Part shown: in pieces, positions 1 to 62,375 of the stretch
How positions within the stretch are numbered: the stretch's first letter is position 1
Layout of the letters: every line of letters starts with the position of its first letter
IMG/VR virus record: IMGVR_UViG_3300023079_000004
Coordinates: 1 to 62,375 of that record
Direction: 5' to 3' (one strand)
Source of the DNA: a virus
Lineage: Duplodnaviria; Caudoviricetes
DNA length: 62,375 bases
The notes under the pieces: model-generated
Databases searched by the model: none
What the model was told of the DNA's origin: nothing
What the model saw: the letters and a program-made list of their open reading frames with translations, nothing else
Made by a program: the position numbers and the translations under genes

Positions 1-135
1 CCTTCTGGAAGGTGGAGGCCCCCTGATGGGACACGCATATCTGCCGGGGCCGGACGGCCTCTGCTCCTTCACGTACCCGACCAGCGTCGCCGGTGTGACG
101 GAGAGCGGGCTCGTGACGTGCCGTCTGGACGAGTA
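1..135. repeat. Terminal direct repeat, left copy (circular assembly overlap or terminal redundancy)
   Basis: 1-135 equals 62241-62375 except at positions 7 (g/t) and 132 (a/c). The repeat cuts through the junction of two genes. Confidence 0.95.
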
Positions 136-523
136 CGCCCCCGAACACGGTTCGTCGGAGGCCCCGACCGAGCAGTTTCGGGCCGTGATGGACGCCCCGG
201 CGGACGACGAGAGCATCGCTCGGGCGGCGGCCGGGGGTGCCCCGGAGGAAGACGGCTCAGCCGCGTGGCGTCAGATGGCCCTCTCTCTCGTCGGTTCGGA
301 AGAGGTGACGGCCGGTCCGTGGCCGGTGCGGAAGGTCTACTATCGAGACGCCGACGCCCTCGACACGGTGGTCCGGTACCTGGAGGCTCTCGCCGCGATC
401 GGAGAGGCGCACGTGTTGCGGACGCATTGGACGCCGGACACCCGGTCGATGTGCGCCGTGATCACGTGGGGTGACTGGTACGGCTGGCCGGTCGAAGAGA
501 TCCGGGATGCCGTTCTGCGGTGA
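26..523 (+). CDS. Hypothetical protein with N-terminal H-x-Y..C..C..H module
   Basis: GGAGG RBS; ATG overlaps the TGA of the last gene of the circle (TGATG). Confidence 0.75.
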   Translation: MGHAYLPGPDGLCSFTYPTSVAGVTESGLVTCRLDEYAPEHGSSEAPTEQFRAVMDAPADDESIARAAAGGAPEEDGSAAWRQMALSLVGSEEVTAGPWPVRKVYYRDADALDTVVRYLEALAAIGEAHVLRTHWTPDTRSMCAVITWGDWYGWPVEEIRDAVLR

Positions 524-681
524 CCCGCCGCCCCCGGGACCGCGTCGATTGCCGTGGTGGGATCGGCGCGGTCGGTGGGGCTGGCGGTGGTGGTGGGTAC
601 GGGTGCTTGACAGAAGGCTACGAAATCGGGTCTGGTTTGCCCGTAGGCGGCTCTAGAAACGTTTTGGGGGTTGGGCTATGG
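520..681 (+). other. Possible small Trp/Arg-rich ORF region, unresolved
   Basis: Overlapping ORFs 471-656 and 520-933; neither is convincing. Confidence 0.2.
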
Positions 682-1193
682 GTAGGGCGCTCGTGGTGGT
701 GTGGGCCGACCCTGGTAGGTCGACGGGTTGGTCGGTGCATCGCGTGGAGGAGCAGGTGCTGCTCGAGTGCGGGCAGGTCGGTGCGGTGTCGCGGTTGTGG
801 TGGCGGACGGGTGTCTTTCGACACGACTCGACATCGACGTCGGTCGACTCGTATCTGGCGCTGTGCCGGGCGGCGTGGGAACGGAGTGCGGACGGGGACG
901 TGGTGGTCATCGGGTGTGAGGGTTTCACGCTGAGGATGAACAGCACGGACCATTGGCTCCTCGAACCGGTGCGGTTCCTGGCGGTGTTGCGAGACCGCCT
1001 GCGAGGGACGGGGGTCGGGGTGGAGGTGCAGTCCTCGTCGGACGCCATGAAGACGGTGTCGGACACGCGGCTGCGGTTGTGGGGATTGTGGAAGCCGGGG
1101 TCGGACCACAGTCGGGATGCACAGCGACACGGACTGCTGTTCTTGCGGCGGTATGCGACGCAGCCCGAGTTGCGAGAACGGGTGGGCGGGTAG
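678..1193 (+). CDS. RuvC-like Holliday junction resolvase
   Basis: VVWADPGRSTGW strand with catalytic D, IGCE, and C-terminal HSRDA: RNase H/RuvC acidic pattern. Confidence 0.8.
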   Translation: MGRALVVVWADPGRSTGWSVHRVEEQVLLECGQVGAVSRLWWRTGVFRHDSTSTSVDSYLALCRAAWERSADGDVVVIGCEGFTLRMNSTDHWLLEPVRFLAVLRDRLRGTGVGVEVQSSSDAMKTVSDTRLRLWGLWKPGSDHSRDAQRHGLLFLRRYATQPELRERVGG

Positions 1194-1239
1194 GTCAGTA
1201 CTCAGGAGGGCCGACCCCCCGCTGGTGCTAACCCCGGGC

Positions 1240-1302
1240 CAAAACAGAAAGCCTCGCACGCACGCACCCTACGCGTGCGTACGCGTGAGGGGCCCTGTTT
1301 TG
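1240..1302. repeat. Imperfect palindrome with alternating purine-pyrimidine core, copy 1
   Basis: CAAAACAG...GCCTCGCACGCACGC...TACGCGTGCGTACGCGTGAGG...CTGTTTTG; related to 46186-46247. Confidence 0.75.
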
Positions 1303-1447
1303 ATTGGCTGCCGACGGCGCACCCGGTCCCACCCTCCTGAGTGCTCAGTACATGACAATCTCCTCTCAGAGAGGAGAGGGACGCGTGTAAAGGGGGTTGA
1401 GAATATGGGTCAAAGGTAGTAGGGCCTGGACGTGTATAGTGGTGCCT

Positions 1448-1843
1448 ATGCCAGGGAAATACCATCGGACCTATCTGAACACCCCGACACAAGAGGCGTT
1501 CGAGAAAATGCAGGAGGAGACCGGCCGGGCCAGTAACGCGTACATTCTCGAGGCAGTGCGAACGGCGCTGGCGAAGGACGGGTATCTCGCGGAGAGACGA
1601 AACCTTCTCGAGGAAACGAAGCAGGCTCTTGCGAGATCTTCCGAATCCGATCACAACGAGAGAGCATCACTGAGGAGAGACGATGACCGACAAGCCGATC
1701 GGCAACGCCAGCGAGTTCGGCGGAGTGCCGGGGACGATCCAACCGGACCCGCACGAGCTGACGACGGCGGAGCGCGCGAGGCTCGAGCGGCGGGTGAACC
1801 CGGCCGACGCCGGAGACTCCGTCGAGGCCGCGCGGGAGCGTGA
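1448..1843 (+). CDS. Putative ribbon-helix-helix-like DNA-binding protein
   Basis: YHRTYLN strand then two helices (TGRASNAYILEAVRTAL). 3' part overlaps the next gene; start uncertain. Confidence 0.45.
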   Translation: MPGKYHRTYLNTPTQEAFEKMQEETGRASNAYILEAVRTALAKDGYLAERRNLLEETKQALARSSESDHNERASLRRDDDRQADRQRQRVRRSAGDDPTGPARADDGGAREARAAGEPGRRRRLRRGRAGA

Positions 1844-1889
1844 AGTGACGGGCGCGCCGCTGGTGTACCCGAGTCTGGAGGAGGAGTGA
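1683..1889 (+). CDS. Hypothetical protein
   Basis: GAGGAG RBS; stop overlaps the next start. Confidence 0.7.
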   Translation: MTDKPIGNASEFGGVPGTIQPDPHELTTAERARLERRVNPADAGDSVEAAREREVTGAPLVYPSLEEE

Positions 1890-2221
1890 TGGACGGCATC
1901 TGCGAAGGTGGTCTGGCATCCGAGATGGCCGATGCGGGTGGGGTCATCCACGAAGACGGCTCGCCGTGCGAGCACGGTAGTCGCCTGTTCGAGGGCCAGG
2001 AGACCCTCGACGTGGAGCAGGCGCGGGCCACGTACGGGCTGGCCTGCCGTAAGGCCCGGGAGCACCTGCTGGCGGCGGAAGAGGTGCTGAAGAAGGGCCG
2101 GGAGAAGTATCAGAAGGGCCTTATGGGGCCCGAGTATGCCGCCTCCTACGAGTCGGCGGCCCGGCTGCACGCGGCGATGGGCATGGCCTGGACGAGGTAC
2201 GCGCAGGCGGTGAAGTACTGA
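1886..2221 (+). CDS. Hypothetical protein
   Basis: GGAGGAG RBS; coupled to both neighbours. Confidence 0.75.
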   Translation: MMDGICEGGLASEMADAGGVIHEDGSPCEHGSRLFEGQETLDVEQARATYGLACRKAREHLLAAEEVLKKGREKYQKGLMGPEYAASYESAARLHAAMGMAWTRYAQAVKY

Positions 2222-2946
2222 TGGAGACGCACCTGATCACCACGTACGACGACACGACCCTGGACAAGGTGCGGGCGGGTCTGCGCAAGGCCATCATGGG
2301 CCTGACCGACCAGTCGTGCACCGACATCATCTCGGCGATGCAGAATCAGGGTATCCTGTTTCGGGAGCGTGCCGAAGTCTCCGTGCCGAGCGAGGGCGGG
2401 TGGGTACCGACGCCGCTCCCCGCGCAGGCTCTGGAGGATGTGGCGCTCAGCGAGTGGTGTCGGCAGGCCGTCGTCACGGCGGCAGCGCTGGCCCTGGGCG
2501 ACGAGGTCACGGACCTCCGGGAGGCCTCGGAGGACATCGCGCACAGCCTGCATCGGCACGTGCAGGCGGTCATCGATGCTGTCATCGCGGGCACCACGAA
2601 GGCGGTGCGGCGGGAGAAGCCTGCGGTCGTCGGCTACTCGCCGGAGGTGCTCCGGATGGCCACAGCGCGGGAGATGCTGGTGGAGTTGCGGGACCGGTTC
2701 GAATCCTCCTCGTCCCTGAGCTGGGCCGCCAACGCCTGCACCACCCTGCTCATCCAGATACCGGAGGACGTGCAGGAGCTCCATGCCACGCGGACGGAGT
2801 GGAACGGCTCGACGCACTTCCTGGCTCTCGCGCGGTCGGTCGAGGAGATGCGCCTCGCCGAGGCCGAGCCGAACGAGGTGGCGCAGCAACGGCATCTGCG
2901 GGTCGCGGCTGGCTGGGCTGCGGTAGCGCGGGCAGCGCAACCGTGA
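2221..2946 (+). CDS. Hypothetical protein
   Basis: TGATG coupling; GC3-rich codon usage. Confidence 0.75.
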   Translation: METHLITTYDDTTLDKVRAGLRKAIMGLTDQSCTDIISAMQNQGILFRERAEVSVPSEGGWVPTPLPAQALEDVALSEWCRQAVVTAAALALGDEVTDLREASEDIAHSLHRHVQAVIDAVIAGTTKAVRREKPAVVGYSPEVLRMATAREMLVELRDRFESSSSLSWAANACTTLLIQIPEDVQELHATRTEWNGSTHFLALARSVEEMRLAEAEPNEVAQQRHLRVAAGWAAVARAAQP

Positions 2947-3224
2947 GCGGGGCTGGTCCGCACGCCGAGGGCGGTGCTGTCGAAGGCGACGACGTGCTGA
3001 CGGTCGTCCTGACCATGCGAGACCGGTCCGGGCAGGTGTGGCACGCCGGTGCGGCCATGACCCCGATATGCAAGGCGCGTGGCGGGGAGACGGTGAACAG
3101 CGTCGAGGGCATCACACGGCTCGGGTTGCGCATCGAAGGGCTCACCCTCGTGACAGACGGCCCGACCCCCCCTCGTCCGCAGGACGTGACGGTGCGCTCG
3201 TGGGGAGGCCGCCGCGTCCGGTAG
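2943..3224 (+). CDS. Hypothetical protein
   Basis: GTGA overlap with the previous stop; 3' part of ORF 2316-3224. Confidence 0.55.
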   Translation: MSGAGPHAEGGAVEGDDVLTVVLTMRDRSGQVWHAGAAMTPICKARGGETVNSVEGITRLGLRIEGLTLVTDGPTPPRPQDVTVRSWGGRRVR

Positions 3225-3234
3225 GCTAGGGCGC

Positions 3235-3936
3235 ATGGGATGGAAGCCGAGCAACAGCGGGACGGGGTCAACCGAAGGCTCCGTCCCGCAGGCGAGAGGT
3301 ATAGGCCGGAGCGCCGTGCGTCGTCGGGCGCGCGCTGCCGAGCGAGAGCTGGCGGAGACGCCCAATGTGGTAGCCGCACGGGAAGCGTTACCCCGGCAGG
3401 CTCCGGGTGCCCGACCACCGGCCGGTAAGACGCACGGTCCGAACCGCAGGGCCATGCGTATCAGCATGGGTGACCGCTGGTCGCGCATCGTCGCGGACGT
3501 GAAGGCGGGCGAGTACACCTGGGCGCAGTTCGTCGACGGCCTGGACGAGGAAGAGCTGGCGCGCTGCCAGCTCCGGGCGGACGACGGAACCTTCGTCGGG
3601 AGGCCGCCGACCTTTGTCCCGCGGGAGTTCCTGCTGGCCGCACAGCGCGAGATGAAGCGCCGGTTTGAGACGCTCTTCAGCGAGCGGGTGCTGGCGGTGG
3701 CGGAGCAATACCTGGAGATGGCGCAGCGCGGCGACATCAAGGACGAGACCCGGGCGAAGATGTTGCAGTACGCCATGGAGCGTGTCTTCGGCGGCATCCC
3801 CAAGGACGTGCGCATCGCGCAGGAGCAGCCCTGGGAGCAGCTCGTGGTCAACGTGCAGGCGGACCAGGGCGACATGCCGGAGCATCTGGCGCGCCGGTAC
3901 CGTGGCTACGCCGACAGGTCTGCCACGGAGGACTGA
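3235..3936 (+). CDS. Putative terminase small subunit
   Basis: Helical protein upstream of terL with G.FVGRPP motif; preceded by TAGGCT -10-like box. Function inferred from position. Confidence 0.45.
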   Translation: MGWKPSNSGTGSTEGSVPQARGIGRSAVRRRARAAERELAETPNVVAAREALPRQAPGARPPAGKTHGPNRRAMRISMGDRWSRIVADVKAGEYTWAQFVDGLDEEELARCQLRADDGTFVGRPPTFVPREFLLAAQREMKRRFETLFSERVLAVAEQYLEMAQRGDIKDETRAKMLQYAMERVFGGIPKDVRIAQEQPWEQLVVNVQADQGDMPEHLARRYRGYADRSATED

Positions 3937-4049
3937 TGGACCCCTGGCGCAACTGGCGGGTATGGCTGGTCTTCGCCTTCTTCCTGGCGTGCGGGGCCGT
4001 GACGGTCTTCGTCCTCTATCGCACTGGAAGAGACACGGGCTACCCCTGA
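3936..4049 (+). CDS. Small membrane protein (37 aa)
   Basis: GGAGG RBS; TGATG overlap; MDPWRNWRVWLVFAFFLACGAVTVFVLY hydrophobic segment. Below the ORF-track cutoff. Confidence 0.6.
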   Translation: MDPWRNWRVWLVFAFFLACGAVTVFVLYRTGRDTGYP

Positions 4050-4108
4050 GACCGATTGATCATGCACACTGGTGCCTGCTTGACCACTTCGTTGAAAGAG
4101 AGGCACTG

Positions 4109-4540
4109 ATGAAGAAGCTTGGTTGGTTCGTGGCCGTCCTGGTCGCGGCCCTGATGGTTCTGGCCTGCGGTGCGGGCGGCAATGATGACCAGGGTGTCCG
4201 GGATCTCGGGTCGGCGCTCGGGAGCTCCCCGGCCCCGGCCACCGAGTCGACGGAACCCACGACCGCCGAACGGCACGCCGCGCAGATCAAGCAGCAGGCG
4301 TTCCTCGCCGGTGACTGGCTGGTCCCCAGCGAGGCGAAGGTCGGCACGTACAAGGGTGCGGCGGTGAGCGGCGGGCACTGCTACTGGGAGCGGCACCGCA
4401 GCGTCGACGGCACGTTCGACGATCTCATCCAGAACGGCAACGCCGAGGGAGACCAGATCATCGTGGTCCGGCTCACGGGCAAGGACAAGCTCCTGCGCCT
4501 CGAGGGCGACTGCATGTTCGTCCGGCAGCAGAAGCGGTGA
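4109..4540 (+). CDS. Lipoprotein
   Basis: MKK + hydrophobic stretch + lipobox VLA-C; C-terminal GTY...CYWER domain common in actinobacterial lipoproteins. Confidence 0.8.
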   Translation: MKKLGWFVAVLVAALMVLACGAGGNDDQGVRDLGSALGSSPAPATESTEPTTAERHAAQIKQQAFLAGDWLVPSEAKVGTYKGAAVSGGHCYWERHRSVDGTFDDLIQNGNAEGDQIIVVRLTGKDKLLRLEGDCMFVRQQKR

Positions 4541-4866
4541 GCGTGTACCGGCGCGGAGGCTGGCTCCGGCGTGCGCTGGCGCGCCTGACCGGTCGGCCCG
4601 CATCCCGACGCTGCCGCGTCAAGACCCCCGAACGGCAGCTCGCCCCACCCCCACCGCTCTCGCAGGCCGTACAGGCTCAGCTCGGGCAGCTCGGTGTCCT
4701 GCCGTTCACTCGGCGGTTCGACGAGGTCGCCATGGGTCCTGCCAGCCTTCGCGTCGAGCGCATCATGCGGGCGACCGAGAAGCACGACCACCATCTGCAT
4801 CACAGCGACCCGGTCGGGTACGACGGCTTCGGTGCGCCGATCTACCCGCACAACGAGGGGGAGTGA
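4537..4866 (+). CDS. Hypothetical protein
   Basis: GTGA overlaps on both sides. Confidence 0.55.
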   Translation: MSVYRRGGWLRRALARLTGRPASRRCRVKTPERQLAPPPPLSQAVQAQLGQLGVLPFTRRFDEVAMGPASLRVERIMRATEKHDHHLHHSDPVGYDGFGAPIYPHNEGE

Positions 4867-5060
4867 TGGTTCGAGCAGACCTGCCTAAGCTGATGACGCC
4901 GGAGGACCTCGCGAAGATCTTCCGCGTGCACCCGAAGACCGTCACGCGGTGGGCGAAGGCCGGGCGCATCGGCAGCATCAAGACGCCGGGTGGCCACCGC
5001 CGCTTCTCGCCGGAGGACGTCAAGGAGGCGCTGGACGCGTTGGCGGGTGAATCGGGGTAA
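4863..5060 (+). CDS. MerR/BldC-like (excisionase-type) HTH DNA-binding protein
   Basis: LMTPEDLAKIFRVHPKTVTRWAKAGRIGSIKTPGGHRRF closely matches the BldC-family signature. Confidence 0.9.
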   Translation: MMVRADLPKLMTPEDLAKIFRVHPKTVTRWAKAGRIGSIKTPGGHRRFSPEDVKEALDALAGESG

Positions 5061-5082
5061 ACTGGCTGCGGAGGTGAGCGGC

Positions 5083-5208
5083 ATGCCCCGTGGTGACAAC
5101 AGCATTAAGTGTCCGCGCGTCTATGAGGCGCTCAAGCGCAAGGGCTACAGCAAGACCAAGGCAGCCAAGATCTCGAACGGCCTGCGCAAGAAGCGCGGGC
5201 ACTGCTGA
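5083..5208 (+). CDS. Small basic protein (41 aa)
   Basis: GGAGGTG RBS; SIK.P.VYEALKRKG.SK.KAAKISN resembles a conserved small actinobacterial family. Confidence 0.7.
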   Translation: MPRGDNSIKCPRVYEALKRKGYSKTKAAKISNGLRKKRGHC

Positions 5209-5209
5209 C

Positions 5210-5343
5210 GTTCGGCTGGGACCTGACAGCGGTCCTGCAAAGTGAAGGCTACGACGCCAGCCGAACCCTCGACCCCGCCCTCGGCATCCGGCACGCCCTG
5301 CGTACGCGGCAGGCAGACCTAGGTAACCGGGCGCGGGGTCGAG
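5210..5343 (+). ncRNA. Candidate structured RNA: two adjacent multi-branch stems
   Basis: GTTCGGCTGG/CCAGCCGAAC and CTCGACCCCGC/GCGGGGTCGAG perfect outer stems, each with inner hairpins; intergenic. Confidence 0.4.
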
Positions 5344-5359
5344 CTATGGAGGAGGGGCA

Positions 5360-5782
5360 ATGCTGGAGATACCGGAGTGGGTCGTCAAGGAGATGCACGC
5401 GCACGTGGCGCGGGAGTATCCCGATGAGGCGACGGGTGCGGTGCTCATGGCCCGTGGTCCGGCTCCCGGTCACTGGAAGTACCGAGTGGTGCCGATGCGC
5501 AATGGTGCGCGCGACCCACGTCAGAACTACTCTTGGAGCCGGGGGCAGACCATGGCGCTGTTCCGGGACATGGACCGCACGGACAGCGGGCTTCTGGTCA
5601 TCTACCACAGCCACCCGGAGACGATGCCGGAGCCGAGCGTGGTGGACCAGGAGTCCGCGTGGTTCCTCGGCGCGCACTACGTCATTTTCAGTCTGGCCGG
5701 TGGTAAGGATGACCTCTGGTACCAGAGCTACCTGTGTCACGCTCCCGGTGACCTGCAACGGGAAGAGGTGATCCTGCTGTGA
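5360..5782 (+). CDS. JAB/MPN (Mov34, M67) metalloprotease, Mec+-like
   Basis: YPDEATG ... IYHSHP-x5-PS-x2-D: complete JAMM motif. Confidence 0.9.
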   Translation: MLEIPEWVVKEMHAHVAREYPDEATGAVLMARGPAPGHWKYRVVPMRNGARDPRQNYSWSRGQTMALFRDMDRTDSGLLVIYHSHPETMPEPSVVDQESAWFLGAHYVIFSLAGGKDDLWYQSYLCHAPGDLQREEVILL

Positions 5783-7263
5783 CCAAGGTGCTGAACATCA
5801 GCAAGGAGAAGCTTTGGAAGGAGCTGAACTACCGGCCGAACGTGGCGCAGCGCAAGGTGCACGAGAGCCCGGCGCGCCATCGGGTCAACGTGGCCGGACG
5901 ACGGACCGGCAAGAGTGTGAGTGGCGGGCGGGAGCTGATGCCCTGGTGTCTGGCAGCGCGGGCGATGAAGCCCACCCTGGACAGCATCGGCGTGCGGGCC
6001 GAGTACTGGATCGTGGGCCCGAACTACACGGACAGCGAGAAGGAGTTCCGCGTCTTCTACAACGACTGTCGGCGCAAGGGAATGCCGTTCGACAAGCCGG
6101 GGACGTACTACGATCCCAAGGGCAACATGAGCGTCAGTCTGTGGGAAGGCACCTTCATCCTGCACGCGAAGAGCGGCGCGCACCCCGAGAGTCTCGTCGG
6201 CGAGGGACTGCACGGGGTCATCATGAGCGAGGCTGCCAAGCTCAAGGAGAGCGTCTGGCAGCGCTTCATCCGGCCGACGCTGGCGGACTTCGTCGGCGAG
6301 AGCGTATGGAACACCACGCCCGAGGGCAAGAACTGGTTCTACGACATCTACAAGGCGGGTCAGCCGGGCGGTGACCCGGAGTGGGCGAGCTGGCGGCATC
6401 CCAGTTGGGTCAACACGCACGTGTTCCGGCAGCGCACCACGCGGGAAGACGTGGCCGTCATGAAGGAGGTGCTGGAGCGCAGCGACTACGACCCAGAGGA
6501 GCTGCTCCGGCTGCACGTCGATCCAGAGATCGTGGCCATGGCGCGGGACCTGACGCCGGAGAGCTTCGCGCAGGAGGTCGAGGCCAGCTTCAGCGAGCAC
6601 GTCGGCCGGGTCTTCAAGGCATGGGACGAGGAGTATCACGTCGCCGACTTGCCGCACAACCCGGACTGGCCGCTCTACATCGCCACCGACTACGGCTACA
6701 CCGATCCGAACGTGGCGTTGTTCATCCAGCCCGGTCCGCACGGACAATGCCACGTCATCGCGGAGTACTACCGGACACACCGTACGGACAGCGAGTTCGC
6801 GGATGACGTGCTGAAGGACCCGCGCCTGAACAACCTCTTGCGCTTCGCCAAGGGGCTCTACCCGGACCCGGCGGACCCCGGGGCCACCCGAACCCTCGAG
6901 GACAAGTGGAAGGTACCCTCCATCGGCGGGACGGGCGGCGAGCTGAAGAAGCGTCTGAAGGGTATCGAGAAGAAGCTCCAGTACCGCAACCCGCACCTGC
7001 CCTGGGGTCACCCGGAACGGGTGCCTTGGCTGCGTTTCGACCGAAGCTGCACCTACGGCCGGTACGAGATGGACGCCTACAAGTGGCCGGAGCGGCGCAA
7101 GAACGCGGGCAAGGGGCCGGAGCACCCGGAGGACAAGGACAACCACGTCCCGGAGGCCCTCGGACGCTTCTTCGCCGGGTACGGGTGGGCGCAGGACGAC
7201 GGTGGAGCCACCATCACCAGCGCGTATCAAGCGGGACGCCGGGGCCGTCGGGCCAGACGGTAG
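5779..7263 (+). CDS. terL: Terminase large subunit
   Basis: Walker A AGRRTGKS, LVGEG...IMSEAA Walker B region, TTPEGKNWFY coupling motif, nuclease ATDYG and DNHVPEA. Confidence 0.95.
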   Translation: MTKVLNISKEKLWKELNYRPNVAQRKVHESPARHRVNVAGRRTGKSVSGGRELMPWCLAARAMKPTLDSIGVRAEYWIVGPNYTDSEKEFRVFYNDCRRKGMPFDKPGTYYDPKGNMSVSLWEGTFILHAKSGAHPESLVGEGLHGVIMSEAAKLKESVWQRFIRPTLADFVGESVWNTTPEGKNWFYDIYKAGQPGGDPEWASWRHPSWVNTHVFRQRTTREDVAVMKEVLERSDYDPEELLRLHVDPEIVAMARDLTPESFAQEVEASFSEHVGRVFKAWDEEYHVADLPHNPDWPLYIATDYGYTDPNVALFIQPGPHGQCHVIAEYYRTHRTDSEFADDVLKDPRLNNLLRFAKGLYPDPADPGATRTLEDKWKVPSIGGTGGELKKRLKGIEKKLQYRNPHLPWGHPERVPWLRFDRSCTYGRYEMDAYKWPERRKNAGKGPEHPEDKDNHVPEALGRFFAGYGWAQDDGGATITSAYQAGRRGRRARR

Positions 7264-7313
7264 GCTAGGCACAGCTTCCGTGCCGTGGAGCCGTGACAAT
7301 GAGGGAGAGAGCC

Positions 7314-7535
7314 GTGCCACAGCAACCCATCGCCGTCCGGGGCGTCTGGCTACTCAAGGAGGCTGGCGACAACGGTAAGATCACCGTACTGGTCGACCTG
7401 CCTGACGAAGAGGGATACCGAGAGGTCGTCGTGGACACTGCCGACGAGGGGCCTATCAGCCATTACGTGCACCCGAGCGGCATCGCGCAGGCTAAGCACG
7501 TTGCCGTCACGGAGAAGGGTTTGGTGGAGCTGTGA
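7314..7535 (+). CDS. Hypothetical protein
   Basis: GAGGGAG RBS before GTG; stop overlaps the portal start; start uncertain. Confidence 0.6.
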   Translation: MPQQPIAVRGVWLLKEAGDNGKITVLVDLPDEEGYREVVVDTADEGPISHYVHPSGIAQAKHVAVTEKGLVEL

Positions 7536-9070
7536 GCCAGCCCATTCCGTTCAGCCAGTGGAGCGATGCCGAGCAGTGGGTGAACACCCGACCGGCGTGG
7601 GTGCCCGCGCAGCATCAGTCCCGAGTCGCCGCCTACGGGGTGTACGAGGAGGTCTTCTGGAGCCACGTCGGCGTCAAGAAGATCATGAACCGGGGACTGG
7701 ACGCCGCCGACAGCCCGCTGTACGTGCCGAGTGCCCGGGTGGTCGTTGACACGATGGACCGGTACGTCGGTCCGGGCCTGACCTTCGCGGTCAACCCGGA
7801 GATCGGCACCCCGGAGACACAGGTCGCTGCGAAGCAGTGGTTTGGCAAGCTCTTCGCGCGGGAGCGCTTCGCCAGCCGGTACAACGCTGCCAAGCGGGAC
7901 AACCTGCTCATCAAGGGGGACATGCTCTGGCACATCACCTACGACCCGGAGAAGCCCCCGGGGGCGCGCATCAGTCTGCACACGGTCGACCCTTCGAGCT
8001 ACTTCCCGTACTTCGAGGATGAGCTCCCGCCGGGGTACGAGGTCCCCAACCCGGACCCCAACCGCCTCGGGGTGGTCAAGCTGGTCGAGCTCTTCCCGGA
8101 GGGGGACGAGATCGTGGCGCGGGTGCAGACGTATGACCGGGTGTCGCAGCCGGGTGCCATCCTCAGCAGTCTCGAGGTGTGGAAGCAGGAGGAGTGGTTC
8201 GACCCGGAGAAGAGCCCGCTGCGCGTCGTCATCCCCCCGACCCCGCTCCCTCCCCAGGTTCCGGCCATTCCCGTCTACCACATTCCCAACGGCGGCAACG
8301 GTCTCGACTTCGGCAGTAGTGAGATGCGCGGCCTGCTCACGTTGCAGGCAGCCATGAACCAGGGCGTGACCGACGAGGACCTCGCGCTGGCGCTGATGGG
8401 TATCGGGGTGTTCGCTACCGACGAGACGACCACCATGCGCAACGAGGCGGGTGAGGTCGTCCCGGCCTTCATCTTCCCCGGCGTCATCTTGCAGAACGCC
8501 AAGGGGCTGCGTCGGGTGGAGGGCGTGACGGACGTCCAGCCGTACACCGACCACTTCGCTCGCCTCGAGGGGTACATGGGCGACGCTACCGGTGCGACGG
8601 ATGCGGCGCGCGGGCGGATGGAGGTCACCGAAGCCGAGAGCGGGGTGGCCCTCCGACTGCGGCTCGGCCCGACGCTGGCGAAGGCCGCCATCAAGGACCA
8701 GATCATCACCGACGTCCATGCCCAGATGTTCTACGACCTCGCGCAGGGGTGGGCGTTGCTGGACCCCGGGGATGGCATCCCGGCGTTCCAGGATGTGGAG
8801 GTCGTTCCGATGCTCGGTGAGAAGTTGCCGGTGAACCGCAAGGAAGCCGTCGACCTCTGGTCCACGCTATACGTGGCCAACCTCGTCAGCGCGGCGAGTG
8901 CGCGCAAGGCGCTGGCGGCGGTGGGCTTCGAGTTCGACCCGGCGGAGGCCGAGCTCCTACTCGCCGAGAAGGTGGCGCTGGCGGCGGCGGAGGGTGGCGA
9001 CCCGGCGGTGGACCGCACCACCAACGAGGTCAACGGCGGTAGCGGTCTCAACACCCCGCCGGAGGAGTGA
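7532..9070 (+). CDS. Portal protein
   Basis: 512 aa after terL; LIKGD and ESGVALRLRL motifs of SPP1 gp6-like portals. Confidence 0.9.
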   Translation: MSQPIPFSQWSDAEQWVNTRPAWVPAQHQSRVAAYGVYEEVFWSHVGVKKIMNRGLDAADSPLYVPSARVVVDTMDRYVGPGLTFAVNPEIGTPETQVAAKQWFGKLFARERFASRYNAAKRDNLLIKGDMLWHITYDPEKPPGARISLHTVDPSSYFPYFEDELPPGYEVPNPDPNRLGVVKLVELFPEGDEIVARVQTYDRVSQPGAILSSLEVWKQEEWFDPEKSPLRVVIPPTPLPPQVPAIPVYHIPNGGNGLDFGSSEMRGLLTLQAAMNQGVTDEDLALALMGIGVFATDETTTMRNEAGEVVPAFIFPGVILQNAKGLRRVEGVTDVQPYTDHFARLEGYMGDATGATDAARGRMEVTEAESGVALRLRLGPTLAKAAIKDQIITDVHAQMFYDLAQGWALLDPGDGIPAFQDVEVVPMLGEKLPVNRKEAVDLWSTLYVANLVSAASARKALAAVGFEFDPAEAELLLAEKVALAAAEGGDPAVDRTTNEVNGGSGLNTPPEE

Positions 9071-9318
9071 TGGACGCCCAGGCGGCGGAGGCCGCTCTGC
9101 AACGCGCCATCACGGACGCACTGGAGTCGGCTGGGTATTTGGGCTCTGAAGCCATCCTGGGCGACTGGCACGTGATGTGCGAGGTGACCAATCTCAGCGA
9201 GCAGGGCAAGACGCAGTACGTCAACATCATCCCGGGCATTAACGGGGTTCCCATGCATCGGGTCAAGGGGCTCATCGAGGTCTGTGCGGAGATGCTGGAC
9301 GAGCAGCAGGAGGAGTGA
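9067..9318 (+). CDS. Hypothetical protein
   Basis: GGAGGAG RBS; coupled on both sides. Confidence 0.75.
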   Translation: MMDAQAAEAALQRAITDALESAGYLGSEAILGDWHVMCEVTNLSEQGKTQYVNIIPGINGVPMHRVKGLIEVCAEMLDEQQEE

Positions 9319-10232
9319 TGGCGCAGCCTGCGTACGACCCACGCCAACCGCTGCTGGATGTCATCGCGCAGAGCAACCTCACCGTCGCCGAGCTGAACCA
9401 GATGCTGCGGGACGGCGCGGACGAGATCGACCGCCTGCTCCCCAAGCTCATCGAGAAGCACACCACTGGTGCCAGCATCAAAGCGGCGCAACTGGCCCTG
9501 GTGCGCAAGGAGCTGCGGGCGGTGCAATCGGCTCTGTGGGGCGATCTGGGGCGCTCGATACGTTCGGGGGTAGAGGCGGCGGCCCTCAAGGCTGCGGTGG
9601 CCGCAGAGGGGCCGCTGTGGGCATGGCTCGCCCAGTACGGCCTCGACATGCCGCATCTACGAGCGGCCAACCTCGCGACGGCCAAACAGGGGCTCCCGGC
9701 ACTGCTGGCGAAGGCAGCGAACGGCATCCCGCTGGCGCGGAGCGTCTACAAGGCGCAGGCGCTGGCCATGGGTCTAGTCGATCGCAAGGTGAGCCAGGGT
9801 CTGCTCCTCGGCAACAACGCCAAGACCATCGCCAAAAGCGTCAAGGACATGATCCGCCCGGACGTGCGCGGGGGTGTGAGCTACGCCGCGCATCGACTGG
9901 CCCGAACGGAGATCAACAATGCCTACAAGACCAGCCAGGAGCAGCGCTACCAGGACGAGCCGTGGGTCAGAGGCATGCGCTGGAACCTCAGTCGCACCCA
10001 CCCTCAGCCAGACGAGTGCAACACCTACGCCCAGCAGGATCTTCATGACCTGGGGCACGGTGTATACCCCGTCGGTCACCGGCCGAGATCTCATCCCAAC
10101 TGTTTCTGCTACTTGACGGCGGAGACCATCGACGAGGACGAGTTCGAAGAGCGCTTCCTGGCGGGCGAGTACAACTACCACCTCGACAAGAAGATGTACG
10201 GAGCCGGAGTGGAGGGGCTGCCATGCCCGTGA
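9315..10232 (+). CDS. MuF-like minor capsid / head morphogenesis protein
   Basis: RLARTE, D.C and HPNCFC motifs; located after the portal. Confidence 0.9.
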   Translation: MMAQPAYDPRQPLLDVIAQSNLTVAELNQMLRDGADEIDRLLPKLIEKHTTGASIKAAQLALVRKELRAVQSALWGDLGRSIRSGVEAAALKAAVAAEGPLWAWLAQYGLDMPHLRAANLATAKQGLPALLAKAANGIPLARSVYKAQALAMGLVDRKVSQGLLLGNNAKTIAKSVKDMIRPDVRGGVSYAAHRLARTEINNAYKTSQEQRYQDEPWVRGMRWNLSRTHPQPDECNTYAQQDLHDLGHGVYPVGHRPRSHPNCFCYLTAETIDEDEFEERFLAGEYNYHLDKKMYGAGVEGLPCP

Positions 10233-12766
10233 ACTTCGTCAACCCGTACAGCGGAGAGAGCGAGGAAACGTGCTCGGTTACCTTCGGCGTTCAGCAGCAG
10301 GCCGTGGGGGACACCGGCAGCAAGCAGACCGAAGCCCAGTTCAACAAGAGCAAGCTCCTGGGGGAGCTGGGTGTCATCGTTGCCAAGATGGAGAAAGGCG
10401 AGATACCCAAGGGCACCAAGGTTCTCACGTACAGCAACACTGACGGCAGCCGGGGGTTCTTCTACGTGCAGAACAACTCCCTGTGGCACAAGGCATACGG
10501 CAAGAACGGCAAGGGCACTTTCAACGGCAGCTCCGACGCCGAGTACGCCATCGATATCATCAACGACGGCAAGAGCACGGTGGCCATCCCGCAGTCGGTC
10601 AGTGCTGCACCGAAGCCGGAGCCCGTGCCTATCGATGCCTCGTACATCAGCAAAGCGACGATAAACCCGATGTCGATCGGGGAACCGGGGACGCCGCTTG
10701 CCGTCAATGCGGCGGGGGACTACATCGTTTACAACGTGGGGGCCGACTGGTTCGAGCACTACACCCTGACAGATAACGGTCCGGCCGTGTGGAAGACCAG
10801 TTACCAAGTGGCCACCCTCGTGAAGGACGGCCAGTGGTATCTCCCGGACAAGAAGAAGACGACCCCAAAGGCAACCCCGAAGACGGAGGCACCCGCCCCC
10901 GCCCTCTCCTCGCAGATAGCTGCGGCGACCGAGAAGTCACCGGTGAACCCCGGTAGTGCGAGCGTCGGCAGCATGAGCAACGAAGACGTGTCCGCCATGT
11001 TCGTCAAGATCAAGGACGACCTTGCCAAGGAGAAGGGGCTCAACGTCAAGGGGGCGAATGCGGAGCTGGACGCGTTGGTCTATCAGGCCATCGGCGACAA
11101 GACGGGGTACACCTCGGCAGAGGTCAAGGGGAAGATCGACGCGTACAAGGCCACTGGTGCCAAGCTCAGTGCACTGAAGAAGAAGGTGATGAGCGGCAAT
11201 TACACCGTGCCGGAGGGCAAGCCGCAGAAGACCAAAGCTTCTCCTGCCGCCCCACTCAACACTGCGGTGCACACCAGTACCCCCGCCAAGGACCCGCAGC
11301 CGAACGGTGTTCCGACGACCGCCACGCCGAAGCTCGCGGAGGAGGTCAAGGCCGTTGTCCAGGGCGCGGTGAACAAGAACCCGAGCAAGGTCTACAGCGA
11401 CGAGGACCTTGCGGCGCAGTACATCATGCGCAAGGACGAGATCGTAGCCAGCAATACGAAGGGCTGGACGCTCTACACGAAAAACCCGGACTTCGACAAG
11501 GCCATCTACGACGCCATCGCTGCGAAGACGGGGGTGGGGGAGCTCGCGGCCAAGCAGCACATTGCCAACTATCTCGGTAGCGGCAAGAAGCTCAGCGTGC
11601 TGAAGAAGCAGTTGGCCAAGCAGGGAGCCTTCACGCAGAAGGCGGACACGCTGAAGAAGAGTGGCGTTGCCAAGACGTTGGCCGACAAGAAGAAGGACGT
11701 GGAGGCCAAAGCAGACGCCGGGTACACGCCGACGCCGACGCCAGCAACCGGCAAGCCGCCTGTCGACACCGGCAAACCTGCCCCGAAGCGTGTAGTGGCG
11801 GAGGCGCAGGAGTCCGGAGACATCTCCGGCATCCCGGACAACGTCAAGGCTCTCTACTACCAGAAGTTCAAGGCCCAGGGTGCCAAAGCGTATCTGTCCA
11901 GCTCGGAGGGGGAGATCTACGAAGCCCTCCTCGCCGTGCAGAAGCAGATGAAGTTCTTTGGTCACAGCAAGAACGTGACCCTGTTGCAGCTTCTGCGGTC
12001 CATTGACGAGCAGGGTGCCCTCAAGTTCAACGCGGACAACGCCAAGCTCTTCGAGAAAAAGGTGGCCACATGGCTCACCACTCCCGAGGGCACTTCGTAC
12101 ATCAAGAAGCAGGTCGAAGCAGCCAAGAAGGCGGAGGAGGTTGCTAAGGCCGCCAAGGAGATGGAGGACAATCAGCCTCCCCTCCCGGCGGACAGCACGC
12201 AGTATCAGCCGTGGGAACTTGACAAGGCTGTCCGCATCAGTCGAACGTGGCTGAGTGCCAAGCCCTGGACCGACCGCGAGAAGAGGGACCTGAAGTACTA
12301 CACCGGGAGCGCCTTCGTCGAAATGAACGGGCACTTGCGGGAGGGCAAGGCCATTGACCAGCGGGGCAAGAACGCCATCGAGGGTGCAAAGGACGGCATG
12401 CGTCCGACAACAGAGCCCATTCTGGTTCGGCGGGGAACCGGCCTCGGGCAGTTCACCAGTCTCGGCATCAGAAATAGAGAGCCGAATCAGAACTTGATGT
12501 GGGGCATTACCGGGAAGACCTTCAAGGACGAGGGCTTTCTGAGCACGAGCGCCGGTGGGCAGGCTGCCTTCGGCGGAGCGGCCCGGCTGGAGATCGAGTG
12601 TCCGGTCGGCACCCCGATGGCGTACGTGGCACCCATCTCCAAGTACCCGCACGAGAACGAGATGCTGTTGCAGGCGGGGATGGAATACAAGGTGCTGAAC
12701 GTCCGCAGAGAGAACGGCACATGGGTCGTACGCATGCGCGTTGTCAACTGGCCCGGTAAGGAGTGA
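10223..12766 (+). CDS. Large protein with C-terminal VIP2/Alt-type ADP-ribosyltransferase domain
   Basis: YT...MNGHLR, LVRRG, GFLSTS and ENEMLL give an intact R-S-ExE triad. Confidence 0.9.
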   Translation: MPVNFVNPYSGESEETCSVTFGVQQQAVGDTGSKQTEAQFNKSKLLGELGVIVAKMEKGEIPKGTKVLTYSNTDGSRGFFYVQNNSLWHKAYGKNGKGTFNGSSDAEYAIDIINDGKSTVAIPQSVSAAPKPEPVPIDASYISKATINPMSIGEPGTPLAVNAAGDYIVYNVGADWFEHYTLTDNGPAVWKTSYQVATLVKDGQWYLPDKKKTTPKATPKTEAPAPALSSQIAAATEKSPVNPGSASVGSMSNEDVSAMFVKIKDDLAKEKGLNVKGANAELDALVYQAIGDKTGYTSAEVKGKIDAYKATGAKLSALKKKVMSGNYTVPEGKPQKTKASPAAPLNTAVHTSTPAKDPQPNGVPTTATPKLAEEVKAVVQGAVNKNPSKVYSDEDLAAQYIMRKDEIVASNTKGWTLYTKNPDFDKAIYDAIAAKTGVGELAAKQHIANYLGSGKKLSVLKKQLAKQGAFTQKADTLKKSGVAKTLADKKKDVEAKADAGYTPTPTPATGKPPVDTGKPAPKRVVAEAQESGDISGIPDNVKALYYQKFKAQGAKAYLSSSEGEIYEALLAVQKQMKFFGHSKNVTLLQLLRSIDEQGALKFNADNAKLFEKKVATWLTTPEGTSYIKKQVEAAKKAEEVAKAAKEMEDNQPPLPADSTQYQPWELDKAVRISRTWLSAKPWTDREKRDLKYYTGSAFVEMNGHLREGKAIDQRGKNAIEGAKDGMRPTTEPILVRRGTGLGQFTSLGIRNREPNQNLMWGITGKTFKDEGFLSTSAGGQAAFGGAARLEIECPVGTPMAYVAPISKYPHENEMLLQAGMEYKVLNVRRENGTWVVRMRVVNWPGKE

Positions 12767-12768
12767 CC

Positions 12769-12930
12769 ATGCCGCAAGGCAAGAAGGAACCAAGCCCACT
12801 GACGGACCCCGACAACGACCCTGTATTCGTCGATGTCACACCGCCCGAAGAAGAAGGCATGAGCGTTGAGGACGCGTACCGGCTACTGTCCGGGATGCCG
12901 CCAGAACCCGTTCTAGAGCCGGAGGAGTAG
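12769..12930 (+). CDS. Small acidic protein (53 aa), candidate ART partner
   Basis: TAAGGAG RBS; MPQGKKEPSPLTDPDNDPVFVD...; fills the gap exactly. Below the ORF-track cutoff. Confidence 0.65.
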   Translation: MPQGKKEPSPLTDPDNDPVFVDVTPPEEEGMSVEDAYRLLSGMPPEPVLEPEE

Positions 12931-12932
12931 AG

Positions 12933-14000
12933 ATGGCAACGTTTCCCGAGGGGCTCACCCTCCAGACCTTGACGGGGAGTGTGGACCCCGGGAGCACGGT
13001 GAGCTTCACGATCCCGGTGTGGCTCATTGGCCCCACCGACGACATGGTCTATCGGCCGCGCATCATCTCGGCGACGGTAGACAGCGCTGGAGAGTTCACC
13101 GTCCAGCTCCCGGCGACCGACGACCCGCAGTGGACGCCCTTCCAGTACGGCGTCCGCATCTACAGCGAGGGGTCGGTGCTCAAGGGCGCGCTGAGCCTGC
13201 CGAAGGCGGCTGGCCCGTACGACCTCGCGGACCTGCTCATCACGGGGCAGGCACCGCAGGAACAGGCGGTGGACTACCTCGACGTCAGCGACATCGGGTC
13301 GCGGGTGCCGGGGCTGGTGGGCGGCCTCGTGCCGGAGGAGTATCTGCCGGAGCTGAGCGCGGGTTCGGTGGCGTGGGCGGACGTGACGGGCAAGCCTGCC
13401 ACCTTCCCGCCGAGCGCACACACGCACGTCGTGGCGGACGTCACAGGGCTCCAGGGTTCCCTCGACGGGCTGACCACCATGGTTGGTGGGCTGGACACCG
13501 CCCTGGACGAACTTGATGCCCGGGTTGAGGACCTGGAGGCCGCTCCGGCTGCGCAGGCTCCGACGGTTGTGCGGGCGGTGGTGACCAGCGGGGACTTCCC
13601 GGCGGCGAACCATGCGTCCTTCACGCCGGTGTCCGGCCTCACCCTGGCCCTCCCCGCTTCCGCAGGAGACGAGGTTGAGCTCGTCGTGTCCTGCATGCTG
13701 AACAACACCGGCGTCTCGGACTTCTGGGAGGCGTGTGTCCTGGTGGGTGGCGTGGCCGTGCGCTACGGGTCCACGAACACCGGCTCGCCGAGCCCCGATG
13801 GAGACCCTTCGATCTACCCGAGTACCAACGTGACCTTCCGCGGTTCTACCATCGTCTTCGGCTTCACGGTGCAGCCGGGCGATCTGGACGGTGGCAACGT
13901 CGTCTTCGGAATGGCGCAGAAGGGAAGCGGGAACGCAGCGGCGAAAATCTACGCTGACGCGACGTGGCCGTTCCGGTGGCGGGCCATTAATCTCCACTGA
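12933..14000 (+). CDS. Virion fibre-like structural protein
   Basis: WADVTGKPATFPPSAHTH..ADVTGL fibre repeat, coiled coil, beta-rich C-terminus. Confidence 0.7.
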   Translation: MATFPEGLTLQTLTGSVDPGSTVSFTIPVWLIGPTDDMVYRPRIISATVDSAGEFTVQLPATDDPQWTPFQYGVRIYSEGSVLKGALSLPKAAGPYDLADLLITGQAPQEQAVDYLDVSDIGSRVPGLVGGLVPEEYLPELSAGSVAWADVTGKPATFPPSAHTHVVADVTGLQGSLDGLTTMVGGLDTALDELDARVEDLEAAPAAQAPTVVRAVVTSGDFPAANHASFTPVSGLTLALPASAGDEVELVVSCMLNNTGVSDFWEACVLVGGVAVRYGSTNTGSPSPDGDPSIYPSTNVTFRGSTIVFGFTVQPGDLDGGNVVFGMAQKGSGNAAAKIYADATWPFRWRAINLH

Positions 14001-14135
14001 AGAGCAGGCCGTCGGCTGCCTAGGATTGCTAGATGGGCACTCGGCGGCCTGCGGTATGCTTCCATTAGCGAGCGCACAGAGCGGCGCGGTCCGGGCACAG
14101 TGCGGCCCGAAACCCCACACAGTTAGGCGACTGCA

Positions 14136-14843
14136 ATGACGAAGACCCAGAACGACCCGCTGAAGCCGAACTCCCTGCCCCGCAAGGCCGGAACCGTGCT
14201 CGAGCCACTGTTCACGTGGCACGGCATGGACATTTACCCGGTCTTCGGAGCCAGTCAGCCCACCGGAGAGCCGGACGGAGAGCCGGACGAGGATGAGGAA
14301 GACGAGACCGGGGAGGGCGGGAACGACGGCGGCAGTGCCAAAGAGGAGACCGTCAGTCGGGCGGACTTCCTTGCGCTGCAACGGCAGCTCAGTGCTGCCG
14401 ACAAGAAGCGCAACGAGGCCGAAGCTCGCCTGAAGGAGCTGGACGATGCCCAGAAGGACGAGCTCACGAGGGCCACGGAGAAGGTCACTGAGCTCGAGAA
14501 GCAGCGGGAGGCGGACGCGCGTACCATCGCGGACCTCCAGTTGCAGAACGCTTTCCTGACGGCGGAGACGGACCTCGAGTGGCACGATCCCGGCGACGCT
14601 CTTGCGCTCGCCGAGCGTAAGGGCTATCTCGACGGGGTGGTCGTGGAAGGCAAGGTCGACGGCCGCGTGCTGGCGACCAAGCTGAAGGAGATGGCGAAGG
14701 CCCACTCCTATCTCGTCAAGAGCAGCACTGATCAAGACGACAAGCCGCCCGTGCGCACCGGAGCCCCGGTGGGTGGCAAGACGAAGCAGAGGAAGGCGGA
14801 CGAGCCCGACCTCGGTCGGTACGGCCGGTTCCTCAACAAGTAG
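14136..14843 (+). CDS. Capsid scaffolding protein
   Basis: Acidic N-terminal region and coiled coil; upstream of the capsid genes. Confidence 0.8.
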   Translation: MTKTQNDPLKPNSLPRKAGTVLEPLFTWHGMDIYPVFGASQPTGEPDGEPDEDEEDETGEGGNDGGSAKEETVSRADFLALQRQLSAADKKRNEAEARLKELDDAQKDELTRATEKVTELEKQREADARTIADLQLQNAFLTAETDLEWHDPGDALALAERKGYLDGVVVEGKVDGRVLATKLKEMAKAHSYLVKSSTDQDDKPPVRTGAPVGGKTKQRKADEPDLGRYGRFLNK

Positions 14844-14860
14844 CAGAAGGGAGATCTCGC

Positions 14861-15247
14861 GTGGCGAGGTACGACAAGTACGAGCCGCTCACCGGTGGGT
14901 TTCGCGCGCCGCTGAACGCCAACTGGCTCCAGGCCGACCTGAACAAGGTGGTGGGTGTCAGCCTGAACGCCAGCGGCAAGGTCGTCAAGGGGACGGCCGG
15001 GCAGAGTGGTTTCGTGGGCGTGGTGTGCCTGACGAAGCTGCTCAACGCGAACGACATCGTGGACGTCATGCAGGACGGCGAGATCGTCGAGCTGACGGGC
15101 CTCGCGGCGGGCACGGCGTACTACATGCCGTCCAGCGGTGACGGCGTCAACACCACCAACACCAACCCCAAGGTCGGGTGGACGGTCGAGGCGTCTCGCA
15201 TGATCGTCCGCTGCAACGTGACCGGCGACGTCATCGGGACGGCCTGA
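14861..15247 (+). CDS. Capsid decoration / minor capsid protein
   Basis: 128 aa beta-rich protein between scaffold and major capsid; GL.AG..YY motif. Confidence 0.7.
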   Translation: MARYDKYEPLTGGFRAPLNANWLQADLNKVVGVSLNASGKVVKGTAGQSGFVGVVCLTKLLNANDIVDVMQDGEIVELTGLAAGTAYYMPSSGDGVNTTNTNPKVGWTVEASRMIVRCNVTGDVIGTA

Positions 15248-15248
15248 C

Positions 15249-16517
15249 ATGACCATCATGACTCTTCCGACGCGAGAGCGGCTGTTCCTCCCGGGCCAGA
15301 TGGTGGACCCGGCGCGCAAGGTCAAGGGGGCCTTCAACCTCCTGGCCGACAAGGGCTTCCGGCGCGAGCTGGGCCTGGACGTCCTTCCCTACGGCTCGAG
15401 CCAGCCCACCGGTTTCCACACCGAGGGCGACGTCATTCGGGCGACCACCAACGGGGTGGACACCAACGCCCTGTGGCGGGAGTTCCAGGCCGTCTTGGCG
15501 CGTCTGAACGCCGGACGCCAGCCGCTGGTGGACTTGCTCACGTACACCGTGACCGAGCCCATCGTGACCATCCCACAGGTCGGCTCCAGCGCCAACTTCG
15601 AGAAGGCGTCGGAGTTCGGTGTGCCGGTCGCGGTGCGGACCGGCGTCGGGTACTTCCAGCTCGGCTTCGCGTTCGACTGGTACGACACCGGTGCCCGGTA
15701 CACCTGGAAGTACCTCGCCGAGGCGAGCGACGACCAGATCCGCAGCGTCTTCGACACGATCCTCGAGGCGGACAACCGCCTGGTCTTCAACGAGATCATG
15801 CGGACGCTGTACCGGAACACCAACCGCACGGCCGACATCAACGGCAGCGCGTACAACGTCTACACGTTCTACAACAACGACGGCACCACGCCGCCGTCGT
15901 ACGGCGTCAACACGTTCACCAGCTCGCACAACCACTACGTCACGAGCGGCGCGGCCACCATCACCAGCGGTGACCTCGACGAGGCCCAGGACGATCTGGC
16001 GGCTCACGGCTACAGCAACGCCAACGGCTACCAGATCCTGCATCTCGTGAACAAGCAGGAGTCGGCAACGATTCGCACCTTCAAGAGCACCGTCAACGGC
16101 GGGACCGCGCGCTGGGACTTCATCCCGGCGCAGGGCACCCCGCAGTGGCTGCTCCCGGTGCAGCTCTCGACGAACCAGAACGGCGTTCCGCAGCCCGGTG
16201 CGACGTACCGGGGCTTCAAGGTCCTCGGCCAGTACGGCGACGGCCTCATCCTCGAGAACGACTACTTCGTCCCCGGCTACGTGGTCACCACGGCAACCGG
16301 CGGCCAGGAGTCGGTCGCGGCCCCGATCGGCTTCCGCGAGCACGCGCGACCGGAGCTGCGGGGCATGCGGATGGTCAAGGGTCGGGACCCCGACTACCCG
16401 CTCCAGGACTCCTACTGGCAGCGCGGTTTCGGCACCGGCGTGCGACACCGGGGCGCGACGTACGTGATGCAGATCACGGCGAGCGGCAGCTACACCATCC
16501 CGAGCACGTACGCCTGA
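15249..16517 (+). CDS. Major capsid protein
   Basis: 422 aa; position; FEKASEFG.P motif; strongly biased codons. Confidence 0.85.
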   Translation: MTIMTLPTRERLFLPGQMVDPARKVKGAFNLLADKGFRRELGLDVLPYGSSQPTGFHTEGDVIRATTNGVDTNALWREFQAVLARLNAGRQPLVDLLTYTVTEPIVTIPQVGSSANFEKASEFGVPVAVRTGVGYFQLGFAFDWYDTGARYTWKYLAEASDDQIRSVFDTILEADNRLVFNEIMRTLYRNTNRTADINGSAYNVYTFYNNDGTTPPSYGVNTFTSSHNHYVTSGAATITSGDLDEAQDDLAAHGYSNANGYQILHLVNKQESATIRTFKSTVNGGTARWDFIPAQGTPQWLLPVQLSTNQNGVPQPGATYRGFKVLGQYGDGLILENDYFVPGYVVTTATGGQESVAAPIGFREHARPELRGMRMVKGRDPDYPLQDSYWQRGFGTGVRHRGATYVMQITASGSYTIPSTYA

Positions 16518-16521
16518 AGCT

Positions 16522-16574
16522 GAGGGTGGGGAGGCTGCACTCACGCAGTCGCCGGGTAACGCCTCCCCACCCTC
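16522..16574 (+). terminator. Long stem structure after the capsid gene (terminator, attenuator or stabiliser)
   Basis: GAGGGTGGGGAGGC / GCCTCCCCACCCTC 14-bp perfect stem; no U tract. Confidence 0.55.
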
Positions 16575-16597
16575 CCCTTCCGCAGAAAGGAGCCACC

Positions 16598-17128
16598 ATG
16601 GCGCGGGAGATCGACTGGTCCAAGCCGCTGAGCGACGAGGACCGTACCTGGGCCGAGCAGCGTCTCGACATGCCCAGCGGCAGCAACGGTCTGACCATCG
16701 GTCAGCAGATCGCCAGGAACGACGAGGAGCACGGCAAGGCCGCGAAGGACGCCCGCATGTCTCGTTCGGAGCGCATGGACGTCCTCCGATCGGGCATCGC
16801 CGAGTCCCAGAACGAGCTCGCTCGGCTCGAGCAGGAGCAGATCGAAGAGGACAACGAGAACCGGGCGCGGGCCGGGAGCCTCGGTGAGCAGGCCGCCGGT
16901 CTCGGCTTCACCGACAACACCCCGGTGAACGGCGAGAAGCCGGAGGGTGCGCCGGAGCCGTCGGACGACTACGACGACACGAAGAAGTGGACGGTGCAGT
17001 CGCTCCAGGCCGAGATCGACCGGCGGAACGAGGACGGTGCCGAGCTGCGTCGGACTGGCACCCGGAGCGAGCTCGTCGAGCGCCTGCGGGCCGACGACGA
17101 GGAGCTCCAGAAGTCCGAGGGGGCCTGA
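16598..17128 (+). CDS. Hypothetical protein with C-terminal SAP/HeH-like motif
   Basis: AAAGGAG RBS; WTVQSLQAEI...TGTRSELVERL. Confidence 0.75.
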   Translation: MAREIDWSKPLSDEDRTWAEQRLDMPSGSNGLTIGQQIARNDEEHGKAAKDARMSRSERMDVLRSGIAESQNELARLEQEQIEEDNENRARAGSLGEQAAGLGFTDNTPVNGEKPEGAPEPSDDYDDTKKWTVQSLQAEIDRRNEDGAELRRTGTRSELVERLRADDEELQKSEGA

Positions 17129-17131
17129 CCC

Positions 17132-17449
17132 ATGGCCACCGCCGTCGAGGTTTCTGAACTGCGCGGCTTGATCGCTGAGCCGGACGAGAGCAATGGCTGG
17201 ACCGACGAGAAGCTGTCTTCCCTCATCGATGCGGGTGACACCCTCAACACTGTCGCGGCGAGCATCTGGACGACGAAGGCGGCAACCTTCGCGACTCTGG
17301 TGAACGTGAGCGAGAGTGGGTCCAGTCGTAATCTGAGCGATCTGCACAAGCAGGCTCTCAGCATGTCTCAGCACTTCGGCAGTCTCGACGGCGGTACCTC
17401 GGACGTGGACAGCACTACCATCGTTCGGCTTCGGAGAGGCTTCAGCTGA
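17132..17449 (+). CDS. Head-to-tail adaptor
   Basis: LRGLIAE...WTDE.L; size and position. Confidence 0.65.
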   Translation: MATAVEVSELRGLIAEPDESNGWTDEKLSSLIDAGDTLNTVAASIWTTKAATFATLVNVSESGSSRNLSDLHKQALSMSQHFGSLDGGTSDVDSTTIVRLRRGFS

Positions 17450-17826
17450 TGGCCATCCCCTCCGTCGAACTGGCTGCCCAGCGTGCCCTCACGAACGCGT
17501 TCGTGGCGGCCGACGCTGAGCCTCTCACGCTGTTCCGTAGCGAACGGATCAGCGATGGTGCGGGTGGTCAGGTCACTCAGCCCCCGGTGCCGGTAACCGT
17601 TCAGTTGCTCCGGTTCCAGCCTCGGCAGGACGGCGGGAGCCCGCGCATGACGGCCGACGGAGAGCAGGTGGTCCCCACCTACACGCTGGTCGGCAGGCAC
17701 ACGGCGGACATCGAGCGATGGGACGAGTTCGTTCTGAACGGGTCTCGGTATCAGGTCGTCTTCGTGTACGAGAACCGCCAGTACGAGGTCAAGGCGGAGG
17801 TGGCTTATCTTGGCGCGGGGGTTTAG
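17449..17826 (+). CDS. Head-to-tail stopper
   Basis: SDGAGG and DIERWDEF...Y.V pattern; position. Confidence 0.65.
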   Translation: MAIPSVELAAQRALTNAFVAADAEPLTLFRSERISDGAGGQVTQPPVPVTVQLLRFQPRQDGGSPRMTADGEQVVPTYTLVGRHTADIERWDEFVLNGSRYQVVFVYENRQYEVKAEVAYLGAGV

Positions 17827-18211
17827 GTTCACCCTCGGTGGGATGGACCATAAGATCGGTAAGTTCGACAATAAGGTCGAGCGGGCAGCGCTGGCCGTTG
17901 CCAGCTTCTACGCCCCGAAGACCGAGGCGTGGATGAAGCACAACGCCCCCTGGACAGACCGCACGACGAATGCTCGCAACGGCCTCTTCGCTCGTGCCCA
18001 GAAGGGCGTTAACCGTATCGCCATCATCCTCGGACATAGCGTGGACTACGGCATCTACCTCGAGCTGCCCACCAAGCACAGCAAGAAGACGACGCTGAGC
18101 GCCAGCGGCCTCTCGACGACGGGAGCCTATCCTATCATCCTTCCGGCTCTGGGGCACTGGGGGCCGAGGGTGATGAAGAAGATGTCACGCCTGATCGACA
18201 GGATGAGCTGA
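17810..18211 (+). CDS. HK97 gp10-like neck / tail completion protein
   Basis: APWTDRT..AR.GL, VDYGIYLE and Y.IILPAL. Confidence 0.75.
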   Translation: MARGFRFTLGGMDHKIGKFDNKVERAALAVASFYAPKTEAWMKHNAPWTDRTTNARNGLFARAQKGVNRIAIILGHSVDYGIYLELPTKHSKKTTLSASGLSTTGAYPIILPALGHWGPRVMKKMSRLIDRMS

Positions 18212-18597
18212 TGCGAAAGACCATGTATCAGTTCCTGGTGGCGCAGGCTCCGCTCCTCGCGGTGGTGCCAGTCTCGCGCTGGTATCAGGCCGGGAGCGTC
18301 GTGGACGTCCCCGTTAAGCCGTTCGCGGTGCTGCGGTGGTTGGCACCGGTACCGCTGGCCGTTGGCTTCGGCCGCCAGTTGCGTCTAGACGTCCACGATA
18401 CCCGGGGCAGCTACGCCAACATAGACACGTTCAATCGAGCCGCCACAGCGGCTCTCAAGTCTGTTGTCGACCTCGTCGGGGTTGACGGCCGCATCACGCA
18501 GTGCGACTTTCTGGGCAGCGGGGGAGACCAGGAAGACGATACCTACAAGACCAACTACAGCTTCACGAGCTGGCAAGTGATTGGAGTGGACCTGTGA
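18211..18597 (+). CDS. Tail terminator
   Basis: Size, position, KPFAVL motif. Confidence 0.6.
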   Translation: MRKTMYQFLVAQAPLLAVVPVSRWYQAGSVVDVPVKPFAVLRWLAPVPLAVGFGRQLRLDVHDTRGSYANIDTFNRAATAALKSVVDLVGVDGRITQCDFLGSGGDQEDDTYKTNYSFTSWQVIGVDL

Positions 18598-18917
18598 GCG
18601 ACCGCAAAGATGTGCTTCCGGAGGCCGACCCGGCGGTCGCCGCCGACGAGGCAGCCATGGCCGAAGACTCCGGCAAGACCTCGTACATCGAGTTCGTCGG
18701 ACAGGAGCCGCACGGCACCGAGTTCTACGGGTCGGCTGGAACGCACACCATCACCCGGAAGGACATCAAGGACGCCTGGGACCTGGACCTCGGCACGAAG
18801 GAGGTCGTGTGGCGGAAGGGCAGCAACGGTCGCTTCCTGGTGCCGGAGAGCTCCCTCCCCACGGAGGTGGCGGACCGGCTGGCGGCAGACCCGATGTTCA
18901 AGCGGGTCGACATCTAG
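18594..18917 (+). CDS. Hypothetical protein
   Basis: GTGA overlap; good codon usage. Confidence 0.65.
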   Translation: MSDRKDVLPEADPAVAADEAAMAEDSGKTSYIEFVGQEPHGTEFYGSAGTHTITRKDIKDAWDLDLGTKEVVWRKGSNGRFLVPESSLPTEVADRLAADPMFKRVDI

Positions 18918-19099
18918 AGCTCCGATGCCCGAGCGGTCTCAAGTTCGCTGAACTGGTTCCGCAGGGCATCGAGGTCAAGTGCCGGAGCAAGCACTGCGGC
19001 GCGGGGCCGGGGGTGGTGGTTCTCCACCGCTTCAACAGTACAACGGGCGAGTTCCTCGGGACGAAGCGGTACCGAGAGCTACCGACTAGGAAGGAGTAA
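18809..19099 (+). CDS. Small Com-like zinc-ribbon protein (start uncertain)
   Basis: ELRC...IEVKCRSKHC...H; nearest in-frame start is GTG 18809 with AAGGAGG, inside the upstream gene. Confidence 0.5.
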   Translation: MAEGQQRSLPGAGELPPHGGGGPAGGRPDVQAGRHLELRCPSGLKFAELVPQGIEVKCRSKHCGAGPGVVVLHRFNSTTGEFLGTKRYRELPTRKE

Positions 19100-19101
19100 G
19101 C

Positions 19102-19644
19102 ATGGCACTCGCTGTTCATCGCATGCCGTACGGTCTGCGAGACATCAAGGTGGCCACGCTCGACGCCGCCGGTGTCAAGGGGACCCTGGTGGATCTCCCG
19201 GCCGCACAGACGCTCGAGTTCGAGGAGACCACCAGTACGCAGGAGCTGCGGGGCGACGACGTCATCAAGGCTCAGCGCACCACGGTCAACGCTGTCGAGT
19301 GGTCGCTCGACGCGGGCGGCATCTCGTTCGAGGCAATGACGGTGATCGCGGGTGGGACGGTGTCCAGCAGCGGCGTCACCCCCAACGTCATCAAGAGCTG
19401 GGTGCGTCTCGACGGCGAGAGCTACCCGGACTTCTACCTCGCCGGTCAGGCGATGAGCGAGTCCGGCGGCGACAACGAGACCATCATTCACCGAGCGAAG
19501 GCCAACACCGTCAGCGGCTCGCACACCGACGGTGAGTTCTGGGTCAGCCACGCGGAGGGCACCGGCATCGGCACCCTGACGGTGGCGGACGTCAACAAGG
19601 TCTGGAGCATGCGGGCCAAGGAGACCAGCGCAGCGCTGTCGTAA
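19102..19644 (+). CDS. Major tail protein
   Basis: AAGGAG RBS; MPYGLRDIKV and LRGDD motifs; upstream of the chaperones and tape measure. Confidence 0.85.
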   Translation: MALAVHRMPYGLRDIKVATLDAAGVKGTLVDLPAAQTLEFEETTSTQELRGDDVIKAQRTTVNAVEWSLDAGGISFEAMTVIAGGTVSSSGVTPNVIKSWVRLDGESYPDFYLAGQAMSESGGDNETIIHRAKANTVSGSHTDGEFWVSHAEGTGIGTLTVADVNKVWSMRAKETSAALS

Positions 19645-19734
19645 GTTCGTTCGGGACCCCCGCTCGAGTATCGAGAGGCCGTTAGCATCTCGGTGCCGTG
19701 CGGGGATCCCTTACACCACAAGGAGAGCACAGAG

Positions 19735-20283
19735 ATGCCGCAGCAGTACACCATGCAAGAAGTGTCCGCCATGAGCGCGGAGGAGTTCGCACGGGCGCGC
19801 GAAGAAGGGTTCATCAAGCCCTTCGAACAGACCTCCCCCTCCCCCACTCCTCCGCAGAGCTACGCCGACACCGGCCGGGCGTGGCAGCAGGCGCAGGACG
19901 GCTTCGACTTCAGGACCCCCGCTCCGTACAATCACCTGTGCCGTCTGCGGGATCTGCCCATCGACAAGCTCGCCGCCGAGGGGCTTCTGGACAAGCTGAC
20001 CCGGTTGCCGGGTCTCGCCGAGGAGCAGGTCCGTAAGGCCGAGGGGCAACCGCCTTCGCCCGCTGTGGACCCGGAGACGGTGGACATGTCCGAGCTGTTG
20101 CGCCTCGTGAACCACATCGTCCCGCTGGTCGTTGTCGAGCCCAGCATCGCACCTCTGCCTGCCGAGGGGGAGGCGCGAGTGTCCGGCGTCATATACGTCG
20201 ACAGCATCCCGTGGCAGGAGCGCATCGCCATCATGAATCGGGTGGTGGCTCCGGCGGCTGACTTCGACAACTTTCGTCAGTAG
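19735..20283 (+). CDS. Tail assembly chaperone (G)
   Basis: AAGGAG RBS; between major tail and tape measure. Confidence 0.75.
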   Translation: MPQQYTMQEVSAMSAEEFARAREEGFIKPFEQTSPSPTPPQSYADTGRAWQQAQDGFDFRTPAPYNHLCRLRDLPIDKLAAEGLLDKLTRLPGLAEEQVRKAEGQPPSPAVDPETVDMSELLRLVNHIVPLVVVEPSIAPLPAEGEARVSGVIYVDSIPWQERIAIMNRVVAPAADFDNFRQ

Positions 20284-20542
20284 TCCGGACATGCTGGCCG
20301 AGGCGTGGGCGCGCGTGAAGGCGTATGGGGAGAAGCCGAGCGAGACGTTTCACGTGTCGACCCCGTTCGCGGCCTATGCCCTGGACAGTGCGGTGGCTCG
20401 GTGGGGGATGGCCTTCGATGCTGCGATGGCAGAGGCCGCCTCGGACGCCAGGAGCCCCGAAGCTGCCGAGCGTAAGCAGATGCAGGTGCTGCGCCGTTGG
20501 ATCCCTAGCCAGCGGAGATATGCCGACCCCAACCGGAGGTAG
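20273..20542 (+). CDS. Tail assembly chaperone T segment, probably reached by +1 frameshift
   Basis: +1 frame is open from 20237; TTT CGT at 20272-20277; ATG 20291 has no clear RBS. Confidence 0.6.
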   Translation, partial: FVSSPDMLAEAWARVKAYGEKPSETFHVSTPFAAYALDSAVARWGMAFDAAMAEAASDARSPEAAERKQMQVLRRWIPSQRRYADPNRR

Positions 20543-20544
20543 TC

Positions 20545-23500
20545 GTGAGCTACGATCTCGGCACGGCCCATGGAAAGATTGAGATCGACTACGACGGAGC
20601 GCGTGCCGTCCGTGCAGCCAAAGACGATGTCGAAGACCTCGGTCGCAAGGCCAAGCGAGCCGACGACCCGGTCAAGAAGCTGAGCACCAATCTCGGCAAG
20701 CTTGGCAAGTCTCTCGGCAAGGGTGCTGGCATTACCGCCCTAGCCCTCGGTCTCACGAGTGCCGGAGTGCAGGCGGGGGCGGCTACCGTGCAGATCCTTG
20801 GCATGGTGCCCGCTCTCGCCAGTGTCGGGAGTCTCGCGGCCGGACTTCCCGCCCTGTTCGTGGGCGTGGGTGCGGGAGTCGGGGTCGCGAAGGCTGCGCT
20901 AGCCGGTTTCGATGACGTCATGAAGGCGGCCTTTTCCACCGCCCCGAAGGACACGGAGAAGTTCAACGAGGCGCTGAAGAAGCTCGCCCCGAGTGCGCAG
21001 GCGTTTGCCAAGTCCTTCAAGAGCGACCTCGTGCCGGGACTGCGCGCCTTCCAGCAGGGCATTCAGCAAGCCTTCTTCAGCAACAACCTGCAATCTCTCT
21101 TCCCCTCCGTCCAGAGTGCTATCGGGCAACTTTCCCCGGTGGTCCAGTCGCTGGCCACCCAGTTCGCCGGGGTGGCAAAGACGGTGGCCGGGTTCGCGAC
21201 GAGCTCGCAGACCATCGAGTTCGTGAGGAACTCTGTAGAGACGTTCCGCAACAGCATCGACAACCTCCGACCGGCCATCCTCCCGGTCCTCGAGGGCCTG
21301 CGCTCCGTCGGGCTCGTGGGTTCGAGTCTCATGGAGAGGCTGTCGAACGCTGTCGGCGGTGCGGCACAACGCTTCGGCGCGTGGATGAGCGACATCGCGA
21401 ACAGCGGACAGCTCGAAGGATGGATCGACCAAGCCATCGCCACCCTGAGCTCCCTTCGCGGGATCATCAGCAACGTCGGGAGGATCCTCGGGAGCGTCTT
21501 CGGGGCTGCGGAAGCGACGGGTGGGGGTCTGCTCAACACCCTCGAAGAGCTGACCGGCCAAGTGGCGCGCTTCCTGAACAGCGCCGAGGGTAGTGCCCTC
21601 CTGCGCGAAGTGTTCGGTGCCCTCCTGACGGTGGCCCGGCAGCTCGCGCCGGTGTTCGGGACGCTGGTCACGGCCCTCGGTGGTGCGCTGGCACCGGTGC
21701 TGAAGCAACTGGCCACGGAGATCGGTCCGGTCCTGCTTCAGGCGGTCCAGCAGTTGGCTCCGGCCTTCGGTCCGCTGGCGGGGGCTATCGGAGACCTGCT
21801 CAGTGCGGTGGCTCCGCTCCTGCCGTCGCTGGCCCGCTTCGTGGCGATCCTGGCCACGCTCATCGGTAGCGGCGTGAGCGCGCTGGCGAGCGAGTTCGGG
21901 CCAGTGGTGGCCATCCTCGGCGACGCCTTCTTGCAGGCGTTGCAGGCGTTGCAACCGGTGCTCAGCTCGCTCATCACGCAGGCGCTGCCGCAGGCCGCTG
22001 CACTCGGGGCCCAACTGGCACAAGCCTTCGCTCCGCTGGCTCCTGTCATCGTGCAGACGGCGCAAGCCTTCGCGAGCGCCATTCTCCCCGTCCTCCCCCA
22101 AGTCATCGGGCTGCTCGTTCAGCTCACCCCCGTCATCGTGGCAATGGCAGAGGGCTTCGTCACGATGCTCACCATCGGCCTGCGGGTGGCCGCGTGGCTG
22201 GCCACCTTCGGTGCGGCCGTCGTCGGTATGGTGGCCAGTGCTGTCTCGGCCTTCATCAACTTCCGCTCGCAAGTCGTCGGTGCCTTCCAGGCCGCGTACA
22301 ACCTCGTGGTGAGTGTGGGGGCGGCTCTCGTGGCGTGGTTCACCGCGCTCCCCGGGCGGATCGGGAGTGCACTGGCTGCACTGCCGGGGACATTGCTCAA
22401 CCTCATCAAGAGCGCCGTCAGCAACGCGGCTTTCGCCTTCGGCGCGGGCATCGGGCTCCTCGTCAGCTTCGCGGCCAACTTGCCGGGGCGGGTGGCGAGC
22501 GCCATCAGCTCACTCATCAGCACGCTCAAGTCCATCGCGACCAGCGCCTGGAACGCGGCACGGAGCGCGTTCGCGAGCGGCGTATCGGCCGTCGTCGGCT
22601 TCGTGAAGACGGCCCCGGGGCGCATCCGTTCGGCCATCGCCGCCCTCCCCGGCCTCCTTCGCAGTGCGGCGGTCGGTGCCATGAATGCGTTCCGGAGCGC
22701 CATCAGCAGTGGCATCAACTCAGCCGTCAGCTTGGCGCGAGGCATCGCTGGCCGCATCAGGAGCGCCGTGGGTAACCTCGGGAGCGCGCTTGTCGGGGCA
22801 GGCCGGGACGCGGTTCTCGGTCTGGCCAACGGGATCCGGGGTGCCGTCGGAGCAGCGGTGAGCGCCGCAGCGAGTGTCGGCAGGCAGGTTATTGCAGGCG
22901 TGAAGAGCACTCTGCGCATCAAGTCCCCGTCCCGCGTCATGGAGGTCCTCGGCCGGTTCGTCAATCAGGGTCTGGTCAACGGCCTGCTCGGTACGGCGAA
23001 GCAGGTTCAGGCGGCAGCGAATAAGGTTGCCAATCTGGTCCGCGATGCGTACAGCGCGGGGGCTATCGGTCGCGGGAAGCGCAACGCGCTCATCAACGGC
23101 ATCGCCAATGCCAACCGGGCTCTGCAGAAGCTGGTCGCGCAGGGCAACAGCGTGACAGCGCGCCTGAAGACCGCACAGGCCAACCTGAAGAGCGTGCAGG
23201 ACGCGTACAACAAGACGGCCGCAGATGCCCGAGCGAAGGTGCTGGACAGCTTCTCGCTCGTTCAGCCGGGTGAGAACTTCATCAGCATCGAGAGGCTCAA
23301 GGCTCGTCTGACGAAGGCGGTGGCCGTTGCCAAGCAGTTCGCCAGCGACATGGCGAAGCTGAGCAAGCGTGGTCTCAATCAGAACTTCCTGAGTCAGCTT
23401 GCCAGCGCGGGTGCGGTTGACGGTGGCGCGATGGCAAAGGCGCTTGCCAACGCCAGCGACGCGGACATCAAGCAGCTCAACGTCTTGCAGGGCCAGTTGA

Positions 23501-24027
23501 ACACGGCGGCTGGCAGCGTGGGCAAGAACGTGGCCGACGCGCTCTACGGGGCCGGTGTGCGGGCGGCACAGGGCCTCGTGAAGGGCTTGCAGAGTCAGCA
23601 GAAGGCCATCGACAAGCAGATGGCTAAGATCGCCGCTGGTCTCGCCGCCAACATCAAGAAGGCCCTGAAAATCAAGAGCCCCTCGCGCGTGTTCTTCGCC
23701 CTCGGCCGGTTCATCAGCCAGGGACTCATCAACGGCATCACGAGCCTGCGGAAGCAGGTAGGGCAGGCCGCTAACAAGCTCGCGACCAGCGCCATGATGC
23801 CTACAGTGAACCTCGGGGCAACGAGCCCGTACGTGCCGCGCGGCGGGGACGGAGCCAGCTTGGCCGCACCGGCTGCCTCTGGGGTCGTCGTCAACCAGAC
23901 GGTGAACGCTCTGCCGGGGATGAGCGCTCGGCAGGTGGCCAACTACGGGGCTAGCCGGATGAGCCTGATGTTCCGAACGGGCACCATCGCGGTGGCCACG
24001 ACACCCCCGCCTAGCCAGGAGGCATGA
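20545..24027 (+). CDS. Tape measure protein
   Basis: 1160 aa, Ala/Gly/Leu-rich helical; LGTAHG.I.I start; two IKSPSRV motifs. Confidence 0.95.
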   Translation: MSYDLGTAHGKIEIDYDGARAVRAAKDDVEDLGRKAKRADDPVKKLSTNLGKLGKSLGKGAGITALALGLTSAGVQAGAATVQILGMVPALASVGSLAAGLPALFVGVGAGVGVAKAALAGFDDVMKAAFSTAPKDTEKFNEALKKLAPSAQAFAKSFKSDLVPGLRAFQQGIQQAFFSNNLQSLFPSVQSAIGQLSPVVQSLATQFAGVAKTVAGFATSSQTIEFVRNSVETFRNSIDNLRPAILPVLEGLRSVGLVGSSLMERLSNAVGGAAQRFGAWMSDIANSGQLEGWIDQAIATLSSLRGIISNVGRILGSVFGAAEATGGGLLNTLEELTGQVARFLNSAEGSALLREVFGALLTVARQLAPVFGTLVTALGGALAPVLKQLATEIGPVLLQAVQQLAPAFGPLAGAIGDLLSAVAPLLPSLARFVAILATLIGSGVSALASEFGPVVAILGDAFLQALQALQPVLSSLITQALPQAAALGAQLAQAFAPLAPVIVQTAQAFASAILPVLPQVIGLLVQLTPVIVAMAEGFVTMLTIGLRVAAWLATFGAAVVGMVASAVSAFINFRSQVVGAFQAAYNLVVSVGAALVAWFTALPGRIGSALAALPGTLLNLIKSAVSNAAFAFGAGIGLLVSFAANLPGRVASAISSLISTLKSIATSAWNAARSAFASGVSAVVGFVKTAPGRIRSAIAALPGLLRSAAVGAMNAFRSAISSGINSAVSLARGIAGRIRSAVGNLGSALVGAGRDAVLGLANGIRGAVGAAVSAAASVGRQVIAGVKSTLRIKSPSRVMEVLGRFVNQGLVNGLLGTAKQVQAAANKVANLVRDAYSAGAIGRGKRNALINGIANANRALQKLVAQGNSVTARLKTAQANLKSVQDAYNKTAADARAKVLDSFSLVQPGENFISIERLKARLTKAVAVAKQFASDMAKLSKRGLNQNFLSQLASAGAVDGGAMAKALANASDADIKQLNVLQGQLNTAAGSVGKNVADALYGAGVRAAQGLVKGLQSQQKAIDKQMAKIAAGLAANIKKALKIKSPSRVFFALGRFISQGLINGITSLRKQVGQAANKLATSAMMPTVNLGATSPYVPRGGDGASLAAPAASGVVVNQTVNALPGMSARQVANYGASRMSLMFRTGTIAVATTPPPSQEA

Positions 24028-24905
24028 TGCCGACGATTCACAAGCAACGCGTCGAAGCGGGAAGCCTGACCTTCAATGACCCCTCGAGCCTGCCACCCGG
24101 AGCAGTGAGCTGCGGCATTGACGTCCTCGACGGCTGGAAGAACAGCCCGGAGCCGGACGTCGTGGCCACCGATCTCGGGCTGATGCGGGACGGCATGGAG
24201 CTCGGTGCCGTGTTCCCCGTGCGCGCTCGGTACCTCGTAGTCGGTGGATGGGGGCTCGGGGTTGACGAGGAGAACGCCGAGCTGCTCCATGACGCTCTGG
24301 CGCGGGACGCCTTCCCGCGCGACAAGCTCCTGAAGATGGTGCGGTACGAGGCGGTGCCGAAGTACGTCTGGTACCGGCGCAGTGGCGCTCTGGAGACCGA
24401 GTGGGACGCTGTGGAGAACGGCTTCCGGTGGCAGACCACTTTGGTCTGCGCAGACCCCTTCAAGTACAGCGTCTCGCAGGAGATGGACAGCGCGGGCACG
24501 GCAGGCGTCAGCGAGACCGGCATGTCGTTCCCGGTGACGTTCCCGCTGTCCTTCACGACGGTGGCTGCCGGGTCCACGGACACCACGGCGGGTATCATCA
24601 ACCACGGCACCGCGCCCTCCCGCTCCTTCTCCGCAGTAATCACCGGCCCCCTGAGCGATGGTGGGTGGCGGCTGCGGAACGACACGACGGACGAGGAGCT
24701 CTGGTTCGACACCGGTCTCGGGCCGTCCGAGACATTGACCCTCGACTTCGCCCGCCAGATCGTGTATCTGAACGGCTTCCCCTACGTGGGCAAGAAGAGC
24801 GGGGATTGGTTCGCTCTTCAGCCCGGCGACAACGACATTCGGCTCTACGCCGACTTCAACGCCAGTACGACAGTGACCGTAACTGCCGAGAGCGCATGGG
24901 AGTGA
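24024..24905 (+). CDS. Distal tail (Dit)-like minor tail protein
   Basis: Follows the tape measure; ADPFKYS, N.GT..S and WF.LQPGDN motifs. Confidence 0.85.
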   Translation: MMPTIHKQRVEAGSLTFNDPSSLPPGAVSCGIDVLDGWKNSPEPDVVATDLGLMRDGMELGAVFPVRARYLVVGGWGLGVDEENAELLHDALARDAFPRDKLLKMVRYEAVPKYVWYRRSGALETEWDAVENGFRWQTTLVCADPFKYSVSQEMDSAGTAGVSETGMSFPVTFPLSFTTVAAGSTDTTAGIINHGTAPSRSFSAVITGPLSDGGWRLRNDTTDEELWFDTGLGPSETLTLDFARQIVYLNGFPYVGKKSGDWFALQPGDNDIRLYADFNASTTVTVTAESAWE

Positions 24906-24908
24906 GAG

Positions 24909-25904
24909 ATGGTTCTGCAAGTGGTTCCCGGCTACATCGGCCAGAGTGGGTACAACCACCCGGTCGAGCTGTTCCGTAATCAGCTGAAGGCGGTGACGGC
25001 TGGTGGCAAGGGCTACATGAAGTCGACCTCGGACTTTCAGCTCACGCCGAGCGGCGCTGCCTTGACGATGGGCATAGCCGAAGGATGGGCAGCCATCGCG
25101 GGTAGCGAGAGTTCCAGTCAGGGCAGCTACTTCGTCTGGAGCACCGGAGGCGACGTTGTGGCGTGGCCGGGCGCTAGCGGCCAGCCGCGTATCGACAGCC
25201 TCTTGCTGCGCGTCATCGACAAGCAGTACGGCACGGACGCCAGCGCCAACGGTGCCCTGTGGGAGGTGTGTCAGGGCACTCCCGCCGGGAGCCCGACGGC
25301 CATCCCGGACGTCGAGTTCGAAGCTGGCGGGGACTTCTACCGGCCGGGCGCGTGGTGGCGAGTGGCCAACGTAACCATCAGCCCCGGGAACACCGTCATG
25401 ACGGCCACCACCATCGCCGACCTCCGGGCCTACGCAGACTTCCAGCGGGCCAACGACTTGACGCTGAAGAACTGGTACGACAACACCATCAACAGCGCCT
25501 GGACGAGCTTCACGCCTTCCTTCCTGACGGCCAGCGGCAGCCCCTCGCTCGGAACCGGCGGCTTCGGTGTGGCTCGCTACAAGCAGGTCGGCAAGATGGT
25601 GCACTACCGGGGCAAGCTCCAGTTCGGTTCGGCGTCCGTGAACTTCGGAACCGGCGGGTGGAGCACCACGCTGCCCGTGAACGCGGCCAACGTCACGACG
25701 CCGGGCGCTCTGCCGCACGTGGGAAGCACTTACTACCGGGACGCCAGCGGCGCGCACGCGAGCGGCACCTGCCTCATCAACGCCGACGTGAGCCAGTCCC
25801 AGATGTCCTTCCGTACGGCGGACAACCTGACGGACTCCACGCACCCGTTCACCTGGGCCGTCAACGACTACTTTGCCTGGAACATCACCTACGAAGCGGC
25901 GTAA
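24909..25904 (+). CDS. Minor tail / fibre protein
   Basis: PRIDSLLLRV N-terminal domain; ARYKQVGKMV...LPV C-terminal receptor-binding-type domain. Confidence 0.8.
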   Translation: MVLQVVPGYIGQSGYNHPVELFRNQLKAVTAGGKGYMKSTSDFQLTPSGAALTMGIAEGWAAIAGSESSSQGSYFVWSTGGDVVAWPGASGQPRIDSLLLRVIDKQYGTDASANGALWEVCQGTPAGSPTAIPDVEFEAGGDFYRPGAWWRVANVTISPGNTVMTATTIADLRAYADFQRANDLTLKNWYDNTINSAWTSFTPSFLTASGSPSLGTGGFGVARYKQVGKMVHYRGKLQFGSASVNFGTGGWSTTLPVNAANVTTPGALPHVGSTYYRDASGAHASGTCLINADVSQSQMSFRTADNLTDSTHPFTWAVNDYFAWNITYEAA

Positions 25905-25932
25905 GCTGTGGGGTAACAGGAAGGAGGGCACC

Positions 25933-26067
25933 ATGCCGGAGTGCAACGCCGGAGAGGTCCCCGAGGACGACGCCGGAGAGCCGATGCCGGACCCGTGGGA
26001 CGAGACAGAAGAGGAGGGTGGCGATGGCGAGTTGGATCCTGGTTCCGAGCCTGACCAGTCTGCGTGA
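25933..26067 (+). CDS. Small acidic peptide overlapping the endolysin start
   Basis: AAGGAGG RBS; 44 aa, very D/E-rich. Confidence 0.5.
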   Translation: MPECNAGEVPEDDAGEPMPDPWDETEEEGGDGELDPGSEPDQSA

Positions 26068-26863
26068 AGAGTTCAACGAGCTGGCTCCGACTCGCGACAA
26101 AGGCAGCGACGGGTCCATCGGTGACGCCGCACACGCCTCCTCCTCGTCGGACCACAACCCGGACGAGACCGGGGCGACACCGTACGAGGACGCGGACAAC
26201 GTCAACGAGGTCCACGCGATCGACGTGGACAAGGATCTGAACAAGTCCGGTTGGTCCATGACGAAGGCCGTGGGCATCATCGTCACCCGGCATCGCACCG
26301 GCCAGGACGACCGGCTCCAGAACGTCATCTGGAACGGACTCATCTGGTCCCGATCGTGGGGCTGGACTGCCCGCGAATACACCGGCCAGAACCCGCACGA
26401 CAAGCACGCGCACTTCTCCGCCCGCTACACCAGCGCGGAGGAATCTGACACCCGCCCCTGGGGCCTACTGGAGGAAGACATGCCTACCGCAGAAGAGATC
26501 GCGGACGCCACCGCGCTGAAGCTCCACCAGGACCTGAGCAACCCGGCCAGCGGCCTCTACCGCTCGCTGCCGGAGCGGGTGGCTGACGGCCTGTTCGTCA
26601 AGCGTCCGCTGGCCCTTCAGCGCGTCGCCGACCGAGGCTGGGGCGGCACGCTCGGCATGAGCGTCGCACAGATGGTCACCTACGACTTCGAGGCCCTGGT
26701 CGCCGGAGGCAGTGCCGACGTCGACGACGACGGGGACACGGAGTCCATCTCGGCACAGTCTCGCCTCGAGCGCCTGGAGGACGACGTGCGTGCTCTTCGC
26801 GAGACGGCGGACCGCATCGAGGCGGCTCTGGCCGCCCTCGCCTCCCCGCCGCCGCAGGGCTAA
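26024..26863 (+). CDS. Endolysin (M15-like Zn peptidase)
   Basis: GAGGAGG RBS; DGSIGD..H, SDHNPD, AIDVD, NPHDKHAHFS. Confidence 0.85.
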   Translation: MASWILVPSLTSLREEFNELAPTRDKGSDGSIGDAAHASSSSDHNPDETGATPYEDADNVNEVHAIDVDKDLNKSGWSMTKAVGIIVTRHRTGQDDRLQNVIWNGLIWSRSWGWTAREYTGQNPHDKHAHFSARYTSAEESDTRPWGLLEEDMPTAEEIADATALKLHQDLSNPASGLYRSLPERVADGLFVKRPLALQRVADRGWGGTLGMSVAQMVTYDFEALVAGGSADVDDDGDTESISAQSRLERLEDDVRALRETADRIEAALAALASPPPQG

Positions 26864-26888
26864 CCGCCTGCGGAACGGGTACACTGAG

Positions 26889-26914
26889 GGGGAGGTGGCT
26901 TCGGCTGCCTCCCC
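26889..26914 (+). terminator. cUUCGg tetraloop hairpin
   Basis: GGGGAGGTGGC-TTCG-GCTGCCTCCCC between the lysin and the next tail gene; a TACACT box lies just upstream. Confidence 0.5.
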
Positions 26915-26933
26915 GACTCGCGAAGGGGAGAGA

Positions 26934-28067
26934 ATGGTCCGGTTCACCTACTCGTTCTACGACCAGATCGCTGAGATCTTTCTGGCTGAACTTGTTCTGA
27001 AAGAGCCCAAGTGGATCGAGGCTGTGAACGGCAGCGGCACCTTCGAGGCGAAGGTCGTCATCCCAGATGACAAGGACCAGCGGGACCTCATCCGGAGCGC
27101 TGTTCGTCAGAACAACTCGATCATCGTCACGGCCGACAACGGCGTGCAGCCCTGGTCTGGGTTCATTGTGAAGCGTAAGTGGGATCCCGCCACGAACGAG
27201 CTCACCATCACGGCTGCCGAATGGCGAACCTGGCTGTACCGCTTCATCGTGGCTCCTTTCGACAACGACCCGGTGGGGAACGACTGGGAGTGGGAGGGTA
27301 CTGAGCAGCTCGAGATAGCCGCGTGGCTCATCGAGTATCAGGTTGGGGAGTTCTACGGCTCCGGGGTGCCGTTCATCGCCGTAGAGCCCTACACGCCGAG
27401 CGGTATCGAAAGAGACCTCTTCGTCAGCGGTGCCAAGTTCCGGACCCTCGGTTCGTGGATGGACAGCCTTGCCAATCGGGATCGGGGCTTCGAGTGGGAC
27501 ATTGCTGCGCAGGACGAGGGGGCGGGGCCTCAGCTCGTCTTTCGCCCGTACTACCCGCAGCGTGGTTCTGTCGTCCAGGGGCTCTCCTTCTCCTATGGCA
27601 CTACCGGGAACATCCTGACGTACGAGCCGCCCGAGGAGAGCAGCGAGGAGTACGTCACCCGGCAGTGGGCTCTCGGGGACGGACCGAACAGCGAGATGCA
27701 GCCCTACGCCAAGGATGAAGACCCCGCCCTCGACAACGACGCGGCCATGCGCTTCGACAAGGTGACGAGCTGGCAAGGGGTTTCGGACGATTTGGTCCTG
27801 GCCAGCCATGCTCGAGCAGAGCGACGCTTCTACAGCAAGGCGCTTGACATGCTTCAGTTCACTGTGAGCATGAACAGCCCGCACGCCTACAGTTACGCCG
27901 TCGGGGACCGCTGTGCGCTCGAGGTGCATGACCGATGGCTGGACCTCAGCTACGAGAAGGTGCGCATCATTCAGCGAGACATCTTCCCTGACCAGCAGGT
28001 GATGAAGTTGACGGTAGACCTGAGCGACGATGAGCTGCCAGAGGTTGACGACGAGGGGAGCGTCTAG
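26934..28067 (+). CDS. Minor tail protein (Tal / baseplate hub-like)
   Basis: 377 aa; WSGFI, GFEWDI and Y.VGD motifs. Confidence 0.8.
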   Translation: MVRFTYSFYDQIAEIFLAELVLKEPKWIEAVNGSGTFEAKVVIPDDKDQRDLIRSAVRQNNSIIVTADNGVQPWSGFIVKRKWDPATNELTITAAEWRTWLYRFIVAPFDNDPVGNDWEWEGTEQLEIAAWLIEYQVGEFYGSGVPFIAVEPYTPSGIERDLFVSGAKFRTLGSWMDSLANRDRGFEWDIAAQDEGAGPQLVFRPYYPQRGSVVQGLSFSYGTTGNILTYEPPEESSEEYVTRQWALGDGPNSEMQPYAKDEDPALDNDAAMRFDKVTSWQGVSDDLVLASHARAERRFYSKALDMLQFTVSMNSPHAYSYAVGDRCALEVHDRWLDLSYEKVRIIQRDIFPDQQVMKLTVDLSDDELPEVDDEGSV

Positions 28068-28870
28068 TGACGGAGTTCAGCCGCAGCACGAGCGAGGAGG
28101 CTCGCCTGCTCAAGGCCATCCGGGAAGAGATCTCCAAGATGCTCCCGACGTCGTTCGTGGTGCCGGTCTACCAGAGCGATCCCCCGGAGACAGATCCGAC
28201 GAACCTGTGGATGCGTCCTGACGGTCGGCTCCGGGGTCGCTACTGGGATGGCCTCGGCTACGTGTACGTGCACTACCCGATGCGCTCAGACATCTCCAGC
28301 CCACCAGCCGTACCAGCAGCACCCGCAGCACCCGCGAAACCGGCCACCCCGTACTCCCGCACGGACTACTTCACGGCCACCTGGAGCCAGACGTACCAGG
28401 GTAGCGGGGCACCCCGTACAGACGGCCGAGGCGAGCAGTTCCTGGTCTTCGGGAACGACGGCTCGAGCTACGGCACGCAGCGGAGCCTCATCGGCTTCAA
28501 CGCTACGGCCATCGCGGCTGCTCTGGCGAGCTCGACCATTCAGAAGGTCGAACTTCGCTTGCAGACCATCAACAGCTACTGGGCGAGTGGCGTCGAGGTA
28601 TTCTTCGGTATGCATACGCTGACGTCGGAACCCGCGACATGGCCCGCCTCCACCGCCCTTCCTCTTCGCAGGGTCATCAGCGAGCACTTCGAGCAGTCGG
28701 AGGTGCGGACGATCCCCCTGAGCATCGAGTTCGGGCAGCGCCTGCGGGCCGGGACGGCTAAGGGGTTAGCCATCGAAGCCCCGAGCAGTAGTCGAGACTA
28801 CTACGGGTACGCGGCTGGCGTCGGCAGCGGGTTTTCAACCCCTCAACTGGTCATCACGTACATCAAGTAA
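28067..28870 (+). CDS. Minor tail protein
   Basis: WSQTY.G.G, RSLIGF and PQLVITY motifs typical of actinophage tail proteins. Confidence 0.75.
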   Translation: MTEFSRSTSEEARLLKAIREEISKMLPTSFVVPVYQSDPPETDPTNLWMRPDGRLRGRYWDGLGYVYVHYPMRSDISSPPAVPAAPAAPAKPATPYSRTDYFTATWSQTYQGSGAPRTDGRGEQFLVFGNDGSSYGTQRSLIGFNATAIAAALASSTIQKVELRLQTINSYWASGVEVFFGMHTLTSEPATWPASTALPLRRVISEHFEQSEVRTIPLSIEFGQRLRAGTAKGLAIEAPSSSRDYYGYAAGVGSGFSTPQLVITYIK

Positions 28871-28879
28871 GGAGGGGTC

Positions 28880-29224
28880 ATGTTCTTAGCGGGGGAATCG
28901 GAGCCCGTCCCCAGCGGTTACGAGGGCATCATCTCGTGGCTCGCCGACCTGGGATGGGTAGGCATCGCCCTCATCGCCATCTGGGCTTTCGCGACCGATC
29001 GGCTCTACACCCGGGGTCAAGTGGAGAAGCTCCTCGCCGCCAAAGACGAGGTCATCTCCGTGTGGCAGGGAGGCGAGCAACGAAGCATCGAGGCTCTCAA
29101 AGCCATCATCGACGAGCTGCAACCCATCGCAAGCGGTAACGAGGCCGTCCTGAAAGCGATGGAACGTATGCAGGACTGGCAGTCGGAGGAGCGCATCCGA
29201 CGAATGCGAAGGGATGAGACGTGA
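28880..29224 (+). CDS. Membrane protein (lysis cassette)
   Basis: TAAGGAGG RBS; one transmembrane segment then a coiled region. Confidence 0.7.
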   Translation: MFLAGESEPVPSGYEGIISWLADLGWVGIALIAIWAFATDRLYTRGQVEKLLAAKDEVISVWQGGEQRSIEALKAIIDELQPIASGNEAVLKAMERMQDWQSEERIRRMRRDET

Positions 29225-29424
29225 GGCTCCGAAAGAAGGAGAGCGCGAAGGTCCAGCAACAACTCCAGGATGCGCTCGCTGCGCGGGAGGACGTCGAACA
29301 GGCAGCCGAGCGGGCGGAAGAGGGGGCGAGTATGCTGAGGGGGCTGCGAGCGAGGTGGGGGCGGGTACACGAGCGCAACCACTTGGCTCGAATGTTCGAT
29401 CAGGAATGGAGAGCCACCAATTGA
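29221..29424 (+). CDS. Small coiled-coil protein of the lysis cassette
   Basis: Overlapping start and stop; ..ERNHLA..F motif. Confidence 0.65.
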   Translation: MRLRKKESAKVQQQLQDALAAREDVEQAAERAEEGASMLRGLRARWGRVHERNHLARMFDQEWRATN

Positions 29425-29759
29425 GCTGGAAAGAATACGGAGACTGGGTCTTCTACGCGTGTGCGGTGGTCAGCGTCATCTTCGTGCTGACGTACCTCGT
29501 TCTCGCGCCGTGGTGGCGTACGTCCACCGGCCGCAACATCATGTTCGTGATGGGCACGTTGGCCCTGGCCATGGTCTATTTCGGCATCGTGATTCACAGC
29601 GGCGGTATCTCGGCCGGGTTCTACCCGGTGCGAGCCTCTCTGTTCTCCATGATGTTCATCGGCATCACGTGGCGCGTGGTACTTCTCTTTCGTGCTCAAC
29701 TGGGAGCCCGACGGAGCCTAGAGAAAGGTAGGGAAGACTATGTGGCAGACGAAAGGTAA
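29421..29759 (+). CDS. Putative holin (3 TM)
   Basis: Three hydrophobic segments, APWW....GRNIM; start TTG 29421 or ATG 29406. Confidence 0.7.
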   Translation: MSWKEYGDWVFYACAVVSVIFVLTYLVLAPWWRTSTGRNIMFVMGTLALAMVYFGIVIHSGGISAGFYPVRASLFSMMFIGITWRVVLLFRAQLGARRSLEKGREDYVADER

Positions 29760-30114
29760 GGCCGTCATCGCGGCGCTCTTCTTCCTGTGGACGGTGGTCG
29801 AGCCGCTGCTCACAGGGGACGGCCGCATCCACGGGTACCTGGAGTGGTGCATCATCCTCACCGGTTTCCTCAACATGCTCCTGGTCTACATCGTGCCGCT
29901 CAACCGGAGCTGGGAAGGCGGCAAGACCGTCATCAACGGTGGTCTGGCCAGCTTGGCAGCGGCGCAGACGGTGCTCGCCGACGGCTTCCAGTACAACGAC
30001 CTGACCATCATCATAGGAGCCGGTCTGGCCCTCCTCATCGGCTGGTACGCGCCGACCATCAGCATGCGCGGGACGGCCGAGCAGGCCAGAGTTCCGGCGG
30101 GCTTCAACGCCTAG
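29740..30114 (+). CDS. Putative holin (4 TM)
   Basis: KAVIAAL duplicated hairpin-type membrane protein. Confidence 0.7.
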   Translation: MWQTKGKAVIAALFFLWTVVEPLLTGDGRIHGYLEWCIILTGFLNMLLVYIVPLNRSWEGGKTVINGGLASLAAAQTVLADGFQYNDLTIIIGAGLALLIGWYAPTISMRGTAEQARVPAGFNA

Positions 30115-30169
30115 GTGCGGTACACTAGCGGTGGAGCCCTTCTCCTCCGTGCAGGTTGCGCACCGTTAG

Positions 30170-30209
30170 AGAGACCCGGTTGAGACTTTCTCGCCGGGTC
30201 TCTTGCTTT
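30170..30209 (+). terminator. Intrinsic terminator ending the late operon
   Basis: AGAGACCCGG/CCGGGTCTCT stem followed by TGCTTT. Confidence 0.65.
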
Positions 30210-30270
30210 GCCGGTCGGACGAGTGATAGTGTTCTCTCATCAGCAAGGCATTACCACTCAGCCGGGAGGC
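30203..30270 (+). promoter_or_regulatory. Repeated promoter + leader, copy 1
   Basis: TTGCTT-18-TAGTGT with extended TG, then ATCAGCAAGGCA..CCACTCAGCCGGGAGG. Confidence 0.75.
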
Positions 30271-30273
30271 GCA

Positions 30274-30747
30274 ATGAAGACCAAGCTTACGGCCGCTCAG
30301 CAGCGCGCCCGTACCACGAAGCGCGTGTCCGGCGGTACCTTCTACGCCACCGCCGCCGCCACGATTGCGGCCAACATGTACGCCAGCGAGCACACCTTCG
30401 TCGGGCTGGCCACCGGCTTCTGGACGCCGGTCGCGCTGTTCCTGGCCCTGGAGATGGCCGAGCGCGTGCACTGCAAGGGCCGCATGGCCGTCCTCCGGAA
30501 GATCGGTCTGGGCATCCTGGCCCTGGTCGCCGCGTGGGTGAGCTACTGGCACCTCGTGCACATCTTCACCCTCGGCGGAGCCGACCCCGTGAGCGCGCAT
30601 GCCATGCCCATCACGGTGGACGTGCTCATGGCCATCGCCCGCGCTTCGATGGTGTATCGTCCGGCCCCCTCCCGCCCCTCCCGCCCCTCCTCTCGCAGGA
30701 AGCCGCAGGCCAGCAACGTGCGGCAGCTCAAGTCCAAGACTGCATGA
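30274..30747 (+). CDS. DUF2637-like membrane protein
   Basis: 4 TM; AAWVSYWHL and MPITVD motifs. Confidence 0.75.
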   Translation: MKTKLTAAQQRARTTKRVSGGTFYATAAATIAANMYASEHTFVGLATGFWTPVALFLALEMAERVHCKGRMAVLRKIGLGILALVAAWVSYWHLVHIFTLGGADPVSAHAMPITVDVLMAIARASMVYRPAPSRPSRPSSRRKPQASNVRQLKSKTA

Positions 30748-30755
30748 GAAAGTCC

Positions 30756-30801
30756 TTGTGACCGTCTGAGACGACGTGCTACAGTTCTCTCATCAGCAAG
30801 G
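30756..30801 (+). promoter_or_regulatory. Repeated promoter, copy 2
   Basis: TTGTGA-18-TACAGT, then TCTCTCATCAGCAAGG. Confidence 0.75.
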
Positions 30802-30824
30802 GCAAGCGAGCAAAGGGGAAAGCA

Positions 30825-31091
30825 ATGATCAACCACAAGGCCAACTGCGTCCACGCTCAGACCCCCGCCGCTCGCAAGGCTTGCCGCAAGGCCGCCAAGT
30901 CCGCTCCGGTCGTCAAGGTTCCCACCGTCAACACCGGCCGGGTCGGCAAGGGCAAGGCCACCCACATGATCGAGGGTCACGGCCAGCTCACCCGCTGCGG
31001 CATCTCCACCTTCACGGTCATCGGCGAGGCTCCGCTCACCTCGGTCACCTGCAAGAGCTGCGCTGCCAAGTACGGCCACGCCCACAGCTGA
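30825..31091 (+). CDS. Small Cys/His-rich protein
   Basis: NH..CVH.QTPAARKAC plus H..C...CKSC. Confidence 0.8.
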   Translation: MINHKANCVHAQTPAARKACRKAAKSAPVVKVPTVNTGRVGKGKATHMIEGHGQLTRCGISTFTVIGEAPLTSVTCKSCAAKYGHAHS

Positions 31092-31100
31092 GAACGGTTC

Positions 31101-31176
31101 GCCGGGGTCCTTGCGGCCCCGGCTCTCGGATGATACTGTGGTCCTATCAGCAAGGCACCGCTACTACCCGGGAGGG
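31101..31176 (+). promoter_or_regulatory. Repeated promoter + leader, copy 3 (-35 in hairpin loop)
   Basis: TTGCGG-17-TACTGT; ATCAGCAAGGCACCGCTACTACCCGGGAGG. Confidence 0.8.
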
Positions 31177-31180
31177 CACC

Positions 31181-31375
31181 ATGCACACCATCGACTTCCA
31201 GTTCGCTCACGTCGACACTCCGATCAGCGACCGTCGCGCCGAGCGCTGGGGCCGCGTTGAGGACTTCGTCAACGACGGGCGCTGCGTCAAGGTCATCTGG
31301 TTCGACCAGAGCGGCTTCGAGGTCTACAGCGAGCGTGCGGTGCGCGACATGGGCCTCAAGTTCTGGGAGCGCTGA
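31181..31375 (+). CDS. Hypothetical protein
   Basis: Follows the leader motif. Confidence 0.8.
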   Translation: MHTIDFQFAHVDTPISDRRAERWGRVEDFVNDGRCVKVIWFDQSGFEVYSERAVRDMGLKFWER

Positions 31376-31408
31376 GTCCGGAGGGTGGGAGCCGTCTCGT
31401 ACGGCTCC

Positions 31409-31475
31409 TTGCCCAGGTCACTCAGGCGTGATAGAGTTACTTCCATCAGCAAGCCCCACCCACTAGCTCGGGAGA
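31409..31475 (+). promoter_or_regulatory. Repeated promoter + leader, copy 4
   Basis: TTGCCC-17-TAGAGT; ATCAGCAAG..CCACTAGCTCGGGAGA. Confidence 0.75.
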
Positions 31476-31481
31476 GCAACC

Positions 31482-31850
31482 ATGAACATCGTCATCACCG
31501 CCACCAGCGCCGCCGACAACAACGACCTCGTCAAGGCCCTCCGCGAGGGCACCGCCCAGGTGCACAGCGAGCGCGGCAACGGCACGCTGCGGCGTCGGCA
31601 CTTCCTGACCGGCACGGACCTCGAGCACGCCCTGTGGGTTCGGGCGCAGCGGGAGGGCCAGGAGGCCGATGAGACCGAAGGTATCCCGGCCATCACGCCT
31701 CGGAGCATGGGCAGCATCGCCCGCGAGCTGCACATCAGCGTGGCCGCTGTCCGGCGCATCCTGAACGACCTGGAGATCACCGAGGCCCTCGAGGACGCCG
31801 ACGCCGACGAACTGGAGGCTATGCTGTTCGGGGCTACCGAGGGGGAGTAA
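31482..31850 (+). CDS. HTH DNA-binding protein
   Basis: SMGSIARELHISVAAVRRIL. Confidence 0.75.
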   Translation: MNIVITATSAADNNDLVKALREGTAQVHSERGNGTLRRRHFLTGTDLEHALWVRAQREGQEADETEGIPAITPRSMGSIARELHISVAAVRRILNDLEITEALEDADADELEAMLFGATEGE

Positions 31851-31907
31851 GGTACCATCGAAAGGGGCGGGGCTGCGGCCTCGCCCCGAGATGCTGAAAG
31901 GGGAATC

Positions 31908-32231
31908 GTGGTCAACAACATCAGCCCGCGCGACGTGTTCGTGAACGTCGTGGCCAGGGCCATCCGTACCGGGGTGAAGGATCCCCGGGGTGCCGCTCGT
32001 AACGCCCACTTCTACGAGGGGCGCGTGAGCGGCTTCGTGGTCAGTGCGGCCGATCTGGCGCACATGGCTTACGGGGTCGACCCGCACGACGCACGTAAGC
32101 GCATCAGCAGTCTGGTGAAGGACGTGCGCCTGAGCTGGGAGCGCGAGGACAAGATGGACGCGGCTAAGGTCGGTGCCGAGGCCGAGGTCATCCTCGAGCA
32201 GATCCTCCTTCTTCCCGCCGGGCGGCTGTAG
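31908..32231 (+). CDS. Hypothetical protein
   Basis: AAGGGG RBS. Confidence 0.7.
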   Translation: MVNNISPRDVFVNVVARAIRTGVKDPRGAARNAHFYEGRVSGFVVSAADLAHMAYGVDPHDARKRISSLVKDVRLSWEREDKMDAAKVGAEAEVILEQILLLPAGRL

Positions 32232-32476
32232 TGGACGTCACTCGGGCACGAGAAGCCATTGCCATGGACGAGGACGTGTACCTGCCGGACGGCTCCCCGG
32301 TGCGCATCCTGAGTCTCAAGAAGGTCCCGCGCCAGGGCTGGCAGGCCACCGTCCGTCGTCCTGACGAAGAGACTCTGGTCGTATCGCTCCTAGACCTACG
32401 GGCGAGGGAAGAGATGCCACCGGTCCCGCCAGAGCCCGAGCCGCCGGTGGAGGACCCGCCGCCAGAAGGCGTGTAA
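32231..32476 (+). CDS. Hypothetical protein with Pro-rich tail
   Basis: TAGTG coupling. Confidence 0.6.
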   Translation: MDVTRAREAIAMDEDVYLPDGSPVRILSLKKVPRQGWQATVRRPDEETLVVSLLDLRAREEMPPVPPEPEPPVEDPPPEGV

Positions 32477-32483
32477 GCCGAGA

Positions 32484-32523
32484 GACCCCGTTACCCCACC
32501 CGGTAGCGGGGTCCTTTACGTTT
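32484..32523 (+). terminator. Intrinsic terminator
   Basis: GACCCCGTTACC/GGTAGCGGGGTC stem plus CTTTACGTTT. Confidence 0.7.
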
Positions 32524-32612
32524 GGGACGCGTACGTCGACTACACGGGGCTGCGCCCGTGCCGTAGCATGTTCGGCAGGTGGGCACCACGCCCGCCTCGC
32601 GAAAGGAGAACT

Positions 32613-33653
32613 ATGATCAAGCGCGTCACGGTCGCACTCGCGACCCTGTTGTCGCTGGCGCTCCTGGCTCCGCAGTCGGCGTATGCCGACGGGGACATCA
32701 TCTGGACCGCCGCGTCTTCCGGGAAGACGGTCAAGGACGACCGACCCATCAAGAAGCCCCCGGTGGGCGTGTCCGCTCGCGCCAAGAGCGCCCTGGCCAC
32801 GAACTACCACTACGTCCAGGGAAAGAAGGACATCGCCACCTCCACGAACACCGGGGCCACACAGGTCGCGGTGCTCGCCAGTCAGCACAAGCCGAAGCAG
32901 GAGACCGACACCCTCCACACGCTCTGGGAGCTGGCTGCGATCGACCCGTACGCACCGGGCGGTCGGAACATCGTCGAGGTCGGATGGGACGTCGACGACA
33001 CCCTGTTCGGGGACAGCAACACGCACCTGATGTGCGCGGCGTGGGGCAACGACACCTTCTTCGGCTACGGCGGCTCCCCGCTGTACCCGACGTCGGGCTG
33101 GGTGGACAACCCGAACGAGGCCGTGGGTTGCGGGACCGCGCTGGCCACCACGCCGAGCGGCAGTGCGCCGACGAACTACTACCAGTACCGCATCGAGCGT
33201 ACGCCGGTCTCCCGACCCGCGTGGCAGAACCAGGGTTCGGGCTGGCAGGTCATCCAGCAGAACATGGGGAACAGCCCGGACCGCATCATCGGGTACTGGC
33301 CGGACTCCCTGTGGACGGCCATCGGTGCCACCTTCACGAAAATCGCCAGCCTGCGCAGCTTCTGGGAGGTGGCCAGCACCAATCTGAAGCCGTGTGGTGA
33401 CATGGGTTCGGGCGTCTTCGGCACGAGTGCAAGCCCGAGTGCGGCGGCGGACAGTCTGGCGTTCAGCTTCGCGGGCTACGCGGGGGTGAACGACTTCGAC
33501 TCCGTCGACGTCATCCCGAGCACGGACAGCCCGCAGGGCTGGCGCGCGTACGACCAGGGCACGGCAGCCACGCCGGACCCGGATCGCATGCGTGGCGGTG
33601 GCCCCGGCTGGAACTCGGCCGGGACCGGCACCGGTAGCGTGGGTAGCTGCTGA
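32613..33653 (+). CDS. Secreted neprosin-like (DUF239) glutamic peptidase
   Basis: AAAGGAG RBS; signal peptide ending AYA-D; VEVGW, IGYWP..LW, EV and DMGSG motifs. Confidence 0.75.
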   Translation: MIKRVTVALATLLSLALLAPQSAYADGDIIWTAASSGKTVKDDRPIKKPPVGVSARAKSALATNYHYVQGKKDIATSTNTGATQVAVLASQHKPKQETDTLHTLWELAAIDPYAPGGRNIVEVGWDVDDTLFGDSNTHLMCAAWGNDTFFGYGGSPLYPTSGWVDNPNEAVGCGTALATTPSGSAPTNYYQYRIERTPVSRPAWQNQGSGWQVIQQNMGNSPDRIIGYWPDSLWTAIGATFTKIASLRSFWEVASTNLKPCGDMGSGVFGTSASPSAAADSLAFSFAGYAGVNDFDSVDVIPSTDSPQGWRAYDQGTAATPDPDRMRGGGPGWNSAGTGTGSVGSC

Positions 33654-33675
33654 CGCGGCGTAACACGTAGGGCGG

Positions 33676-33747
33676 TCGACCCTGGTCTTGTGCCGGGGTC
33701 GATTCGTCTGTACGTTGTTCGTATCAGCACCGCCACTACCCGGGAGG
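33676..33747 (+). promoter_or_regulatory. Repeated promoter + leader, copy 5 (-35 in hairpin loop)
   Basis: TTGTGC-17-TACGTT; ATCAGCACCGCCACTACCCGGGAGG. Confidence 0.75.
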
Positions 33748-33752
33748 GTTAC

Positions 33753-33965
33753 ATGGAAACAATCAGCACGAACAAGCTGCAAGACAGCCCGGCCGACGGC
33801 ACCGTGGTCGTGGGCTTCGACGAGCAGGATTTCGCCTACTGGGGGATGACCGAGCAGGGTAACGGCGACATGTTGGTGCACCTCGACTACCTCGACGGCA
33901 CGAGCTCCCGCCACGACATCGAGGTTGCCGCGCAGGACCGCGACGAGCCGTACTGGGATCTGTAG
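33753..33965 (+). CDS. Small acidic protein
   Basis: Follows the leader motif. Confidence 0.75.
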   Translation: METISTNKLQDSPADGTVVVGFDEQDFAYWGMTEQGNGDMLVHLDYLDGTSSRHDIEVAAQDRDEPYWDL

Positions 33966-33975
33966 GCGCTCCGTG

Positions 33976-34042
33976 GGGCCGGTCTTGCACCGGCCCTGCT
34001 GAGTTGCTACAGTTCGTCTCGTAAGCACAACTACCCGGGAGG
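33976..34042 (+). promoter_or_regulatory. Repeated promoter + leader, copy 6 (-35 in hairpin loop)
   Basis: TTGCAC-17-TACAGT; ACTACCCGGGAGG. Confidence 0.8.
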
Positions 34043-34047
34043 GCACC

Positions 34048-34347
34048 ATGGCTGCTAGCAAGAAGAACCGCCGCCCGCAGTTCAACCACAGGGGCCATAC
34101 CCATCCGCAGACCCCGGCGGCACGGCGCGCCTGCAAGAACGCCTTCTGGGCCAGCCTGACCGAGACCAAGAACGTCAGCACGGAAGCCCAGGTTGCCGCT
34201 GCGATGACCGCGTGGAACTACGAGTGCGACGGTAACGGCAAGGCCCCGAAGGGCGGTTGGGCTGGTGTGGCTCCGCTCGGCCCGAAGGGTGGCGTGGGGG
34301 CCAGCGTGAAGGCTGCCGCTGCGAAGGCGAAGGGGGCGGGGAAGTGA
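34048..34347 (+). CDS. Hypothetical protein; N-terminus paralogous to 30825-31091
   Basis: NHRGHTHPQTPAARRAC. Confidence 0.75.
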   Translation: MAASKKNRRPQFNHRGHTHPQTPAARRACKNAFWASLTETKNVSTEAQVAAAMTAWNYECDGNGKAPKGGWAGVAPLGPKGGVGASVKAAAAKAKGAGK

Positions 34348-34451
34348 TCGACCCCGTGTGGGGATGGCTCCCGCCTGCGGTAGACCCGTGGGCAGGGCAA
34401 GTTCCCTGGCTGCTGGACGAGTTCGATTGGTTCCTTGCGGCCCGCCGATGA
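34344..34451 (+). CDS. Small Trp-rich peptide
   Basis: GTGA overlap; 35 aa. Confidence 0.4.
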   Translation: MIDPVWGWLPPAVDPWAGQVPWLLDEFDWFLAARR

Positions 34452-34470
34452 GATGAGTTAGAGTGCTCTC
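34435..34470 (+). promoter_or_regulatory. Repeated promoter, copy 7 (leaderless)
   Basis: TTGCGG-18-TAGAGT-GCTCTC-ATG. Confidence 0.7.
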
Positions 34471-34695
34471 ATGAACAACGCATCGATGAAGCCCCGGGCC
34501 ATCTACTCCGCTCTCAAGGCTGGCAGCATCACCGAGATCAAGATCGACGGCGTCTGGCACCCAGTCGACGATAGCTCCCTCAGCTTGATCGGCTCCCGCA
34601 ACTGGACCATCCGCGCAGCCGGTCACGACGCCATCAACACCGGCGGCGGCGTCCTCGCCCGCTGCTCCGGCAACACCGCTTTCGAGGTTCGCTGA
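34471..34695 (+). CDS. Hypothetical protein, probably leaderless
   Basis: ATG at the predicted +1; no SD. Confidence 0.7.
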   Translation: MNNASMKPRAIYSALKAGSITEIKIDGVWHPVDDSSLSLIGSRNWTIRAAGHDAINTGGGVLARCSGNTAFEVR

Positions 34696-34704
34696 GTCCC
34701 CCGG

Positions 34705-34786
34705 GGGCGGCTCCTTGCGGGGTCGCCCACTCGGGTGATACGGTTCTCTCATCAGCAAGGCAAGGCACCACCACTCGGCCGGGAGG
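34705..34786 (+). promoter_or_regulatory. Repeated promoter + leader, copy 8 (-35 in hairpin loop)
   Basis: TTGCGG-18-TACGGT; TCTCTCATCAGCAAGGCA..CCACTCGGCCGGGAGG. Confidence 0.8.
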
Positions 34787-34792
34787 CTTAGC

Positions 34793-35317
34793 ATGAACGC
34801 CACGTACGACATCGACCTCGCCGTCAGGACTCTCGGCACCATCTGCAAGCAGTACAAGGTCTCTCTCTCGGAGTTGACCCAGGCTTTCCCCCATCGGCCG
34901 ACCACTCCCGAAGAGGTCAACGCCATCGCGGAGTGGCTCGGCCAGCGCGCAAAGGCTGACGCCACCACCCCCGCTCCCTCGCAGGACCCCTACCCTGGCG
35001 TGGCCCCGAAGGACAAGGAGGGGAAGGCGAAGAGCTGGCGCTACGCGCTGCGGGACGGAGAGGGGAACGTCAGCTTCTACCGGGTCAAGCGAGGCCGCAA
35101 GCCGGGCATCTTCTTCGTCGACGTGCAGGCTAGCGACGACCTCTTCCCCATCCGCAACTCGCGCACCCGTCACAGCATCCTGAGCACCATCGCCCAGGAC
35201 CCGCGTGCAGCCCTGGCGCTGTACGGCCAGGAGATCGGTGAGTGCGGTCGATGCGGGCGTGTCCTGACCAGCGAGTACCGGCAGCTCGGCATCGGCCCGG
35301 TCTGCATCGACAAGTAA
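34793..35317 (+). CDS. DUF6011-like zinc-binding protein
   Basis: YG.EIGECGRCGRVLT....GIGPVC. Confidence 0.8.
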   Translation: MNATYDIDLAVRTLGTICKQYKVSLSELTQAFPHRPTTPEEVNAIAEWLGQRAKADATTPAPSQDPYPGVAPKDKEGKAKSWRYALRDGEGNVSFYRVKRGRKPGIFFVDVQASDDLFPIRNSRTRHSILSTIAQDPRAALALYGQEIGECGRCGRVLTSEYRQLGIGPVCIDK

Positions 35318-35537
35318 TCGGAGGCCCCGGGGGCTACCCCGGGGTACCCGGAGCGTGCTAGAGTGTTCTCAGTAAAGCGGTCGACCGAAACTAGGTCGCT
35401 AAGGCTCGCACCACACACCGCCTCGCGTGCACCATCTCGCCCGTGCGGGTGGGCCTCATGTAGACGGGCTGGCCGTCGTGCTCGGCATCGATGCCGAACA
35501 TGAGACGCAAGTACTACCACTACCCGGGAGGGAAGCA

Positions 35538-36608
35538 ATGAACGCCACCGACGGTATGCTCTCCAAGGTTCGCGCGCTGCTCGACAACGCCGACTCGTAC
35601 GACACCGAGAGCCAGGACCTGCTTCGCCAGTCGGCTAAGGTCGACGACCCCCAGATGGCAGCTACGTTGGCTGCCACTGCGAAGGAGCGGGCGGGGGCGG
35701 CAGACGCCTATCGGAGCAAGGCCGAAGCCATCATGGCCAAGTACGCCATCGACATCGACGAGCTGCTCGGCAGCAAGACGCTGGCGGAAGGCGTGCTCAT
35801 GCCTTCGCCCGTGCCGTTCGACCTCTATGTCACTCGGCGCAGTCCGTTCCAGAGCCACTACGCGCAGCTCTGGGGCGAGGTGTACCGGCACGTCGGCCTG
35901 CGCAGTAAGGGCGAGTGGGTCCTGAACAGCAGTGGCGAGTACGAATGGACGGCGCGTGGTGTCGGCTTCGAAGGAGACGTGCAGTACGCCGAGATGCTCT
36001 TCACCAAGATGCGCATGGCGTTCGGTGACCGCCTGGAGCCGAAGGTGGACTTCAGCCTCAGCGACCAGGAGAACGTCTACCGACTGCGTAGCGCGGGTAT
36101 CGAGCGCATTCGTATCGCGGACCTCTTGTGGGGTCAGACCGACAAGGTCTTCCTCGGTCGTGTCGGCCGCCTGTACAAGGCGGAATGTCTGGCGCGTGGC
36201 GAGGAGGCCGTGCTCAGTGGTCGTGGAGTGACCGGAGCCGCGTTCCGCGAGGCGTACGCCGACGGCTTCGTCCTGAAGATGGCCACGCGGCTTCGTCAGG
36301 CGCGGAGCGGCGGAAGCGGGCTGGTGTTGGGCAACCGCGAGCAGGTGCTCAACGAGGCGTTCTACACCCGCTTCCCGGAGATGCGTCCCAAAGCGGCTGT
36401 CGGGAGTGTTGGCGAGCCGGAGCGCTGCAAGAAGTGTGACAAGGCCAAGTCCGGCATCTGCCTGGAGCACCGCCTCCCCGCCGCTCCTCGCAGGGGTCGG
36501 GACCCGTACAGCACGGCCGCCCAGCGTGGTCGAGCCAGCGGCAGCAGTGCGGCGCTCAGCGTCGACCTCGGTCGCGGCACCGGTGGTAACCAGATCGGGG
36601 GTGCCTAG
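35538..36608 (+). CDS. DUF2786-like protein
   Basis: MLSKVRALL..A and KAE.IMAKYAID; CACTACCCGGGAGG leader at 35518. Confidence 0.8.
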   Translation: MNATDGMLSKVRALLDNADSYDTESQDLLRQSAKVDDPQMAATLAATAKERAGAADAYRSKAEAIMAKYAIDIDELLGSKTLAEGVLMPSPVPFDLYVTRRSPFQSHYAQLWGEVYRHVGLRSKGEWVLNSSGEYEWTARGVGFEGDVQYAEMLFTKMRMAFGDRLEPKVDFSLSDQENVYRLRSAGIERIRIADLLWGQTDKVFLGRVGRLYKAECLARGEEAVLSGRGVTGAAFREAYADGFVLKMATRLRQARSGGSGLVLGNREQVLNEAFYTRFPEMRPKAAVGSVGEPERCKKCDKAKSGICLEHRLPAAPRRGRDPYSTAAQRGRASGSSAALSVDLGRGTGGNQIGGA

Positions 36609-36811
36609 TGACCAACCCCGACGAGCAGGCTCGGCGTGCAGCCGATGCGCTGGGCCTGCTCATGCGGGGCTACACGCCCGAGCAGGTCGAGAGGGTACTC
36701 GCGGGTACCCTCCCGCACCCTGACGAGCCTACGGCCCTTTCAGACCCGACCAACGTACTGTTCCAGGAGGTGAGCACCGATGGCACAACCGACAGCGCGC
36801 GGTCCCGTTGA
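36608..36811 (+). CDS. Hypothetical protein
   Basis: TAGTG coupling. Confidence 0.55.
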   Translation: MTNPDEQARRAADALGLLMRGYTPEQVERVLAGTLPHPDEPTALSDPTNVLFQEVSTDGTTDSARSR

Positions 36812-36992
36812 CATCATGGGCGTCACGACCCGCAAGAACACCAGCGAGCATCGCCGATGCGAGAGCTGCACGCACAAGATCGACGTCGGTGTGCGGTACG
36901 AGCGGGTGGCCCGCACGACGCAGAAGATCGAGAGCTACCACTCCGGCTGCTTCGAGTACGAGTTCGGGGAGCGGAGGCTGTACGGTGACTAA
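36780..36992 (+). CDS. Small zinc-finger protein
   Basis: AGGAGGTG RBS; H.CESC...I..G..Y...H..C. Confidence 0.75.
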   Translation: MAQPTARGPVDIMGVTTRKNTSEHRRCESCTHKIDVGVRYERVARTTQKIESYHSGCFEYEFGERRLYGD

Positions 36993-37593
36993 CTGGCTGG
37001 CCGACCCGGAGGCGTGTGTCATCCGGCTCAAGAACGAAAGTGGGTGCATCATCTTGGCGGGAAGGAACGAGATCTTGAGCCGGAGCACCGTGGTTCACCG
37101 ACAGGAGACGCCGGAGGGGGTCCGCTACGAGTGGGGTCACATGGCGGTCGAGGTCAAGGGGAAGGCGGGCGAGCAGCGCATGATGCGCCCGACCACCAGT
37201 GATCAGGTGGGCAAAGTGACCACCACGACCGGTACGGACTGGCTCCTCCCGGAGCATGCCAACGTCATGAGCGACCTTCTGCGTGCGGCGTACGTGAACG
37301 CGCCCGGGACGTGCGGCGGCAAGACCATGCTCGAGCTCTTCTGGGAGGAGCTCATGACCGTGTACGAGCGCCTGATGACCGGTCAGGAAGCCGAGGACGA
37401 CGTCGGCATCGCACAGGGCGTCGCCTACTGCATCGCGGTGGCCTGCAACCCGTACCGTCCGGACATCGACGCGGTTCGCGCGCAGGCGGCGGAGCGGTGG
37501 GAGGCGATGGAGCAGGAGGAGGCCCAGCCCCCGAAGCCGACGCGTACCGAGAGCGCTCGCGCAGCAAGGAGGCGGCTCCGTGCCGGTCGCTAG
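36985..37593 (+). CDS. Hypothetical protein
   Basis: GGAGG RBS; 3' part of ORF 36808-37593. Confidence 0.75.
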   Translation: MTNWLADPEACVIRLKNESGCIILAGRNEILSRSTVVHRQETPEGVRYEWGHMAVEVKGKAGEQRMMRPTTSDQVGKVTTTTGTDWLLPEHANVMSDLLRAAYVNAPGTCGGKTMLELFWEELMTVYERLMTGQEAEDDVGIAQGVAYCIAVACNPYRPDIDAVRAQAAERWEAMEQEEAQPPKPTRTESARAARRRLRAGR

Positions 37594-37795
37594 GGACTAT
37601 CGCGTGGCCACCCGGCCTGTGCCGGAGGGGAAGACAGGAGTGCGAGTCCCGGGGCACGGCCTGCGCCTGTGGTCTATCGGTACGACGCCGATGACCGCGA
37701 GCAATGCGCGGTCCGTGGCGAAGCAGCTCAACAGCACGTACCCGGAGTACGAACACGTAGCCGTGAAGGTTGACAAGGAGGGAAACCCACTGTGA
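37580..37795 (+). CDS. Hypothetical protein
   Basis: AAGGAGG RBS. Confidence 0.65.
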   Translation: MPVARDYRVATRPVPEGKTGVRVPGHGLRLWSIGTTPMTASNARSVAKQLNSTYPEYEHVAVKVDKEGNPL

Positions 37796-38010
37796 TCACA
37801 GACCACGCGTACGACAGCGGTCCACAGAATACCCACGGCCTGTGCATTGCGTGGGTGGAAGAGGGCTACGACGGTCCACAGACATGCGGCGAGCCGCGCG
37901 ACGCGCACGAGCGGAGCGAGTACGACCGCAACCCCGGCGACATGCACGAGCCCAAGCCGTACACCGGTGAGCTCGAATGGTCCGATGACTTGCACCCGTT
38001 CGTCGACTGA
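37792..38010 (+). CDS. Stand-alone H-C-C-H module protein
   Basis: AAGGAGG RBS; HAY...C...CGEPRDAH. Confidence 0.7.
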   Translation: MITDHAYDSGPQNTHGLCIAWVEEGYDGPQTCGEPRDAHERSEYDRNPGDMHEPKPYTGELEWSDDLHPFVD

Positions 38011-38044
38011 CGTAGGGTGAACGTAGCAACCACTACCCGGGAGG
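37990..38044 (+). promoter_or_regulatory. Repeated promoter + leader, copy 9
   Basis: TTGCAC-17-TAGGGT; CCACTACCCGGGAGG. Confidence 0.7.
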
Positions 38045-38049
38045 GTGAC

Positions 38050-38340
38050 ATGAACGACATCGTCGGTAACGTCGCACAGGAGCTGGCCGACTACCTCGAC
38101 GACCTACGGGACACCGGAGTTGGCGTCACCAACTACGACGCCGAGGACGCCGACGACCTGGGCGGCGACGTGGGCCACAAGATCACCGAGGTGGGGGACG
38201 CCGAGCTGAACCCGGGAACCAACACCGTTAGCTTCTTCGCCGTGGTCGGCGGCAAGCGCATGTGGGTGACGGTGGGCGAGGTCCTGGCACCGCTGGCCGA
38301 TCAGGTCACTGACCGACCGAACCTGTGGGAGGACAAGTGA
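38050..38340 (+). CDS. Acidic hypothetical protein
   Basis: Follows the leader motif. Confidence 0.75.
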   Translation: MNDIVGNVAQELADYLDDLRDTGVGVTNYDAEDADDLGGDVGHKITEVGDAELNPGTNTVSFFAVVGGKRMWVTVGEVLAPLADQVTDRPNLWEDK

Positions 38341-39041
38341 GCCGGAGCGAGCTGCGACGCCAGCGGCGCGCCAAGCTGGCTGCCCAGCAGGTCGAGCACA
38401 TCGTCGAGGAGGCCACCGCACGGGTGGTCAACCGCCGCAGGGTGCCCCCGGACGACCCCACCCCACCCTCCTCTTCGCAGGAGGCCACCCCGGCACAGGT
38501 GAAGGAGATGCGCGACGGCAAGGGAATGAGCTGGATGGCTATCGGTGCAGCCCTGGGGCTGCCGGGGGCCAAGAACGGCGCTGGTACCGCACGCAGGCTG
38601 TACGCGCAGGCCAACGGAGGCATCGTGCCTCGGACGCACGCGCCCCGTAAGGGCACTCGACCGAAGCCCGTCACCCCGGGTAGCGTGGGCACCATCACGG
38701 ATCGCAAGATCCAACTCGTCACCCAGGGCCACGTCATCCCGCGCGACATGCCGGACGAGGAGGTCGAAGCCCTCCTGCGCGGGCGGACGGTGGTCTGGGC
38801 GATCGACCTCGCGCGCTTGACCCACACCGACCCCGACACCTGGGGTCCCGAGGACAAGCGGTGGGTCGAGCAGGAGGCCCGTGTGCACCCGGACGACAAG
38901 TGGGTGTTCGTCGGCGAAGAGGACCGCGAGGGCAACCGGCTGGTGCGGTTCCGGGAGTACTTGGGGCGCGACCAGCACGGTAAGCTGATGGCTGGCCCCA
39001 CTCGTACGGTGAGAGTGGACGCCATCTTCACCATCAGATAA
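38337..39041 (+). CDS. HTH-containing protein
   Basis: MRDGKGMSWMAIGAALG. Confidence 0.7.
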   Translation: MSRSELRRQRRAKLAAQQVEHIVEEATARVVNRRRVPPDDPTPPSSSQEATPAQVKEMRDGKGMSWMAIGAALGLPGAKNGAGTARRLYAQANGGIVPRTHAPRKGTRPKPVTPGSVGTITDRKIQLVTQGHVIPRDMPDEEVEALLRGRTVVWAIDLARLTHTDPDTWGPEDKRWVEQEARVHPDDKWVFVGEEDREGNRLVRFREYLGRDQHGKLMAGPTRTVRVDAIFTIR

Positions 39042-39062
39042 GACGCGATGGCGTGCTCTCAG

Positions 39063-39095
39063 TGATAAGCTGAGGGCACACCACTACCCGGGAGG
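39063..39095 (+). promoter_or_regulatory. Extended -10 + leader, copy 10
   Basis: TGaTAAGCT; CCACTACCCGGGAGG before the helicase. Confidence 0.65.
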
Positions 39096-39099
39096 GGTC

Positions 39100-40989
39100 A
39101 TGCGGCTCGAGGCACACAAGGCGGGCGAGAAACTACTGCTCAAAGTGCACGCGAGGAACTACCACGAGGCGAGCAGCATTCGTCAGGCGGTACGTGGCAG
39201 CCGTTTCTCGAGCAAGCTGACCGACCGAGACGAAGGCGTCTTCGGGTTCCTGTACCCCCTGAGCACCGACATCTGTCGCCAGATGCGCGAGGAGTGGGGC
39301 AAGGCGCTCAAGGTGCACAAGGACCTGAGCGCGTGGTACCGCATCGCGGCGCGCGACAGGGCGGCACAGGTCTCCCTGTCTTCGAAGAAGGACGCCGAGC
39401 TGGTCCGCCTGCCACAGCGGTACCCCGAGTTCAACGCATGGCTGAAGGGTGACCAGCGCGTCACGGCCAAGTGGATGGCCAATCTGTACCGCGACGGCGG
39501 CGTCATCGCTGACGAGATGGGCACCGGCAAGACGGCCGGTGTTGTGGCTGGTCTCATCGAGCGTGGCGTTACCGGCAACGTTCTCATCGTGTGCCCGCGT
39601 GTCAGTGTGAAAGCCGTGTGGGGCAAGGAGTTCGCCCAGCACGCTCCCGACGTGCCGGTGTTCCTCTGCCAGGGCAAGCGCAAGCCCCGTACGGCGGCTA
39701 TCGAAGCCTTCGCGGAGGCGCAGGGAGACCTCGCCGTCCTGGTCATCGTGGCAGAGATGCTGCGAGCCAACGTGCGCAAGGAGTACGGCCGGGTGGCCGA
39801 GGTCCTCAGCTACCAGTACCCGCAGCTCTTCGAGTTCGACTGGGATGCCGTCATCATTGACGAGAGCCAGAAGGTGCTCGGCAGCATGGACGTCGTCAAG
39901 GGCAACAGCACCAGCGAGGGGCTCAAGGCGCTCGTCTACACCCCCGGTGCCATGCGGCTGGCCGTCAGCGCTACGCCCTTCGGCAAGGGCGGCCGTATCG
40001 AGGCGATGTTCGGCACCCTGCATTGGGTCTGGCCCGATGAGTTCTCGAGCAAGTGGGCGTGGCTCGAGCGCTTCTTCACGGTGGTCGACGATCAGGTCTT
40101 CGTGAAGGGCGGTGGCGGTGCCAAGAAGACCGTCAAGCGTGTCCAGGAGGCCTCCGCCGAGCAGGAGAAGAAGTTCTGGGACAGCATCGGCCCGCGCATC
40201 CTGCGCCGCACTCTGGAGGAGGTCAGCCCCGAGCATGCCGGACTGAAGAACTTCACCGAGGTCCTGTGCGACATGGGCACCGCACAGGCGAAGCAGTACC
40301 GGGAGTTCGCCCAGCACGGTGAGCTCGCTGTTGACGGCGGCATCATCACCTCTGTCGGCACACTCGACTTCATGACCCGCTGCCGCCAGTTTGCCAACGG
40401 CGTCCTGCGGAAGGAGGGCGGGCGGGTCGTCTACACCGGCGAGAGCGCCAAGCTGGACCGGCTAGCCATCATCCTGGAGAAGTGGCGTGGCCGTAAGGTC
40501 GTCATCTCCAGTCAGTACAACGAGTTTCTGGACGTCGTCGAGGAGCGGTTGCTGAAGGAGGGGTACTGGACGGACTATGCCGGGTACCCCACGACGCACC
40601 GCAACGGCAACTTCGTGCGGCTGGACGGTAGCACCAGCGACGGCAAGCGGGACGCGCTCATGCACATGTTCCAGGAGGACCCCAACGGCCCGACCGTGTT
40701 CCTGCTCAACGGGCAGGCCGGTGGTGTCAGCATCACGCTCGATGCCGCCGACGCCATGTTCTGCCTGGACGAGATGTACCCGCCGGAGGCCAACACGCAG
40801 CTCTACGGGCGCATCTTCCGCCGGAGTCGGGTGCACGAGGTGGTCTACTATCTCTTCCGGAGCATCGGCACTATCGAAGAGAAGATCGGTTACAACGTTG
40901 GTGAGGGCCACGCCCGCCAGATCCGGGCTCTTGACGGTCGACGTGGTCTTGCCTACGCGCGCACACTGGCCCGGTACGAGGAGGAGTGA
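39100..40989 (+). CDS. SNF2-like SF2 helicase
   Basis: ADEMGTGKT, IIDESQ, SATP, GGVSITL and QLYGRIFR. Confidence 0.92.
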   Translation: MRLEAHKAGEKLLLKVHARNYHEASSIRQAVRGSRFSSKLTDRDEGVFGFLYPLSTDICRQMREEWGKALKVHKDLSAWYRIAARDRAAQVSLSSKKDAELVRLPQRYPEFNAWLKGDQRVTAKWMANLYRDGGVIADEMGTGKTAGVVAGLIERGVTGNVLIVCPRVSVKAVWGKEFAQHAPDVPVFLCQGKRKPRTAAIEAFAEAQGDLAVLVIVAEMLRANVRKEYGRVAEVLSYQYPQLFEFDWDAVIIDESQKVLGSMDVVKGNSTSEGLKALVYTPGAMRLAVSATPFGKGGRIEAMFGTLHWVWPDEFSSKWAWLERFFTVVDDQVFVKGGGGAKKTVKRVQEASAEQEKKFWDSIGPRILRRTLEEVSPEHAGLKNFTEVLCDMGTAQAKQYREFAQHGELAVDGGIITSVGTLDFMTRCRQFANGVLRKEGGRVVYTGESAKLDRLAIILEKWRGRKVVISSQYNEFLDVVEERLLKEGYWTDYAGYPTTHRNGNFVRLDGSTSDGKRDALMHMFQEDPNGPTVFLLNGQAGGVSITLDAADAMFCLDEMYPPEANTQLYGRIFRRSRVHEVVYYLFRSIGTIEEKIGYNVGEGHARQIRALDGRRGLAYARTLARYEEE

Positions 40990-41303
40990 TGCAGTACCAA
41001 GAACGCATTCAGCAGTTGCGCCGCAGGCTCCGGCATGCCGTGGAGCGGGCCGAAGCCGCCGACGCCAAGTGGAACCGGCTGAACGACACCCTGGACCAGC
41101 GTATCGAGGCAACGGACGCCTCCCGCGCTCGGAGCAGGCGACCGCCGCTCACGGACTTCGCCAAAGTGCAGCTCAAGAACGAGAACCTGGAGCTGGCCGA
41201 CGCCTTCGGCGTTCAGTCGTGGTGGCGTACGCAGGCGCAGTACTACGCCAGCGCTATTCTCGCCGAGCAGGCCGCCTACGACATCCTCGGGGGTGCGGAG
41301 TGA
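40986..41303 (+). CDS. Hypothetical protein
   Basis: GAGGAGG RBS; coupled. Confidence 0.7.
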   Translation: MMQYQERIQQLRRRLRHAVERAEAADAKWNRLNDTLDQRIEATDASRARSRRPPLTDFAKVQLKNENLELADAFGVQSWWRTQAQYYASAILAEQAAYDILGGAE

Positions 41304-41602
41304 CCATCTTCCTGGCCCTCGCGGTGTTCGTTCTCGGCTTCGTCGCGGTCGCACAGGGCTCGGCTCTGCGCGGGCATCGGCGGTACGCCGACCCGCAACT
41401 GCACTCCGGCTGGTGGGAGCTCAAGCAGCGGTTCAGCAACACGACCGTCTACCGGGCGCGGTACATGCCGGGCGCGCTGCCGGACACGAGCCCCGGGCAC
41501 ACTCATCGACCGCACGAGTGCACCATCACCGACGGTCTCATTCACCTCGACAAGTGTGCCTGCGGGGCCGAGCGTAGCGGGGTGTACGGCGCATGGGCGT
41601 AG
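41300..41602 (+). CDS. Membrane-anchored protein with His/Cys motif
   Basis: N-terminal TM; H.PHEC...CACG. Confidence 0.6.
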   Translation: MTIFLALAVFVLGFVAVAQGSALRGHRRYADPQLHSGWWELKQRFSNTTVYRARYMPGALPDTSPGHTHRPHECTITDGLIHLDKCACGAERSGVYGAWA

Positions 41603-41669
41603 GTGAGATCCTGGTGCTGGGCTTGATCTTCTTCTGCCTGGGCTATTGGTGCGGCGGAGGGCTAGACCG

Positions 41670-41993
41670 ATGACGCTAGCAGCGGCGTATCTGGCGGGCC
41701 TGTTCACGACGCCAGCGGCCTACCTGGGGGTCGTGGCGGGCCTCCGGTGGTGGGCACGTCTGCGTCGCTCTGAGGCCCGCTCAGAGGCCGAGTGGCCCGA
41801 ACGCGAGGTGACGGACGTCACGTTCGAGCAGAGACCGCGCTGCGGCTACTGCGACTGGTGCCGCATGGGTGGGATGTTCTGCCGCGCTCAGCAACTCCCT
41901 CCCGCCCCTCCTGCGCAGGACGACATCACGGTGTCCCGCGTTCGGTTCAGCGGCAAGCCGAGTCGAGTGCATCACCGGCGCAATGGAAGATAG
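41670..41993 (+). CDS. Membrane-anchored protein with CxxCxxC motif
   Basis: GGAGG RBS; TM; CGYCDWC...C. Confidence 0.55.
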   Translation: MTLAAAYLAGLFTTPAAYLGVVAGLRWWARLRRSEARSEAEWPEREVTDVTFEQRPRCGYCDWCRMGGMFCRAQQLPPAPPAQDDITVSRVRFSGKPSRVHHRRNGR

Positions 41994-42073
41994 AAAGACC
42001 GAGAAAACATTACCGCCCTGCGGTATCGCCTGACATGATGGTCAGGTCGCAAGAACAAACCCGCTAAGGAGAA

Positions 42074-42595
42074 GTGATCAACATGCCCGCACGTTCCCGC
42101 AAGGTCGCACCGGCCCCGGCCCCGGAGCCGGAGCCCGAGGTCCAGGAGACCGCCAGTTCGAAGCGGGGTCCGAGTGCGCTGACCCTCGCGCACGCCGCGT
42201 GGCTGAAGGCCGAGTACGGTGTCGACGCCGACCCGGAGGTCGTGTACCTCGCGCAGACCACCCGGCGGGAGTTCCGCGCCAGCGAGTCCTACGAGAAGGC
42301 CCTCGCCGAGCAGGAGACCGAGCGCGAGCAGGCCGCCGCCGCCCGCGAAGAGCGGCGCGCGCAGCGTGAGCAGGCCGCCGCCGAGCAGGAGGCCCCCGCC
42401 GAGGAGGCCCCCGCGCCCCGGTCGCGGCGTTCGCGGGCGAAGGCGGCCCCGGAGCCGGAGGCCACCCCGGAACCGGCCCCGAAGCCGACGCGCTCGCGTC
42501 GGGCCAAGACCACCCCCGCGGCCGAGACCGAGACGGCGGAAGCGGCAACCCCCGTCGCCACGAGCCGCCGGTCGGGTCGCAAGTCCCCGTTCTGA
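42074..42595 (+). CDS. Ala/Pro/Arg/Glu-rich protein, possibly nucleoid-binding
   Basis: TAAGGAG RBS; strongly biased codons; RSRR repeats. Confidence 0.75.
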   Translation: MINMPARSRKVAPAPAPEPEPEVQETASSKRGPSALTLAHAAWLKAEYGVDADPEVVYLAQTTRREFRASESYEKALAEQETEREQAAAAREERRAQREQAAAEQEAPAEEAPAPRSRRSRAKAAPEPEATPEPAPKPTRSRRAKTTPAAETETAEAATPVATSRRSGRKSPF

Positions 42596-42652
42596 GGTCC
42601 GGCAGAACGAGGGACCTGGGGAGCTCGCTGAGGGCGTCGGCGAGCTCCTCGG

Positions 42653-42751
42653 GGCGGGTTAGCTCAGTTGGCAGAGCACCGGGTATGGCTTCTATTCCTT
42701 CCCCGTAGTAGGAGTCACCGGAGGTCGCGGGTTCAAGTCCTGCACCCGCCA
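42653..42751 (+). ncRNA. tRNA-like RNA 1 with extended anticodon arm (no assignable anticodon)
   Basis: Acceptor GGCGGGT/ACCCGCC; D arm GCTC-AGTTGGCA-GAGC; variable AGGTC; T arm GCGGG-TTCAAGT-CCTGC; 26 extra nt in the anticodon arm. Confidence 0.8.
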
Positions 42752-42945
42752 CGTAACAGCAGGAGACAGGTAAGGGAGCGATGGGGCTGCTGGCCCTGCC
42801 TCCGTGACTGTTGCCGGGGCACCCACGGTCTGGTGCGTTGCAGGGGGAGCGGGCTTCGTCAGGAGGCTCCTTCCACGGGTCTGGGGCACACCGCCCCTCC
42901 CGCTTCCCCTGCTCCCTCATCCACACACGCAGAGAGAAGGCTGCC

Positions 42946-44097
42946 GTGTCGGAGCTCCACGTCCCTATGATTCGCACGAGCGAACGGGGAGACTTCAAGC
43001 ATTGCCAGTGGTATTGGTGGCACCACTGGCAGAACGGCCTCACCACACCTCGCGTCCCGACGTGGAGCTGGTTCGGCACGGCGTGGCACTACGCGCAAGA
43101 GAAGCGTTACCCGCCGGGGACCAAGCGTGGCTCTCTCGCTGACGTCATCGACGCCTTCGTCGAGAAGTGTGACGAAGAGCACCGGATGGTGTACGAGAAG
43201 GGTGGGGACCTCGACCAGGAAGAGGCCCACGACGGCATCGAGCTCGGCAAGGCCATGCTGGTCGCCTATGTCAAGCACTGGGGCGAAGACAAGCAGTGGC
43301 AAGTCATCCACACGGAACAGCCCTTCCAGATTGACGTTCGGCACCCTACCAGCGGTCGACTGATCGCCGTGTACTGCGGGACGTGGGATCTGTTCGTCTG
43401 GGACAGATTCGACCGGGTGTACCGCCTCGTGGACCACAAGACCCGCGCCAGCTTCCTGCGGGACTGGTCGCACTTCGAGGTGCTGGACCAGCCGGGCTCG
43501 TATCTGTGGGTGGCCCCCGAGGTGCTGGTGCACCTGGGACTCCTGAACAAGAAGGACGCCATCGACGGCATCACGTTCAACATGGCGCGCAAGGCCATGC
43601 CACAGGCGGTGGCCGAAGACGGCATCAAGTACACACAGCCCAAGAAGAGCGACTTCGTTGCGGCCATCACACAGGCTACCGGTCTCGTAGAGAGCGGGGG
43701 CAAGCCGTTTGACAAGCACACGCTGAAGAGCCTGGCCCTGCAAGCGAAGACCCTCGGCCTGGACGTCAAGGGCAAGCCGTACACCACTCAGCCCGCACCG
43801 AGCTTCGCGCGCTACACCACGCGACGCGGCCCCGGAGAGCGCGTGCGGCAGGCTCAGAAGGTGATTGGCGAGGCCCGACACATGGAAGCCGTGCGTCGAG
43901 GCAAGCTCCCTCTCATGAAGAACACGGGCGAGCACTGTAGCCGGTGTCCACTGTTCGACTTCTGCATGCTGGACGAGCAGGACAAGGACCGCGCGCAGGA
44001 GTACGCGGCTACTATGCTGGTCAAGCGGGATCCGTACGCCGACCATCGCGAAGCTATGGAGACCAAGGGTGGCATCATCGTGGAGGGAGACGAGTGA
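42946..44097 (+). CDS. PD-(D/E)XK Cas4/RecB-like exonuclease
   Basis: SE..DFKHC, FGTAWH, TEQPF, GTWD, VDHKT and C..C....C. Confidence 0.88.
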   Translation: MSELHVPMIRTSERGDFKHCQWYWWHHWQNGLTTPRVPTWSWFGTAWHYAQEKRYPPGTKRGSLADVIDAFVEKCDEEHRMVYEKGGDLDQEEAHDGIELGKAMLVAYVKHWGEDKQWQVIHTEQPFQIDVRHPTSGRLIAVYCGTWDLFVWDRFDRVYRLVDHKTRASFLRDWSHFEVLDQPGSYLWVAPEVLVHLGLLNKKDAIDGITFNMARKAMPQAVAEDGIKYTQPKKSDFVAAITQATGLVESGGKPFDKHTLKSLALQAKTLGLDVKGKPYTTQPAPSFARYTTRRGPGERVRQAQKVIGEARHMEAVRRGKLPLMKNTGEHCSRCPLFDFCMLDEQDKDRAQEYAATMLVKRDPYADHREAMETKGGIIVEGDE

Positions 44098-44945
44098 CGG
44101 TTCGACAAGCACGGCAGAGGGCATCCTCGGGGGCGAGCGCCAGACCCTCCCCGGCCGTCCGCAGGCCGCAGGCCATCACCAGCTTGCAGGACCTCGAAGC
44201 GCCCCGGTACCGCAAGTGGTGCGTGTACGGGGAGAGCGGCAGCGACGTCGGTAAGACGGTGCTGGCCGGTACGGCACCTAAGGCGCTGTTCCTCAGCACG
44301 GACGTTGAGGGCACCGAGAGCGCGCGCATGATGGGGAGCGCAGCAGACGAGTTGCGCATCAACACGTTCCAGGAGTTCTGCGACGCAGTGGACTGGCTCT
44401 CCCGGGGCGGTGGGCACGCCGAGTACGAGTGGGTCATGCCGGACACTGTCACCGAGCTCGAGGAGCTCTGCTGGCAGGCGCAGCTCGTGAGCGACGACGT
44501 CAAGCGGGCCAGTAAGTACCAGCCGAACAAGGCGGACTACCCGCTCGTCTGGGCCAAGCTCTACGAGCAACTGAGCATCCTGGGCCGAACACCGGTGAAC
44601 GTGCTCTACATCGCGCACACCATGCGCATCGACCGCGAAGATGAAGACGCGGAGGAGACGGTCACGCTGGCCATGCCTGCGCTCGGCAGCCGTAAGCGTG
44701 GCGACCTCGCCGCCAAGTTCATCGCTCAGTTGGGCATGGTGGGCTACATGCGCAAGGTGCGAGACGACGAGGGCAAGGTGGCTCGCCAACTGCTCACGGA
44801 GAGCACCAACCGATGGGTTGCCCGCGACCGTTCCACTAAGCTTGGGAGCGGCATGACGAACCCCACAATGCCCGCACTGCTGGCTAAGGTTAGCGGGGCC
44901 AGCACCACGACAACCCGACCGGCGCGACGTCGGCGGGCGAGTTAG
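44094..44945 (+). CDS. AAA_24 / Sak4-like ATPase
   Basis: YGESGSDVGKT, DTVTEL, YIAH and ARDR. Confidence 0.85.
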   Translation: MTVRQARQRASSGASARPSPAVRRPQAITSLQDLEAPRYRKWCVYGESGSDVGKTVLAGTAPKALFLSTDVEGTESARMMGSAADELRINTFQEFCDAVDWLSRGGGHAEYEWVMPDTVTELEELCWQAQLVSDDVKRASKYQPNKADYPLVWAKLYEQLSILGRTPVNVLYIAHTMRIDREDEDAEETVTLAMPALGSRKRGDLAAKFIAQLGMVGYMRKVRDDEGKVARQLLTESTNRWVARDRSTKLGSGMTNPTMPALLAKVSGASTTTTRPARRRRAS

Positions 44946-44953
44946 GAGAAGAA

Positions 44954-45823
44954 GTGGCTAAGAGGACCGTCAGTTTCAGCGACTACAAGGAACCGACCTG
45001 GGAGGAGTACACCGGGGAGGACCCGCCGCCCAACAAGTGGTTCACCGGCCGCGTCAACCGGGCGCGCTACGACAAGGACGACGACCAGGTCGTCTTCATC
45101 GTGGAGATCACCGAGGGCGACTACAAGGGCTGGGGCCGCGGCTGGTACGCCCCGTTCGAGGGCAACCTCAAGTGGAAGATGCACGAGATCCTGCGTGCGC
45201 TCCAGGGCGGCAAGACGACCGACGTGAGCCTCGACTGGGAGAACGACACGGCCGTCGCCAACTTCCTCAAGAAGTGCAAGGCCATCCGGTTCCGCACCGA
45301 GGAGTACAACGACCGCATCTCCATCCGGAAGGTCAGCCCGCTGCTGACGGCCGTGCCGGGCGGCACCGACGCGCCAAAGGTGGCACCGGAACCCGAGCTC
45401 GACGATCCGGAGGACGGCGGCGACGAGCCGTACACCGAGGAGGAGCTCTCCGACATGGGGGTCGGCGAACTCGAGGAGATCTTGGTCGAGGAGTTCGAGG
45501 TGCCGAAGGGCGACCTCCCCGCCAAGCCCCGCCGAGACCCGAAGGGCGAGAAGTACAAGGCGGCCCTCATCGAGGAGATCCTCGCGGAGCAGGAGGGTGA
45601 CGAGGGTTCCGAGGACGGCGAGGCCGACGAAGAGGAGCCCGAGGGCGAGGGTGACGAGTTCGACACCGGCTTCGACGAAGACGAGGCCGACGACGAAGAG
45701 GGCGAGCCGGAGCCGGAGCCGGAACCCGAACCGGCACCGCGTGCCCGACGGAGCCGTGCCGCGAAGGCGGCCCCGGCACCCGCGAAAGCGGCCAGCACCA
45801 CGACGCGACGGCGTCGGGGCTAG
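44954..45823 (+). CDS. Putative ssDNA-binding protein with long acidic tail
   Basis: Follows the exonuclease and AAA genes; N-terminal OB-like (EITEGDYKG) region; D/E-rich then basic tail. Confidence 0.6.
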   Translation: MAKRTVSFSDYKEPTWEEYTGEDPPPNKWFTGRVNRARYDKDDDQVVFIVEITEGDYKGWGRGWYAPFEGNLKWKMHEILRALQGGKTTDVSLDWENDTAVANFLKKCKAIRFRTEEYNDRISIRKVSPLLTAVPGGTDAPKVAPEPELDDPEDGGDEPYTEEELSDMGVGELEEILVEEFEVPKGDLPAKPRRDPKGEKYKAALIEEILAEQEGDEGSEDGEADEEEPEGEGDEFDTGFDEDEADDEEGEPEPEPEPEPAPRARRSRAAKAAPAPAKAASTTTRRRRG

Positions 45824-45829
45824 CTGGTC

Positions 45830-46000
45830 GGGGATGCGACCAATGGAGCCCCCTCGGAAGGCTGGGGAGGTCGCATCCCTTGTGATGGCGAGGGAGAGCC
45901 AGTACGCCGAACGGTCGCTAGACCCGGGTCCCTAGTAAGGACAGTACGTCTCCCGAACCACGTGCGGAGGGGTCGATCGAGGAAACTCGGTCGGCCCCTC
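45830..46000 (+). ncRNA. Candidate structured non-coding element
   Basis: GGGATGCGACC/GGTCGCATCCC stem with inner hairpin; GAGGGGTCGATCGAG-GAAA-CTCGGTCGGCCCCTC hairpin. Confidence 0.4.
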
Positions 46001-46185
46001 TTGCGATGATGGTAACGCCCCTCCGGCCACCGCTGGCACAGGCCCCGGCATCGGGCCTCAGATGACTCCTGCGGGGAGAGAGGGCGGGGAGGGTGTCCGG
46101 CTTAGGGTTGCCGCTCAGAACTCGTCTGCGTCGGTGCCAGCCACTCAGTACCGGTTCTCCCCCGCCAGCCCCACTACCCCCGGCG

Positions 46186-46247
46186 CAAAAAAGACCGCCT
46201 CATGCGCACGCGTATACGCGTACGTGCGCGCGAGGCCTCCTGTTTTG
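46186..46247. repeat. Imperfect palindrome with alternating purine-pyrimidine core, copy 2 (candidate origin)
   Basis: CAAAAAAG..GCCTCATGCGCACGCGTATACGCGTACGTGCGCGCGAGGC..CTGTTTTG upstream of the primase-helicase. Confidence 0.7.
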
Positions 46248-46459
46248 TCCGGCCGGGCCGAGCCACCGGCCAGAGAGTGACGACACAACGACTGGTACAA
46301 ACCAGCGGATCAACAGGACGCAAAGAAAGACCACCGGCATGTACCGGCGTGCGGTACCGTTATCGGCGCTGGCCACCAACGCCCGGCTAGCAACGCTTAC
46401 GCTCGAACTCATTCTCAAGAGAGAAGAGAGGTCGGTCGTACGTAGGTAAAGGGAGGAGG

Positions 46460-46717
46460 GTGATGGCGAACGACACCCTTTCGCCGGTTGGCTTCGAGCG
46501 GCCGTTCATCAAGACGAACGTGTCCCACGAAGCTCGGTTTGCGATGGCGTGCTTGCTCGGCCGACATGGCGGGGAGCCGGGAGACATGGTCCGGCATCTG
46601 CTGTGGCTCGGGCTGGAGCAGATGGGCTGGTCGGAAGAGCGGATCATCAGGGAGTACGCCGAGTACCGCGTGCGGTGCTTACGGAGCGACGAGACAAATG
46701 CATACGGCAAGGAGTAG
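46460..46717 (+). CDS. Putative RHH-like DNA-binding protein
   Basis: GGAGGAGG RBS; FIKTNVS strand plus two helices. Confidence 0.55.
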   Translation: MMANDTLSPVGFERPFIKTNVSHEARFAMACLLGRHGGEPGDMVRHLLWLGLEQMGWSEERIIREYAEYRVRCLRSDETNAYGKE

Positions 46718-46720
46718 GGG

Positions 46721-49579
46721 ATGGGTCGTCGGGGCGAAGGGTGGCGGGGCAAGTTCACCCAATGGCTCGTGCGGGAAGAGAAGGACGGGGAGACCCGCGC
46801 GTACTGCCCCTTGCACGAGGACCCGCTCAGCAGCAAGACGCCGAGCGCCAGCTTCAACTTCAAGACCGGCAAGTTCATGTGCTTCAGCCGGTGCGGCGGG
46901 TACGCCGTCAGTCAGGTCTGGCAACTCCTCCAGGAGGGCACCGAGCCCGAGCGCAAGGTAGAGCAGCGTCAGCCGAAGGACGAGGTGGCGGAGGCTCGCC
47001 GCAAGCGGCGCGCACGGGCCGAGGGGCGCACGGTGGCTCTGCCGACGGAGGACGAAGTTGCCGAGTGGCGGGACCGCCTCCAGGGCAAGCAAGACCTCCT
47101 GCGAGAGATCCTGGTCAAGCGTGGCCTCCAACGCTCCACCTTGCGCCGGTACGACATCGGCTGGGACGGAGAACGACTCGTCATCCCGGTCCGTGACGAG
47201 GCGGGGCAACTGGTGAACCTTCGCCGGTACGGCATGGGTCTCCGGGCTAACAAGATGGTCAACTGGCCCGGGTACGGCGATGCCACGCTCTACGGGCTGG
47301 ACGCCCTGACGCAGCGCCGCGTCATCCTGTCCGAAGGTGAGATGGACAAGCTGATCCTTCGGCAGTACCGCTTCCCGAGCCTGACAGCTACGGCCGGAGC
47401 GGGCACGTGGTTCAGCGAGTGGAACCGCTACTTTGCAGGCAAGATCGTCTACATCTGCTATGACGTCGACGAGGGTGGAGAGAACGGCGCGCGCAAGGTG
47501 GCCAACGAGCTGCGCGTTGCGGCTCAGGCGGTCCACATCATCAAGCTACCGTTGCAGGCCAAGGGTAGCGACGTCACGGACTACTTCGTGCACCAGGGGC
47601 ACGGACGCCAGAGCTTCATCGATCTGATGAAAGCCACACCGCCGTACCGGGAGCGCAAGCTCAGCCGGGAACGCGCGCGGACGGCTACCGAGGTGCCCGA
47701 GGTGCGCATGCGCAACAGCTTCGACCCGGGGCTCCTGGACAAGCCCATCAGCATGGTGGCAACCATCTCCGGTCGTAGTGCCACCCCGACTGCCCTCCCT
47801 CGCAGGATCGAGCTGACCTGTGGGATGGACTGGCAGAAGACGAAGTGCGCCAAATGTCCGATGGAGAACCTGTGGGGCGGTCAGCACAAGCACGAGGTCC
47901 CGGCTGACGACCGGCTGGTCCTCAAGATGATGGACATGCCGGACGACAAGCGAGGCGCTGAAGTCCTGCGCGCACTGGAGATCCCGAGCACCTGCCCGAA
48001 GGTGGAGTTCACTTTGCACGACCAGTGGCGCATCGACGAGCTGGCCGTGGTACCGAACATCGATGACCCGGACGAGGGTGAAGGCGAGCAGGTGCTCCGG
48101 CGCATCTTCAACGTGACGGAGCAGGGGAAGCTCACGCCGGTCAACACCACCGCTCGGCTCACCGGGGTCAGCACGGCCAACCCGAAGAACGGGCAGGTGG
48201 TCTTCCAGAGCTGGGACATGCAAGAGACGAAGACCAGCCTGGACCGCTTCGTCATGACGGAGGAGCTGCGTGGAGCACTGGAGGATGTCTTCCAGCCGGG
48301 ACCAGCACAGACGCCAATGGATAAGCTCACCGAGCTGGCTCGGGACCTGGCTGCCAATGTCACACACATTTACGGACGACCCGAACTGCACATTGCATAC
48401 GACCTCGTCTGGCATTCTGTCCTGGACTTTCCCTTCCGGGGTAGTCGTCTCGGCAAGGGTTGGCTCGAGCTACTGGTCATGGGAGACACCAGGACGGGCA
48501 AGAGTGAAGCGGCAGAGCGACTGCGGCACCACTATCAGTGTGGTGTACTCAAGAGCTGCGAAGGGGCTACCCTCGCGGGACTTGTCGGTGGCGCTCAACA
48601 GATTGGCAATAGCTGGGTCATCACCTGGGGCACCATCCCGCTCCAAGACCGGCGTCTTGTCATCCTTGACGAGGTGTCCGGCATGCAGGACAAGAACATC
48701 ATCGAACAGATGAGCGCGGTACGCAGCTCTGGCCGGGCACAGGTGAGCAAGATCGTCAGCCAGGAGACGTTCGCCCGAACGCGAACCATCTGGCTGGGCA
48801 ACCCGGTGGACGGCCGCAGCATTCGGGAGCACAACAACGGAGCCATCGACGCCATCCAGAAACTCATCCCGAACCCCGAAGACATCGCGCGGTTCGACTT
48901 GGCGATGGTGGCCGCGCAAGCCGACGTCAACAGCACCGTCATCAATGCCGCCACCCCACCCCGCGCTCCTCGCAGGGCTACGCAGGCGCTGAGTAGCGCG
49001 CTGGTGACGTGGGCGTGGAGTCGGACGGCCGAGGAGGTGCTGTGGGGCAAGGGCGTCGAGCGCCGAGTGCTGACTGCGGCGGAGGAGCTGGGGAGGCGGT
49101 ACATTCCCGACCCACCACTCATCCAGCCGGAGAACGTGCGCGTGAAGCTGGCTCGCCTCGCGGTGGCCATTGCCGCGCGGCTGTTCAGCCATGACGGCAC
49201 CGGGCAGAAGGTCCTCGTGCAAGAGGAGCACGTCCGGGCTGCCGTTGAGTTCCTGGACGATCTGTACGGCCGTCGGTGGTTCGGGTATGCCGACCACAGT
49301 CGCAAGGAGCTCCGGGCACGGGCCGCCGCCGAGGAAAACGTCAACGCCTGCAAGGCGATGCTCGTCAGCCACGACGGCATCCTGGACACCTTGAAGACGG
49401 TAATCAACGACACGCAATTCCGAGCCCGCGACTTCGAGGAGTTCGGCGGGATGGACAAAGACATGGCCGGTCAGGCGGTGTCTTCCCTGCTGACCATGGG
49501 TATGGTTCGTAGGCGTGCCAAGGGGTACATCAACATGATGCCGGAGCTGATCGGCATCGTTAGGGATCTGGAGAGCTGA
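46721..49579 (+). CDS. Primase-helicase: CHC2 Zn finger + TOPRIM + MCM-like AAA+
   Basis: CPLHED..C...C; SEGEMD and YDVD; GDTRTGKS, ILDE and RFDL. Confidence 0.9.
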   Translation: MGRRGEGWRGKFTQWLVREEKDGETRAYCPLHEDPLSSKTPSASFNFKTGKFMCFSRCGGYAVSQVWQLLQEGTEPERKVEQRQPKDEVAEARRKRRARAEGRTVALPTEDEVAEWRDRLQGKQDLLREILVKRGLQRSTLRRYDIGWDGERLVIPVRDEAGQLVNLRRYGMGLRANKMVNWPGYGDATLYGLDALTQRRVILSEGEMDKLILRQYRFPSLTATAGAGTWFSEWNRYFAGKIVYICYDVDEGGENGARKVANELRVAAQAVHIIKLPLQAKGSDVTDYFVHQGHGRQSFIDLMKATPPYRERKLSRERARTATEVPEVRMRNSFDPGLLDKPISMVATISGRSATPTALPRRIELTCGMDWQKTKCAKCPMENLWGGQHKHEVPADDRLVLKMMDMPDDKRGAEVLRALEIPSTCPKVEFTLHDQWRIDELAVVPNIDDPDEGEGEQVLRRIFNVTEQGKLTPVNTTARLTGVSTANPKNGQVVFQSWDMQETKTSLDRFVMTEELRGALEDVFQPGPAQTPMDKLTELARDLAANVTHIYGRPELHIAYDLVWHSVLDFPFRGSRLGKGWLELLVMGDTRTGKSEAAERLRHHYQCGVLKSCEGATLAGLVGGAQQIGNSWVITWGTIPLQDRRLVILDEVSGMQDKNIIEQMSAVRSSGRAQVSKIVSQETFARTRTIWLGNPVDGRSIREHNNGAIDAIQKLIPNPEDIARFDLAMVAAQADVNSTVINAATPPRAPRRATQALSSALVTWAWSRTAEEVLWGKGVERRVLTAAEELGRRYIPDPPLIQPENVRVKLARLAVAIAARLFSHDGTGQKVLVQEEHVRAAVEFLDDLYGRRWFGYADHSRKELRARAAAEENVNACKAMLVSHDGILDTLKTVINDTQFRARDFEEFGGMDKDMAGQAVSSLLTMGMVRRRAKGYINMMPELIGIVRDLES

Positions 49580-50436
49580 TGTTCGGTAGACCGAGGAACG
49601 TCTACATTCTCGGGGCTGGCCCGGCTGCCCTGCTGGCTGCGCATGCGGTGCGCGAGGTGCACCCCCGGGCAAAGGTTATTCTCTTCAGCATGCCGGACCA
49701 CGCGCTCGGTCGGGCCAAGAAGAGCGAGCTGCACGGCTGCCAGTATCTCCACCAGTACATCCCGGACCTCGGCCTCCCGCAGGAGGGGGCGACGGTGCGG
49801 TACGAGGTGCTCGGGCCGTACGAGGGGTACCGCGAGAAGGTGTACGGGCAGAACTGGACGGGCAACACGAGCGTCGACGAGTACGGCCCGGAGCAGACGC
49901 ACGAGGCGTGGGACCTCCGGCAGGCGTACGAGGTCCTCTGGGCCACCTTCGAGCCGTTCGTCTTCCCCACGTTGGTGAACTCGGCGGTGCTCCGCCCGCT
50001 GCTCGACGACCGCAACGGCATCGTCTTCAGCACTGTCCCGCAGCGCAGCCTCTGCATCAACCCGGACCACGAGTTCAAGACGCAGGACGTGTGGGCGATG
50101 GGCAGCAAGGTTCATCTGAAGGTTGACCCTTCTCATGGTGCTGGACCGGGGTTCACGCCGAGTGGCATGCCCTACCGGGCACCCGACATGACGGTGCAGT
50201 GCAACGGCAACCGCGACACCGCGTGGTACCGCGCGGCTACCGTGTTCGGCCACAGCACGCTCGAGTGGCCGCTGGCTAAGAAGCCGCCGGTACCCGGGGT
50301 CGCGGCCGTCAAGAAGCCGCTGAGCACCGATTGTGACTGCTGGCCGGGCATGGTGCGCCTCGGCCGGTACGGCACGTGGAAGAAGGGTGTGCTGGTGCAC
50401 ACCGCGTACAACGAGGTTGCGGAGAAGTTGCGATGA
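49579..50436 (+). CDS. FAD-dependent oxidoreductase-like protein
   Basis: ILGAGPAALLAA Rossmann loop; C-terminal LGRYGTW (UDP-galactopyranose mutase-like GR motif). Confidence 0.75.
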   Translation: MFGRPRNVYILGAGPAALLAAHAVREVHPRAKVILFSMPDHALGRAKKSELHGCQYLHQYIPDLGLPQEGATVRYEVLGPYEGYREKVYGQNWTGNTSVDEYGPEQTHEAWDLRQAYEVLWATFEPFVFPTLVNSAVLRPLLDDRNGIVFSTVPQRSLCINPDHEFKTQDVWAMGSKVHLKVDPSHGAGPGFTPSGMPYRAPDMTVQCNGNRDTAWYRAATVFGHSTLEWPLAKKPPVPGVAAVKKPLSTDCDCWPGMVRLGRYGTWKKGVLVHTAYNEVAEKLR

Positions 50437-50702
50437 AGAGTCGGTGGGAGCAGGCGAGCCGCGTCGAGCGCATCCCGGAGCAGGAGAAGAACACCCACGA
50501 CGCCGGGCCGTTCACTGGCACTCCCGGTACGCCGGGGGCGCTGGCATGCTGCATGCCGGTGGTCCTTGCGTGGTTCCTCCCGGGGCACGCCGGGCTGCGT
50601 CTGGTGGGTGTGCGGCACATCGGTCCGGGGTGCCGAGGGAGGGTCGAGCGCATCGACGTCGGCTACTGGCTGACGCGCGGGCGGTGGAGGAAGCCGCGAT
50701 GA
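50433..50702 (+). CDS. Hypothetical protein
   Basis: ATGA overlaps on both sides. Confidence 0.5.
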   Translation: MKSRWEQASRVERIPEQEKNTHDAGPFTGTPGTPGALACCMPVVLAWFLPGHAGLRLVGVRHIGPGCRGRVERIDVGYWLTRGRWRKPR

Positions 50703-51358
50703 GGCCGGTGATTGCCCTCGACGTCGATGGCACCCTGGTGGACTACCACGCGCACTTCACCGAGTTCGCCGTGCAGTACTTCGACTTGGACATGGAGCAC
50801 TTCGCCTTCGAGAAGTACGACGCTCGGATGCCCTTCTACAAGTTTCTCGGCATCAGCAAGGAGAAGTACCGCCAGTGCAAGATGGCGTACCGGCGCGGGG
50901 AGCTGAAGCGTTCGGTACCGCTTCTTCCTCAGCCATACCCCGACGCCCCCACCCTCACGAAGCAGCTCCGGCTCTGGGGCGTTGACATCTGGCTCTGCAC
51001 GACGCGGCCGTACCTTGCGTACGACGCCATCGACAGCGCCACTCGGCACAATCTGAAACGACATGGAATCTCCTACCAGGGCATTATCTGGGGCGAACGC
51101 AAGTACCATGAACTGGTACGCACGGTGGGCCGCGAGCGCATCGTGGGTGTGTTGGACGACCTTCCCGCCATGTGTGATCAGGCAGTGCGGCTCAGAATGC
51201 GTACAGCGCTGGCGGTCAGGCCGCACAACGAAATGCAGATGCTCGGCTATCAGGGTCCGGGAACTTTCCCCGGCAACTTGCCGTGGGAAGCGGCAAGAAC
51301 GCACGACGACACGCTGGCGCTGTTCAGGCGCTGGCTCACAGACTGGAGAGGCAAGTGA
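50699..51358 (+). CDS. HAD-family 5'(3')-deoxyribonucleotidase-like protein
   Basis: ALDVDGTL, CTTRP, K, VLDD and RPHN. Confidence 0.85.
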   Translation: MRPVIALDVDGTLVDYHAHFTEFAVQYFDLDMEHFAFEKYDARMPFYKFLGISKEKYRQCKMAYRRGELKRSVPLLPQPYPDAPTLTKQLRLWGVDIWLCTTRPYLAYDAIDSATRHNLKRHGISYQGIIWGERKYHELVRTVGRERIVGVLDDLPAMCDQAVRLRMRTALAVRPHNEMQMLGYQGPGTFPGNLPWEAARTHDDTLALFRRWLTDWRGK

Positions 51359-51768
51359 CCATCGACGTCGCGCCCGTAACCTTTCGGGCGTTCGTGTTGC
51401 AGCGGGGACAGCGCACCGACACCATTCAGGGGCGTCAGTACCGGGTCAGCACCGACCACAAAGGGCGGACGGTCATCGGTCCGGCCCGACACCGCAAGAT
51501 GAGCTCGGAGCCGAAGGCCCGGGAGGTAGACCCGGCAGCCGTCACGGCCGCGTTCAGCCGGATCAGGACGCCCTGGCCCGCCCCTCCTCCGCAGAAGCCC
51601 AGCCGCTGGCAGCGCGTCAAGGACCGGGTGGCGGCTGCGTGGGATCTTTTCACCGACCCGGACTGGCACCGACTCGTGCAGCACGTGGCGGTGGACGTCC
51701 TCGTCTGGGCGCTGGCCATCGGCGTCGTGGGCCTGGTGTCCCGAGCGCTGTACTGGGCGTGGTCGTGA
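51355..51768 (+). CDS. Membrane protein
   Basis: C-terminal TM; GTGA overlap. Confidence 0.6.
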   Translation: MTIDVAPVTFRAFVLQRGQRTDTIQGRQYRVSTDHKGRTVIGPARHRKMSSEPKAREVDPAAVTAAFSRIRTPWPAPPPQKPSRWQRVKDRVAAAWDLFTDPDWHRLVQHVAVDVLVWALAIGVVGLVSRALYWAWS

Positions 51769-52271
51769 TGTTGAGCCATGTCTTTCGTACGAGGCCCGGA
51801 GACGGCAACGAGAGCGGGTGCTCGTACACCGAGCTCATGATGCTGTGCGGGAAGGCTCCCGAGGACCCCATCCACGGCAGAAAGATCGAGGTTCTCGGGG
51901 AGAGGGTGAGGCCGTCGGAGGGCGGGGAAGAGCCGGTGGTCATCTACCACTCTCAGACCCCGGCGCTGGTGGCGTGGGACAGCTTCTCGGCCGAGGTGCG
52001 AGCCCTCATCGCCAAGAAGAGCGAGGGTTACGGCAACGCGTGGCAGGAGCAGGGCTACATGGGCAACCTGGCCCGCATCCTCAGCAAGACCGCGCGCTTG
52101 CGGAACATGCTCTGGCGGGAAAACCCCTGGCTCGGTACGGGTGGCGACGAGGCTAGCGAAGAGCAAGAGTCTGCGCTCGACACCCTGCACGACATGGCTG
52201 CGCTCTGCGCGTTCTTCGTCGCCAACCTTCGGATGGGCCAGAGGTGGGGTCGCCGTGGCAATGATTCCTGA
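51768..52271 (+). CDS. Nmad1/DUF1599-like all-alpha NTP pyrophosphatase with N-terminal H-C-C-H module
   Basis: KK..GYGNAW...G...RI..K..RL and ES..DTL.D.A. Confidence 0.75.
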   Translation: MLSHVFRTRPGDGNESGCSYTELMMLCGKAPEDPIHGRKIEVLGERVRPSEGGEEPVVIYHSQTPALVAWDSFSAEVRALIAKKSEGYGNAWQEQGYMGNLARILSKTARLRNMLWRENPWLGTGGDEASEEQESALDTLHDMAALCAFFVANLRMGQRWGRRGNDS

Positions 52272-52515
52272 GGCGCACCGCCTGCATGAGAACGGGTCTC
52301 CCGAACGCATCGAGTACGTGTCCAACGAAAACGGCTCGATGCAGGTGCACTTCTGCATGAGGTGCCACCGGGTTGTGGCGGCGCAGTGCGAGCACGACAA
52401 GAACACGTGGCACGACGCGAAGGGCGACCCGATCCCCAAGGAAGAGATCCTTGGGGAAGGCGGTCGGCGGGCCGTTCGGCTGACGTGTGACCTGTGCGGG
52501 GCGGACGGCACATGA
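52261..52515 (+). CDS. Small zinc-binding protein
   Basis: CMRC, CEH and CDLCG.DGT. Confidence 0.65.
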   Translation: MIPEAHRLHENGSPERIEYVSNENGSMQVHFCMRCHRVVAAQCEHDKNTWHDAKGDPIPKEEILGEGGRRAVRLTCDLCGADGT

Positions 52516-53153
52516 GCCCCTCCCTAGCAACCGAAGTGGGTCGACGTACGCTGCTGAACCGGCTGTACGCCGAGTACGCCGACGACCCCGCCTTCGCGCA
52601 CATGCTCCCGCACACCAACGGCGTCGTGCCCGGTGACGGCCCCACACGCCCTCGGCTGGTGTTCGTGGGCGAAGCACCGGGTAGCCACGAGGACAAGCAG
52701 CGCAAGCCGTTCGTCGGTGCCAGCGGTCGGTTCCTCGACAAGCTCCTGGCCTCCGTCAAGCTCTCCCGGGAGGAGATCTTCATCACCAACACGGTGAAGA
52801 TTCGCCCGGTGGTCCTGCGCGGGAAGGTGGGGTCGGGCAATCGACCCCCGACCGAGGAGGAGAAGCTGGCGAGCATCCCGTACTTGCGCCGAGAGATGCG
52901 CCTTCTGGGGTACCCGCCTATCGTCGTACTCGGCAAGCACGCCAAGGGTGCCATGGCCCGGCTCCCGGAGCGGGGTTACGATCTCGGAGACCCGGCGCTC
53001 GCCATGAAGCTGGGCGAGTGGAACACGGTGCTCGGGGTACCGATGCTGCCGCTGCATCACCCGGCATACGGCATCTACCAGCAGGCCAACCAACCCATGA
53101 TGTTCGACATGTTCAAGAAGGTCCTCGAAGCCCCGGGAGGGCGGTTGCGATGA
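52512..53153 (+). CDS. Uracil-DNA glycosylase, family 4-like
   Basis: VGEAPG..ED....PFVG.SG, ITN.VK.RP, NR.PT and HPAY. Confidence 0.9.
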   Translation: MSPSLATEVGRRTLLNRLYAEYADDPAFAHMLPHTNGVVPGDGPTRPRLVFVGEAPGSHEDKQRKPFVGASGRFLDKLLASVKLSREEIFITNTVKIRPVVLRGKVGSGNRPPTEEEKLASIPYLRREMRLLGYPPIVVLGKHAKGAMARLPERGYDLGDPALAMKLGEWNTVLGVPMLPLHHPAYGIYQQANQPMMFDMFKKVLEAPGGRLR

Positions 53154-53647
53154 AGCTCAGCGACGGAACGCTGCGCAAGCTGGTCGAGCGGGGAGACATC
53201 GAGTTCGTGCCGGGGTTGACCGACCAGCAATGGCAACCCTGCTCCGTGGACCTACGCCTCGGTACGAGCTTCCAGTCGCCCGGCAAGCCTCGGCTCATCA
53301 CCAGCTCCTACAAACTGCACCCCGGGGAGTTCGTGCTGGGGTGTACCCAGGAGCGGGTACGCCTCGGACGGGCATTCATGGGGCAGGTGGAGGGCCGGAG
53401 TACCTGGGCGCGACGCGGTCTTCAGGTGCATGCCGCCGGGCTGGTAGACCCCGGCTTCGACGGGGAGCTGACGCTGGAGTTGGTGAATCTGGGCTCCTTC
53501 CCCCTCGCCCTCTCCGCAGGAGAGCGCATCTGCCAGATGACCATCGAGCGGCTGGACTGGCCTGCGGTCCGTCCGTATGGTCACGCGGCTCTCGGCTCGA
53601 AGTACCAGCACCAGATCGGCGCTACGTCCGCCTCCGAGCACGAGTAG
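53150..53647 (+). CDS. dcd: dCTP deaminase
   Basis: QP.SVDLRLG, GRSTWARRGL, VDPGFDGELTLEL, RICQ and SKYQ.Q. Confidence 0.93.
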   Translation: MKLSDGTLRKLVERGDIEFVPGLTDQQWQPCSVDLRLGTSFQSPGKPRLITSSYKLHPGEFVLGCTQERVRLGRAFMGQVEGRSTWARRGLQVHAAGLVDPGFDGELTLELVNLGSFPLALSAGERICQMTIERLDWPAVRPYGHAALGSKYQHQIGATSASEHE

Positions 53648-53652
53648 GGGAC

Positions 53653-53850
53653 ATGCCTCTCATTGCCAGGAAGAAGATGCTGGCACTTCTCCCGCCGTGC
53701 ACCTGTGGGCGTGGGGCTTATCCGCCCGACGATGAGTTCGGCCGCACGTGGTGGTATGCCCTGTCGAGCTCGTGTGCTCGATGCTGGCCGGAGGCAGACT
53801 ACTGGCTGCGCATCGGCGTACTGATCCGGGAGGGCACCCTGTGGCTCTGA
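53653..53850 (+). CDS. Small Cys-rich protein
   Basis: CTCG...CARC; fills the gap. Confidence 0.5.
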   Translation: MPLIARKKMLALLPPCTCGRGAYPPDDEFGRTWWYALSSSCARCWPEADYWLRIGVLIREGTLWL

Positions 53851-56800
53851 CGCACGTGAATCTGCACGGGCACACGACCTTCAGCCCGGGGGACGGGTAC
53901 GCCATGCCGGACGCCCACGTGAAGGCGGCGGCCGAGCTGGGGCAACCGGCTATCGCCTTCACCGAGCATGGGAACGTGAGCAGCCACGTGAAGGGTGAGC
54001 GTGCTGCCGATGCGGCTGGGATGAAGTTCATCCCCGGGTGCGAACTGTACTGCGACACCGGTGATGCACGTGGCCAGACCAAGCATCATCTCACGGTGCT
54101 GGCCGCCAGTCCGCGCGGACTGGGCAATCTGTACTCGGTGGTCACGAAGAGCTGGGACAACTTCCACTTCAAGCCGACGGCAACCGGAGAGATGCTGGCC
54201 GACCACCACGAGGATCTCATCGTGCTTTCCGGGTGTCTGGGTGGGCGGTTGGCCACAGCGGTCATGGGAGGGAAGGGTGAAGAGGACAAGGTTCAGGCGG
54301 ACTTACGGGCGGGTGCGCGCGTCGCTGCACAGTTCCGCGAGGTGTTCGGTGACCGATACTATCTGGAGGTGCAGGCGCACCCACTCCTCGATCGTCAGCG
54401 AGCGTATAACCGCGCAGTTGCGCGCATCGGGCAGCGACTGGGAATACCTCTGGTCGCAACGGGTGATGTGCATTACCCGACGGAGCGGGACCAGGACATC
54501 TACCCAATTCTGCACGCCATCGATCGAGGCGGCTCCCGCAACACGGTCGAGGCGCAGTCGCAGAGCTGGGAGTACGGGCTGGTCCTGGCGCACCAGAGCA
54601 GTGACACCATGTATCGGGGACTCCTGGACACCGGCCTCACTCGTCGGGAGGCACGAGGGGCTCTGTCCCGAACGCTGGAGATAGCCGACCGGGTAGACGT
54701 CCGGCTCCCCAAGCTGAAGGACCTCGAGTACCCCGACGAGCGCCCGAGCGCCGACGTCATGATGGAGTGGCTGCGGCGTGGCTGGCGGTATCGCGGGCTG
54801 CACACGCTGAACCGGGAGGACCGGCGTCGGTACCTGGACCGTCTGCGGTACGAGACGAAGCTCATCGTGGACAAGGGTTTCGTGGACTACTTCCTCGTCA
54901 TCGCCGACATGGTGGTCTATAGCAAGACGAACGGGATCCCGGTGGGTCCGGCGCGTGGTTCGGCGGCGGCGAGCCTCGTGTGCTGGCTGTTGCGCATCAC
55001 CGAAGTCAACCCGATGCTGTTCCCCAACCTCATCTTCGAAAGGTTCATCGACATCAACCGGCACGACCTGCCGGACGTGGACCTGGACTTCGACGACGAG
55101 CTGCGCTACAAGGTGCGCGAGTACCTCGTGGAGAAGTACGGCGCGGAGCGGGTGGGCAACATCGGAACCTTCACGATGTACCGGGGCAAGAACAGTCTCG
55201 AAGAAGTGGCGAAGGTGTTCCGCATCCCGCTCTCTGCGGTGGAGGAAGTGAAGGGCGGGTTGCTGGAGCGCTCGTCCGGCGACCTCCGGTACGGCCAGAC
55301 CATCGAGGACAGCCGCGCGCTCTTCCCTAAGGTCGATGCGGTGTTCAAGCGGTACCCGGACCTTCGGCACGCGCAACGCCTCGAGGGCAACCTGAAAGGC
55401 TTCAGCGTGCACGCGGCGGGGCTGGTCGTGGCCAACGGTGCCCTGACCGAGGCCCTGGCGGTATACGTGCGATACAAGCCGGACAAGAAAAAGCCGCGCG
55501 GTGAGAAAATCGGCGAGGCCCTGAGCATCGACAAGTACGACGCCGAGTACCTGAACGTGCTCAAGATCGATGCGCTGGGCTTGAAGACGATGGGCCTCAT
55601 TCGCCGAGCTCTCGAGATGATCGGCATGAGCCTGGAAGAGCTGTATGCGGTACCGCTGGACGATGAGAAGGTGTACGAGGCTTTTCGCGCCAACCGTGTC
55701 ATCGGCGTCTTTCAGTTCGACGGCCGCGCGATGCGTAGCGTCAACCGGGAGGTCAAGCCTGATACCTTCGCGGAGATATGTGACATCAACGCGCTGGCCC
55801 GCCCCGGTCCGCTGCACTCTGGCGCTGCGGCTGAGTACATCATGGCGAAGCACGGCAAGAAGCCCGTCGAGAAGCTTCACCCGGTAGTCTCGGAGATCAC
55901 GGCGCACACCAACGGCCAGATCGTGTACCAGGAGCAGATCCTCCGGGTGGTCCGGGAGCTCGGCGGCTTCACGTGGGAAGAGGCCGCGCACGTTCGGAAG
56001 CTGATCAGCAAGAAGCAGGGCGAGCAGGCGTTCAACCGGTTGCAGAAGCTCTTCATGGAGGGTTCGGCGGCCCGCGGGGTGCGGGAAGCTGTGGCCGCGA
56101 AGGTGTGGAAGCAGCTCGTGACGGCAGGCGCGTACGCCTTCAACGCGGCGCACTGCGTCAGCTATGGGATGCTGGCCTACTGGACGATGTGGCTCAAGGT
56201 GAACCACCCGCTGGCCTTCTACTGCGCGGCACTCATCAAGTACAAGGGGGACAAGAAGAACGACAAGACGCTGGACATCCTGAAGGAGGCCACCGCCGCC
56301 GGGATCAAGATCGTGCCGCCGGACCCGGAGCTGAGCGACTTGTCCTGGCGGGTGTGCGCTGATGCTCTCGTGGCTGGCTTCACCCAGGTCCGGGGCATCG
56401 GCGAGAGCACTGCCCGCGCGATGCTAGCGTACCGCGAGGCGTTGCCGCCCAACACGGTGGGGAGCTGGGACACCTACCTCAATGTCAAGGGTATCGGACC
56501 CAAGACGATGGAGACCGTGAAGGCGTTCTGCGCGGAGCGGGATCCCTTTGGCATCAACGTGTTGCGGGAGCGGCTCGACAAGATGCGTTGGTGGCTCGGC
56601 GAGAACGGCGAGCGGTACGGCCTCCCCTACCCCTCCTCTCGCAGCGAGGACGTGCCCTACGAAGCCATTCGTGGCGAGCACACATGGGTGGGGAAGGTGG
56701 TGCACCGCAACCTGAAGGACATCTACGAGCTGCATCGCTCGCGGACTGGCGAGGAGCTTGACCCGAAGAAGGTCAAGGAGCCGCAGTACGTCAACTACGT

Positions 56801-56999
56801 CGTCATCACCGGGGAAGACGAGACGGGGCCGCTGGTCATCACGGTCCACCGGTACGGTGGTCTGTACGAGAAGTACAAGGAGGACATCTGGGACATCGAC
56901 CCGGACCGGGATCTGTTGCTGGTCCGGGGATACAAGCGCACGGAGTACCGTCGCGCCCTGTATGCCACCGAGCTACACGTCTTGACCGTGGAGGAATGA
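53841..56999 (+). CDS. dnaE: DNA polymerase III alpha subunit (DnaE-like) with PHP domain
   Basis: LHGHT.FS..DG, TEHG, DVHY; GPARGSAAASLV; PDVDLD; KIDALGL; RPGP; YAFNAAH. Confidence 0.97.
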   Translation: MALTHVNLHGHTTFSPGDGYAMPDAHVKAAAELGQPAIAFTEHGNVSSHVKGERAADAAGMKFIPGCELYCDTGDARGQTKHHLTVLAASPRGLGNLYSVVTKSWDNFHFKPTATGEMLADHHEDLIVLSGCLGGRLATAVMGGKGEEDKVQADLRAGARVAAQFREVFGDRYYLEVQAHPLLDRQRAYNRAVARIGQRLGIPLVATGDVHYPTERDQDIYPILHAIDRGGSRNTVEAQSQSWEYGLVLAHQSSDTMYRGLLDTGLTRREARGALSRTLEIADRVDVRLPKLKDLEYPDERPSADVMMEWLRRGWRYRGLHTLNREDRRRYLDRLRYETKLIVDKGFVDYFLVIADMVVYSKTNGIPVGPARGSAAASLVCWLLRITEVNPMLFPNLIFERFIDINRHDLPDVDLDFDDELRYKVREYLVEKYGAERVGNIGTFTMYRGKNSLEEVAKVFRIPLSAVEEVKGGLLERSSGDLRYGQTIEDSRALFPKVDAVFKRYPDLRHAQRLEGNLKGFSVHAAGLVVANGALTEALAVYVRYKPDKKKPRGEKIGEALSIDKYDAEYLNVLKIDALGLKTMGLIRRALEMIGMSLEELYAVPLDDEKVYEAFRANRVIGVFQFDGRAMRSVNREVKPDTFAEICDINALARPGPLHSGAAAEYIMAKHGKKPVEKLHPVVSEITAHTNGQIVYQEQILRVVRELGGFTWEEAAHVRKLISKKQGEQAFNRLQKLFMEGSAARGVREAVAAKVWKQLVTAGAYAFNAAHCVSYGMLAYWTMWLKVNHPLAFYCAALIKYKGDKKNDKTLDILKEATAAGIKIVPPDPELSDLSWRVCADALVAGFTQVRGIGESTARAMLAYREALPPNTVGSWDTYLNVKGIGPKTMETVKAFCAERDPFGINVLRERLDKMRWWLGENGERYGLPYPSSRSEDVPYEAIRGEHTWVGKVVHRNLKDIYELHRSRTGEELDPKKVKEPQYVNYVVITGEDETGPLVITVHRYGGLYEKYKEDIWDIDPDRDLLLVRGYKRTEYRRALYATELHVLTVEE

Positions 57000-57736
57000 T
57001 GAACCTGTACGACCAGAACCCGAACGTGCCGCAGGAGACGAGCCCGCTGTGGTTCGACCTTTCGGCCACCATGTACGACAACCTCAAGACCCTCGACCGC
57101 TGGATGGCCTACTACAGCGGCCGGTTGCCGCGTGGCATCGTCATCGACGAGGCCAGCATCCTGACCCGTACCGAGACCAACATGCAGAACGCCGCCGCGT
57201 ATCTGCGAGAGGCGGGGTGGGAGGAGTTCAACACCGCGACGGACCTCGTCTTCACCAATCCGTTCGGCACCCGGTACACCGTGGAGTACCGCTTCTTCAG
57301 CAACCCCCACGTCTTCTTCCGGCTGGAGTTGATGCGCCTGACGGGGGGCTTCAGTCCGTTGCACCGAGCCTTGCTCGAAGCTCCCCGCTTGAACTCCATG
57401 AGCTGGCCGGTGCCGCACCTGAGCTTCAAGCCGCAGCGCCGTGCACTGGGTGGTCTCCTTCCCGGCGAGAAGGAGAGGCCGCACCGGATGCAGACGTGGC
57501 GCGGTGCGTACGGTGAAGCGGTGCAGTATCTCCGGGACAACGCCTGCATTCACGCGCAGAGCTGCCAGAGCACCTACGGCCAGTTCGGGTACTTCCTCGG
57601 CAACGACGCCGCCCGGCAGGTCTACATCAAGCCGCGCATCAACTTGCGGGACGGCGAGGTCATGCACAGCATGTGCACCGTCGACAATAACGATGGGTGC
57701 CTCGTCGACCACAGCGTCACCCGGAGGCCCGTGTGA
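56996..57736 (+). CDS. Hypothetical enzyme, possible VOC/glyoxalase-like fold
   Basis: IDE.., RLELM and HLSFK spacing is reminiscent of VOC metal ligands; weak. Confidence 0.5.
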   Translation: MMNLYDQNPNVPQETSPLWFDLSATMYDNLKTLDRWMAYYSGRLPRGIVIDEASILTRTETNMQNAAAYLREAGWEEFNTATDLVFTNPFGTRYTVEYRFFSNPHVFFRLELMRLTGGFSPLHRALLEAPRLNSMSWPVPHLSFKPQRRALGGLLPGEKERPHRMQTWRGAYGEAVQYLRDNACIHAQSCQSTYGQFGYFLGNDAARQVYIKPRINLRDGEVMHSMCTVDNNDGCLVDHSVTRRPV

Positions 57737-58410
57737 AGAAGCGGGTGCTGGTCGTGGGGGCACGGCCGAACAGTCTCGGAGAAGCAGTTGCGAACGTGGC
57801 CAGTCGGCGGGGCTATCAGGTGGTCACGGCCGGTATCTCCGGCGAGGATGTCCGCCTGAACCTGCTCTCGAGCGTGACGGAGATCGAGGTGCTGCGCGGC
57901 ATCCTCCAGGGCATCGATCCGCACCACGTCGTGTGCACCGTCGGCATCAATCAGCCGGAGGCACACGAGGACGCGGACGTGAGCTGGTGGATGCGTGCGC
58001 ACTTCGAGGCGAACGTCATCGCGCCGCTCCGCCTGTTGGACGCGTGGATGCCGGTGGCTAGCATGGGGCACTACGTGGCCGTGAGCAGCAACAGCGCGCG
58101 CATCCCGCGCACCCGGAGCATGGCGTACTGCGCGTCGAAGGCGGCCCTGAGCATGGCGTTGCGGGTGCGAGCCCGGGAGCTCGGGGGTGCGCCGGTGGTG
58201 TACGGCTACGAGCCCGGCCTGCTGCTCGGTACTCCGATGACAGAGAAGACGGCCGCTGGCTTCACGGGACCGCTGACGCGCATGAAGGTGCCGGAGCTGG
58301 CGCGCGGTATCGTCGTCGACGATCTCGCTGAGCTGATGGTCCAGAACCTCGGGCACTCGGGCCTCGCCCTCAACGGCACCCTGATTCCCTACGACGCCGA
58401 TGAGCTGTAA
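57733..58410 (+). CDS. Short-chain dehydrogenase/reductase
   Basis: VLVVGA...SLG, AN, VSS and YCASK. Confidence 0.88.
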   Translation: MKKRVLVVGARPNSLGEAVANVASRRGYQVVTAGISGEDVRLNLLSSVTEIEVLRGILQGIDPHHVVCTVGINQPEAHEDADVSWWMRAHFEANVIAPLRLLDAWMPVASMGHYVAVSSNSARIPRTRSMAYCASKAALSMALRVRARELGGAPVVYGYEPGLLLGTPMTEKTAAGFTGPLTRMKVPELARGIVVDDLAELMVQNLGHSGLALNGTLIPYDADEL

Positions 58411-58462
58411 CTGGAGTCGTTCGCCGGTTGCTTTCTGTGGTACGACCCGGTTAGATAGGGGC

Positions 58463-58639
58463 ATGAGCAAAGAGAAGACGCACTGGCTCACCTATCTGGG
58501 GAAGCGTCGGCCGGAGACCCTGGCCGACAACCGGCAGTGGGGCGAACCGGGGACCGGGCCGTACCGGAAGCCCCAGCCGCACGCCAACCCAAAGGGCGTT
58601 CAGGGACATGCATTGGGGAGGGGTAACCGTGGGCAGTGA
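58463..58639 (+). CDS. Hypothetical basic protein
   Basis: AGGGG RBS; fills the gap. Confidence 0.45.
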   Translation: MSKEKTHWLTYLGKRRPETLADNRQWGEPGTGPYRKPQPHANPKGVQGHALGRGNRGQ

Positions 58640-58820
58640 CTGGCTCGAGGGGCCGCGTAGTCCGATGGACTTCGGCCGGGGGAGCTCCGGCGACTCGGGT
58701 ACGAGCGGCGGCGGCAACAGCAAGTTCGCTGCGTTCGGCATGCTGGCGTTCATCGCCGGTCCGGCCGGTCTGGTCCTCGGACTGGCGGCCTACCTGGCAC
58801 ACGGGTACGGCCTCATCTAG
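58629..58820 (+). CDS. Gly-rich small membrane protein
   Basis: GGAGG RBS; C-terminal TM. Confidence 0.6.
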   Translation: MGSDWLEGPRSPMDFGRGSSGDSGTSGGGNSKFAAFGMLAFIAGPAGLVLGLAAYLAHGYGLI

Positions 58821-58850
58821 CACCATGACAGCCGGGAAAGACCGGCACCT

Positions 58851-58970
58851 GCAAGGGATGCGCTCAGTTTCGGGTGATAGCTGACCCCGGCGGCAGAGCG
58901 GACCGATGGCCCCGGGGAACAGCACCCCGGGGTACAGGCCAGATCGCGGGTTCGAGTCCCGCCCCTTGCA
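58851..58970 (+). ncRNA. tRNA-like RNA 2 with extended anticodon arm and D-loop insertion
   Basis: Acceptor GCAAGGG/CCCTTGC; D stem CGCTC/GAGCG around AGTT[hairpin]CGGCA; variable AGATC; T arm GCGGG-TTCGAGT-CCCGC. Confidence 0.72.
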
Positions 58971-58994
58971 CGCAGCACGGAGGAGAAGGCCGTG

Positions 58995-59008
58995 CACTAC
59001 CCGGGAGG
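58995..59008 (+). promoter_or_regulatory. Leader/SD motif copy
   Basis: CACTACCCGGGAGG 6 nt before GTG 59015. Confidence 0.7.
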
Positions 59009-59014
59009 GGAATC

Positions 59015-59128
59015 GTGAGCTGGGAGTTTGTCTGGCAATTGATGCTGCTGAGCCTGTGGGCCGCCTTGATGGTGGTTCTCGTGGGCAACAGCCTGCGCAA
59101 CCCGAGCAAGGACAAGGAGAAGCTGTGA
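59015..59128 (+). CDS. Small membrane protein
   Basis: 37 aa, single TM. Confidence 0.6.
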   Translation: MSWEFVWQLMLLSLWAALMVVLVGNSLRNPSKDKEKL

Positions 59129-60438
59129 CCGACGAGTTCATCATGGACCACGCCTTCCGGGGCCAGGACCCCCAGCGCTGCGGTTACGCCTATCGCGAGC
59201 AAGGTGGGGCGGGGTGGGAAGCCTGGACGGAGCAGTCCTTCTGCAACCGGCCGAGCAGCGAGCACGCCGTGCCGGGGCCGAGCACCGGGCACCTCATCAA
59301 CACCCACCCGCATGACTTCGTGCCGAACCCGGAGAGCGCCACCTCGTGCGACTACAGGGTCAGCGACTCCGGGAGCGAGGACGCCAACGACAACGGCGTG
59401 TGGCGCATCTGCGGGTACCCCGAGCAGGCGCACGCCTGGGCCGCCGAGGACCGGCGCAAGGCTGCGCGGAAGTGGGCGGGGGAGGTGGTTCGCGTGGCTG
59501 ACGTGGCGCAGTACGCCCGGGAGCCGCTGCCGGACGCCGCGCGGCGCGGACCGGTCGTGACGCTGGTCGACGCGCCGCTGGACCCGCTCGGGACGCTGGC
59601 CACCGTGGTCGGCATCTACACCGGGCAGGTGAACCGCTCGAAGAGCGAGGTGACAGACGAGCAGCGTCGGGCGGCGCTGGCCGACATGCAGAAGACGGTG
59701 CTGGACGGACCCCTCGAGGCCGTGCAGTTCACCTTCCTGGTGGAGGGTGTGCAGCGAGACATCACGCACCAGATGGTGCGCAACCGCTTCAGCTTCTTCG
59801 CGCAAGAGAGCCTCCGGTTTGCGGTCGCGGAGGACTGGGCGCAGGAGGTCCCCCTCCCGCCCGGCCTCGCAGGGCTGCGCGACGACGACCCCCGGGTGAG
59901 CCTGTGGCGCAAGGCCATGAACCAGGCCGAAGACGCCTATGCGGCGCTGCTCGGGGCTGGGCTGGCGGCCGAGGAAGCCCGCAAGGTGCTGCCGCACGCC
60001 ATGCCCACCCGCATCTTCTGGGTGTGTTCGCTGCGCACGTTGCTGGCGGAGGCCGGGAAGCGCACCTGCACGCAGGCTCAGTTCGAGTGGCGGCAGATCT
60101 TTGCCGGGGTGGCGAAGGCGCTGCGTGACCACGGGCAGATGCGTAAGCTGGACGCTCGTACGGACGGCGTGAAAGACGGCTGGCAGTACCGCGCGTTCGC
60201 CGACCTGATGCGGCCGGTGTGCTATCAGCAGGGCAAGTGCGGGTTCATGGCCAAGTTCGACCGGGGCTGCACCATCCGGGCTCGGGTCGACGCCTTCGAG
60301 CGGGCGGGTGTGCCCTCTTCGGAGTGGGGCGTGCGGTACACCGGTCCGACCGGCCCCGGCCACGACCACGCCAGCATCCCGGCCATCGATCCCCGGGAGT
60401 GGGCGGCGGACCCGACGGCCGCGCGGGTGGTGGAGTGA
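59125..60438 (+). CDS. thyX: ThyX-like flavin-dependent thymidylate synthase with two N-terminal H-C-C-H modules
   Basis: PLE...FTF.VEGV.R..THQMVRNR..S..QESLRF, EEARKVLP and AQ.E.R. Confidence 0.85.
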   Translation: MTDEFIMDHAFRGQDPQRCGYAYREQGGAGWEAWTEQSFCNRPSSEHAVPGPSTGHLINTHPHDFVPNPESATSCDYRVSDSGSEDANDNGVWRICGYPEQAHAWAAEDRRKAARKWAGEVVRVADVAQYAREPLPDAARRGPVVTLVDAPLDPLGTLATVVGIYTGQVNRSKSEVTDEQRRAALADMQKTVLDGPLEAVQFTFLVEGVQRDITHQMVRNRFSFFAQESLRFAVAEDWAQEVPLPPGLAGLRDDDPRVSLWRKAMNQAEDAYAALLGAGLAAEEARKVLPHAMPTRIFWVCSLRTLLAEAGKRTCTQAQFEWRQIFAGVAKALRDHGQMRKLDARTDGVKDGWQYRAFADLMRPVCYQQGKCGFMAKFDRGCTIRARVDAFERAGVPSSEWGVRYTGPTGPGHDHASIPAIDPREWAADPTAARVVE

Positions 60439-60665
60439 TGTGGCGGAAGCGCGACCCCTACGCCTTCCCCTGGTTTTGGTTCGTCTTCTGGACGGTGGTC
60501 GGGATCGTGGTTGTCTTCGGCGGCTCCTGGCTGGTCGTGGACTACGTGTGGAGGCACGACATGCGGGCGGCTGAGGCGGACTGCGCACAGTACGGCGCGG
60601 TCCCGCACTACACCTACCGCACCCGATACCTCTGTCTCTTGCCGGACGGAAGGGTGGCGAAGTGA
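60435..60665 (+). CDS. Membrane protein
   Basis: N-terminal TM; C-x..C.LPDG tail. Confidence 0.65.
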   Translation: MMWRKRDPYAFPWFWFVFWTVVGIVVVFGGSWLVVDYVWRHDMRAAEADCAQYGAVPHYTYRTRYLCLLPDGRVAK

Positions 60666-61063
60666 TGTGGTGGCTGGTCGTTGTGTCCGTGGTGGCTGAC
60701 GTGATGATTGTGATCAGCCTGCTGCGGATGCGGCAGGAGACTCGGGAAGACGAGCGCTGGAAGCGGGAACGCCGGGCGCGTCGGCAGGCTCACGTGCTGG
60801 GGTTGCCCTGGCCGGAGGAGGAGAACATGTCCAAGAAGAACAACAGCGGGGCTAGCGGCGGGTACATCAGCAAGAACAGCGGTCGCAGCAACTACCGTGG
60901 CGGCAAGAACAACAGCCGCGCGGCGTCGGGGAACCGGTACGGCAATCAGCGTGGCCCGGGTTCGGGTGGTGCCGGTGGCGCGATGCTCTGGCTGGCGGTG
61001 GCGCTCCTCGGGTTGCCGGTGGCCGTGGTCGGGCTGGTCCTGGGGTACTTGGTGGTGACCTGA
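60662..61063 (+). CDS. Membrane protein (possible internal start at 60827)
   Basis: TM at both ends; strong internal RBS GAGGAGGAG before ATG 60827. Confidence 0.6.
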   Translation: MMWWLVVVSVVADVMIVISLLRMRQETREDERWKRERRARRQAHVLGLPWPEEENMSKKNNSGASGGYISKNSGRSNYRGGKNNSRAASGNRYGNQRGPGSGGAGGAMLWLAVALLGLPVAVVGLVLGYLVVT

Positions 61064-61380
61064 TGGGTAAGCGGTTGGTTCGAGACCGGGCTCTCGACAA
61101 CTGGGTGGTGCCCGGGGCCGAGCATCAGGTACGGCCGGTGCACAACGTGGCCGAGCACTGGCAGCTCCTGCGCGAGAAGCTGCACGAGGAGTGCGGGGAG
61201 GCCCTCTTCGCCGAGACAGACGCCGAGGTGGTCAAGGAGCTGGCGGACATGCTCAGCGTCATGCAGGCGATGGCCGCGTCGCGGGGTGTCGACTGGCGTC
61301 GGGTGCAAGACGAGCAGTTCAAGCGAGACACACGGGGCGGCGGGTTCTTCGCCGGAATGGTGTGGGAGACCAGCAGATGA
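61063..61380 (+). CDS. MazG-like / PRA-PH nucleotide pyrophosphohydrolase
   Basis: RLVRD, KLHEECGE, ELADML and KR..RGG.F. Confidence 0.85.
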   Translation: MGKRLVRDRALDNWVVPGAEHQVRPVHNVAEHWQLLREKLHEECGEALFAETDAEVVKELADMLSVMQAMAASRGVDWRRVQDEQFKRDTRGGGFFAGMVWETSR

Positions 61381-61391
61381 GAGGGAGAGAC

Positions 61392-61640
61392 ATGGCTAGC
61401 ACCGAGAAGAAGCACTACACCGTCAACGTCCACGTCGCGGAGGTAACCCGGACGGTTCAGACCGGGTTGGCCGGTGGTCCGACCGCCGACCGGCAGGTCG
61501 AGGATGTGCTGACGGCAACGTTGCGCGGGAAGAACCTCGCCGAGGCCCTCCGCTCCGCCATCAAGCACCTGGAGATCGAACTCGAGGACATCGGCGAGGA
61601 GCCCTCCCCGGTGCGCCCGGAGCGGGGGTCTTACGCGTGA
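61392..61640 (+). CDS. Hypothetical protein
   Basis: GAGGGAG RBS. Confidence 0.7.
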   Translation: MASTEKKHYTVNVHVAEVTRTVQTGLAGGPTADRQVEDVLTATLRGKNLAEALRSAIKHLEIELEDIGEEPSPVRPERGSYA

Positions 61641-62266
61641 ACAAGCAAGAGGCCCTCGAGGCCATCCTGACGGAGGTCCGCCGCCTGGAAGGCGGGACGG
61701 CGGAGCGGGTGCCGCTGGCCGGTGAGCGCGCGGTGCTGGCGAAGGAGGTGACCGAGATGGGAGACGCCCGGACCCTGACCGCCCCCTCGCAGCGCTACCG
61801 CCTGGTGCGGCTGGCGGCGGTCTGCCTGCACCTCCTGCGCGACGAGGCGGGGGCGGCAGAAGAGGTCGTCGGGGATGCGTACTACTTCGCCGCCCGGTAC
61901 GACCGGCATGCCGAGATGCGCCAGTACCGAGACGAGCTCCGGGCGGCTAGACCCCATGCCCGGGTAACGTCTACGTGGATCGACCCGCCGGAGGGGTCCG
62001 AGGAGGACCTGCCGTTGGACGCGCTCGACACGGCTCCCGCCTGGGGCGTGGCGCAGCTCTGCTACCGGGACATCGCGCGGGCGGACACCTTGGTGAGCTT
62101 CAACGGTCCGGTGGGTCGTGGTGGTCGACAGATCGAGTACGGGTACGCCCGTGCCCTCGGGAAGCGCATCGTGCTCATCGGCGGTCGGGAGACCGTCTTC
62201 CACGCCGAACCCGGGGTTATGGTCTATCCCTCGTGGTCGGCCTTCTTGAAGGTGGAGGCCCCCTGA
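61637..62266 (+). CDS. Nucleoside 2-deoxyribosyltransferase / nucleotide N-hydrolase-like protein
   Basis: YFAA, DIARAD.LV and GG..IEYGYA.ALGK.I. Confidence 0.75.
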   Translation: MNKQEALEAILTEVRRLEGGTAERVPLAGERAVLAKEVTEMGDARTLTAPSQRYRLVRLAAVCLHLLRDEAGAAEEVVGDAYYFAARYDRHAEMRQYRDELRAARPHARVTSTWIDPPEGSEEDLPLDALDTAPAWGVAQLCYRDIARADTLVSFNGPVGRGGRQIEYGYARALGKRIVLIGGRETVFHAEPGVMVYPSWSAFLKVEAP

Positions 62267-62375
62267 TGGGACACGCATATCTGCCGGGGCCGGACGGCCT
62301 CTGCTCCTTCACGTACCCGACCAGCGTCGCCGGTGTGACGGAGAGCGGGCTCGTGACGTGCCGTCTGGACGCGTA
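62241..62375. repeat. Terminal direct repeat, right copy
   Basis: Matches 1-135. Confidence 0.95.

What the first reader, a model, noticed from the sequence alone, without database searches (positions are those of the whole stretch)
42653..58970. Two tRNA-like RNAs share the same abnormal long anticodon arm: candidate new ncRNA class
Seen: 42653-42751 and 58851-58970 each keep a perfect 7-bp acceptor stem, a D stem (GCTC/GAGC) with AGTT..GGCA loop residues, a 5-nt variable loop (AGGTC/AGATC), a canonical T arm and discriminator A. Neither has a normal anticodon arm. In both, a 4-bp basal stem (one mismatch in RNA 2) is followed by a short 5' bulge (GTA / GA) and an extra helix of about 11 bp that starts TGGC and closes with CA (TGGCTTCTATT/AGTAGGAGTCA, loop CCTTCCCCGT; TGGCCCCGGGG/CCCCGGGGTACA, loop AACAGCA). 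RNA 2 also has a hairpin inserted in the D loop. Each is preceded by a small hairpin. Acceptor and arm sequences differ while pairing is kept, which argues for selected structure rather than decay. Inference: RNase P-processed tRNA scaffolds that cannot decode normally. Possible roles are decoys for anticodon nucleases or synthetases, ribosome/Rel modulators, antisense carriers, or intron-containing tRNAs (no splicing enzyme or RtcB is seen here).
Basis: partly seen in the sequence, partly recalled or inferred. Interest (0 to 1): 0.9.

Follow-up and report, generated by a model that had tools for sequence, protein, structure and literature searches.

The report
Anticodon-less tRNA-like elements between phage genes
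Two intergenic RNAs in this uncultivated high-GC phage keep the whole tRNA body but have no usable anticodon, and they belong to a conserved family in related phages that most likely marks cutting sites in long phage messages rather than decoding codons.

Summary
RNA1 (42653-42751) scores 53.6 bits on Rfam tRNA, with 35 nt where 9 are expected. RNA2 (58851-58970) is missed by Rfam and by default ARAGORN. A covariance model built from relatives, without RNA2, finds it at exactly these ends (32.8 bits, E 1.3e-5).

Eight related IMG/VR phage records carry 19 more such elements at four conserved intergenic sites, all on the gene strand. What is conserved:
- the acceptor stem and T arm
- usually the D arm and a 5-nt variable loop
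- discriminator A (19 of 21)
- a following CG (20 of 21)
- a hairpin ending 0-6 nt upstream (18 of 21)

The anticodon arm is hypervariable even between positional orthologues. It can be absent, capped by a GAAA tetraloop, or a long unrelated hairpin. The shared TGGC...CA arm is therefore not the defining feature.

Best reading (confidence 0.45, inferred): tRNA-shaped RNase P / RNase Z (or RNase E) processing signals in polycistronic phage mRNA, like plant mitochondrial t-elements. Intron-bearing tRNAs and anticodon-nuclease decoys are disfavoured. No RNA data exist.

The parts
42074..42595 (+). Upstream gene of site A (173 aa, unknown function). Its C-terminus ...K(S/A)PF* is conserved in relatives.
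   Evidence: ORF list. No Pfam hit; phrog_20596, unknown function. The same C-terminal ending is read in relatives.
42616..42652 (+). GC-rich hairpin directly upstream of RNA1 (core GGAGCTCGC 42620-42628 pairing with GCGAGCTCC 42640-42648). Proposed 3'-protective hairpin of the upstream message after the cut.
   Evidence: Fold of the 40 nt upstream: -30.2 kcal/mol, lowest percentile of the window background. Sequence.
42653..42751 (+). tRNA-like element RNA1 (site A), 99 nt. Full tRNA core, no anticodon loop.
   Evidence: Rfam tRNA 53.6 bits; R1 83.1 bits; fold; pairing table. ARAGORN's tRNA-Arg(tct) call needs a forced poor fold.
42683..42717 (+). 35-nt insert that replaces the anticodon stem end and loop of RNA1: GTA bulge, 11-bp helix with 3 G-U pairs, 10-nt loop CCTTCCCCGT.
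   Evidence: The G-U pairs hold only on the + strand RNA.
42752..42753 (+). Conserved CG directly after discriminator A of RNA1.
   Evidence: CG follows the discriminator in 20 of 21 family members.
42809..42838 (+). Conserved leader motif GTTGCCGGGGCACCCACGGTCTGGTGC between RNA1 and the nuclease gene. It is non-coding, because the true nuclease start lies further downstream.
   Evidence: Near-identical in L001, L002, L014 and L061. In L002 it lies about 300 nt before the nuclease ORF and before a second tRNA-like element. One exact copy in the window.
42946..44097 (+). PD-(D/E)XK (Cas4/RecB-like) exonuclease gene downstream of site A. Probable start is the GTG at about 42946, before ...VPMIRTSER.
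   Evidence: Pfam PDDEXK_1; translation; relatives' N-terminus MAVPLIRTSER; annotated Cas4 exonuclease in isolated phages.
58608..58820 (+). Upstream small ORF of site B (70 aa, no family).
58831..58846 (+). Small hairpin GCCGG-GAAAGA-CCGGC, ending 4 nt before RNA2.
58851..58970 (+). tRNA-like element RNA2 (site B), 120 nt. D-loop hairpin insert 58870-58889. Long anticodon arm 58901-58940 with 7-nt loop AACAGCA that lacks U33.
   Evidence: R1 32.8 bits, E 1.3e-5, with exact ends; RNA2 was not in the model's seed. Fold; pairing. Not found by Rfam or default ARAGORN.
58971..58972 (+). Conserved CG after discriminator A of RNA2.
58975..58995 (+). Hairpin GCACGG...CCGTGC, starting 4 nt after the RNA2 trailer CG. 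Also present in site B orthologues G001d and G002b. Possible 5' protective hairpin of the downstream message.
   Evidence: downstream folds are W_RNA2 -14.7, G001d -20.0 and G002b -15.6 kcal/mol.
58996..59008 (+). Leader motif ACTACCCGGGAGG (contains the ribosome-binding site), 7 nt before the GTG at 59016.
   Evidence: 7 exact + strand copies in the window against 2.3 expected at up to 2 mismatches. Each lies 5-7 nt before a start codon.
59016..59128 (+). 37-aa hydrophobic small ORF downstream of RNA2, followed by the ThyX-like gene (59143-60438).
31864..31887 (+). Site C in the window. Only the hairpin is present and there is no tRNA-like element. Relatives G001, G002, G006 and G007 have hairpin plus tRNA-like element at the same intergenic site.
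   Evidence: No R1 hit here.

Best explanation
RNA1 and RNA2 are members of a family of anticodon-less, tRNA-shaped cis elements embedded in the polycistronic early and replication transcripts of a clade of uncultivated actinobacteriophage-like siphoviruses.

Proposed mechanism (inferred, not shown):
1. The element folds co-transcriptionally into a tRNA L-shape, with acceptor stem, T arm and a D/T elbow.
2. Host RNase P cuts at its 5' end. The upstream message is left ending in the GC hairpin plus about 3 nt, which should resist 3' exonucleases.
3. RNase Z, or actinobacterial RNase E (which cuts 5' of C), cuts after discriminator A at the conserved A|CG. This frees the downstream message with a short, unstructured, ribosome-binding-site-bearing leader.
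4. The excised tRNA-like piece is a by-product. It may receive CCA.

The anticodon arm is not read by any of these enzymes, so it drifts, shrinks, expands or disappears.
For: Shown:
- Both window elements belong to one family. R1, built without RNA2, retrieves it with exact ends.
- There are 19 further members in 8 of 18 related IMG/VR records.
- They sit at four syntenic intergenic sites, always on the gene strand.
- The conserved parts are those read by RNase P, RNase Z and the CCA-adding enzyme. The acceptor is 7/7 paired in 14 of 21 and at least 5/7 in all. The T stem is 5/5 paired in 16 of 21. The T loop is TTCRANT. The discriminator is A in 19 of 21.
- Covariation is strong. 95.8% of stem cells pair against 66.5% in shuffles, 13 of 16 pairs change on both sides, and slid partners pair at 40-50% (the alignment is fitted to the model).
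- G-U pairs fit only the sense RNA.
- The anticodon arm is hypervariable among positional orthologues. Site B has 120-nt RNA2 against 85-nt G001d and G002b with unrelated arms. Site D has a GAAA-capped 5-bp arm in G001c against none in G007c. Site A arms are unrelated to each other.
- The 40 nt upstream are more structured than the window background (mean -14.4 against -10.8 kcal/mol, Mann-Whitney p 0.0012). The hairpin ends 0-6 nt before the 5' end in 18 of 21, and exactly 3 nt before it in 9. The 40 nt downstream are less structured (-8.2).
- CG follows the discriminator in 20 of 21, then a pyrimidine in 17 of 21.
- At site C the window keeps only the hairpin. More distant relatives have hairpins without the element at site A. 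The element therefore looks like an add-on to a pre-existing hairpin.

From papers:
- Plant mitochondrial t-elements are non-canonical tRNA-like structures carrying the GGTTCRANYCC motif. Their ends coincide with mRNA ends, and they are cut by RNase P/Z (PMC1920247, passages read). They are CCA-tailed but not aminoacylated (bioRxiv 10.1101/2024.09.09.612099, passages read).
- RNase P cleaves phage M3 and C4 RNAs and operon mRNAs (PMC11143913, passages read).
- Mycobacterial RNase E cuts RN|CNU, immediately 5' of cytidine (PMC10641625, passages read).
Against: - No transcript data exist. All five listed holders of the sequence are DNA metagenome runs, so no cleavage, no RNA ends and no CCA addition are shown.
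- A hairpin only about 3 nt before the cut could hinder the RNase P protein's contact with the single-stranded leader (from general knowledge, not tested).
- Conservation goes beyond what RNase P needs. A minihelix would suffice, yet 12 of 21 keep a GCTC/GAGC D stem, and most keep GG in the D loop and an AGRNN variable loop.
- Long arms are kept as stable helices rather than simply lost.
- The conserved CG has no proven reader.
- The elements are dispensable at some sites. The window lacks them at sites C and D.
- The host is only inferred to be an actinobacterium, from protein hits of at most 47% identity to actinophages.
Confidence: 0.45

Rival explanations
1. The excised tRNA-like RNAs are themselves the product. 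They would be stable small RNAs in which the tRNA body acts as a processing and stability scaffold. The RNA would then work as a sponge or decoy for host tRNA-binding factors (CCA-adding enzyme, modification enzymes, EF-Tu, a defence sensor of tRNA shape), or would carry a fast-evolving payload hairpin in place of the anticodon arm.
For: The full tRNA core is conserved, including D arm, variable loop and elbow nucleotides. This is more than a cleavage signal needs. Long arms are kept as stable helices with G-U pairs. Rapid turnover of the arm between close relatives is the pattern expected of arms-race loci.
Against: Some members have no arm or only a GAAA-capped stub (G007b, G007c, G001c), so no payload is required. 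Arm sequences share nothing across orthologues. There are only 2-4 copies per genome. No partner protein is evident among 40 window proteins scanned in Pfam. No expression data exist.
Confidence: 0.22
2. They are chargeable tRNA mimics. Anticodon-independent synthetases (for example LeuRS, which relies on A73 and the core) would aminoacylate them after CCA addition, for a use outside normal decoding.
For: A73 in 19 of 21 and an intact tertiary core. That LeuRS, AlaRS and SerRS do not read the anticodon is recalled knowledge, not from a call.
Against: No G3-U70; position 3:70 is C-G, A-U or U-A. No long variable arm. Several members lack a normal D arm (G002a, G002b, G001d). Plant t-elements with similar anatomy are CCA-tailed but not charged (bioRxiv 10.1101/2024.09.09.612099, passages read). 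No aminoacyl-tRNA-using enzyme was seen in the proteins scanned.
Confidence: 0.07
3. They are decaying tRNA pseudogenes, remnants of once-functional phage tRNAs with no present function.
For: Two site A members are of normal tRNA size (70-71 nt). They have 4-bp anticodon stems and 7-nt loops resembling Lys(CUU) and Glu(UUC), but with A or C where U33 should be (G005a, G006a). This suggests descent from real tRNAs. The elements are absent at some sites in some genomes.
Against: Acceptor and T stems stay paired through many changes on both sides, while their sequences diverge completely. The 3' CG and the upstream hairpin spacing are conserved across non-homologous sites. Decay would not spare exactly these features in 21 copies.
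Confidence: 0.08
4. They are functional decoding tRNAs. Either the insert is an intron removed before use, or the tRNAs have extended anticodon arms used for recoding.
For: ARAGORN calls RNA1 tRNA-Arg(tct). In intron mode it of 21 elements. G006c has a UUCAGGU loop with U33 and a purine at position 37.
Against: - The ARAGORN fold of RNA1 is forced, with a mispaired anticodon stem and a false long variable arm.
- Intron-mode isotypes differ among orthologues: Gly, Glu, Ala, SeC, Leu, Pro.
- Inserts of 8-47 nt are far too short for group I introns, and no intron family matched.
- Orthologues have no anticodon loop at all.
- An arm longer by about 11 bp cannot place an anticodon in the decoding centre while the acceptor end reaches the peptidyl-transferase centre (structural reasoning, not a call).
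- No splicing or ligase enzyme was seen in the proteins scanned.
Confidence: 0.03
5. The elements act at the level of transcription or DNA: part of a terminator or antiterminator with the upstream hairpin, a replication or recombination signal in the replication module, or a former integration-site remnant.
For: They directly follow hairpins that could be U-less terminators. Sites A and B lie in the replication module.
Against: G-U pairs make the fold strand-specific to the sense RNA. The canonical T loop and tertiary-core nucleotides are features of RNA recognition. No integrase was seen in the proteins scanned. Full cloverleaves, not 3' tRNA halves, are present. The consensus scan found no promoter-like site in 29000-46000, and none of its nine terminator-like sites lies at site A.
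Confidence: 0.05

Closest known systems
Plant mitochondrial t-elements (tRNA-like mRNA processing signals)
   Same: Both are non-canonical cloverleaves that keep the T-arm motif GGTTCRANYCC and the acceptor stem, lack a working anticodon, and lie next to protein genes inside long transcripts. t-elements are cut by RNase P and RNase Z to define mRNA ends, and are CCA-tailed but not charged (PMC1920247 and bioRxiv 10.1101/2024.09.09.612099, passages read). All window and relative elements carry GGTTCRANTCC-type T arms.
   Different: The elements here are in a phage of a high-GC bacterium, not an organelle. They form a tight module with an upstream hairpin ending about 3 nt before the 5' end and a conserved 3' A|CG. 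Arms are often expanded into long hairpins. There is no experimental end mapping here.
MALAT1 3' end module (triple helix plus mascRNA tRNA-like)
   Same: A tRNA-like structure without a normal anticodon function sits just downstream of a protective RNA structure. RNase P cleavage creates the stable 3' end of the upstream RNA, and the tRNA-like piece is released (abstract start of PMC8457004 in the listing; the rest is recalled).
   Different: MALAT1 is a eukaryotic nuclear lncRNA and its protector is a triple helix, not a hairpin. The similarity is one of design only, with no homology.
Non-tRNA RNase P substrates of phages (phi80 M3 RNA, P1/P7 C4 antisense RNA precursor, T4 tRNA-cluster small RNAs) and RNase P cuts in operon mRNAs
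   Same: These are phage or operon transcripts that present an acceptor-stem/T-arm-like shape to host RNase P (PMC11143913, passages read).
   Different: Those substrates are single cases and mostly not full cloverleaves. The elements here are a multi-copy, multi-genome family with a complete tRNA core and covarying stems at conserved intergenic sites.
Canonical phage-encoded tRNAs
   Same: Acceptor, D and T arms, variable loop and discriminator are all tRNA-like. RNA1 passes the Rfam tRNA gathering score.
   Different: None of the 21 elements combines a normal-length 5-bp anticodon stem with a 7-nt loop carrying U33 and R37. The one loop with both, in G006c, sits on an extended arm. These phage records show no canonical tRNA among their Rfam tRNA matches.
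Engineered tRNA scaffolds for recombinant RNA (inserts replacing the anticodon arm)
   Same: A foreign hairpin is grafted in place of the anticodon stem-loop of an otherwise intact tRNA, as in RNA1, RNA2, G003a, G008a and G009a. The scaffold gives processing and stability (recalled, no call).
   Different: That is a laboratory design, not a natural family. Here the inserts are not conserved, and some members carry none.

Membership tests
Canonical decoding tRNA (Rfam RF00005) | Cloverleaf with 7-bp acceptor stem, D arm, T arm with TPsiC-type loop, and a discriminator base | tested here: met
   RNA1 scores 53.6 bits against a gathering score of 29. RNA2 is below threshold in Rfam but is matched by R1.
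Canonical decoding tRNA (Rfam RF00005) | 5-bp anticodon stem with a 7-nt loop carrying U33, an anticodon and a purine at position 37, at normal arm length | tested here: not met
   RNA1 has a 4-bp base, a bulge, an 11-bp helix and a 10-nt loop. RNA2 has a long helix with loop AACAGCA and no U33. None of the 21 family members meets it at normal arm length.
Intron-containing tRNA (bacterial group I intron in the anticodon loop) | Self-splicing group I intron (hundreds of nt, P1-P9 core) inserted in the anticodon loop of an otherwise complete anticodon arm | tested here: not met
   The inserts are about 26-35 nt simple hairpins. No intron family matched at the gathering threshold or at E<=10. No residual anticodon loop remains after any consistent excision, and isotypes are inconsistent across orthologues.
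Intron-containing tRNA (archaeal/eukaryal bulge-helix-bulge type) | 3-nt bulge, 4-bp helix, 3-nt bulge at the exon-intron junctions, plus a splicing endonuclease and ligase in the system | tested here: not met
   Only a 5' bulge (GTA or GA) is present, with no matching 3' bulge. No endonuclease or RtcB-type ligase was seen among 40 window proteins in Pfam. The relatives are phages of Actinobacteria.
t-element-like tRNA-shaped mRNA processing signal | Non-canonical tRNA-like fold retaining the acceptor stem and the conserved T-arm motif GGTTCRANYCC | tested here: met
   RNA1 has GGTTCAAGTCC and RNA2 has GGTTCGAGTCC. All 21 members carry a TTCRANT loop on a GG/CC-closed stem.
t-element-like tRNA-shaped mRNA processing signal | Lies within a transcript next to protein-coding genes, on the same strand | tested here: met
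   All 21 elements are intergenic and co-oriented with the flanking genes, at four syntenic sites. Co-transcription itself is inferred.
t-element-like tRNA-shaped mRNA processing signal | Mapped mRNA 5'/3' ends coincide with the ends of the element; cleavage by RNase P and RNase Z | not testable with these tools
   No RNA run holds the sequence. Needs end mapping or in vitro cleavage.
tmRNA tRNA-like domain | Acceptor stem with G3-U70 alanine identity, T arm, reduced D loop, joined to an mRNA-like tag reading frame | tested here: not met
   ARAGORN finds no tmRNA and there is no Rfam tmRNA match. Pair 3:70 is C-G in RNA1 and A-U in RNA2.

The most novel reading that the evidence does not exclude
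A previously undescribed class of phage tRNA mimics. The mimic keeps the complete tRNA body, which would ensure excision, CCA addition and stability through host tRNA enzymes. The anticodon arm has been turned into a freely exchangeable module. The released RNAs would act in trans on a host tRNA-shape reader (a defence sensor, the CCA-adding enzyme, an anticodon-independent synthetase or EF-Tu), and the hairpin-N3-tRNA-like-A|CG unit would be a dedicated phage expression cassette for them.
Probability: 0.2. Interest if true: 0.8.

Novelty: new variant of a known kind. Interest (0 to 1): 0.6.

Why it matters
If the elements are RNase P/Z (or RNase E) punctuation signals, phages of high-GC bacteria would be using the mitochondrial-style tRNA punctuation principle to split and stabilise polycistronic messages. 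I found no report of this for phages. The searches were made, which cover open-access full text only.

The family is also a natural experiment on which parts of a tRNA are needed for recognition by processing enzymes: acceptor, T arm, elbow, A73 and a 3' CG are kept, while the anticodon arm is free to vary. It is a natural counterpart of engineered tRNA scaffolds as well.

Practically, it warns annotators that ARAGORN and Rfam "tRNA" calls in such phages (tRNA-Arg, tRNA-Ala, tRNA-Lys, tRNA-Glu here) are not decoding tRNAs. They should not be used for codon-usage or host inference.

Tried and rejected
- DNA similarity of both loci to 50,697 GenBank phage records found no match.
- Rfam at E<=10 gave only noise besides RNA1.
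- ARAGORN at lowered thresholds on RNA2 gave two mutually overlapping, poorly paired calls, which I rejected.
- Two weak R1 hits were dropped before the 21-element table: G002 8013-8087 (20.1 bits) and G003 667-731 (14.1 bits). They lack a convincing acceptor or T-arm fold. Two other weak hits were kept: G002d (18.4 bits) and G006d (19.2 bits). Both carry the TTCGANT loop, A73 and CG, and lie at syntenic sites. Their 5' halves are uncertain.
- With default filters, R1 reported RNA2 from 58893 instead of 58851. Alignment A4 therefore misplaces its 5' strand and truncates G003b, and the counts include these two rows as they stand.
- R1 found nothing in two isolated actinophages with the same helicase-Cas4-RecA synteny (Rhodococcus phage MacGully and Microbacterium phage JDawG). 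It also found nothing in the ten related IMG/VR records without a match: the fragment G004 and the more distant G010-G018.
- The metagenome scan added no new complete site A locus. L061 starts just after the element, and L064 holds a 5'-cut copy.
- The leader-motif scan of IMG/VR found multi-copy matches only in relatives already known.
- K-turn reading of the shared bulge/TGGC...CA: I saw no tandem G-A motif. This was judged by eye only.
- PHROGs gave no function for the flanking small genes.
- No RNA holder was listed for the sequence.
- Laying four DNA metagenome runs gave near-identical phage contigs spanning both elements. It also gave short pieces of other organisms' ordinary tRNAs (Phe- and Lys-like anticodon arms) aligned to the tRNA-like halves. 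Only 40 of 273 differences were shown, so nothing can be said about variation inside the elements.
- Supplementary files of papers were not consulted. Those of PMC10690425 (10,006 candidate viral structured RNAs from IMG/VR) might already list this family.

Full report
**What the window is.** The window is a complete 62,375-bp IMG/VR virus record with 61-70% G+C. Nearly all genes lie on the + strand.
- Pfam identifies terminase, portal and a siphovirus tail protein.
- It also identifies a replication module: SNF2 helicase, PD-(D/E)XK (Cas4-like) exonuclease, AAA_24 RecA-like ATPase, Toprim/MCM primase-helicase, uracil-DNA glycosylase, DnaE-like Pol III alpha and ThyX.
- The best protein matches in GenBank phages are to phages of Streptomyces, Arthrobacter, Microbacterium, Rhodococcus and Gordonia, at 47% identity or less.
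- The DNA of both loci matches no GenBank phage.
- I therefore read it as an uncultivated actinobacteriophage-like siphovirus. The host is inferred, not shown.

**Checking the observation.**
- Rfam tRNA matches RNA1 at 53.6 bits but skips 35 nt where the model has 9.
- ARAGORN's tRNA-Arg(tct) call for RNA1 rests on a forced fold, with a mispaired anticodon stem and a false long variable arm.
- RNA2 is invisible to Rfam even at E<=10 and to default ARAGORN.
- I built covariance model R1 from ten related elements, with RNA2 left out and only the acceptor, D and T stems annotated.
The next hit in the window scores 13.4 bits, E 0.57.
- The window therefore has two such elements, and they are homologous in kind.

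**Relatives.**
- An alignment of the downstream exonuclease (A1) retrieved 18 related IMG/VR loci.
- Rfam tRNA found 13 matches in these whole records. R1 found 21 hits at E<=0.05 in 8 of 18 records.
- There were none in a small fragment (G004), nor in the nine most distant records (G010-G018, exonuclease identity 49% or less).
- I inspected the hits and dropped two weak ones.
- I tabulated 21 elements: 2 from the window and 19 from relatives. Two of these are weak, with uncertain 5' halves.

**What is conserved.**
- The acceptor stem is 7/7 paired in 14 of 21, 6/7 in 6 and 5/7 in 1, with at least a dozen different sequences.
- The T stem is 5/5 paired in 16 of 21, and the T loop is always TTCRANT.
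- The discriminator is A in 19 of 21.
- The next two bases are CG in 20 of 21, followed by a pyrimidine in 17 of 21.
- Twelve of 21 keep the GCTC/GAGC D stem. In the sequences most show GG in the D loop, even where the loop carries a 20-70-nt insert (RNA2, G006c, G003b). Most also show an AGRNN variable loop.
- On the model-fitted alignment A4 (20 rows), 95.8% of stem cells pair against 66.5% in column shuffles (0 of 500 shuffles reach it). Thirteen of 16 pairs show changes on both sides. Sliding the 3' partner by 1-3 columns drops pairing to 40-50%.
- Caveats: the alignment is fitted to the structure, and two rows are partly misaligned.
- The G-U pairs fit only the sense-strand RNA.

**What is not conserved: the anticodon arm.** Flank comparison by tblastx puts the elements at four syntenic intergenic sites.
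- *Site A*, before the exonuclease: RNA1, G001a, G002a, G003a and G003b, G005a, G006a and G006c, G007a, G008a, G009a.
- *Site B*, before a small membrane ORF and ThyX: RNA2, G001d, G002b, G006d.
- *Site C*, window 31851-31907: G001b, G002d, G006b, G007b.
- *Site D*, window 35318-35537: G001c, G007c.
- Within a site the arms are unrelated. At site B there is 120-nt RNA2 against 85-nt G001d and G002b, which also have different acceptor sequences. At site D, G001c has a 5-bp stem capped by GAAA and G007c has no arm.
- At site A the arm region is 35 nt in RNA1, about 21 nt in G001a and about 40 nt in G003a, with nothing in common.
- G005a and G006a are of normal tRNA size (70-71 nt), but have 4-bp stems and 7-nt loops with A or C where U33 should be.
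- No member combines a normal-length arm with a U33/R37 loop.
- Default ARAGORN of 21. With introns allowed it of 21, with isotypes that disagree among orthologues.
- The TGGC...CA likeness of the two window arms recurs in no relative.

**Context module.**
- The 40 nt upstream of the elements fold more stably than 1,685 background windows (mean -14.4 against -10.8 kcal/mol, Mann-Whitney p 0.0012).
- The hairpin ends 0-6 nt before position 1 in 18 of 21, and exactly 3 nt before it in 9.
- The 40 nt downstream are less structured than background (-8.2), except for a hairpin at site B.
- In the window, site C holds only the hairpin, directly followed by the ribosome-binding site. Site D has no element.
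- In more distant relatives site A has hairpins but no tRNA-like element, after the same ...APF* gene end.
- The element thus looks like an addition placed just 3' of a pre-existing hairpin, gained or lost between close relatives.
- RNA2 is followed by ACTACCCGGGAGG. This leader motif occurs seven times exactly on the + strand, each 5-7 nt before a start codon. Most other copies follow hairpins and AT-richer stretches rather than tRNA-like elements.

**Mechanism.** The conserved parts are the ones that the tRNA end-processing enzymes read: acceptor stem, T arm, D/T elbow and A73. The part only translation needs is free to vary.
- Together with sense orientation inside operon-like gene arrays, the tight upstream hairpin and the open downstream leader, the best-supported reading is a cis-acting processing module.
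- RNase P would cut at position 1, leaving the upstream message with a terminal hairpin.
- RNase Z, or actinobacterial RNase E, would cut at A|CG and release the downstream message. RNase E cuts immediately 5' of cytidine with a preference for RN|CNU (PMC10641625, passages read).
- This is how plant mitochondrial t-elements are thought to work. They are also CCA-tailed yet uncharged (PMC1920247; bioRxiv 10.1101/2024.09.09.612099; passages read).
- RNase P is known to cut phage M3 and C4 RNAs and operon mRNAs (PMC11143913, passages read).
- Every enzymatic step here is inferred. No RNA run holds this sequence.
- The DNA runs that were laid show only that near-identical phages occur in leaf-litter and soil metagenomes.

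**Points that the processing model does not explain.**
- The whole tRNA core is preserved, not just a minihelix.
- Long arms are maintained as good helices.
- The conserved CG has no proven reader.
- These keep alive the rival that the excised RNA is itself functional, as a scaffolded small RNA, a sponge or decoy for a tRNA-shape reader, or a chargeable mimic.
- The pseudogene, intron, decoding and DNA-level readings are each contradicted by specific results (see rivals).

**Novelty.**
- My full-text searches found t-elements only in organelles. They found no report of anticodon-less tRNA-like punctuation elements in phages.
- A large survey of IMG/VR structured RNAs mentions tRNA-like candidates (PMC10690425, passages read). 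Its supplements, which I could not open, might include this family.
- I rate the finding a new variant of a known kind. It is real and under selection, and its function is inferred.

Noticed in passing
window 31163, 33735, 34030, 35519, 38032, 39083, 58996 (+ strand): The 13-nt motif ACTACCCGGGAGG occurs seven times exactly, each 5-7 nt before a start codon. It is a start-associated leader containing the ribosome-binding site and a CCCGGG palindrome. It is multi-copy only in the close relatives G001, G002, G006 and G007.
   Followed up: partly
window 42809-42838: GTTGCCGGGGCACCCACGGTCTGGTGC is nearly identical in five related phages but lies in the untranslated leader of the exonuclease gene. 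There is one copy per genome. It could form a 5-bp hairpin (GCACC/GGTGC) or be a protein-binding site. Function unknown.
   Followed up: partly
L061 about 263-620 and L068 about 265-620: In two metagenome relatives the exonuclease reading frame continues after ...IRTSER(N/G)DFK into an HNH/endonuclease VII-like sequence (CGIC...H-x-H...C-x-x-C). This suggests a homing-endonuclease insertion or an intron/intein in the Cas4-like gene.
   Followed up: no
window 10223-12766: An 847-aa protein in the head-morphogenesis region ends in an ADP-ribosyltransferase exoenzyme domain (Pfam PF03496, E 1.7e-21).
   Followed up: no
window 59143-60438: The ThyX-like protein carries an N-terminal extension of about 165 aa before the Thy1 domain. 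A 37-aa hydrophobic ORF (59016-59128) sits between RNA2 and this gene.
   Followed up: no
L052 1501-1628 (G006c) and L002 484-635 (G003b): Some relatives carry a second, tandem tRNA-like element before the exonuclease. It has a 49-70-nt insert in the D loop. Its long arm contains ACCUCCUU or ACCUCCG, which resembles the anti-Shine-Dalgarno end of 16S rRNA, paired to a Shine-Dalgarno-like strand.
   Followed up: no
window 42653-42678 and 58944-58961: In the laid DNA runs, short contigs of other organisms' ordinary tRNAs align to the tRNA-like halves and then diverge exactly at the anticodon arm. Their continuations read as Phe(GAA)- and Lys(CUU)-type anticodon arms. RNA1's body resembles these tRNA types.
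   Followed up: no
window 46721-49579: The replicative primase-helicase combines Toprim with an MCM-type P-loop domain rather than DnaB.
   Followed up: no

Follow-up and report, generated by a model that had tools for sequence, protein, structure and literature searches.

Does the cluster of genes that surrounds a DnaE polymerase in this phage make thymidylate in an unusual manner, or does it make an altered base, as in the initial annotation, which saw there an uncharacterised DNA base-modification pathway? The window, i.e. the whole stretch of DNA that was analysed (62,375 bp), is the complete genome of an uncultured actinophage-like virus, for which no nucleotide-level similarity was found in the phage records searched.

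Organization of the region

The module genes all lie on the + strand and are densely spaced, with stop and start codons frequently overlapping. The primase/helicase gene stands directly 5' of the flavoprotein gene, its stop codon overlapping the start of the latter.

46721..49579, +, DNA primase/helicase, Toprim and MCM-type P-loop (PF13155, PF00493)
49579..50436, +, small flavoprotein ("oxidoreductase"), 285 aa, FAD/NAD Rossmann; marker gene of the module
50699..51358, +, HAD-superfamily phosphatase, putative nucleotidase (PF00702, phrog_415)
51355..51768, +, small protein with a hydrophobic C-terminus (ORF, no family match)
51765..52271, +, Nmad1/DUF1599-like all-alpha protein, putative NTP pyrophosphatase-type (family-level PF07659 match)
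52261..52515, +, small Cys-rich protein, possible zinc ribbon (ORF and sequence)
52512..53153, +, family-4-type uracil-DNA glycosylase, UDG (PF03167, E 1e-29)
53150..53647, +, dCTP deaminase, Dcd (PF22769, E 7.6e-32)
53748..56999, +, DnaE-type DNA polymerase III alpha (PHP, NTPase, finger, HhH); start codon uncertain
56996..57736, +, VOC-fold protein, glyoxalase / methylmalonyl-CoA-epimerase-like (predicted structure)
57733..58410, +, classical short-chain dehydrogenase/reductase, SDR (PF00106, E 1.3e-11)
58850..58972, +, tRNA-like cloverleaf (no tRNA called), between the SDR and ThyX-like genes
59125..60438, +, rewired ThyX-like protein, 437 aa (PF02511, E 1e-29)
61063..61380, +, MazG-like (PRA-PH type) nucleotide pyrophosphohydrolase, accessory (PF01503)
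61637..62266, +, two-part protein, its C-terminal ~130 aa of the NDT superfamily (nucleotide N-glycosidase-like), accessory

The primase/helicase is 40-42% identical to those of phages Wollypog and Krampus. In 85 related loci, collected using the flavoprotein as bait, weak relatives of the protein 51355..51768 occur in 5, and the Cys-rich protein 52261..52515 has a relative in none (0/85), i.e. it is not conserved. The cloverleaf matches the Rfam tRNA model over its 3' part only (18.1 bits; MFE fold z -2.35), and no tRNA was called there by ARAGORN. A start of the ThyX-like gene at 58906 was rejected in favor of 59125 because the additional upstream part overlaps this element.

Families of the encoded proteins

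The gene list of the initial annotation was confirmed almost item by item. To the family matches of UDG, Dcd and SDR listed above are added TIGR02274 for Dcd (131.4 bits, over the 92.8 cut-off) and, for UDG, whose translation contains zero cysteines, TIGR00758 at 108.3 bits, under the 125.3 cut-off. DnaE is matched by PF07733 (E 8.5e-60), PF17657 and PF02811 and shares 46-47% identity with actinophage DnaE, and the MazG-like protein by PF01503 at 28.1 bits, over its 21.3 cut-off. The Nmad1-like label holds through the family and not through the protein of the window directly: the latter has no Pfam match, even at E <= 10, and 9/19 family members match PF07659/DUF1599, with a best E of 1.6e-6. 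The NDT-like assignment is weak for the lone sequence (E 0.05-0.07; PF05014 E 0.067) and is obtained with a 3-sequence profile, which finds the CMP N-glycosidase BcmB (E 3e-4) and MilB (E 0.005), the conserved Glu being aligned; the closest solved relatives of the domain are CMP and hydroxymethyl-CMP N-glycosidases.

The flavoprotein, announced as an FAD oxidoreductase, is weakly matched by PF13450 and clearly by phrog_8720 (E 1.8e-64), and its AF2 model (pLDDT 89.9) has the GR2/PHBH/UGM-type flavoprotein fold; the best VIA match is the UGM 4dsg (Z 13.7), the remaining ones being tied at about 12. Five Cys and four His are invariant in an alignment of 44 sequences. It occurs in 126 phage records and has 219 metagenomic homologues, and the family is virus-only. 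The HAD protein, predicted to be a nucleotidase, keeps the superfamily part of this label (phrog_415, E 3.3e-16; PF00702 at 23.3 bits, E 9.4e-5, under the 26.4 cut-off; a DxDGT motif visible in the sequence) while the nucleotidase part stays putative; no nucleotidase-specific match was obtained.

Sequence-based searches gave no family match for the protein 56996..57736. Its possible VOC fold was nevertheless recovered from the structure predicted with alignment A2 (16 sequences; AF2 pLDDT 82.5), for which Foldseek and VIA lists are dominated by VOC proteins (VIA Z 12.4 to 3gm5, with 135 residues superposed at rmsd 2.6 A; Z 11.6 to 3hdp). For the SDR the closest solved match is 4egf, an L-xylulose reductase (E 2.2e-5), the weak matches include pteridine reductase (E 4.9e-5), and no NCBIfam model reaches its cut-off.

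A rewired ThyX-like protein

The "variant ThyX" of the initial annotation is indeed a variant. It consists of a Cys/His-rich N-terminal extension, a Thy1 core and a C-terminal extension with conserved Cys, whereas the canonical ThyX (T. maritima TM0449, PDB 1o26) is a protein of about 230 aa; the Thy1 domain is common to both (E 1.8e-9 to solved ThyX chains). It scores 76.8 bits against the NCBI thyX equivalog TIGR02170, under the 87.9 cut-off. In what we take to be T. maritima numbering, transferred via the alignment, E58, Q75, R78, R80, S88, R90, R147, R165 and R174, among them the Arg/Ser/Gln residues that bind dUMP and the flavin phosphate, are kept in 39/39 ThyX-like sequences. By contrast seven canonical residues are replaced clade-wide (H53, R74, H79, E86, Y91, D176 and H178), of which all but D176 are presumably important in canonical ThyX, and four conserved cysteines, absent from canonical ThyX, are gained. 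By this signature the ThyX-like proteins form a distinct, rewired clade. ThyA (PF00303) is absent from the genome, where the ThyX-like gene is the sole one of thymidylate-synthase type.

Conservation of the module

Ten kb of downstream sequence were available for 51/85 loci (full-flank loci). DnaE is present in 51/51 of them and a ThyX-like gene in 42/51; for five of the nine loci without a nearby ThyX-like gene the whole record could be searched, and it was found in 5/5. The SDR is frequent (35/51 full-flank loci, 46/85 overall), and the HAD gene, found in 81/85 loci, lies 3' of the flavoprotein gene with a median gap of 78 nt. The gene order is reshuffled among lineages, with flavoprotein, HAD, SDR and ThyX-like genes still together: they are contiguous, as one operon, in two loci (L040, L049), as are flavoprotein, HAD and ThyX-like genes in four others (L054, L055, L072, L084), and flavoprotein and ThyX-like genes adjoin in phage Krampus. 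The core is therefore really and widely conserved, and no chance neighborhood.

Co-occurrence across phages, expected for the whole set, is supported for flavoprotein, HAD, ThyX-like and DnaE, often with the SDR, which co-travel across very distant phages, but not for the VOC, MazG-like and NDT-like genes. The latter are lineage-specific accessories, MazG-like and NDT-like being sporadic: the VOC gene, always directly 5' of the SDR gene (15/15 loci), is found in 14/51 full-flank loci, the NDT domain in 2/85 loci and MazG-like in 0/85, both being absent from the nearest complete relatives (0/5). The Nmad1-like gene is found in 18/85 loci. As to whether the redox genes vary independently of ThyX, the flavoprotein was never without a ThyX-like gene where this was searchable, while the SDR is partly independent.

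Comparison with known systems

A comparable gene set is annotated in several actinobacteriophages, as oxidoreductase - nucleotidase/phosphatase - (methyltransferase) - (FabG-like reductase) - DnaE-like polymerase - ThyX-like thymidylate synthase; among them are Mycobacterium phage Troll4 (gp61-gp68), Gordonia phages DumpTruck and Xenia2, Microbacterium phage Krampus (gp52-57), Streptomyces phage Gibson (gp46-55) and Arthrobacter phage Wollypog (gp52-64). The gene order is the same, and identities are 34-37% for the flavoprotein, 27-38% for ThyX-like, 42-47% for HAD (present in 4/5 records) and 40-47% for DnaE. According to a table excerpted from the Xenia2 announcement, these gene families are common to clusters D, DV, DG, EF, AE and BN (PMC11385102). 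Beyond this set, our genome and its metagenomic clade add the Nmad1-like, UDG and Dcd genes and the VOC-SDR pair, and our genome alone the MazG-like and NDT-like genes; the accessory proteins have no homologue in the examined stretches of five actinobacteriophage records.

In the Pseudomonas phage PA5 (Pbunavirus), one region carries a hypothetical 281-aa gp058, a ThyX (gp065), a "polynucleotide kinase/phosphorylase" (gp067) and a split DnaE-type polymerase. The ThyX-like family profile finds this ThyX at E 1.8e-46, and it shares both the substitutions and the full set of four cysteines. When the flavoprotein is compared with viral structures, a PA5 protein of 280 aa comes third (Foldseek E 6.6e-9, TM 0.50) and is a candidate counterpart; the flavoprotein profile has no sequence-level match in the PA5 locus, and the annotation of the stretch examined lists no SDR, VOC, Dcd or UDG.

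Thymidine hypermodification pathways based on 5-hmdU are described in phages M6, ViI, PaMx11, SP10 and PhiW-14 (PMC8989533; reportedly also Lee et al., PMC5889632). There a thymidylate-synthase relative acts on the nucleotide pool and tailoring enzymes follow, among them a flavoprotein (PaMx11 gp47), and the phages have their own polymerase, a likeness with our module. These pathways begin, however, with a ThyA-type dUMP hydroxymethylase, and they require an aGPT-Pplase transferase as well as a kinase for 5-hmdU DNA; in our genome PF00303 is absent and no such family was found among the scanned genes.

Is the DNA modified?

That no nucleotide kinase is recognizable holds genome-wide for PF02223 and PF01712; that no glycosyltransferase is holds for the Pfam-scanned genes, the structural genes at 5.8-35 kb lying outside the scan. 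Strong avoidance affects 7/34 palindromic hexamers against 0/2082 non-palindromic ones, and three of the seven contain T: CAGCTG (3 seen, 29.9 expected), CTGCAG (1 for 21.2) and AGGCCT (3 for 17.9). The DNA therefore seems exposed to restriction, which speaks against a base that protects it throughout; such avoidance is compatible with a modification that is partial or gives no protection. In the literature found, supplements and phagesdb aside, no odd DNA is reported for the 126 phage records carrying the flavoprotein, and the module genes, functionally unstudied, are listed in genome announcements only. The base-modification interpretation stands in part, with real enzymes, a co-travelling core and a rewired ThyX. 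By contrast modified DNA is left unsupported, with neither kinase nor ThyA found and T-containing sites avoided, and nothing in the analysis points to the "reduced or sugar-derived side chain" that had been imagined.

A proposed module acting on the pyrimidine pool

We tentatively favor, with a probability of about 0.4, a phage-specific module that would act, ahead of replication, on the pool of pyrimidine deoxynucleotides and supply the phage's own DnaE, the end product being ordinary dTMP or a non-shielding change rather than a bulky new base. By family membership, Dcd converts dCTP to dUTP, UDG excises uracil from DNA and DnaE replicates; dUTP would be brought to dUMP by the MazG-like and/or Nmad1-like pyrophosphatases. 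The ThyX-like protein, with the dUMP/flavin-phosphate Arg/Ser kept, the canonical His/Tyr/Glu lost and a four-cysteine site gained, might put one carbon on C5 of dUMP. It would not be self-sufficient: the flavoprotein, and often the SDR, are putative redox or one-carbon helpers, which could work with it as in two-component flavin systems. Unwanted nucleotides may be cleared by the HAD phosphatase and, in this genome, by the NDT-like glycosidase.

The family assignments, the binding residues kept throughout the clade, the lack of another thymidylate-synthase-type gene, the co-occurrence and local contiguity of flavoprotein and ThyX-like genes and the palindrome avoidance all count for this reading, as do the same ThyX signature in PA5, the mention of the genes in genome announcements only, and the lack of a dNMP kinase, an enzyme probably required for a non-canonical dNMP. 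On the other hand plain dTMP synthesis requires no flavoprotein, HAD, SDR or VOC, and a nucleotidase beside a relative of thymidylate synthase is a classical sign that thymidine is replaced. The obligate partners that dTMP synthesis can spare, the systematic loss of canonical ThyX residues with nucleotide binders kept, and the sub-cut-off equivalog score would rather fit a possible but doubtful alternative, in which a non-canonical 5-substituted deoxyuridine, or another pyrimidine, is synthesized before replication. There ThyX-like would form an unreduced C5-methylene intermediate, flavoprotein, SDR and VOC (a methyltransferase in relatives) would tailor it, HAD and NDT-like would remove the canonical competitor, and host kinases and the phage DnaE would incorporate the product, perhaps partly, for which site avoidance leaves room. 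The Nmad1-family protein within the clade, the phage-encoded polymerase and the cytidylate glycosidases nearest to the NDT-like domain go in the same direction. Tailoring-type genes vary among relatives (a methyltransferase in Troll4 and DumpTruck), which resembles the combinatorial style of hypermodification clusters, where the flavin enzyme PaMx11 gp47 is a precedent (PMC8989533), and UDG is compatible with T-modified phages (PMC13697223). However this synthesis has to face the missing kinase and, among Pfam-scanned genes, transferase, the avoidance of T-containing sites, the silence on odd DNA in the literature found and the poor conservation of VOC, MazG-like and NDT-like. An unusual route to ordinary dTMP is no less probable than a new base.

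Our preferred reading, a module for the pyrimidine pool, also has to be weighed against two explanations of another kind. Flavoprotein, HAD and SDR (with VOC) could act away from DNA precursors, by making or recycling a cofactor or small molecule (folate/pterin, flavin, one-carbon donor) or by acting on RNA or host signalling nucleotides, and be linked to ThyX-like by a shared cofactor demand only. The generic folds of SDR and flavoprotein, from which no substrate can be read, the weak pteridine reductase match and the HAD protein devoid of nucleotidase-specific match agree with this, but the tight gene order with ThyX-like and DnaE in distant phages and the lack of any further folate or flavin biosynthesis gene among those scanned make it improbable. 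Even less probable is the absence of any shared pathway, the genes being independent replication-associated and pool-sanitising ones kept together by the conserved order of phage early/middle regions. Certainly synteny in these loci extends over the entire replication region (helicase, nuclease, RecA-like ATPase, DnaE), and the co-occurrence therefore partly reflects the shared ancestry of a genome block; nevertheless flavoprotein, HAD, SDR and ThyX-like genes stay together despite reshuffling, directly adjacent in several loci, and PA5 associates a rewired ThyX with a nearby DnaE-type polymerase and a candidate structural match of the flavoprotein.

Core and accessory genes of the module

The likely genes of the record, whose G+C is 65%, are all on the + strand. 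The genes considered here, and two features lying between them, are:

49579-50436, +, flavoprotein, a small virus-only FAD/NAD Rossmann protein of 285 aa (phrog_8720)
50433-50702, small ORF between the flavoprotein and HAD genes, without relatives among the loci compared and left uncalled
50699-51358, +, HAD protein
51765-52271, +, Nmad1-like protein
52512-53153, +, UDG, uracil-DNA glycosylase
53150-53647, +, Dcd, dCTP deaminase
53748-56999, +, DnaE
56996-57736, +, VOC protein, vicinal oxygen chelate (glyoxalase/MMCE) type
57733-58410, +, SDR, short-chain dehydrogenase/reductase
58850-58972, +, tRNA-like cloverleaf of 123 nt between the SDR and ThyX-like genes, with an acceptor stem, a canonical-looking T-arm and other arms oversized
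59125-60438, +, ThyX-like protein, with a rewired Thy1 domain, 437 aa
61063-61380, +, MazG-like protein
61637-62266, +, NDT-like protein

A search for related loci with the single flavoprotein sequence found nothing; the flavoprotein alignment, used as query, fetched 80 IMG/VR loci, which with five phage loci form a set of 85 on which all window proteins were scored. Within flanks of 10 kb, which bound these counts, HAD is found at 81 of the 85 loci, DnaE at 66, SDR and ThyX-like at 46 each, UDG at 19, Nmad1-like at 18, VOC at 15, Dcd at 10, NDT-like at 2 and MazG-like at none. Restricted to the 51 loci that keep the full 10 kb downstream, the figures become 51 for DnaE, 50 for HAD, 42 for ThyX-like and 35 for SDR, then 15, 14, 13 and 8 for Nmad1-like, VOC, UDG and Dcd respectively. 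Nine of these 51 have no ThyX-like gene in the flank; five of them were searched over the whole record, and all five carry one. The initial annotation had suggested looking at co-occurrence across phages, and the link between flavoprotein and ThyX-like is indeed seen there.

The gene order varies between loci while the genes remain together: flavoprotein, HAD, SDR and ThyX-like are contiguous at two loci (L040 and L049), flavoprotein, HAD and ThyX-like at four (L054, L055, L072 and L084), and in phage Krampus ThyX-like directly follows the flavoprotein. Five annotated phages share the order oxidoreductase, phosphatase, (methyltransferase), (FabG-like reductase), DnaE, ThyX-like. From the counts and from this reshuffled yet linked order, the core is therefore flavoprotein, HAD, ThyX-like and DnaE; SDR is frequent, and the remainder are lineage accessories. 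VOC is confined to the clade closest to the window, where SDR directly follows it and Nmad1-like is present in 15 cases out of 15. MazG-like and the NDT domain were each found in none of the five nearest complete relatives. In two of these close relatives, which have no NDT domain, residues 1-70/80 of the NDT-like ORF (61637-61860) match standalone ORFs of 149-163 aa, and because its N-terminal part exists separately in this way the window protein looks like a fusion.

Published actinophage genomes already have the genes of this set annotated one by one, and the window brings in a new and distant member that carries additional accessory genes. The flavoprotein is encoded in 126 phage records (Gordonia, Microbacterium, Mycobacterium, Streptomyces, Arthrobacter, Nocardia), has at least 219 metagenomic homologues and clusters with viral proteins only in the Atlas. 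In the literature searched, the module genes appear only in genome announcements, and no functional study was found; the Xenia2 announcement is one of those naming them (PMC11385102).

The ThyX-like protein

The assignment of this gene to the Thy1 family holds; its start is most likely 59125 rather than 58906. In the 510-aa ORF from 58906, the first 70 codons overlap both the tRNA-like cloverleaf and an ORF for a small membrane protein; the GTG at 59125 is preceded by AAGGAG, so that the shorter form is preferred. The cloverleaf itself gets no ARAGORN call, and its match to the Rfam tRNA model is confined to the 3' part, at only 18.1 bits. The protein passes the Thy1 model (PF02511, 104.1 bits against a gathering cut-off of 24.8) and remains below the NCBI thyX equivalog (TIGR02170, 76.8 bits against 87.9).

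We take the canonical ThyX signature to be RHRxxSxxxxSxR together with His53, Tyr91 and His178, with residue numbers and roles as in the ThyX literature. Residues were mapped through two alignments, one to the T. maritima ThyX and one of the family, with 39 unique sequences. Every one of the 39 retains E58, Q75, R78, R80, S88, R90, R147, R165 and R174; in all 39 too, H53 is changed to L, I or R, H79 to Q, N, S, T or G, Y91 to F, A or D, H178 to Q or M, R74 to H and E86 to Q, and D176 is changed to C in 37. The window protein reads RNR at the canonical RHR. The cysteines at its residues 315, 366, 372 and 382 recur in 30, 30, 24 and 30 of 31 rows respectively, and one of the four stands in place of the canonical Asp176. 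The ThyX of Pseudomonas phage PA5, a Pbunavirus, shows the identical substitutions and all four cysteines.

The ThyX-like proteins are a distinct, old clade, which probably still binds dUMP and flavin, with altered chemistry or altered partners. The four cysteines may form a Zn or Fe-S site. The window protein also has at its N-terminus about 100 extra residues, rich in Cys and His (59125-59430), which nearly all other aligned members lack.

The flavoprotein

The flavoprotein model (pLDDT 89.9) has the common two-domain flavoprotein fold. UDP-galactopyranose mutase heads the VIA rows at Z 13.7, with 259 residues aligned and an rmsd of 4.2 A; monooxygenases, protoporphyrinogen oxidases and amino-acid oxidases come next at Z about 12, within about one Z unit. 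The protein is not matched to the GLF family PF03275, and Pfam gives only a weak PF13450. As modelled, the fold indicates no particular function. Neither TrmFO/MnmG-like nor MnmC1/PaMx11-gp47-like chains are among the structural matches listed, which does not by itself speak against such an identity. Over 44 sequences, five Cys and four His never vary. In the viral structure library the third match is a 280-aa protein of PA5, and the flavoprotein family profile finds no sequence match in the PA5 locus. A complex prediction for ThyX-like and flavoprotein, run without controls, scored 0.00, which is no answer and is neutral on binding.

Other enzymes of the module

All items of the earlier gene list stand, for two of them through indirect evidence. 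Matches in Pfam, PHROGs and NCBIfam bear out the Rossmann flavoprotein, HAD, UDG, dCTP deaminase, DnaE, SDR, Thy1 and the MazG-like PRA-PH protein. Dcd scores above its equivalog cut-off (TIGR02274, 131.4 bits against 92.8), and DnaE has PHP, NTPase and finger domains (PF02811, E 5.1e-32; PF07733, E 8.5e-60; PF17657, E 1.9e-42). UDG is over the cut-off of PF03167 (103.9 bits) and under that of the family-4 model TIGR00758 (108.3 bits against 125.3). Family-4 uracil-DNA glycosylases hold an Fe-S cluster on four Cys; the UDG translation has no cysteine. SDR passes PF00106 (44.7 bits against 26.6), its translation shows by eye a Gly-rich dinucleotide motif and YxxxK, and it reaches the cut-off of no specific NCBIfam model.

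The Nmad1-like label is putative and comes through relatives: 9 of 19 aligned homologues match PF07659 (DUF1599; best E 1.6e-6), but the window protein itself has no match at E <= 10. Neither the HAD protein nor the profile of the Nmad1-like family finds a solved relative by sequence, and a literature search on Nmad1 and DUF1599 returned nothing relevant. The NDT-like assignment, to the nucleoside 2-deoxyribosyltransferase superfamily, is weak for the single sequence (PF05014, 13.8 bits against 28.8) and gains from a 3-sequence profile, which reaches the CMP N-glycosidase BcmB (4jen) at E 3e-4 and MilB at E 0.005, an invariant Glu aligning with the Glu of the solved chain.

The VOC protein, earlier only a possible one, has no sequence match in Pfam, NCBIfam or the PDB (Pfam and the PDB being searched both singly and as a profile), and the Atlas search gave no usable match and a poor model. 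Its structure predicted from 16 homologues (pLDDT 82.5) is nevertheless a clear VOC fold, the fold of paired beta-alpha-beta-beta-beta modules, with VOC proteins as the top rows of both VIA and Foldseek: in VIA, 135 residues align to the methylmalonyl-CoA-epimerase-like 3gm5 at Z 12.4 and rmsd 2.6 A, and a glyoxalase I, 3hdp, is reached at Z 11.6. As regards the metal-binding His/Glu set of the superfamily, E52, E111, H123 and H141 are invariant in the alignment.

Restriction sites and known modification pathways

The initial annotation read the module as a DNA base-modification pathway. Nothing shows that the DNA is modified, and the avoidance of restriction sites counts against a shielding base. 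Of the palindromic hexamers, 34 are expected 10 times or more, and seven of these are depleted at z < -4, against none of 2082 non-palindromic ones: GCCGGC (0 seen, 57.6 expected), GGCGCC (0, 27.7), CCGCGG (5, 38.0), GGGCCC (4, 19.2) and, with T, CAGCTG (3, 29.9), CTGCAG (1, 21.2) and AGGCCT (3, 17.9). The genome is therefore presumably cut at such sites, three of which contain T, which speaks against a shielding base standing in for every C or T; the avoidance is compatible with a change that is partial or does not shield. GATC is also below expectation (191 seen, 279 expected).

The known hypermodifications of thymidine through 5-hmdU are defined (PMC8989533) by a ThyA-type dUMP hydroxymethylase, a 5-hmdU DNA kinase and an aGPT-Pplase transferase. 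The window differs in every one of these components: as first noticed for nucleotide kinases, no ThyA (PF00303), thymidylate kinase or deoxynucleoside kinase family is matched in the genome, and neither kinase nor transferase families appear among the genes scanned. The pre-replicative pyrimidine modifications that we found described in phages all start from a ThyA-type enzyme (PMC8989533, PMC13326640).

Proposed route and alternative readings

By family membership, Dcd makes dUTP, UDG takes uracil out of DNA and DnaE polymerises. The MazG-like and/or Nmad1-like enzymes could supply dUMP, whose C5 would be modified by ThyX-like, aided by the flavoprotein and often by SDR; HAD and, in the window, the NDT-like glycosidase might clear unwanted nucleotides.

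We favour ordinary dTMP as the product of this route, made by an unusual two-part system, with a probability of roughly 40%. The avoidance of restriction sites, the lack of a kinase match and a literature that is silent on over 100 cultured carriers all favour it, and the same three points weigh against a new pyrimidine that enters DNA. The latter is possible if rather unlikely: it agrees with the loss of the canonical ThyX residues and with the variation of the tailoring genes among relatives. Rather unlikely too is its more specific form, in which a large set of phages from more than one host phylum (actinophages, their metagenomic kin and Pbunaviruses) would use a rewired ThyX bearing a metal site, a dedicated small flavoprotein and a phosphatase to make an undescribed 5-substituted deoxyuridine, the tailoring by SDR/VOC or by a methyltransferase being lineage-specific. 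That the helper enzymes act on a cofactor or another target is improbable, and that the genes share no pathway at all is the least probable reading.

If dTMP is the product, the enzymology would be new as well: a two-component ThyX with a cysteine site, dependent on a partner flavoprotein; ThyX is under discussion as an antibiotic target, according to a reference title in PMC8989533. If a modified base is made, the ThyX-based route would be the first flavin-dependent one, and new chemistry. The core genes being present in more than 100 cultured phages whose hosts (Mycobacterium smegmatis, Gordonia and Microbacterium) are not pathogens, the question is directly testable and cheap to settle.

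Genome and affinity

The 62,375-base record is 100% complete (CheckV), so that the window is the entire virus genome. The region has no nucleotide-level match (megablast, 50,697 phage records). DnaE is 46-47% identical to that of Streptomyces phages Gibson and Rooney, Arthrobacter phage Wollypog and Microbacterium phage Krampus, and the window is therefore taken as an uncultured actinophage-like virus.

At the left end, just ahead of the large structural genes, lie a MerR-type HTH protein (4863-5060, +) and a prokaryotic JAB-domain protein (5360-5782, +); eight ORFs near them have no Pfam match. One tRNA-Arg (anticodon TCT; 42653-42752, +) stands between the helicase and nuclease genes; with 100 nt it is unusually long. 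In Wollypog (L002, 12019-15895) and Krampus (L004, 13907-17258) the DnaE annotation is split over two genes, those of Wollypog being separated by an HNH endonuclease gene; in the window DnaE is a single uninterrupted ORF.
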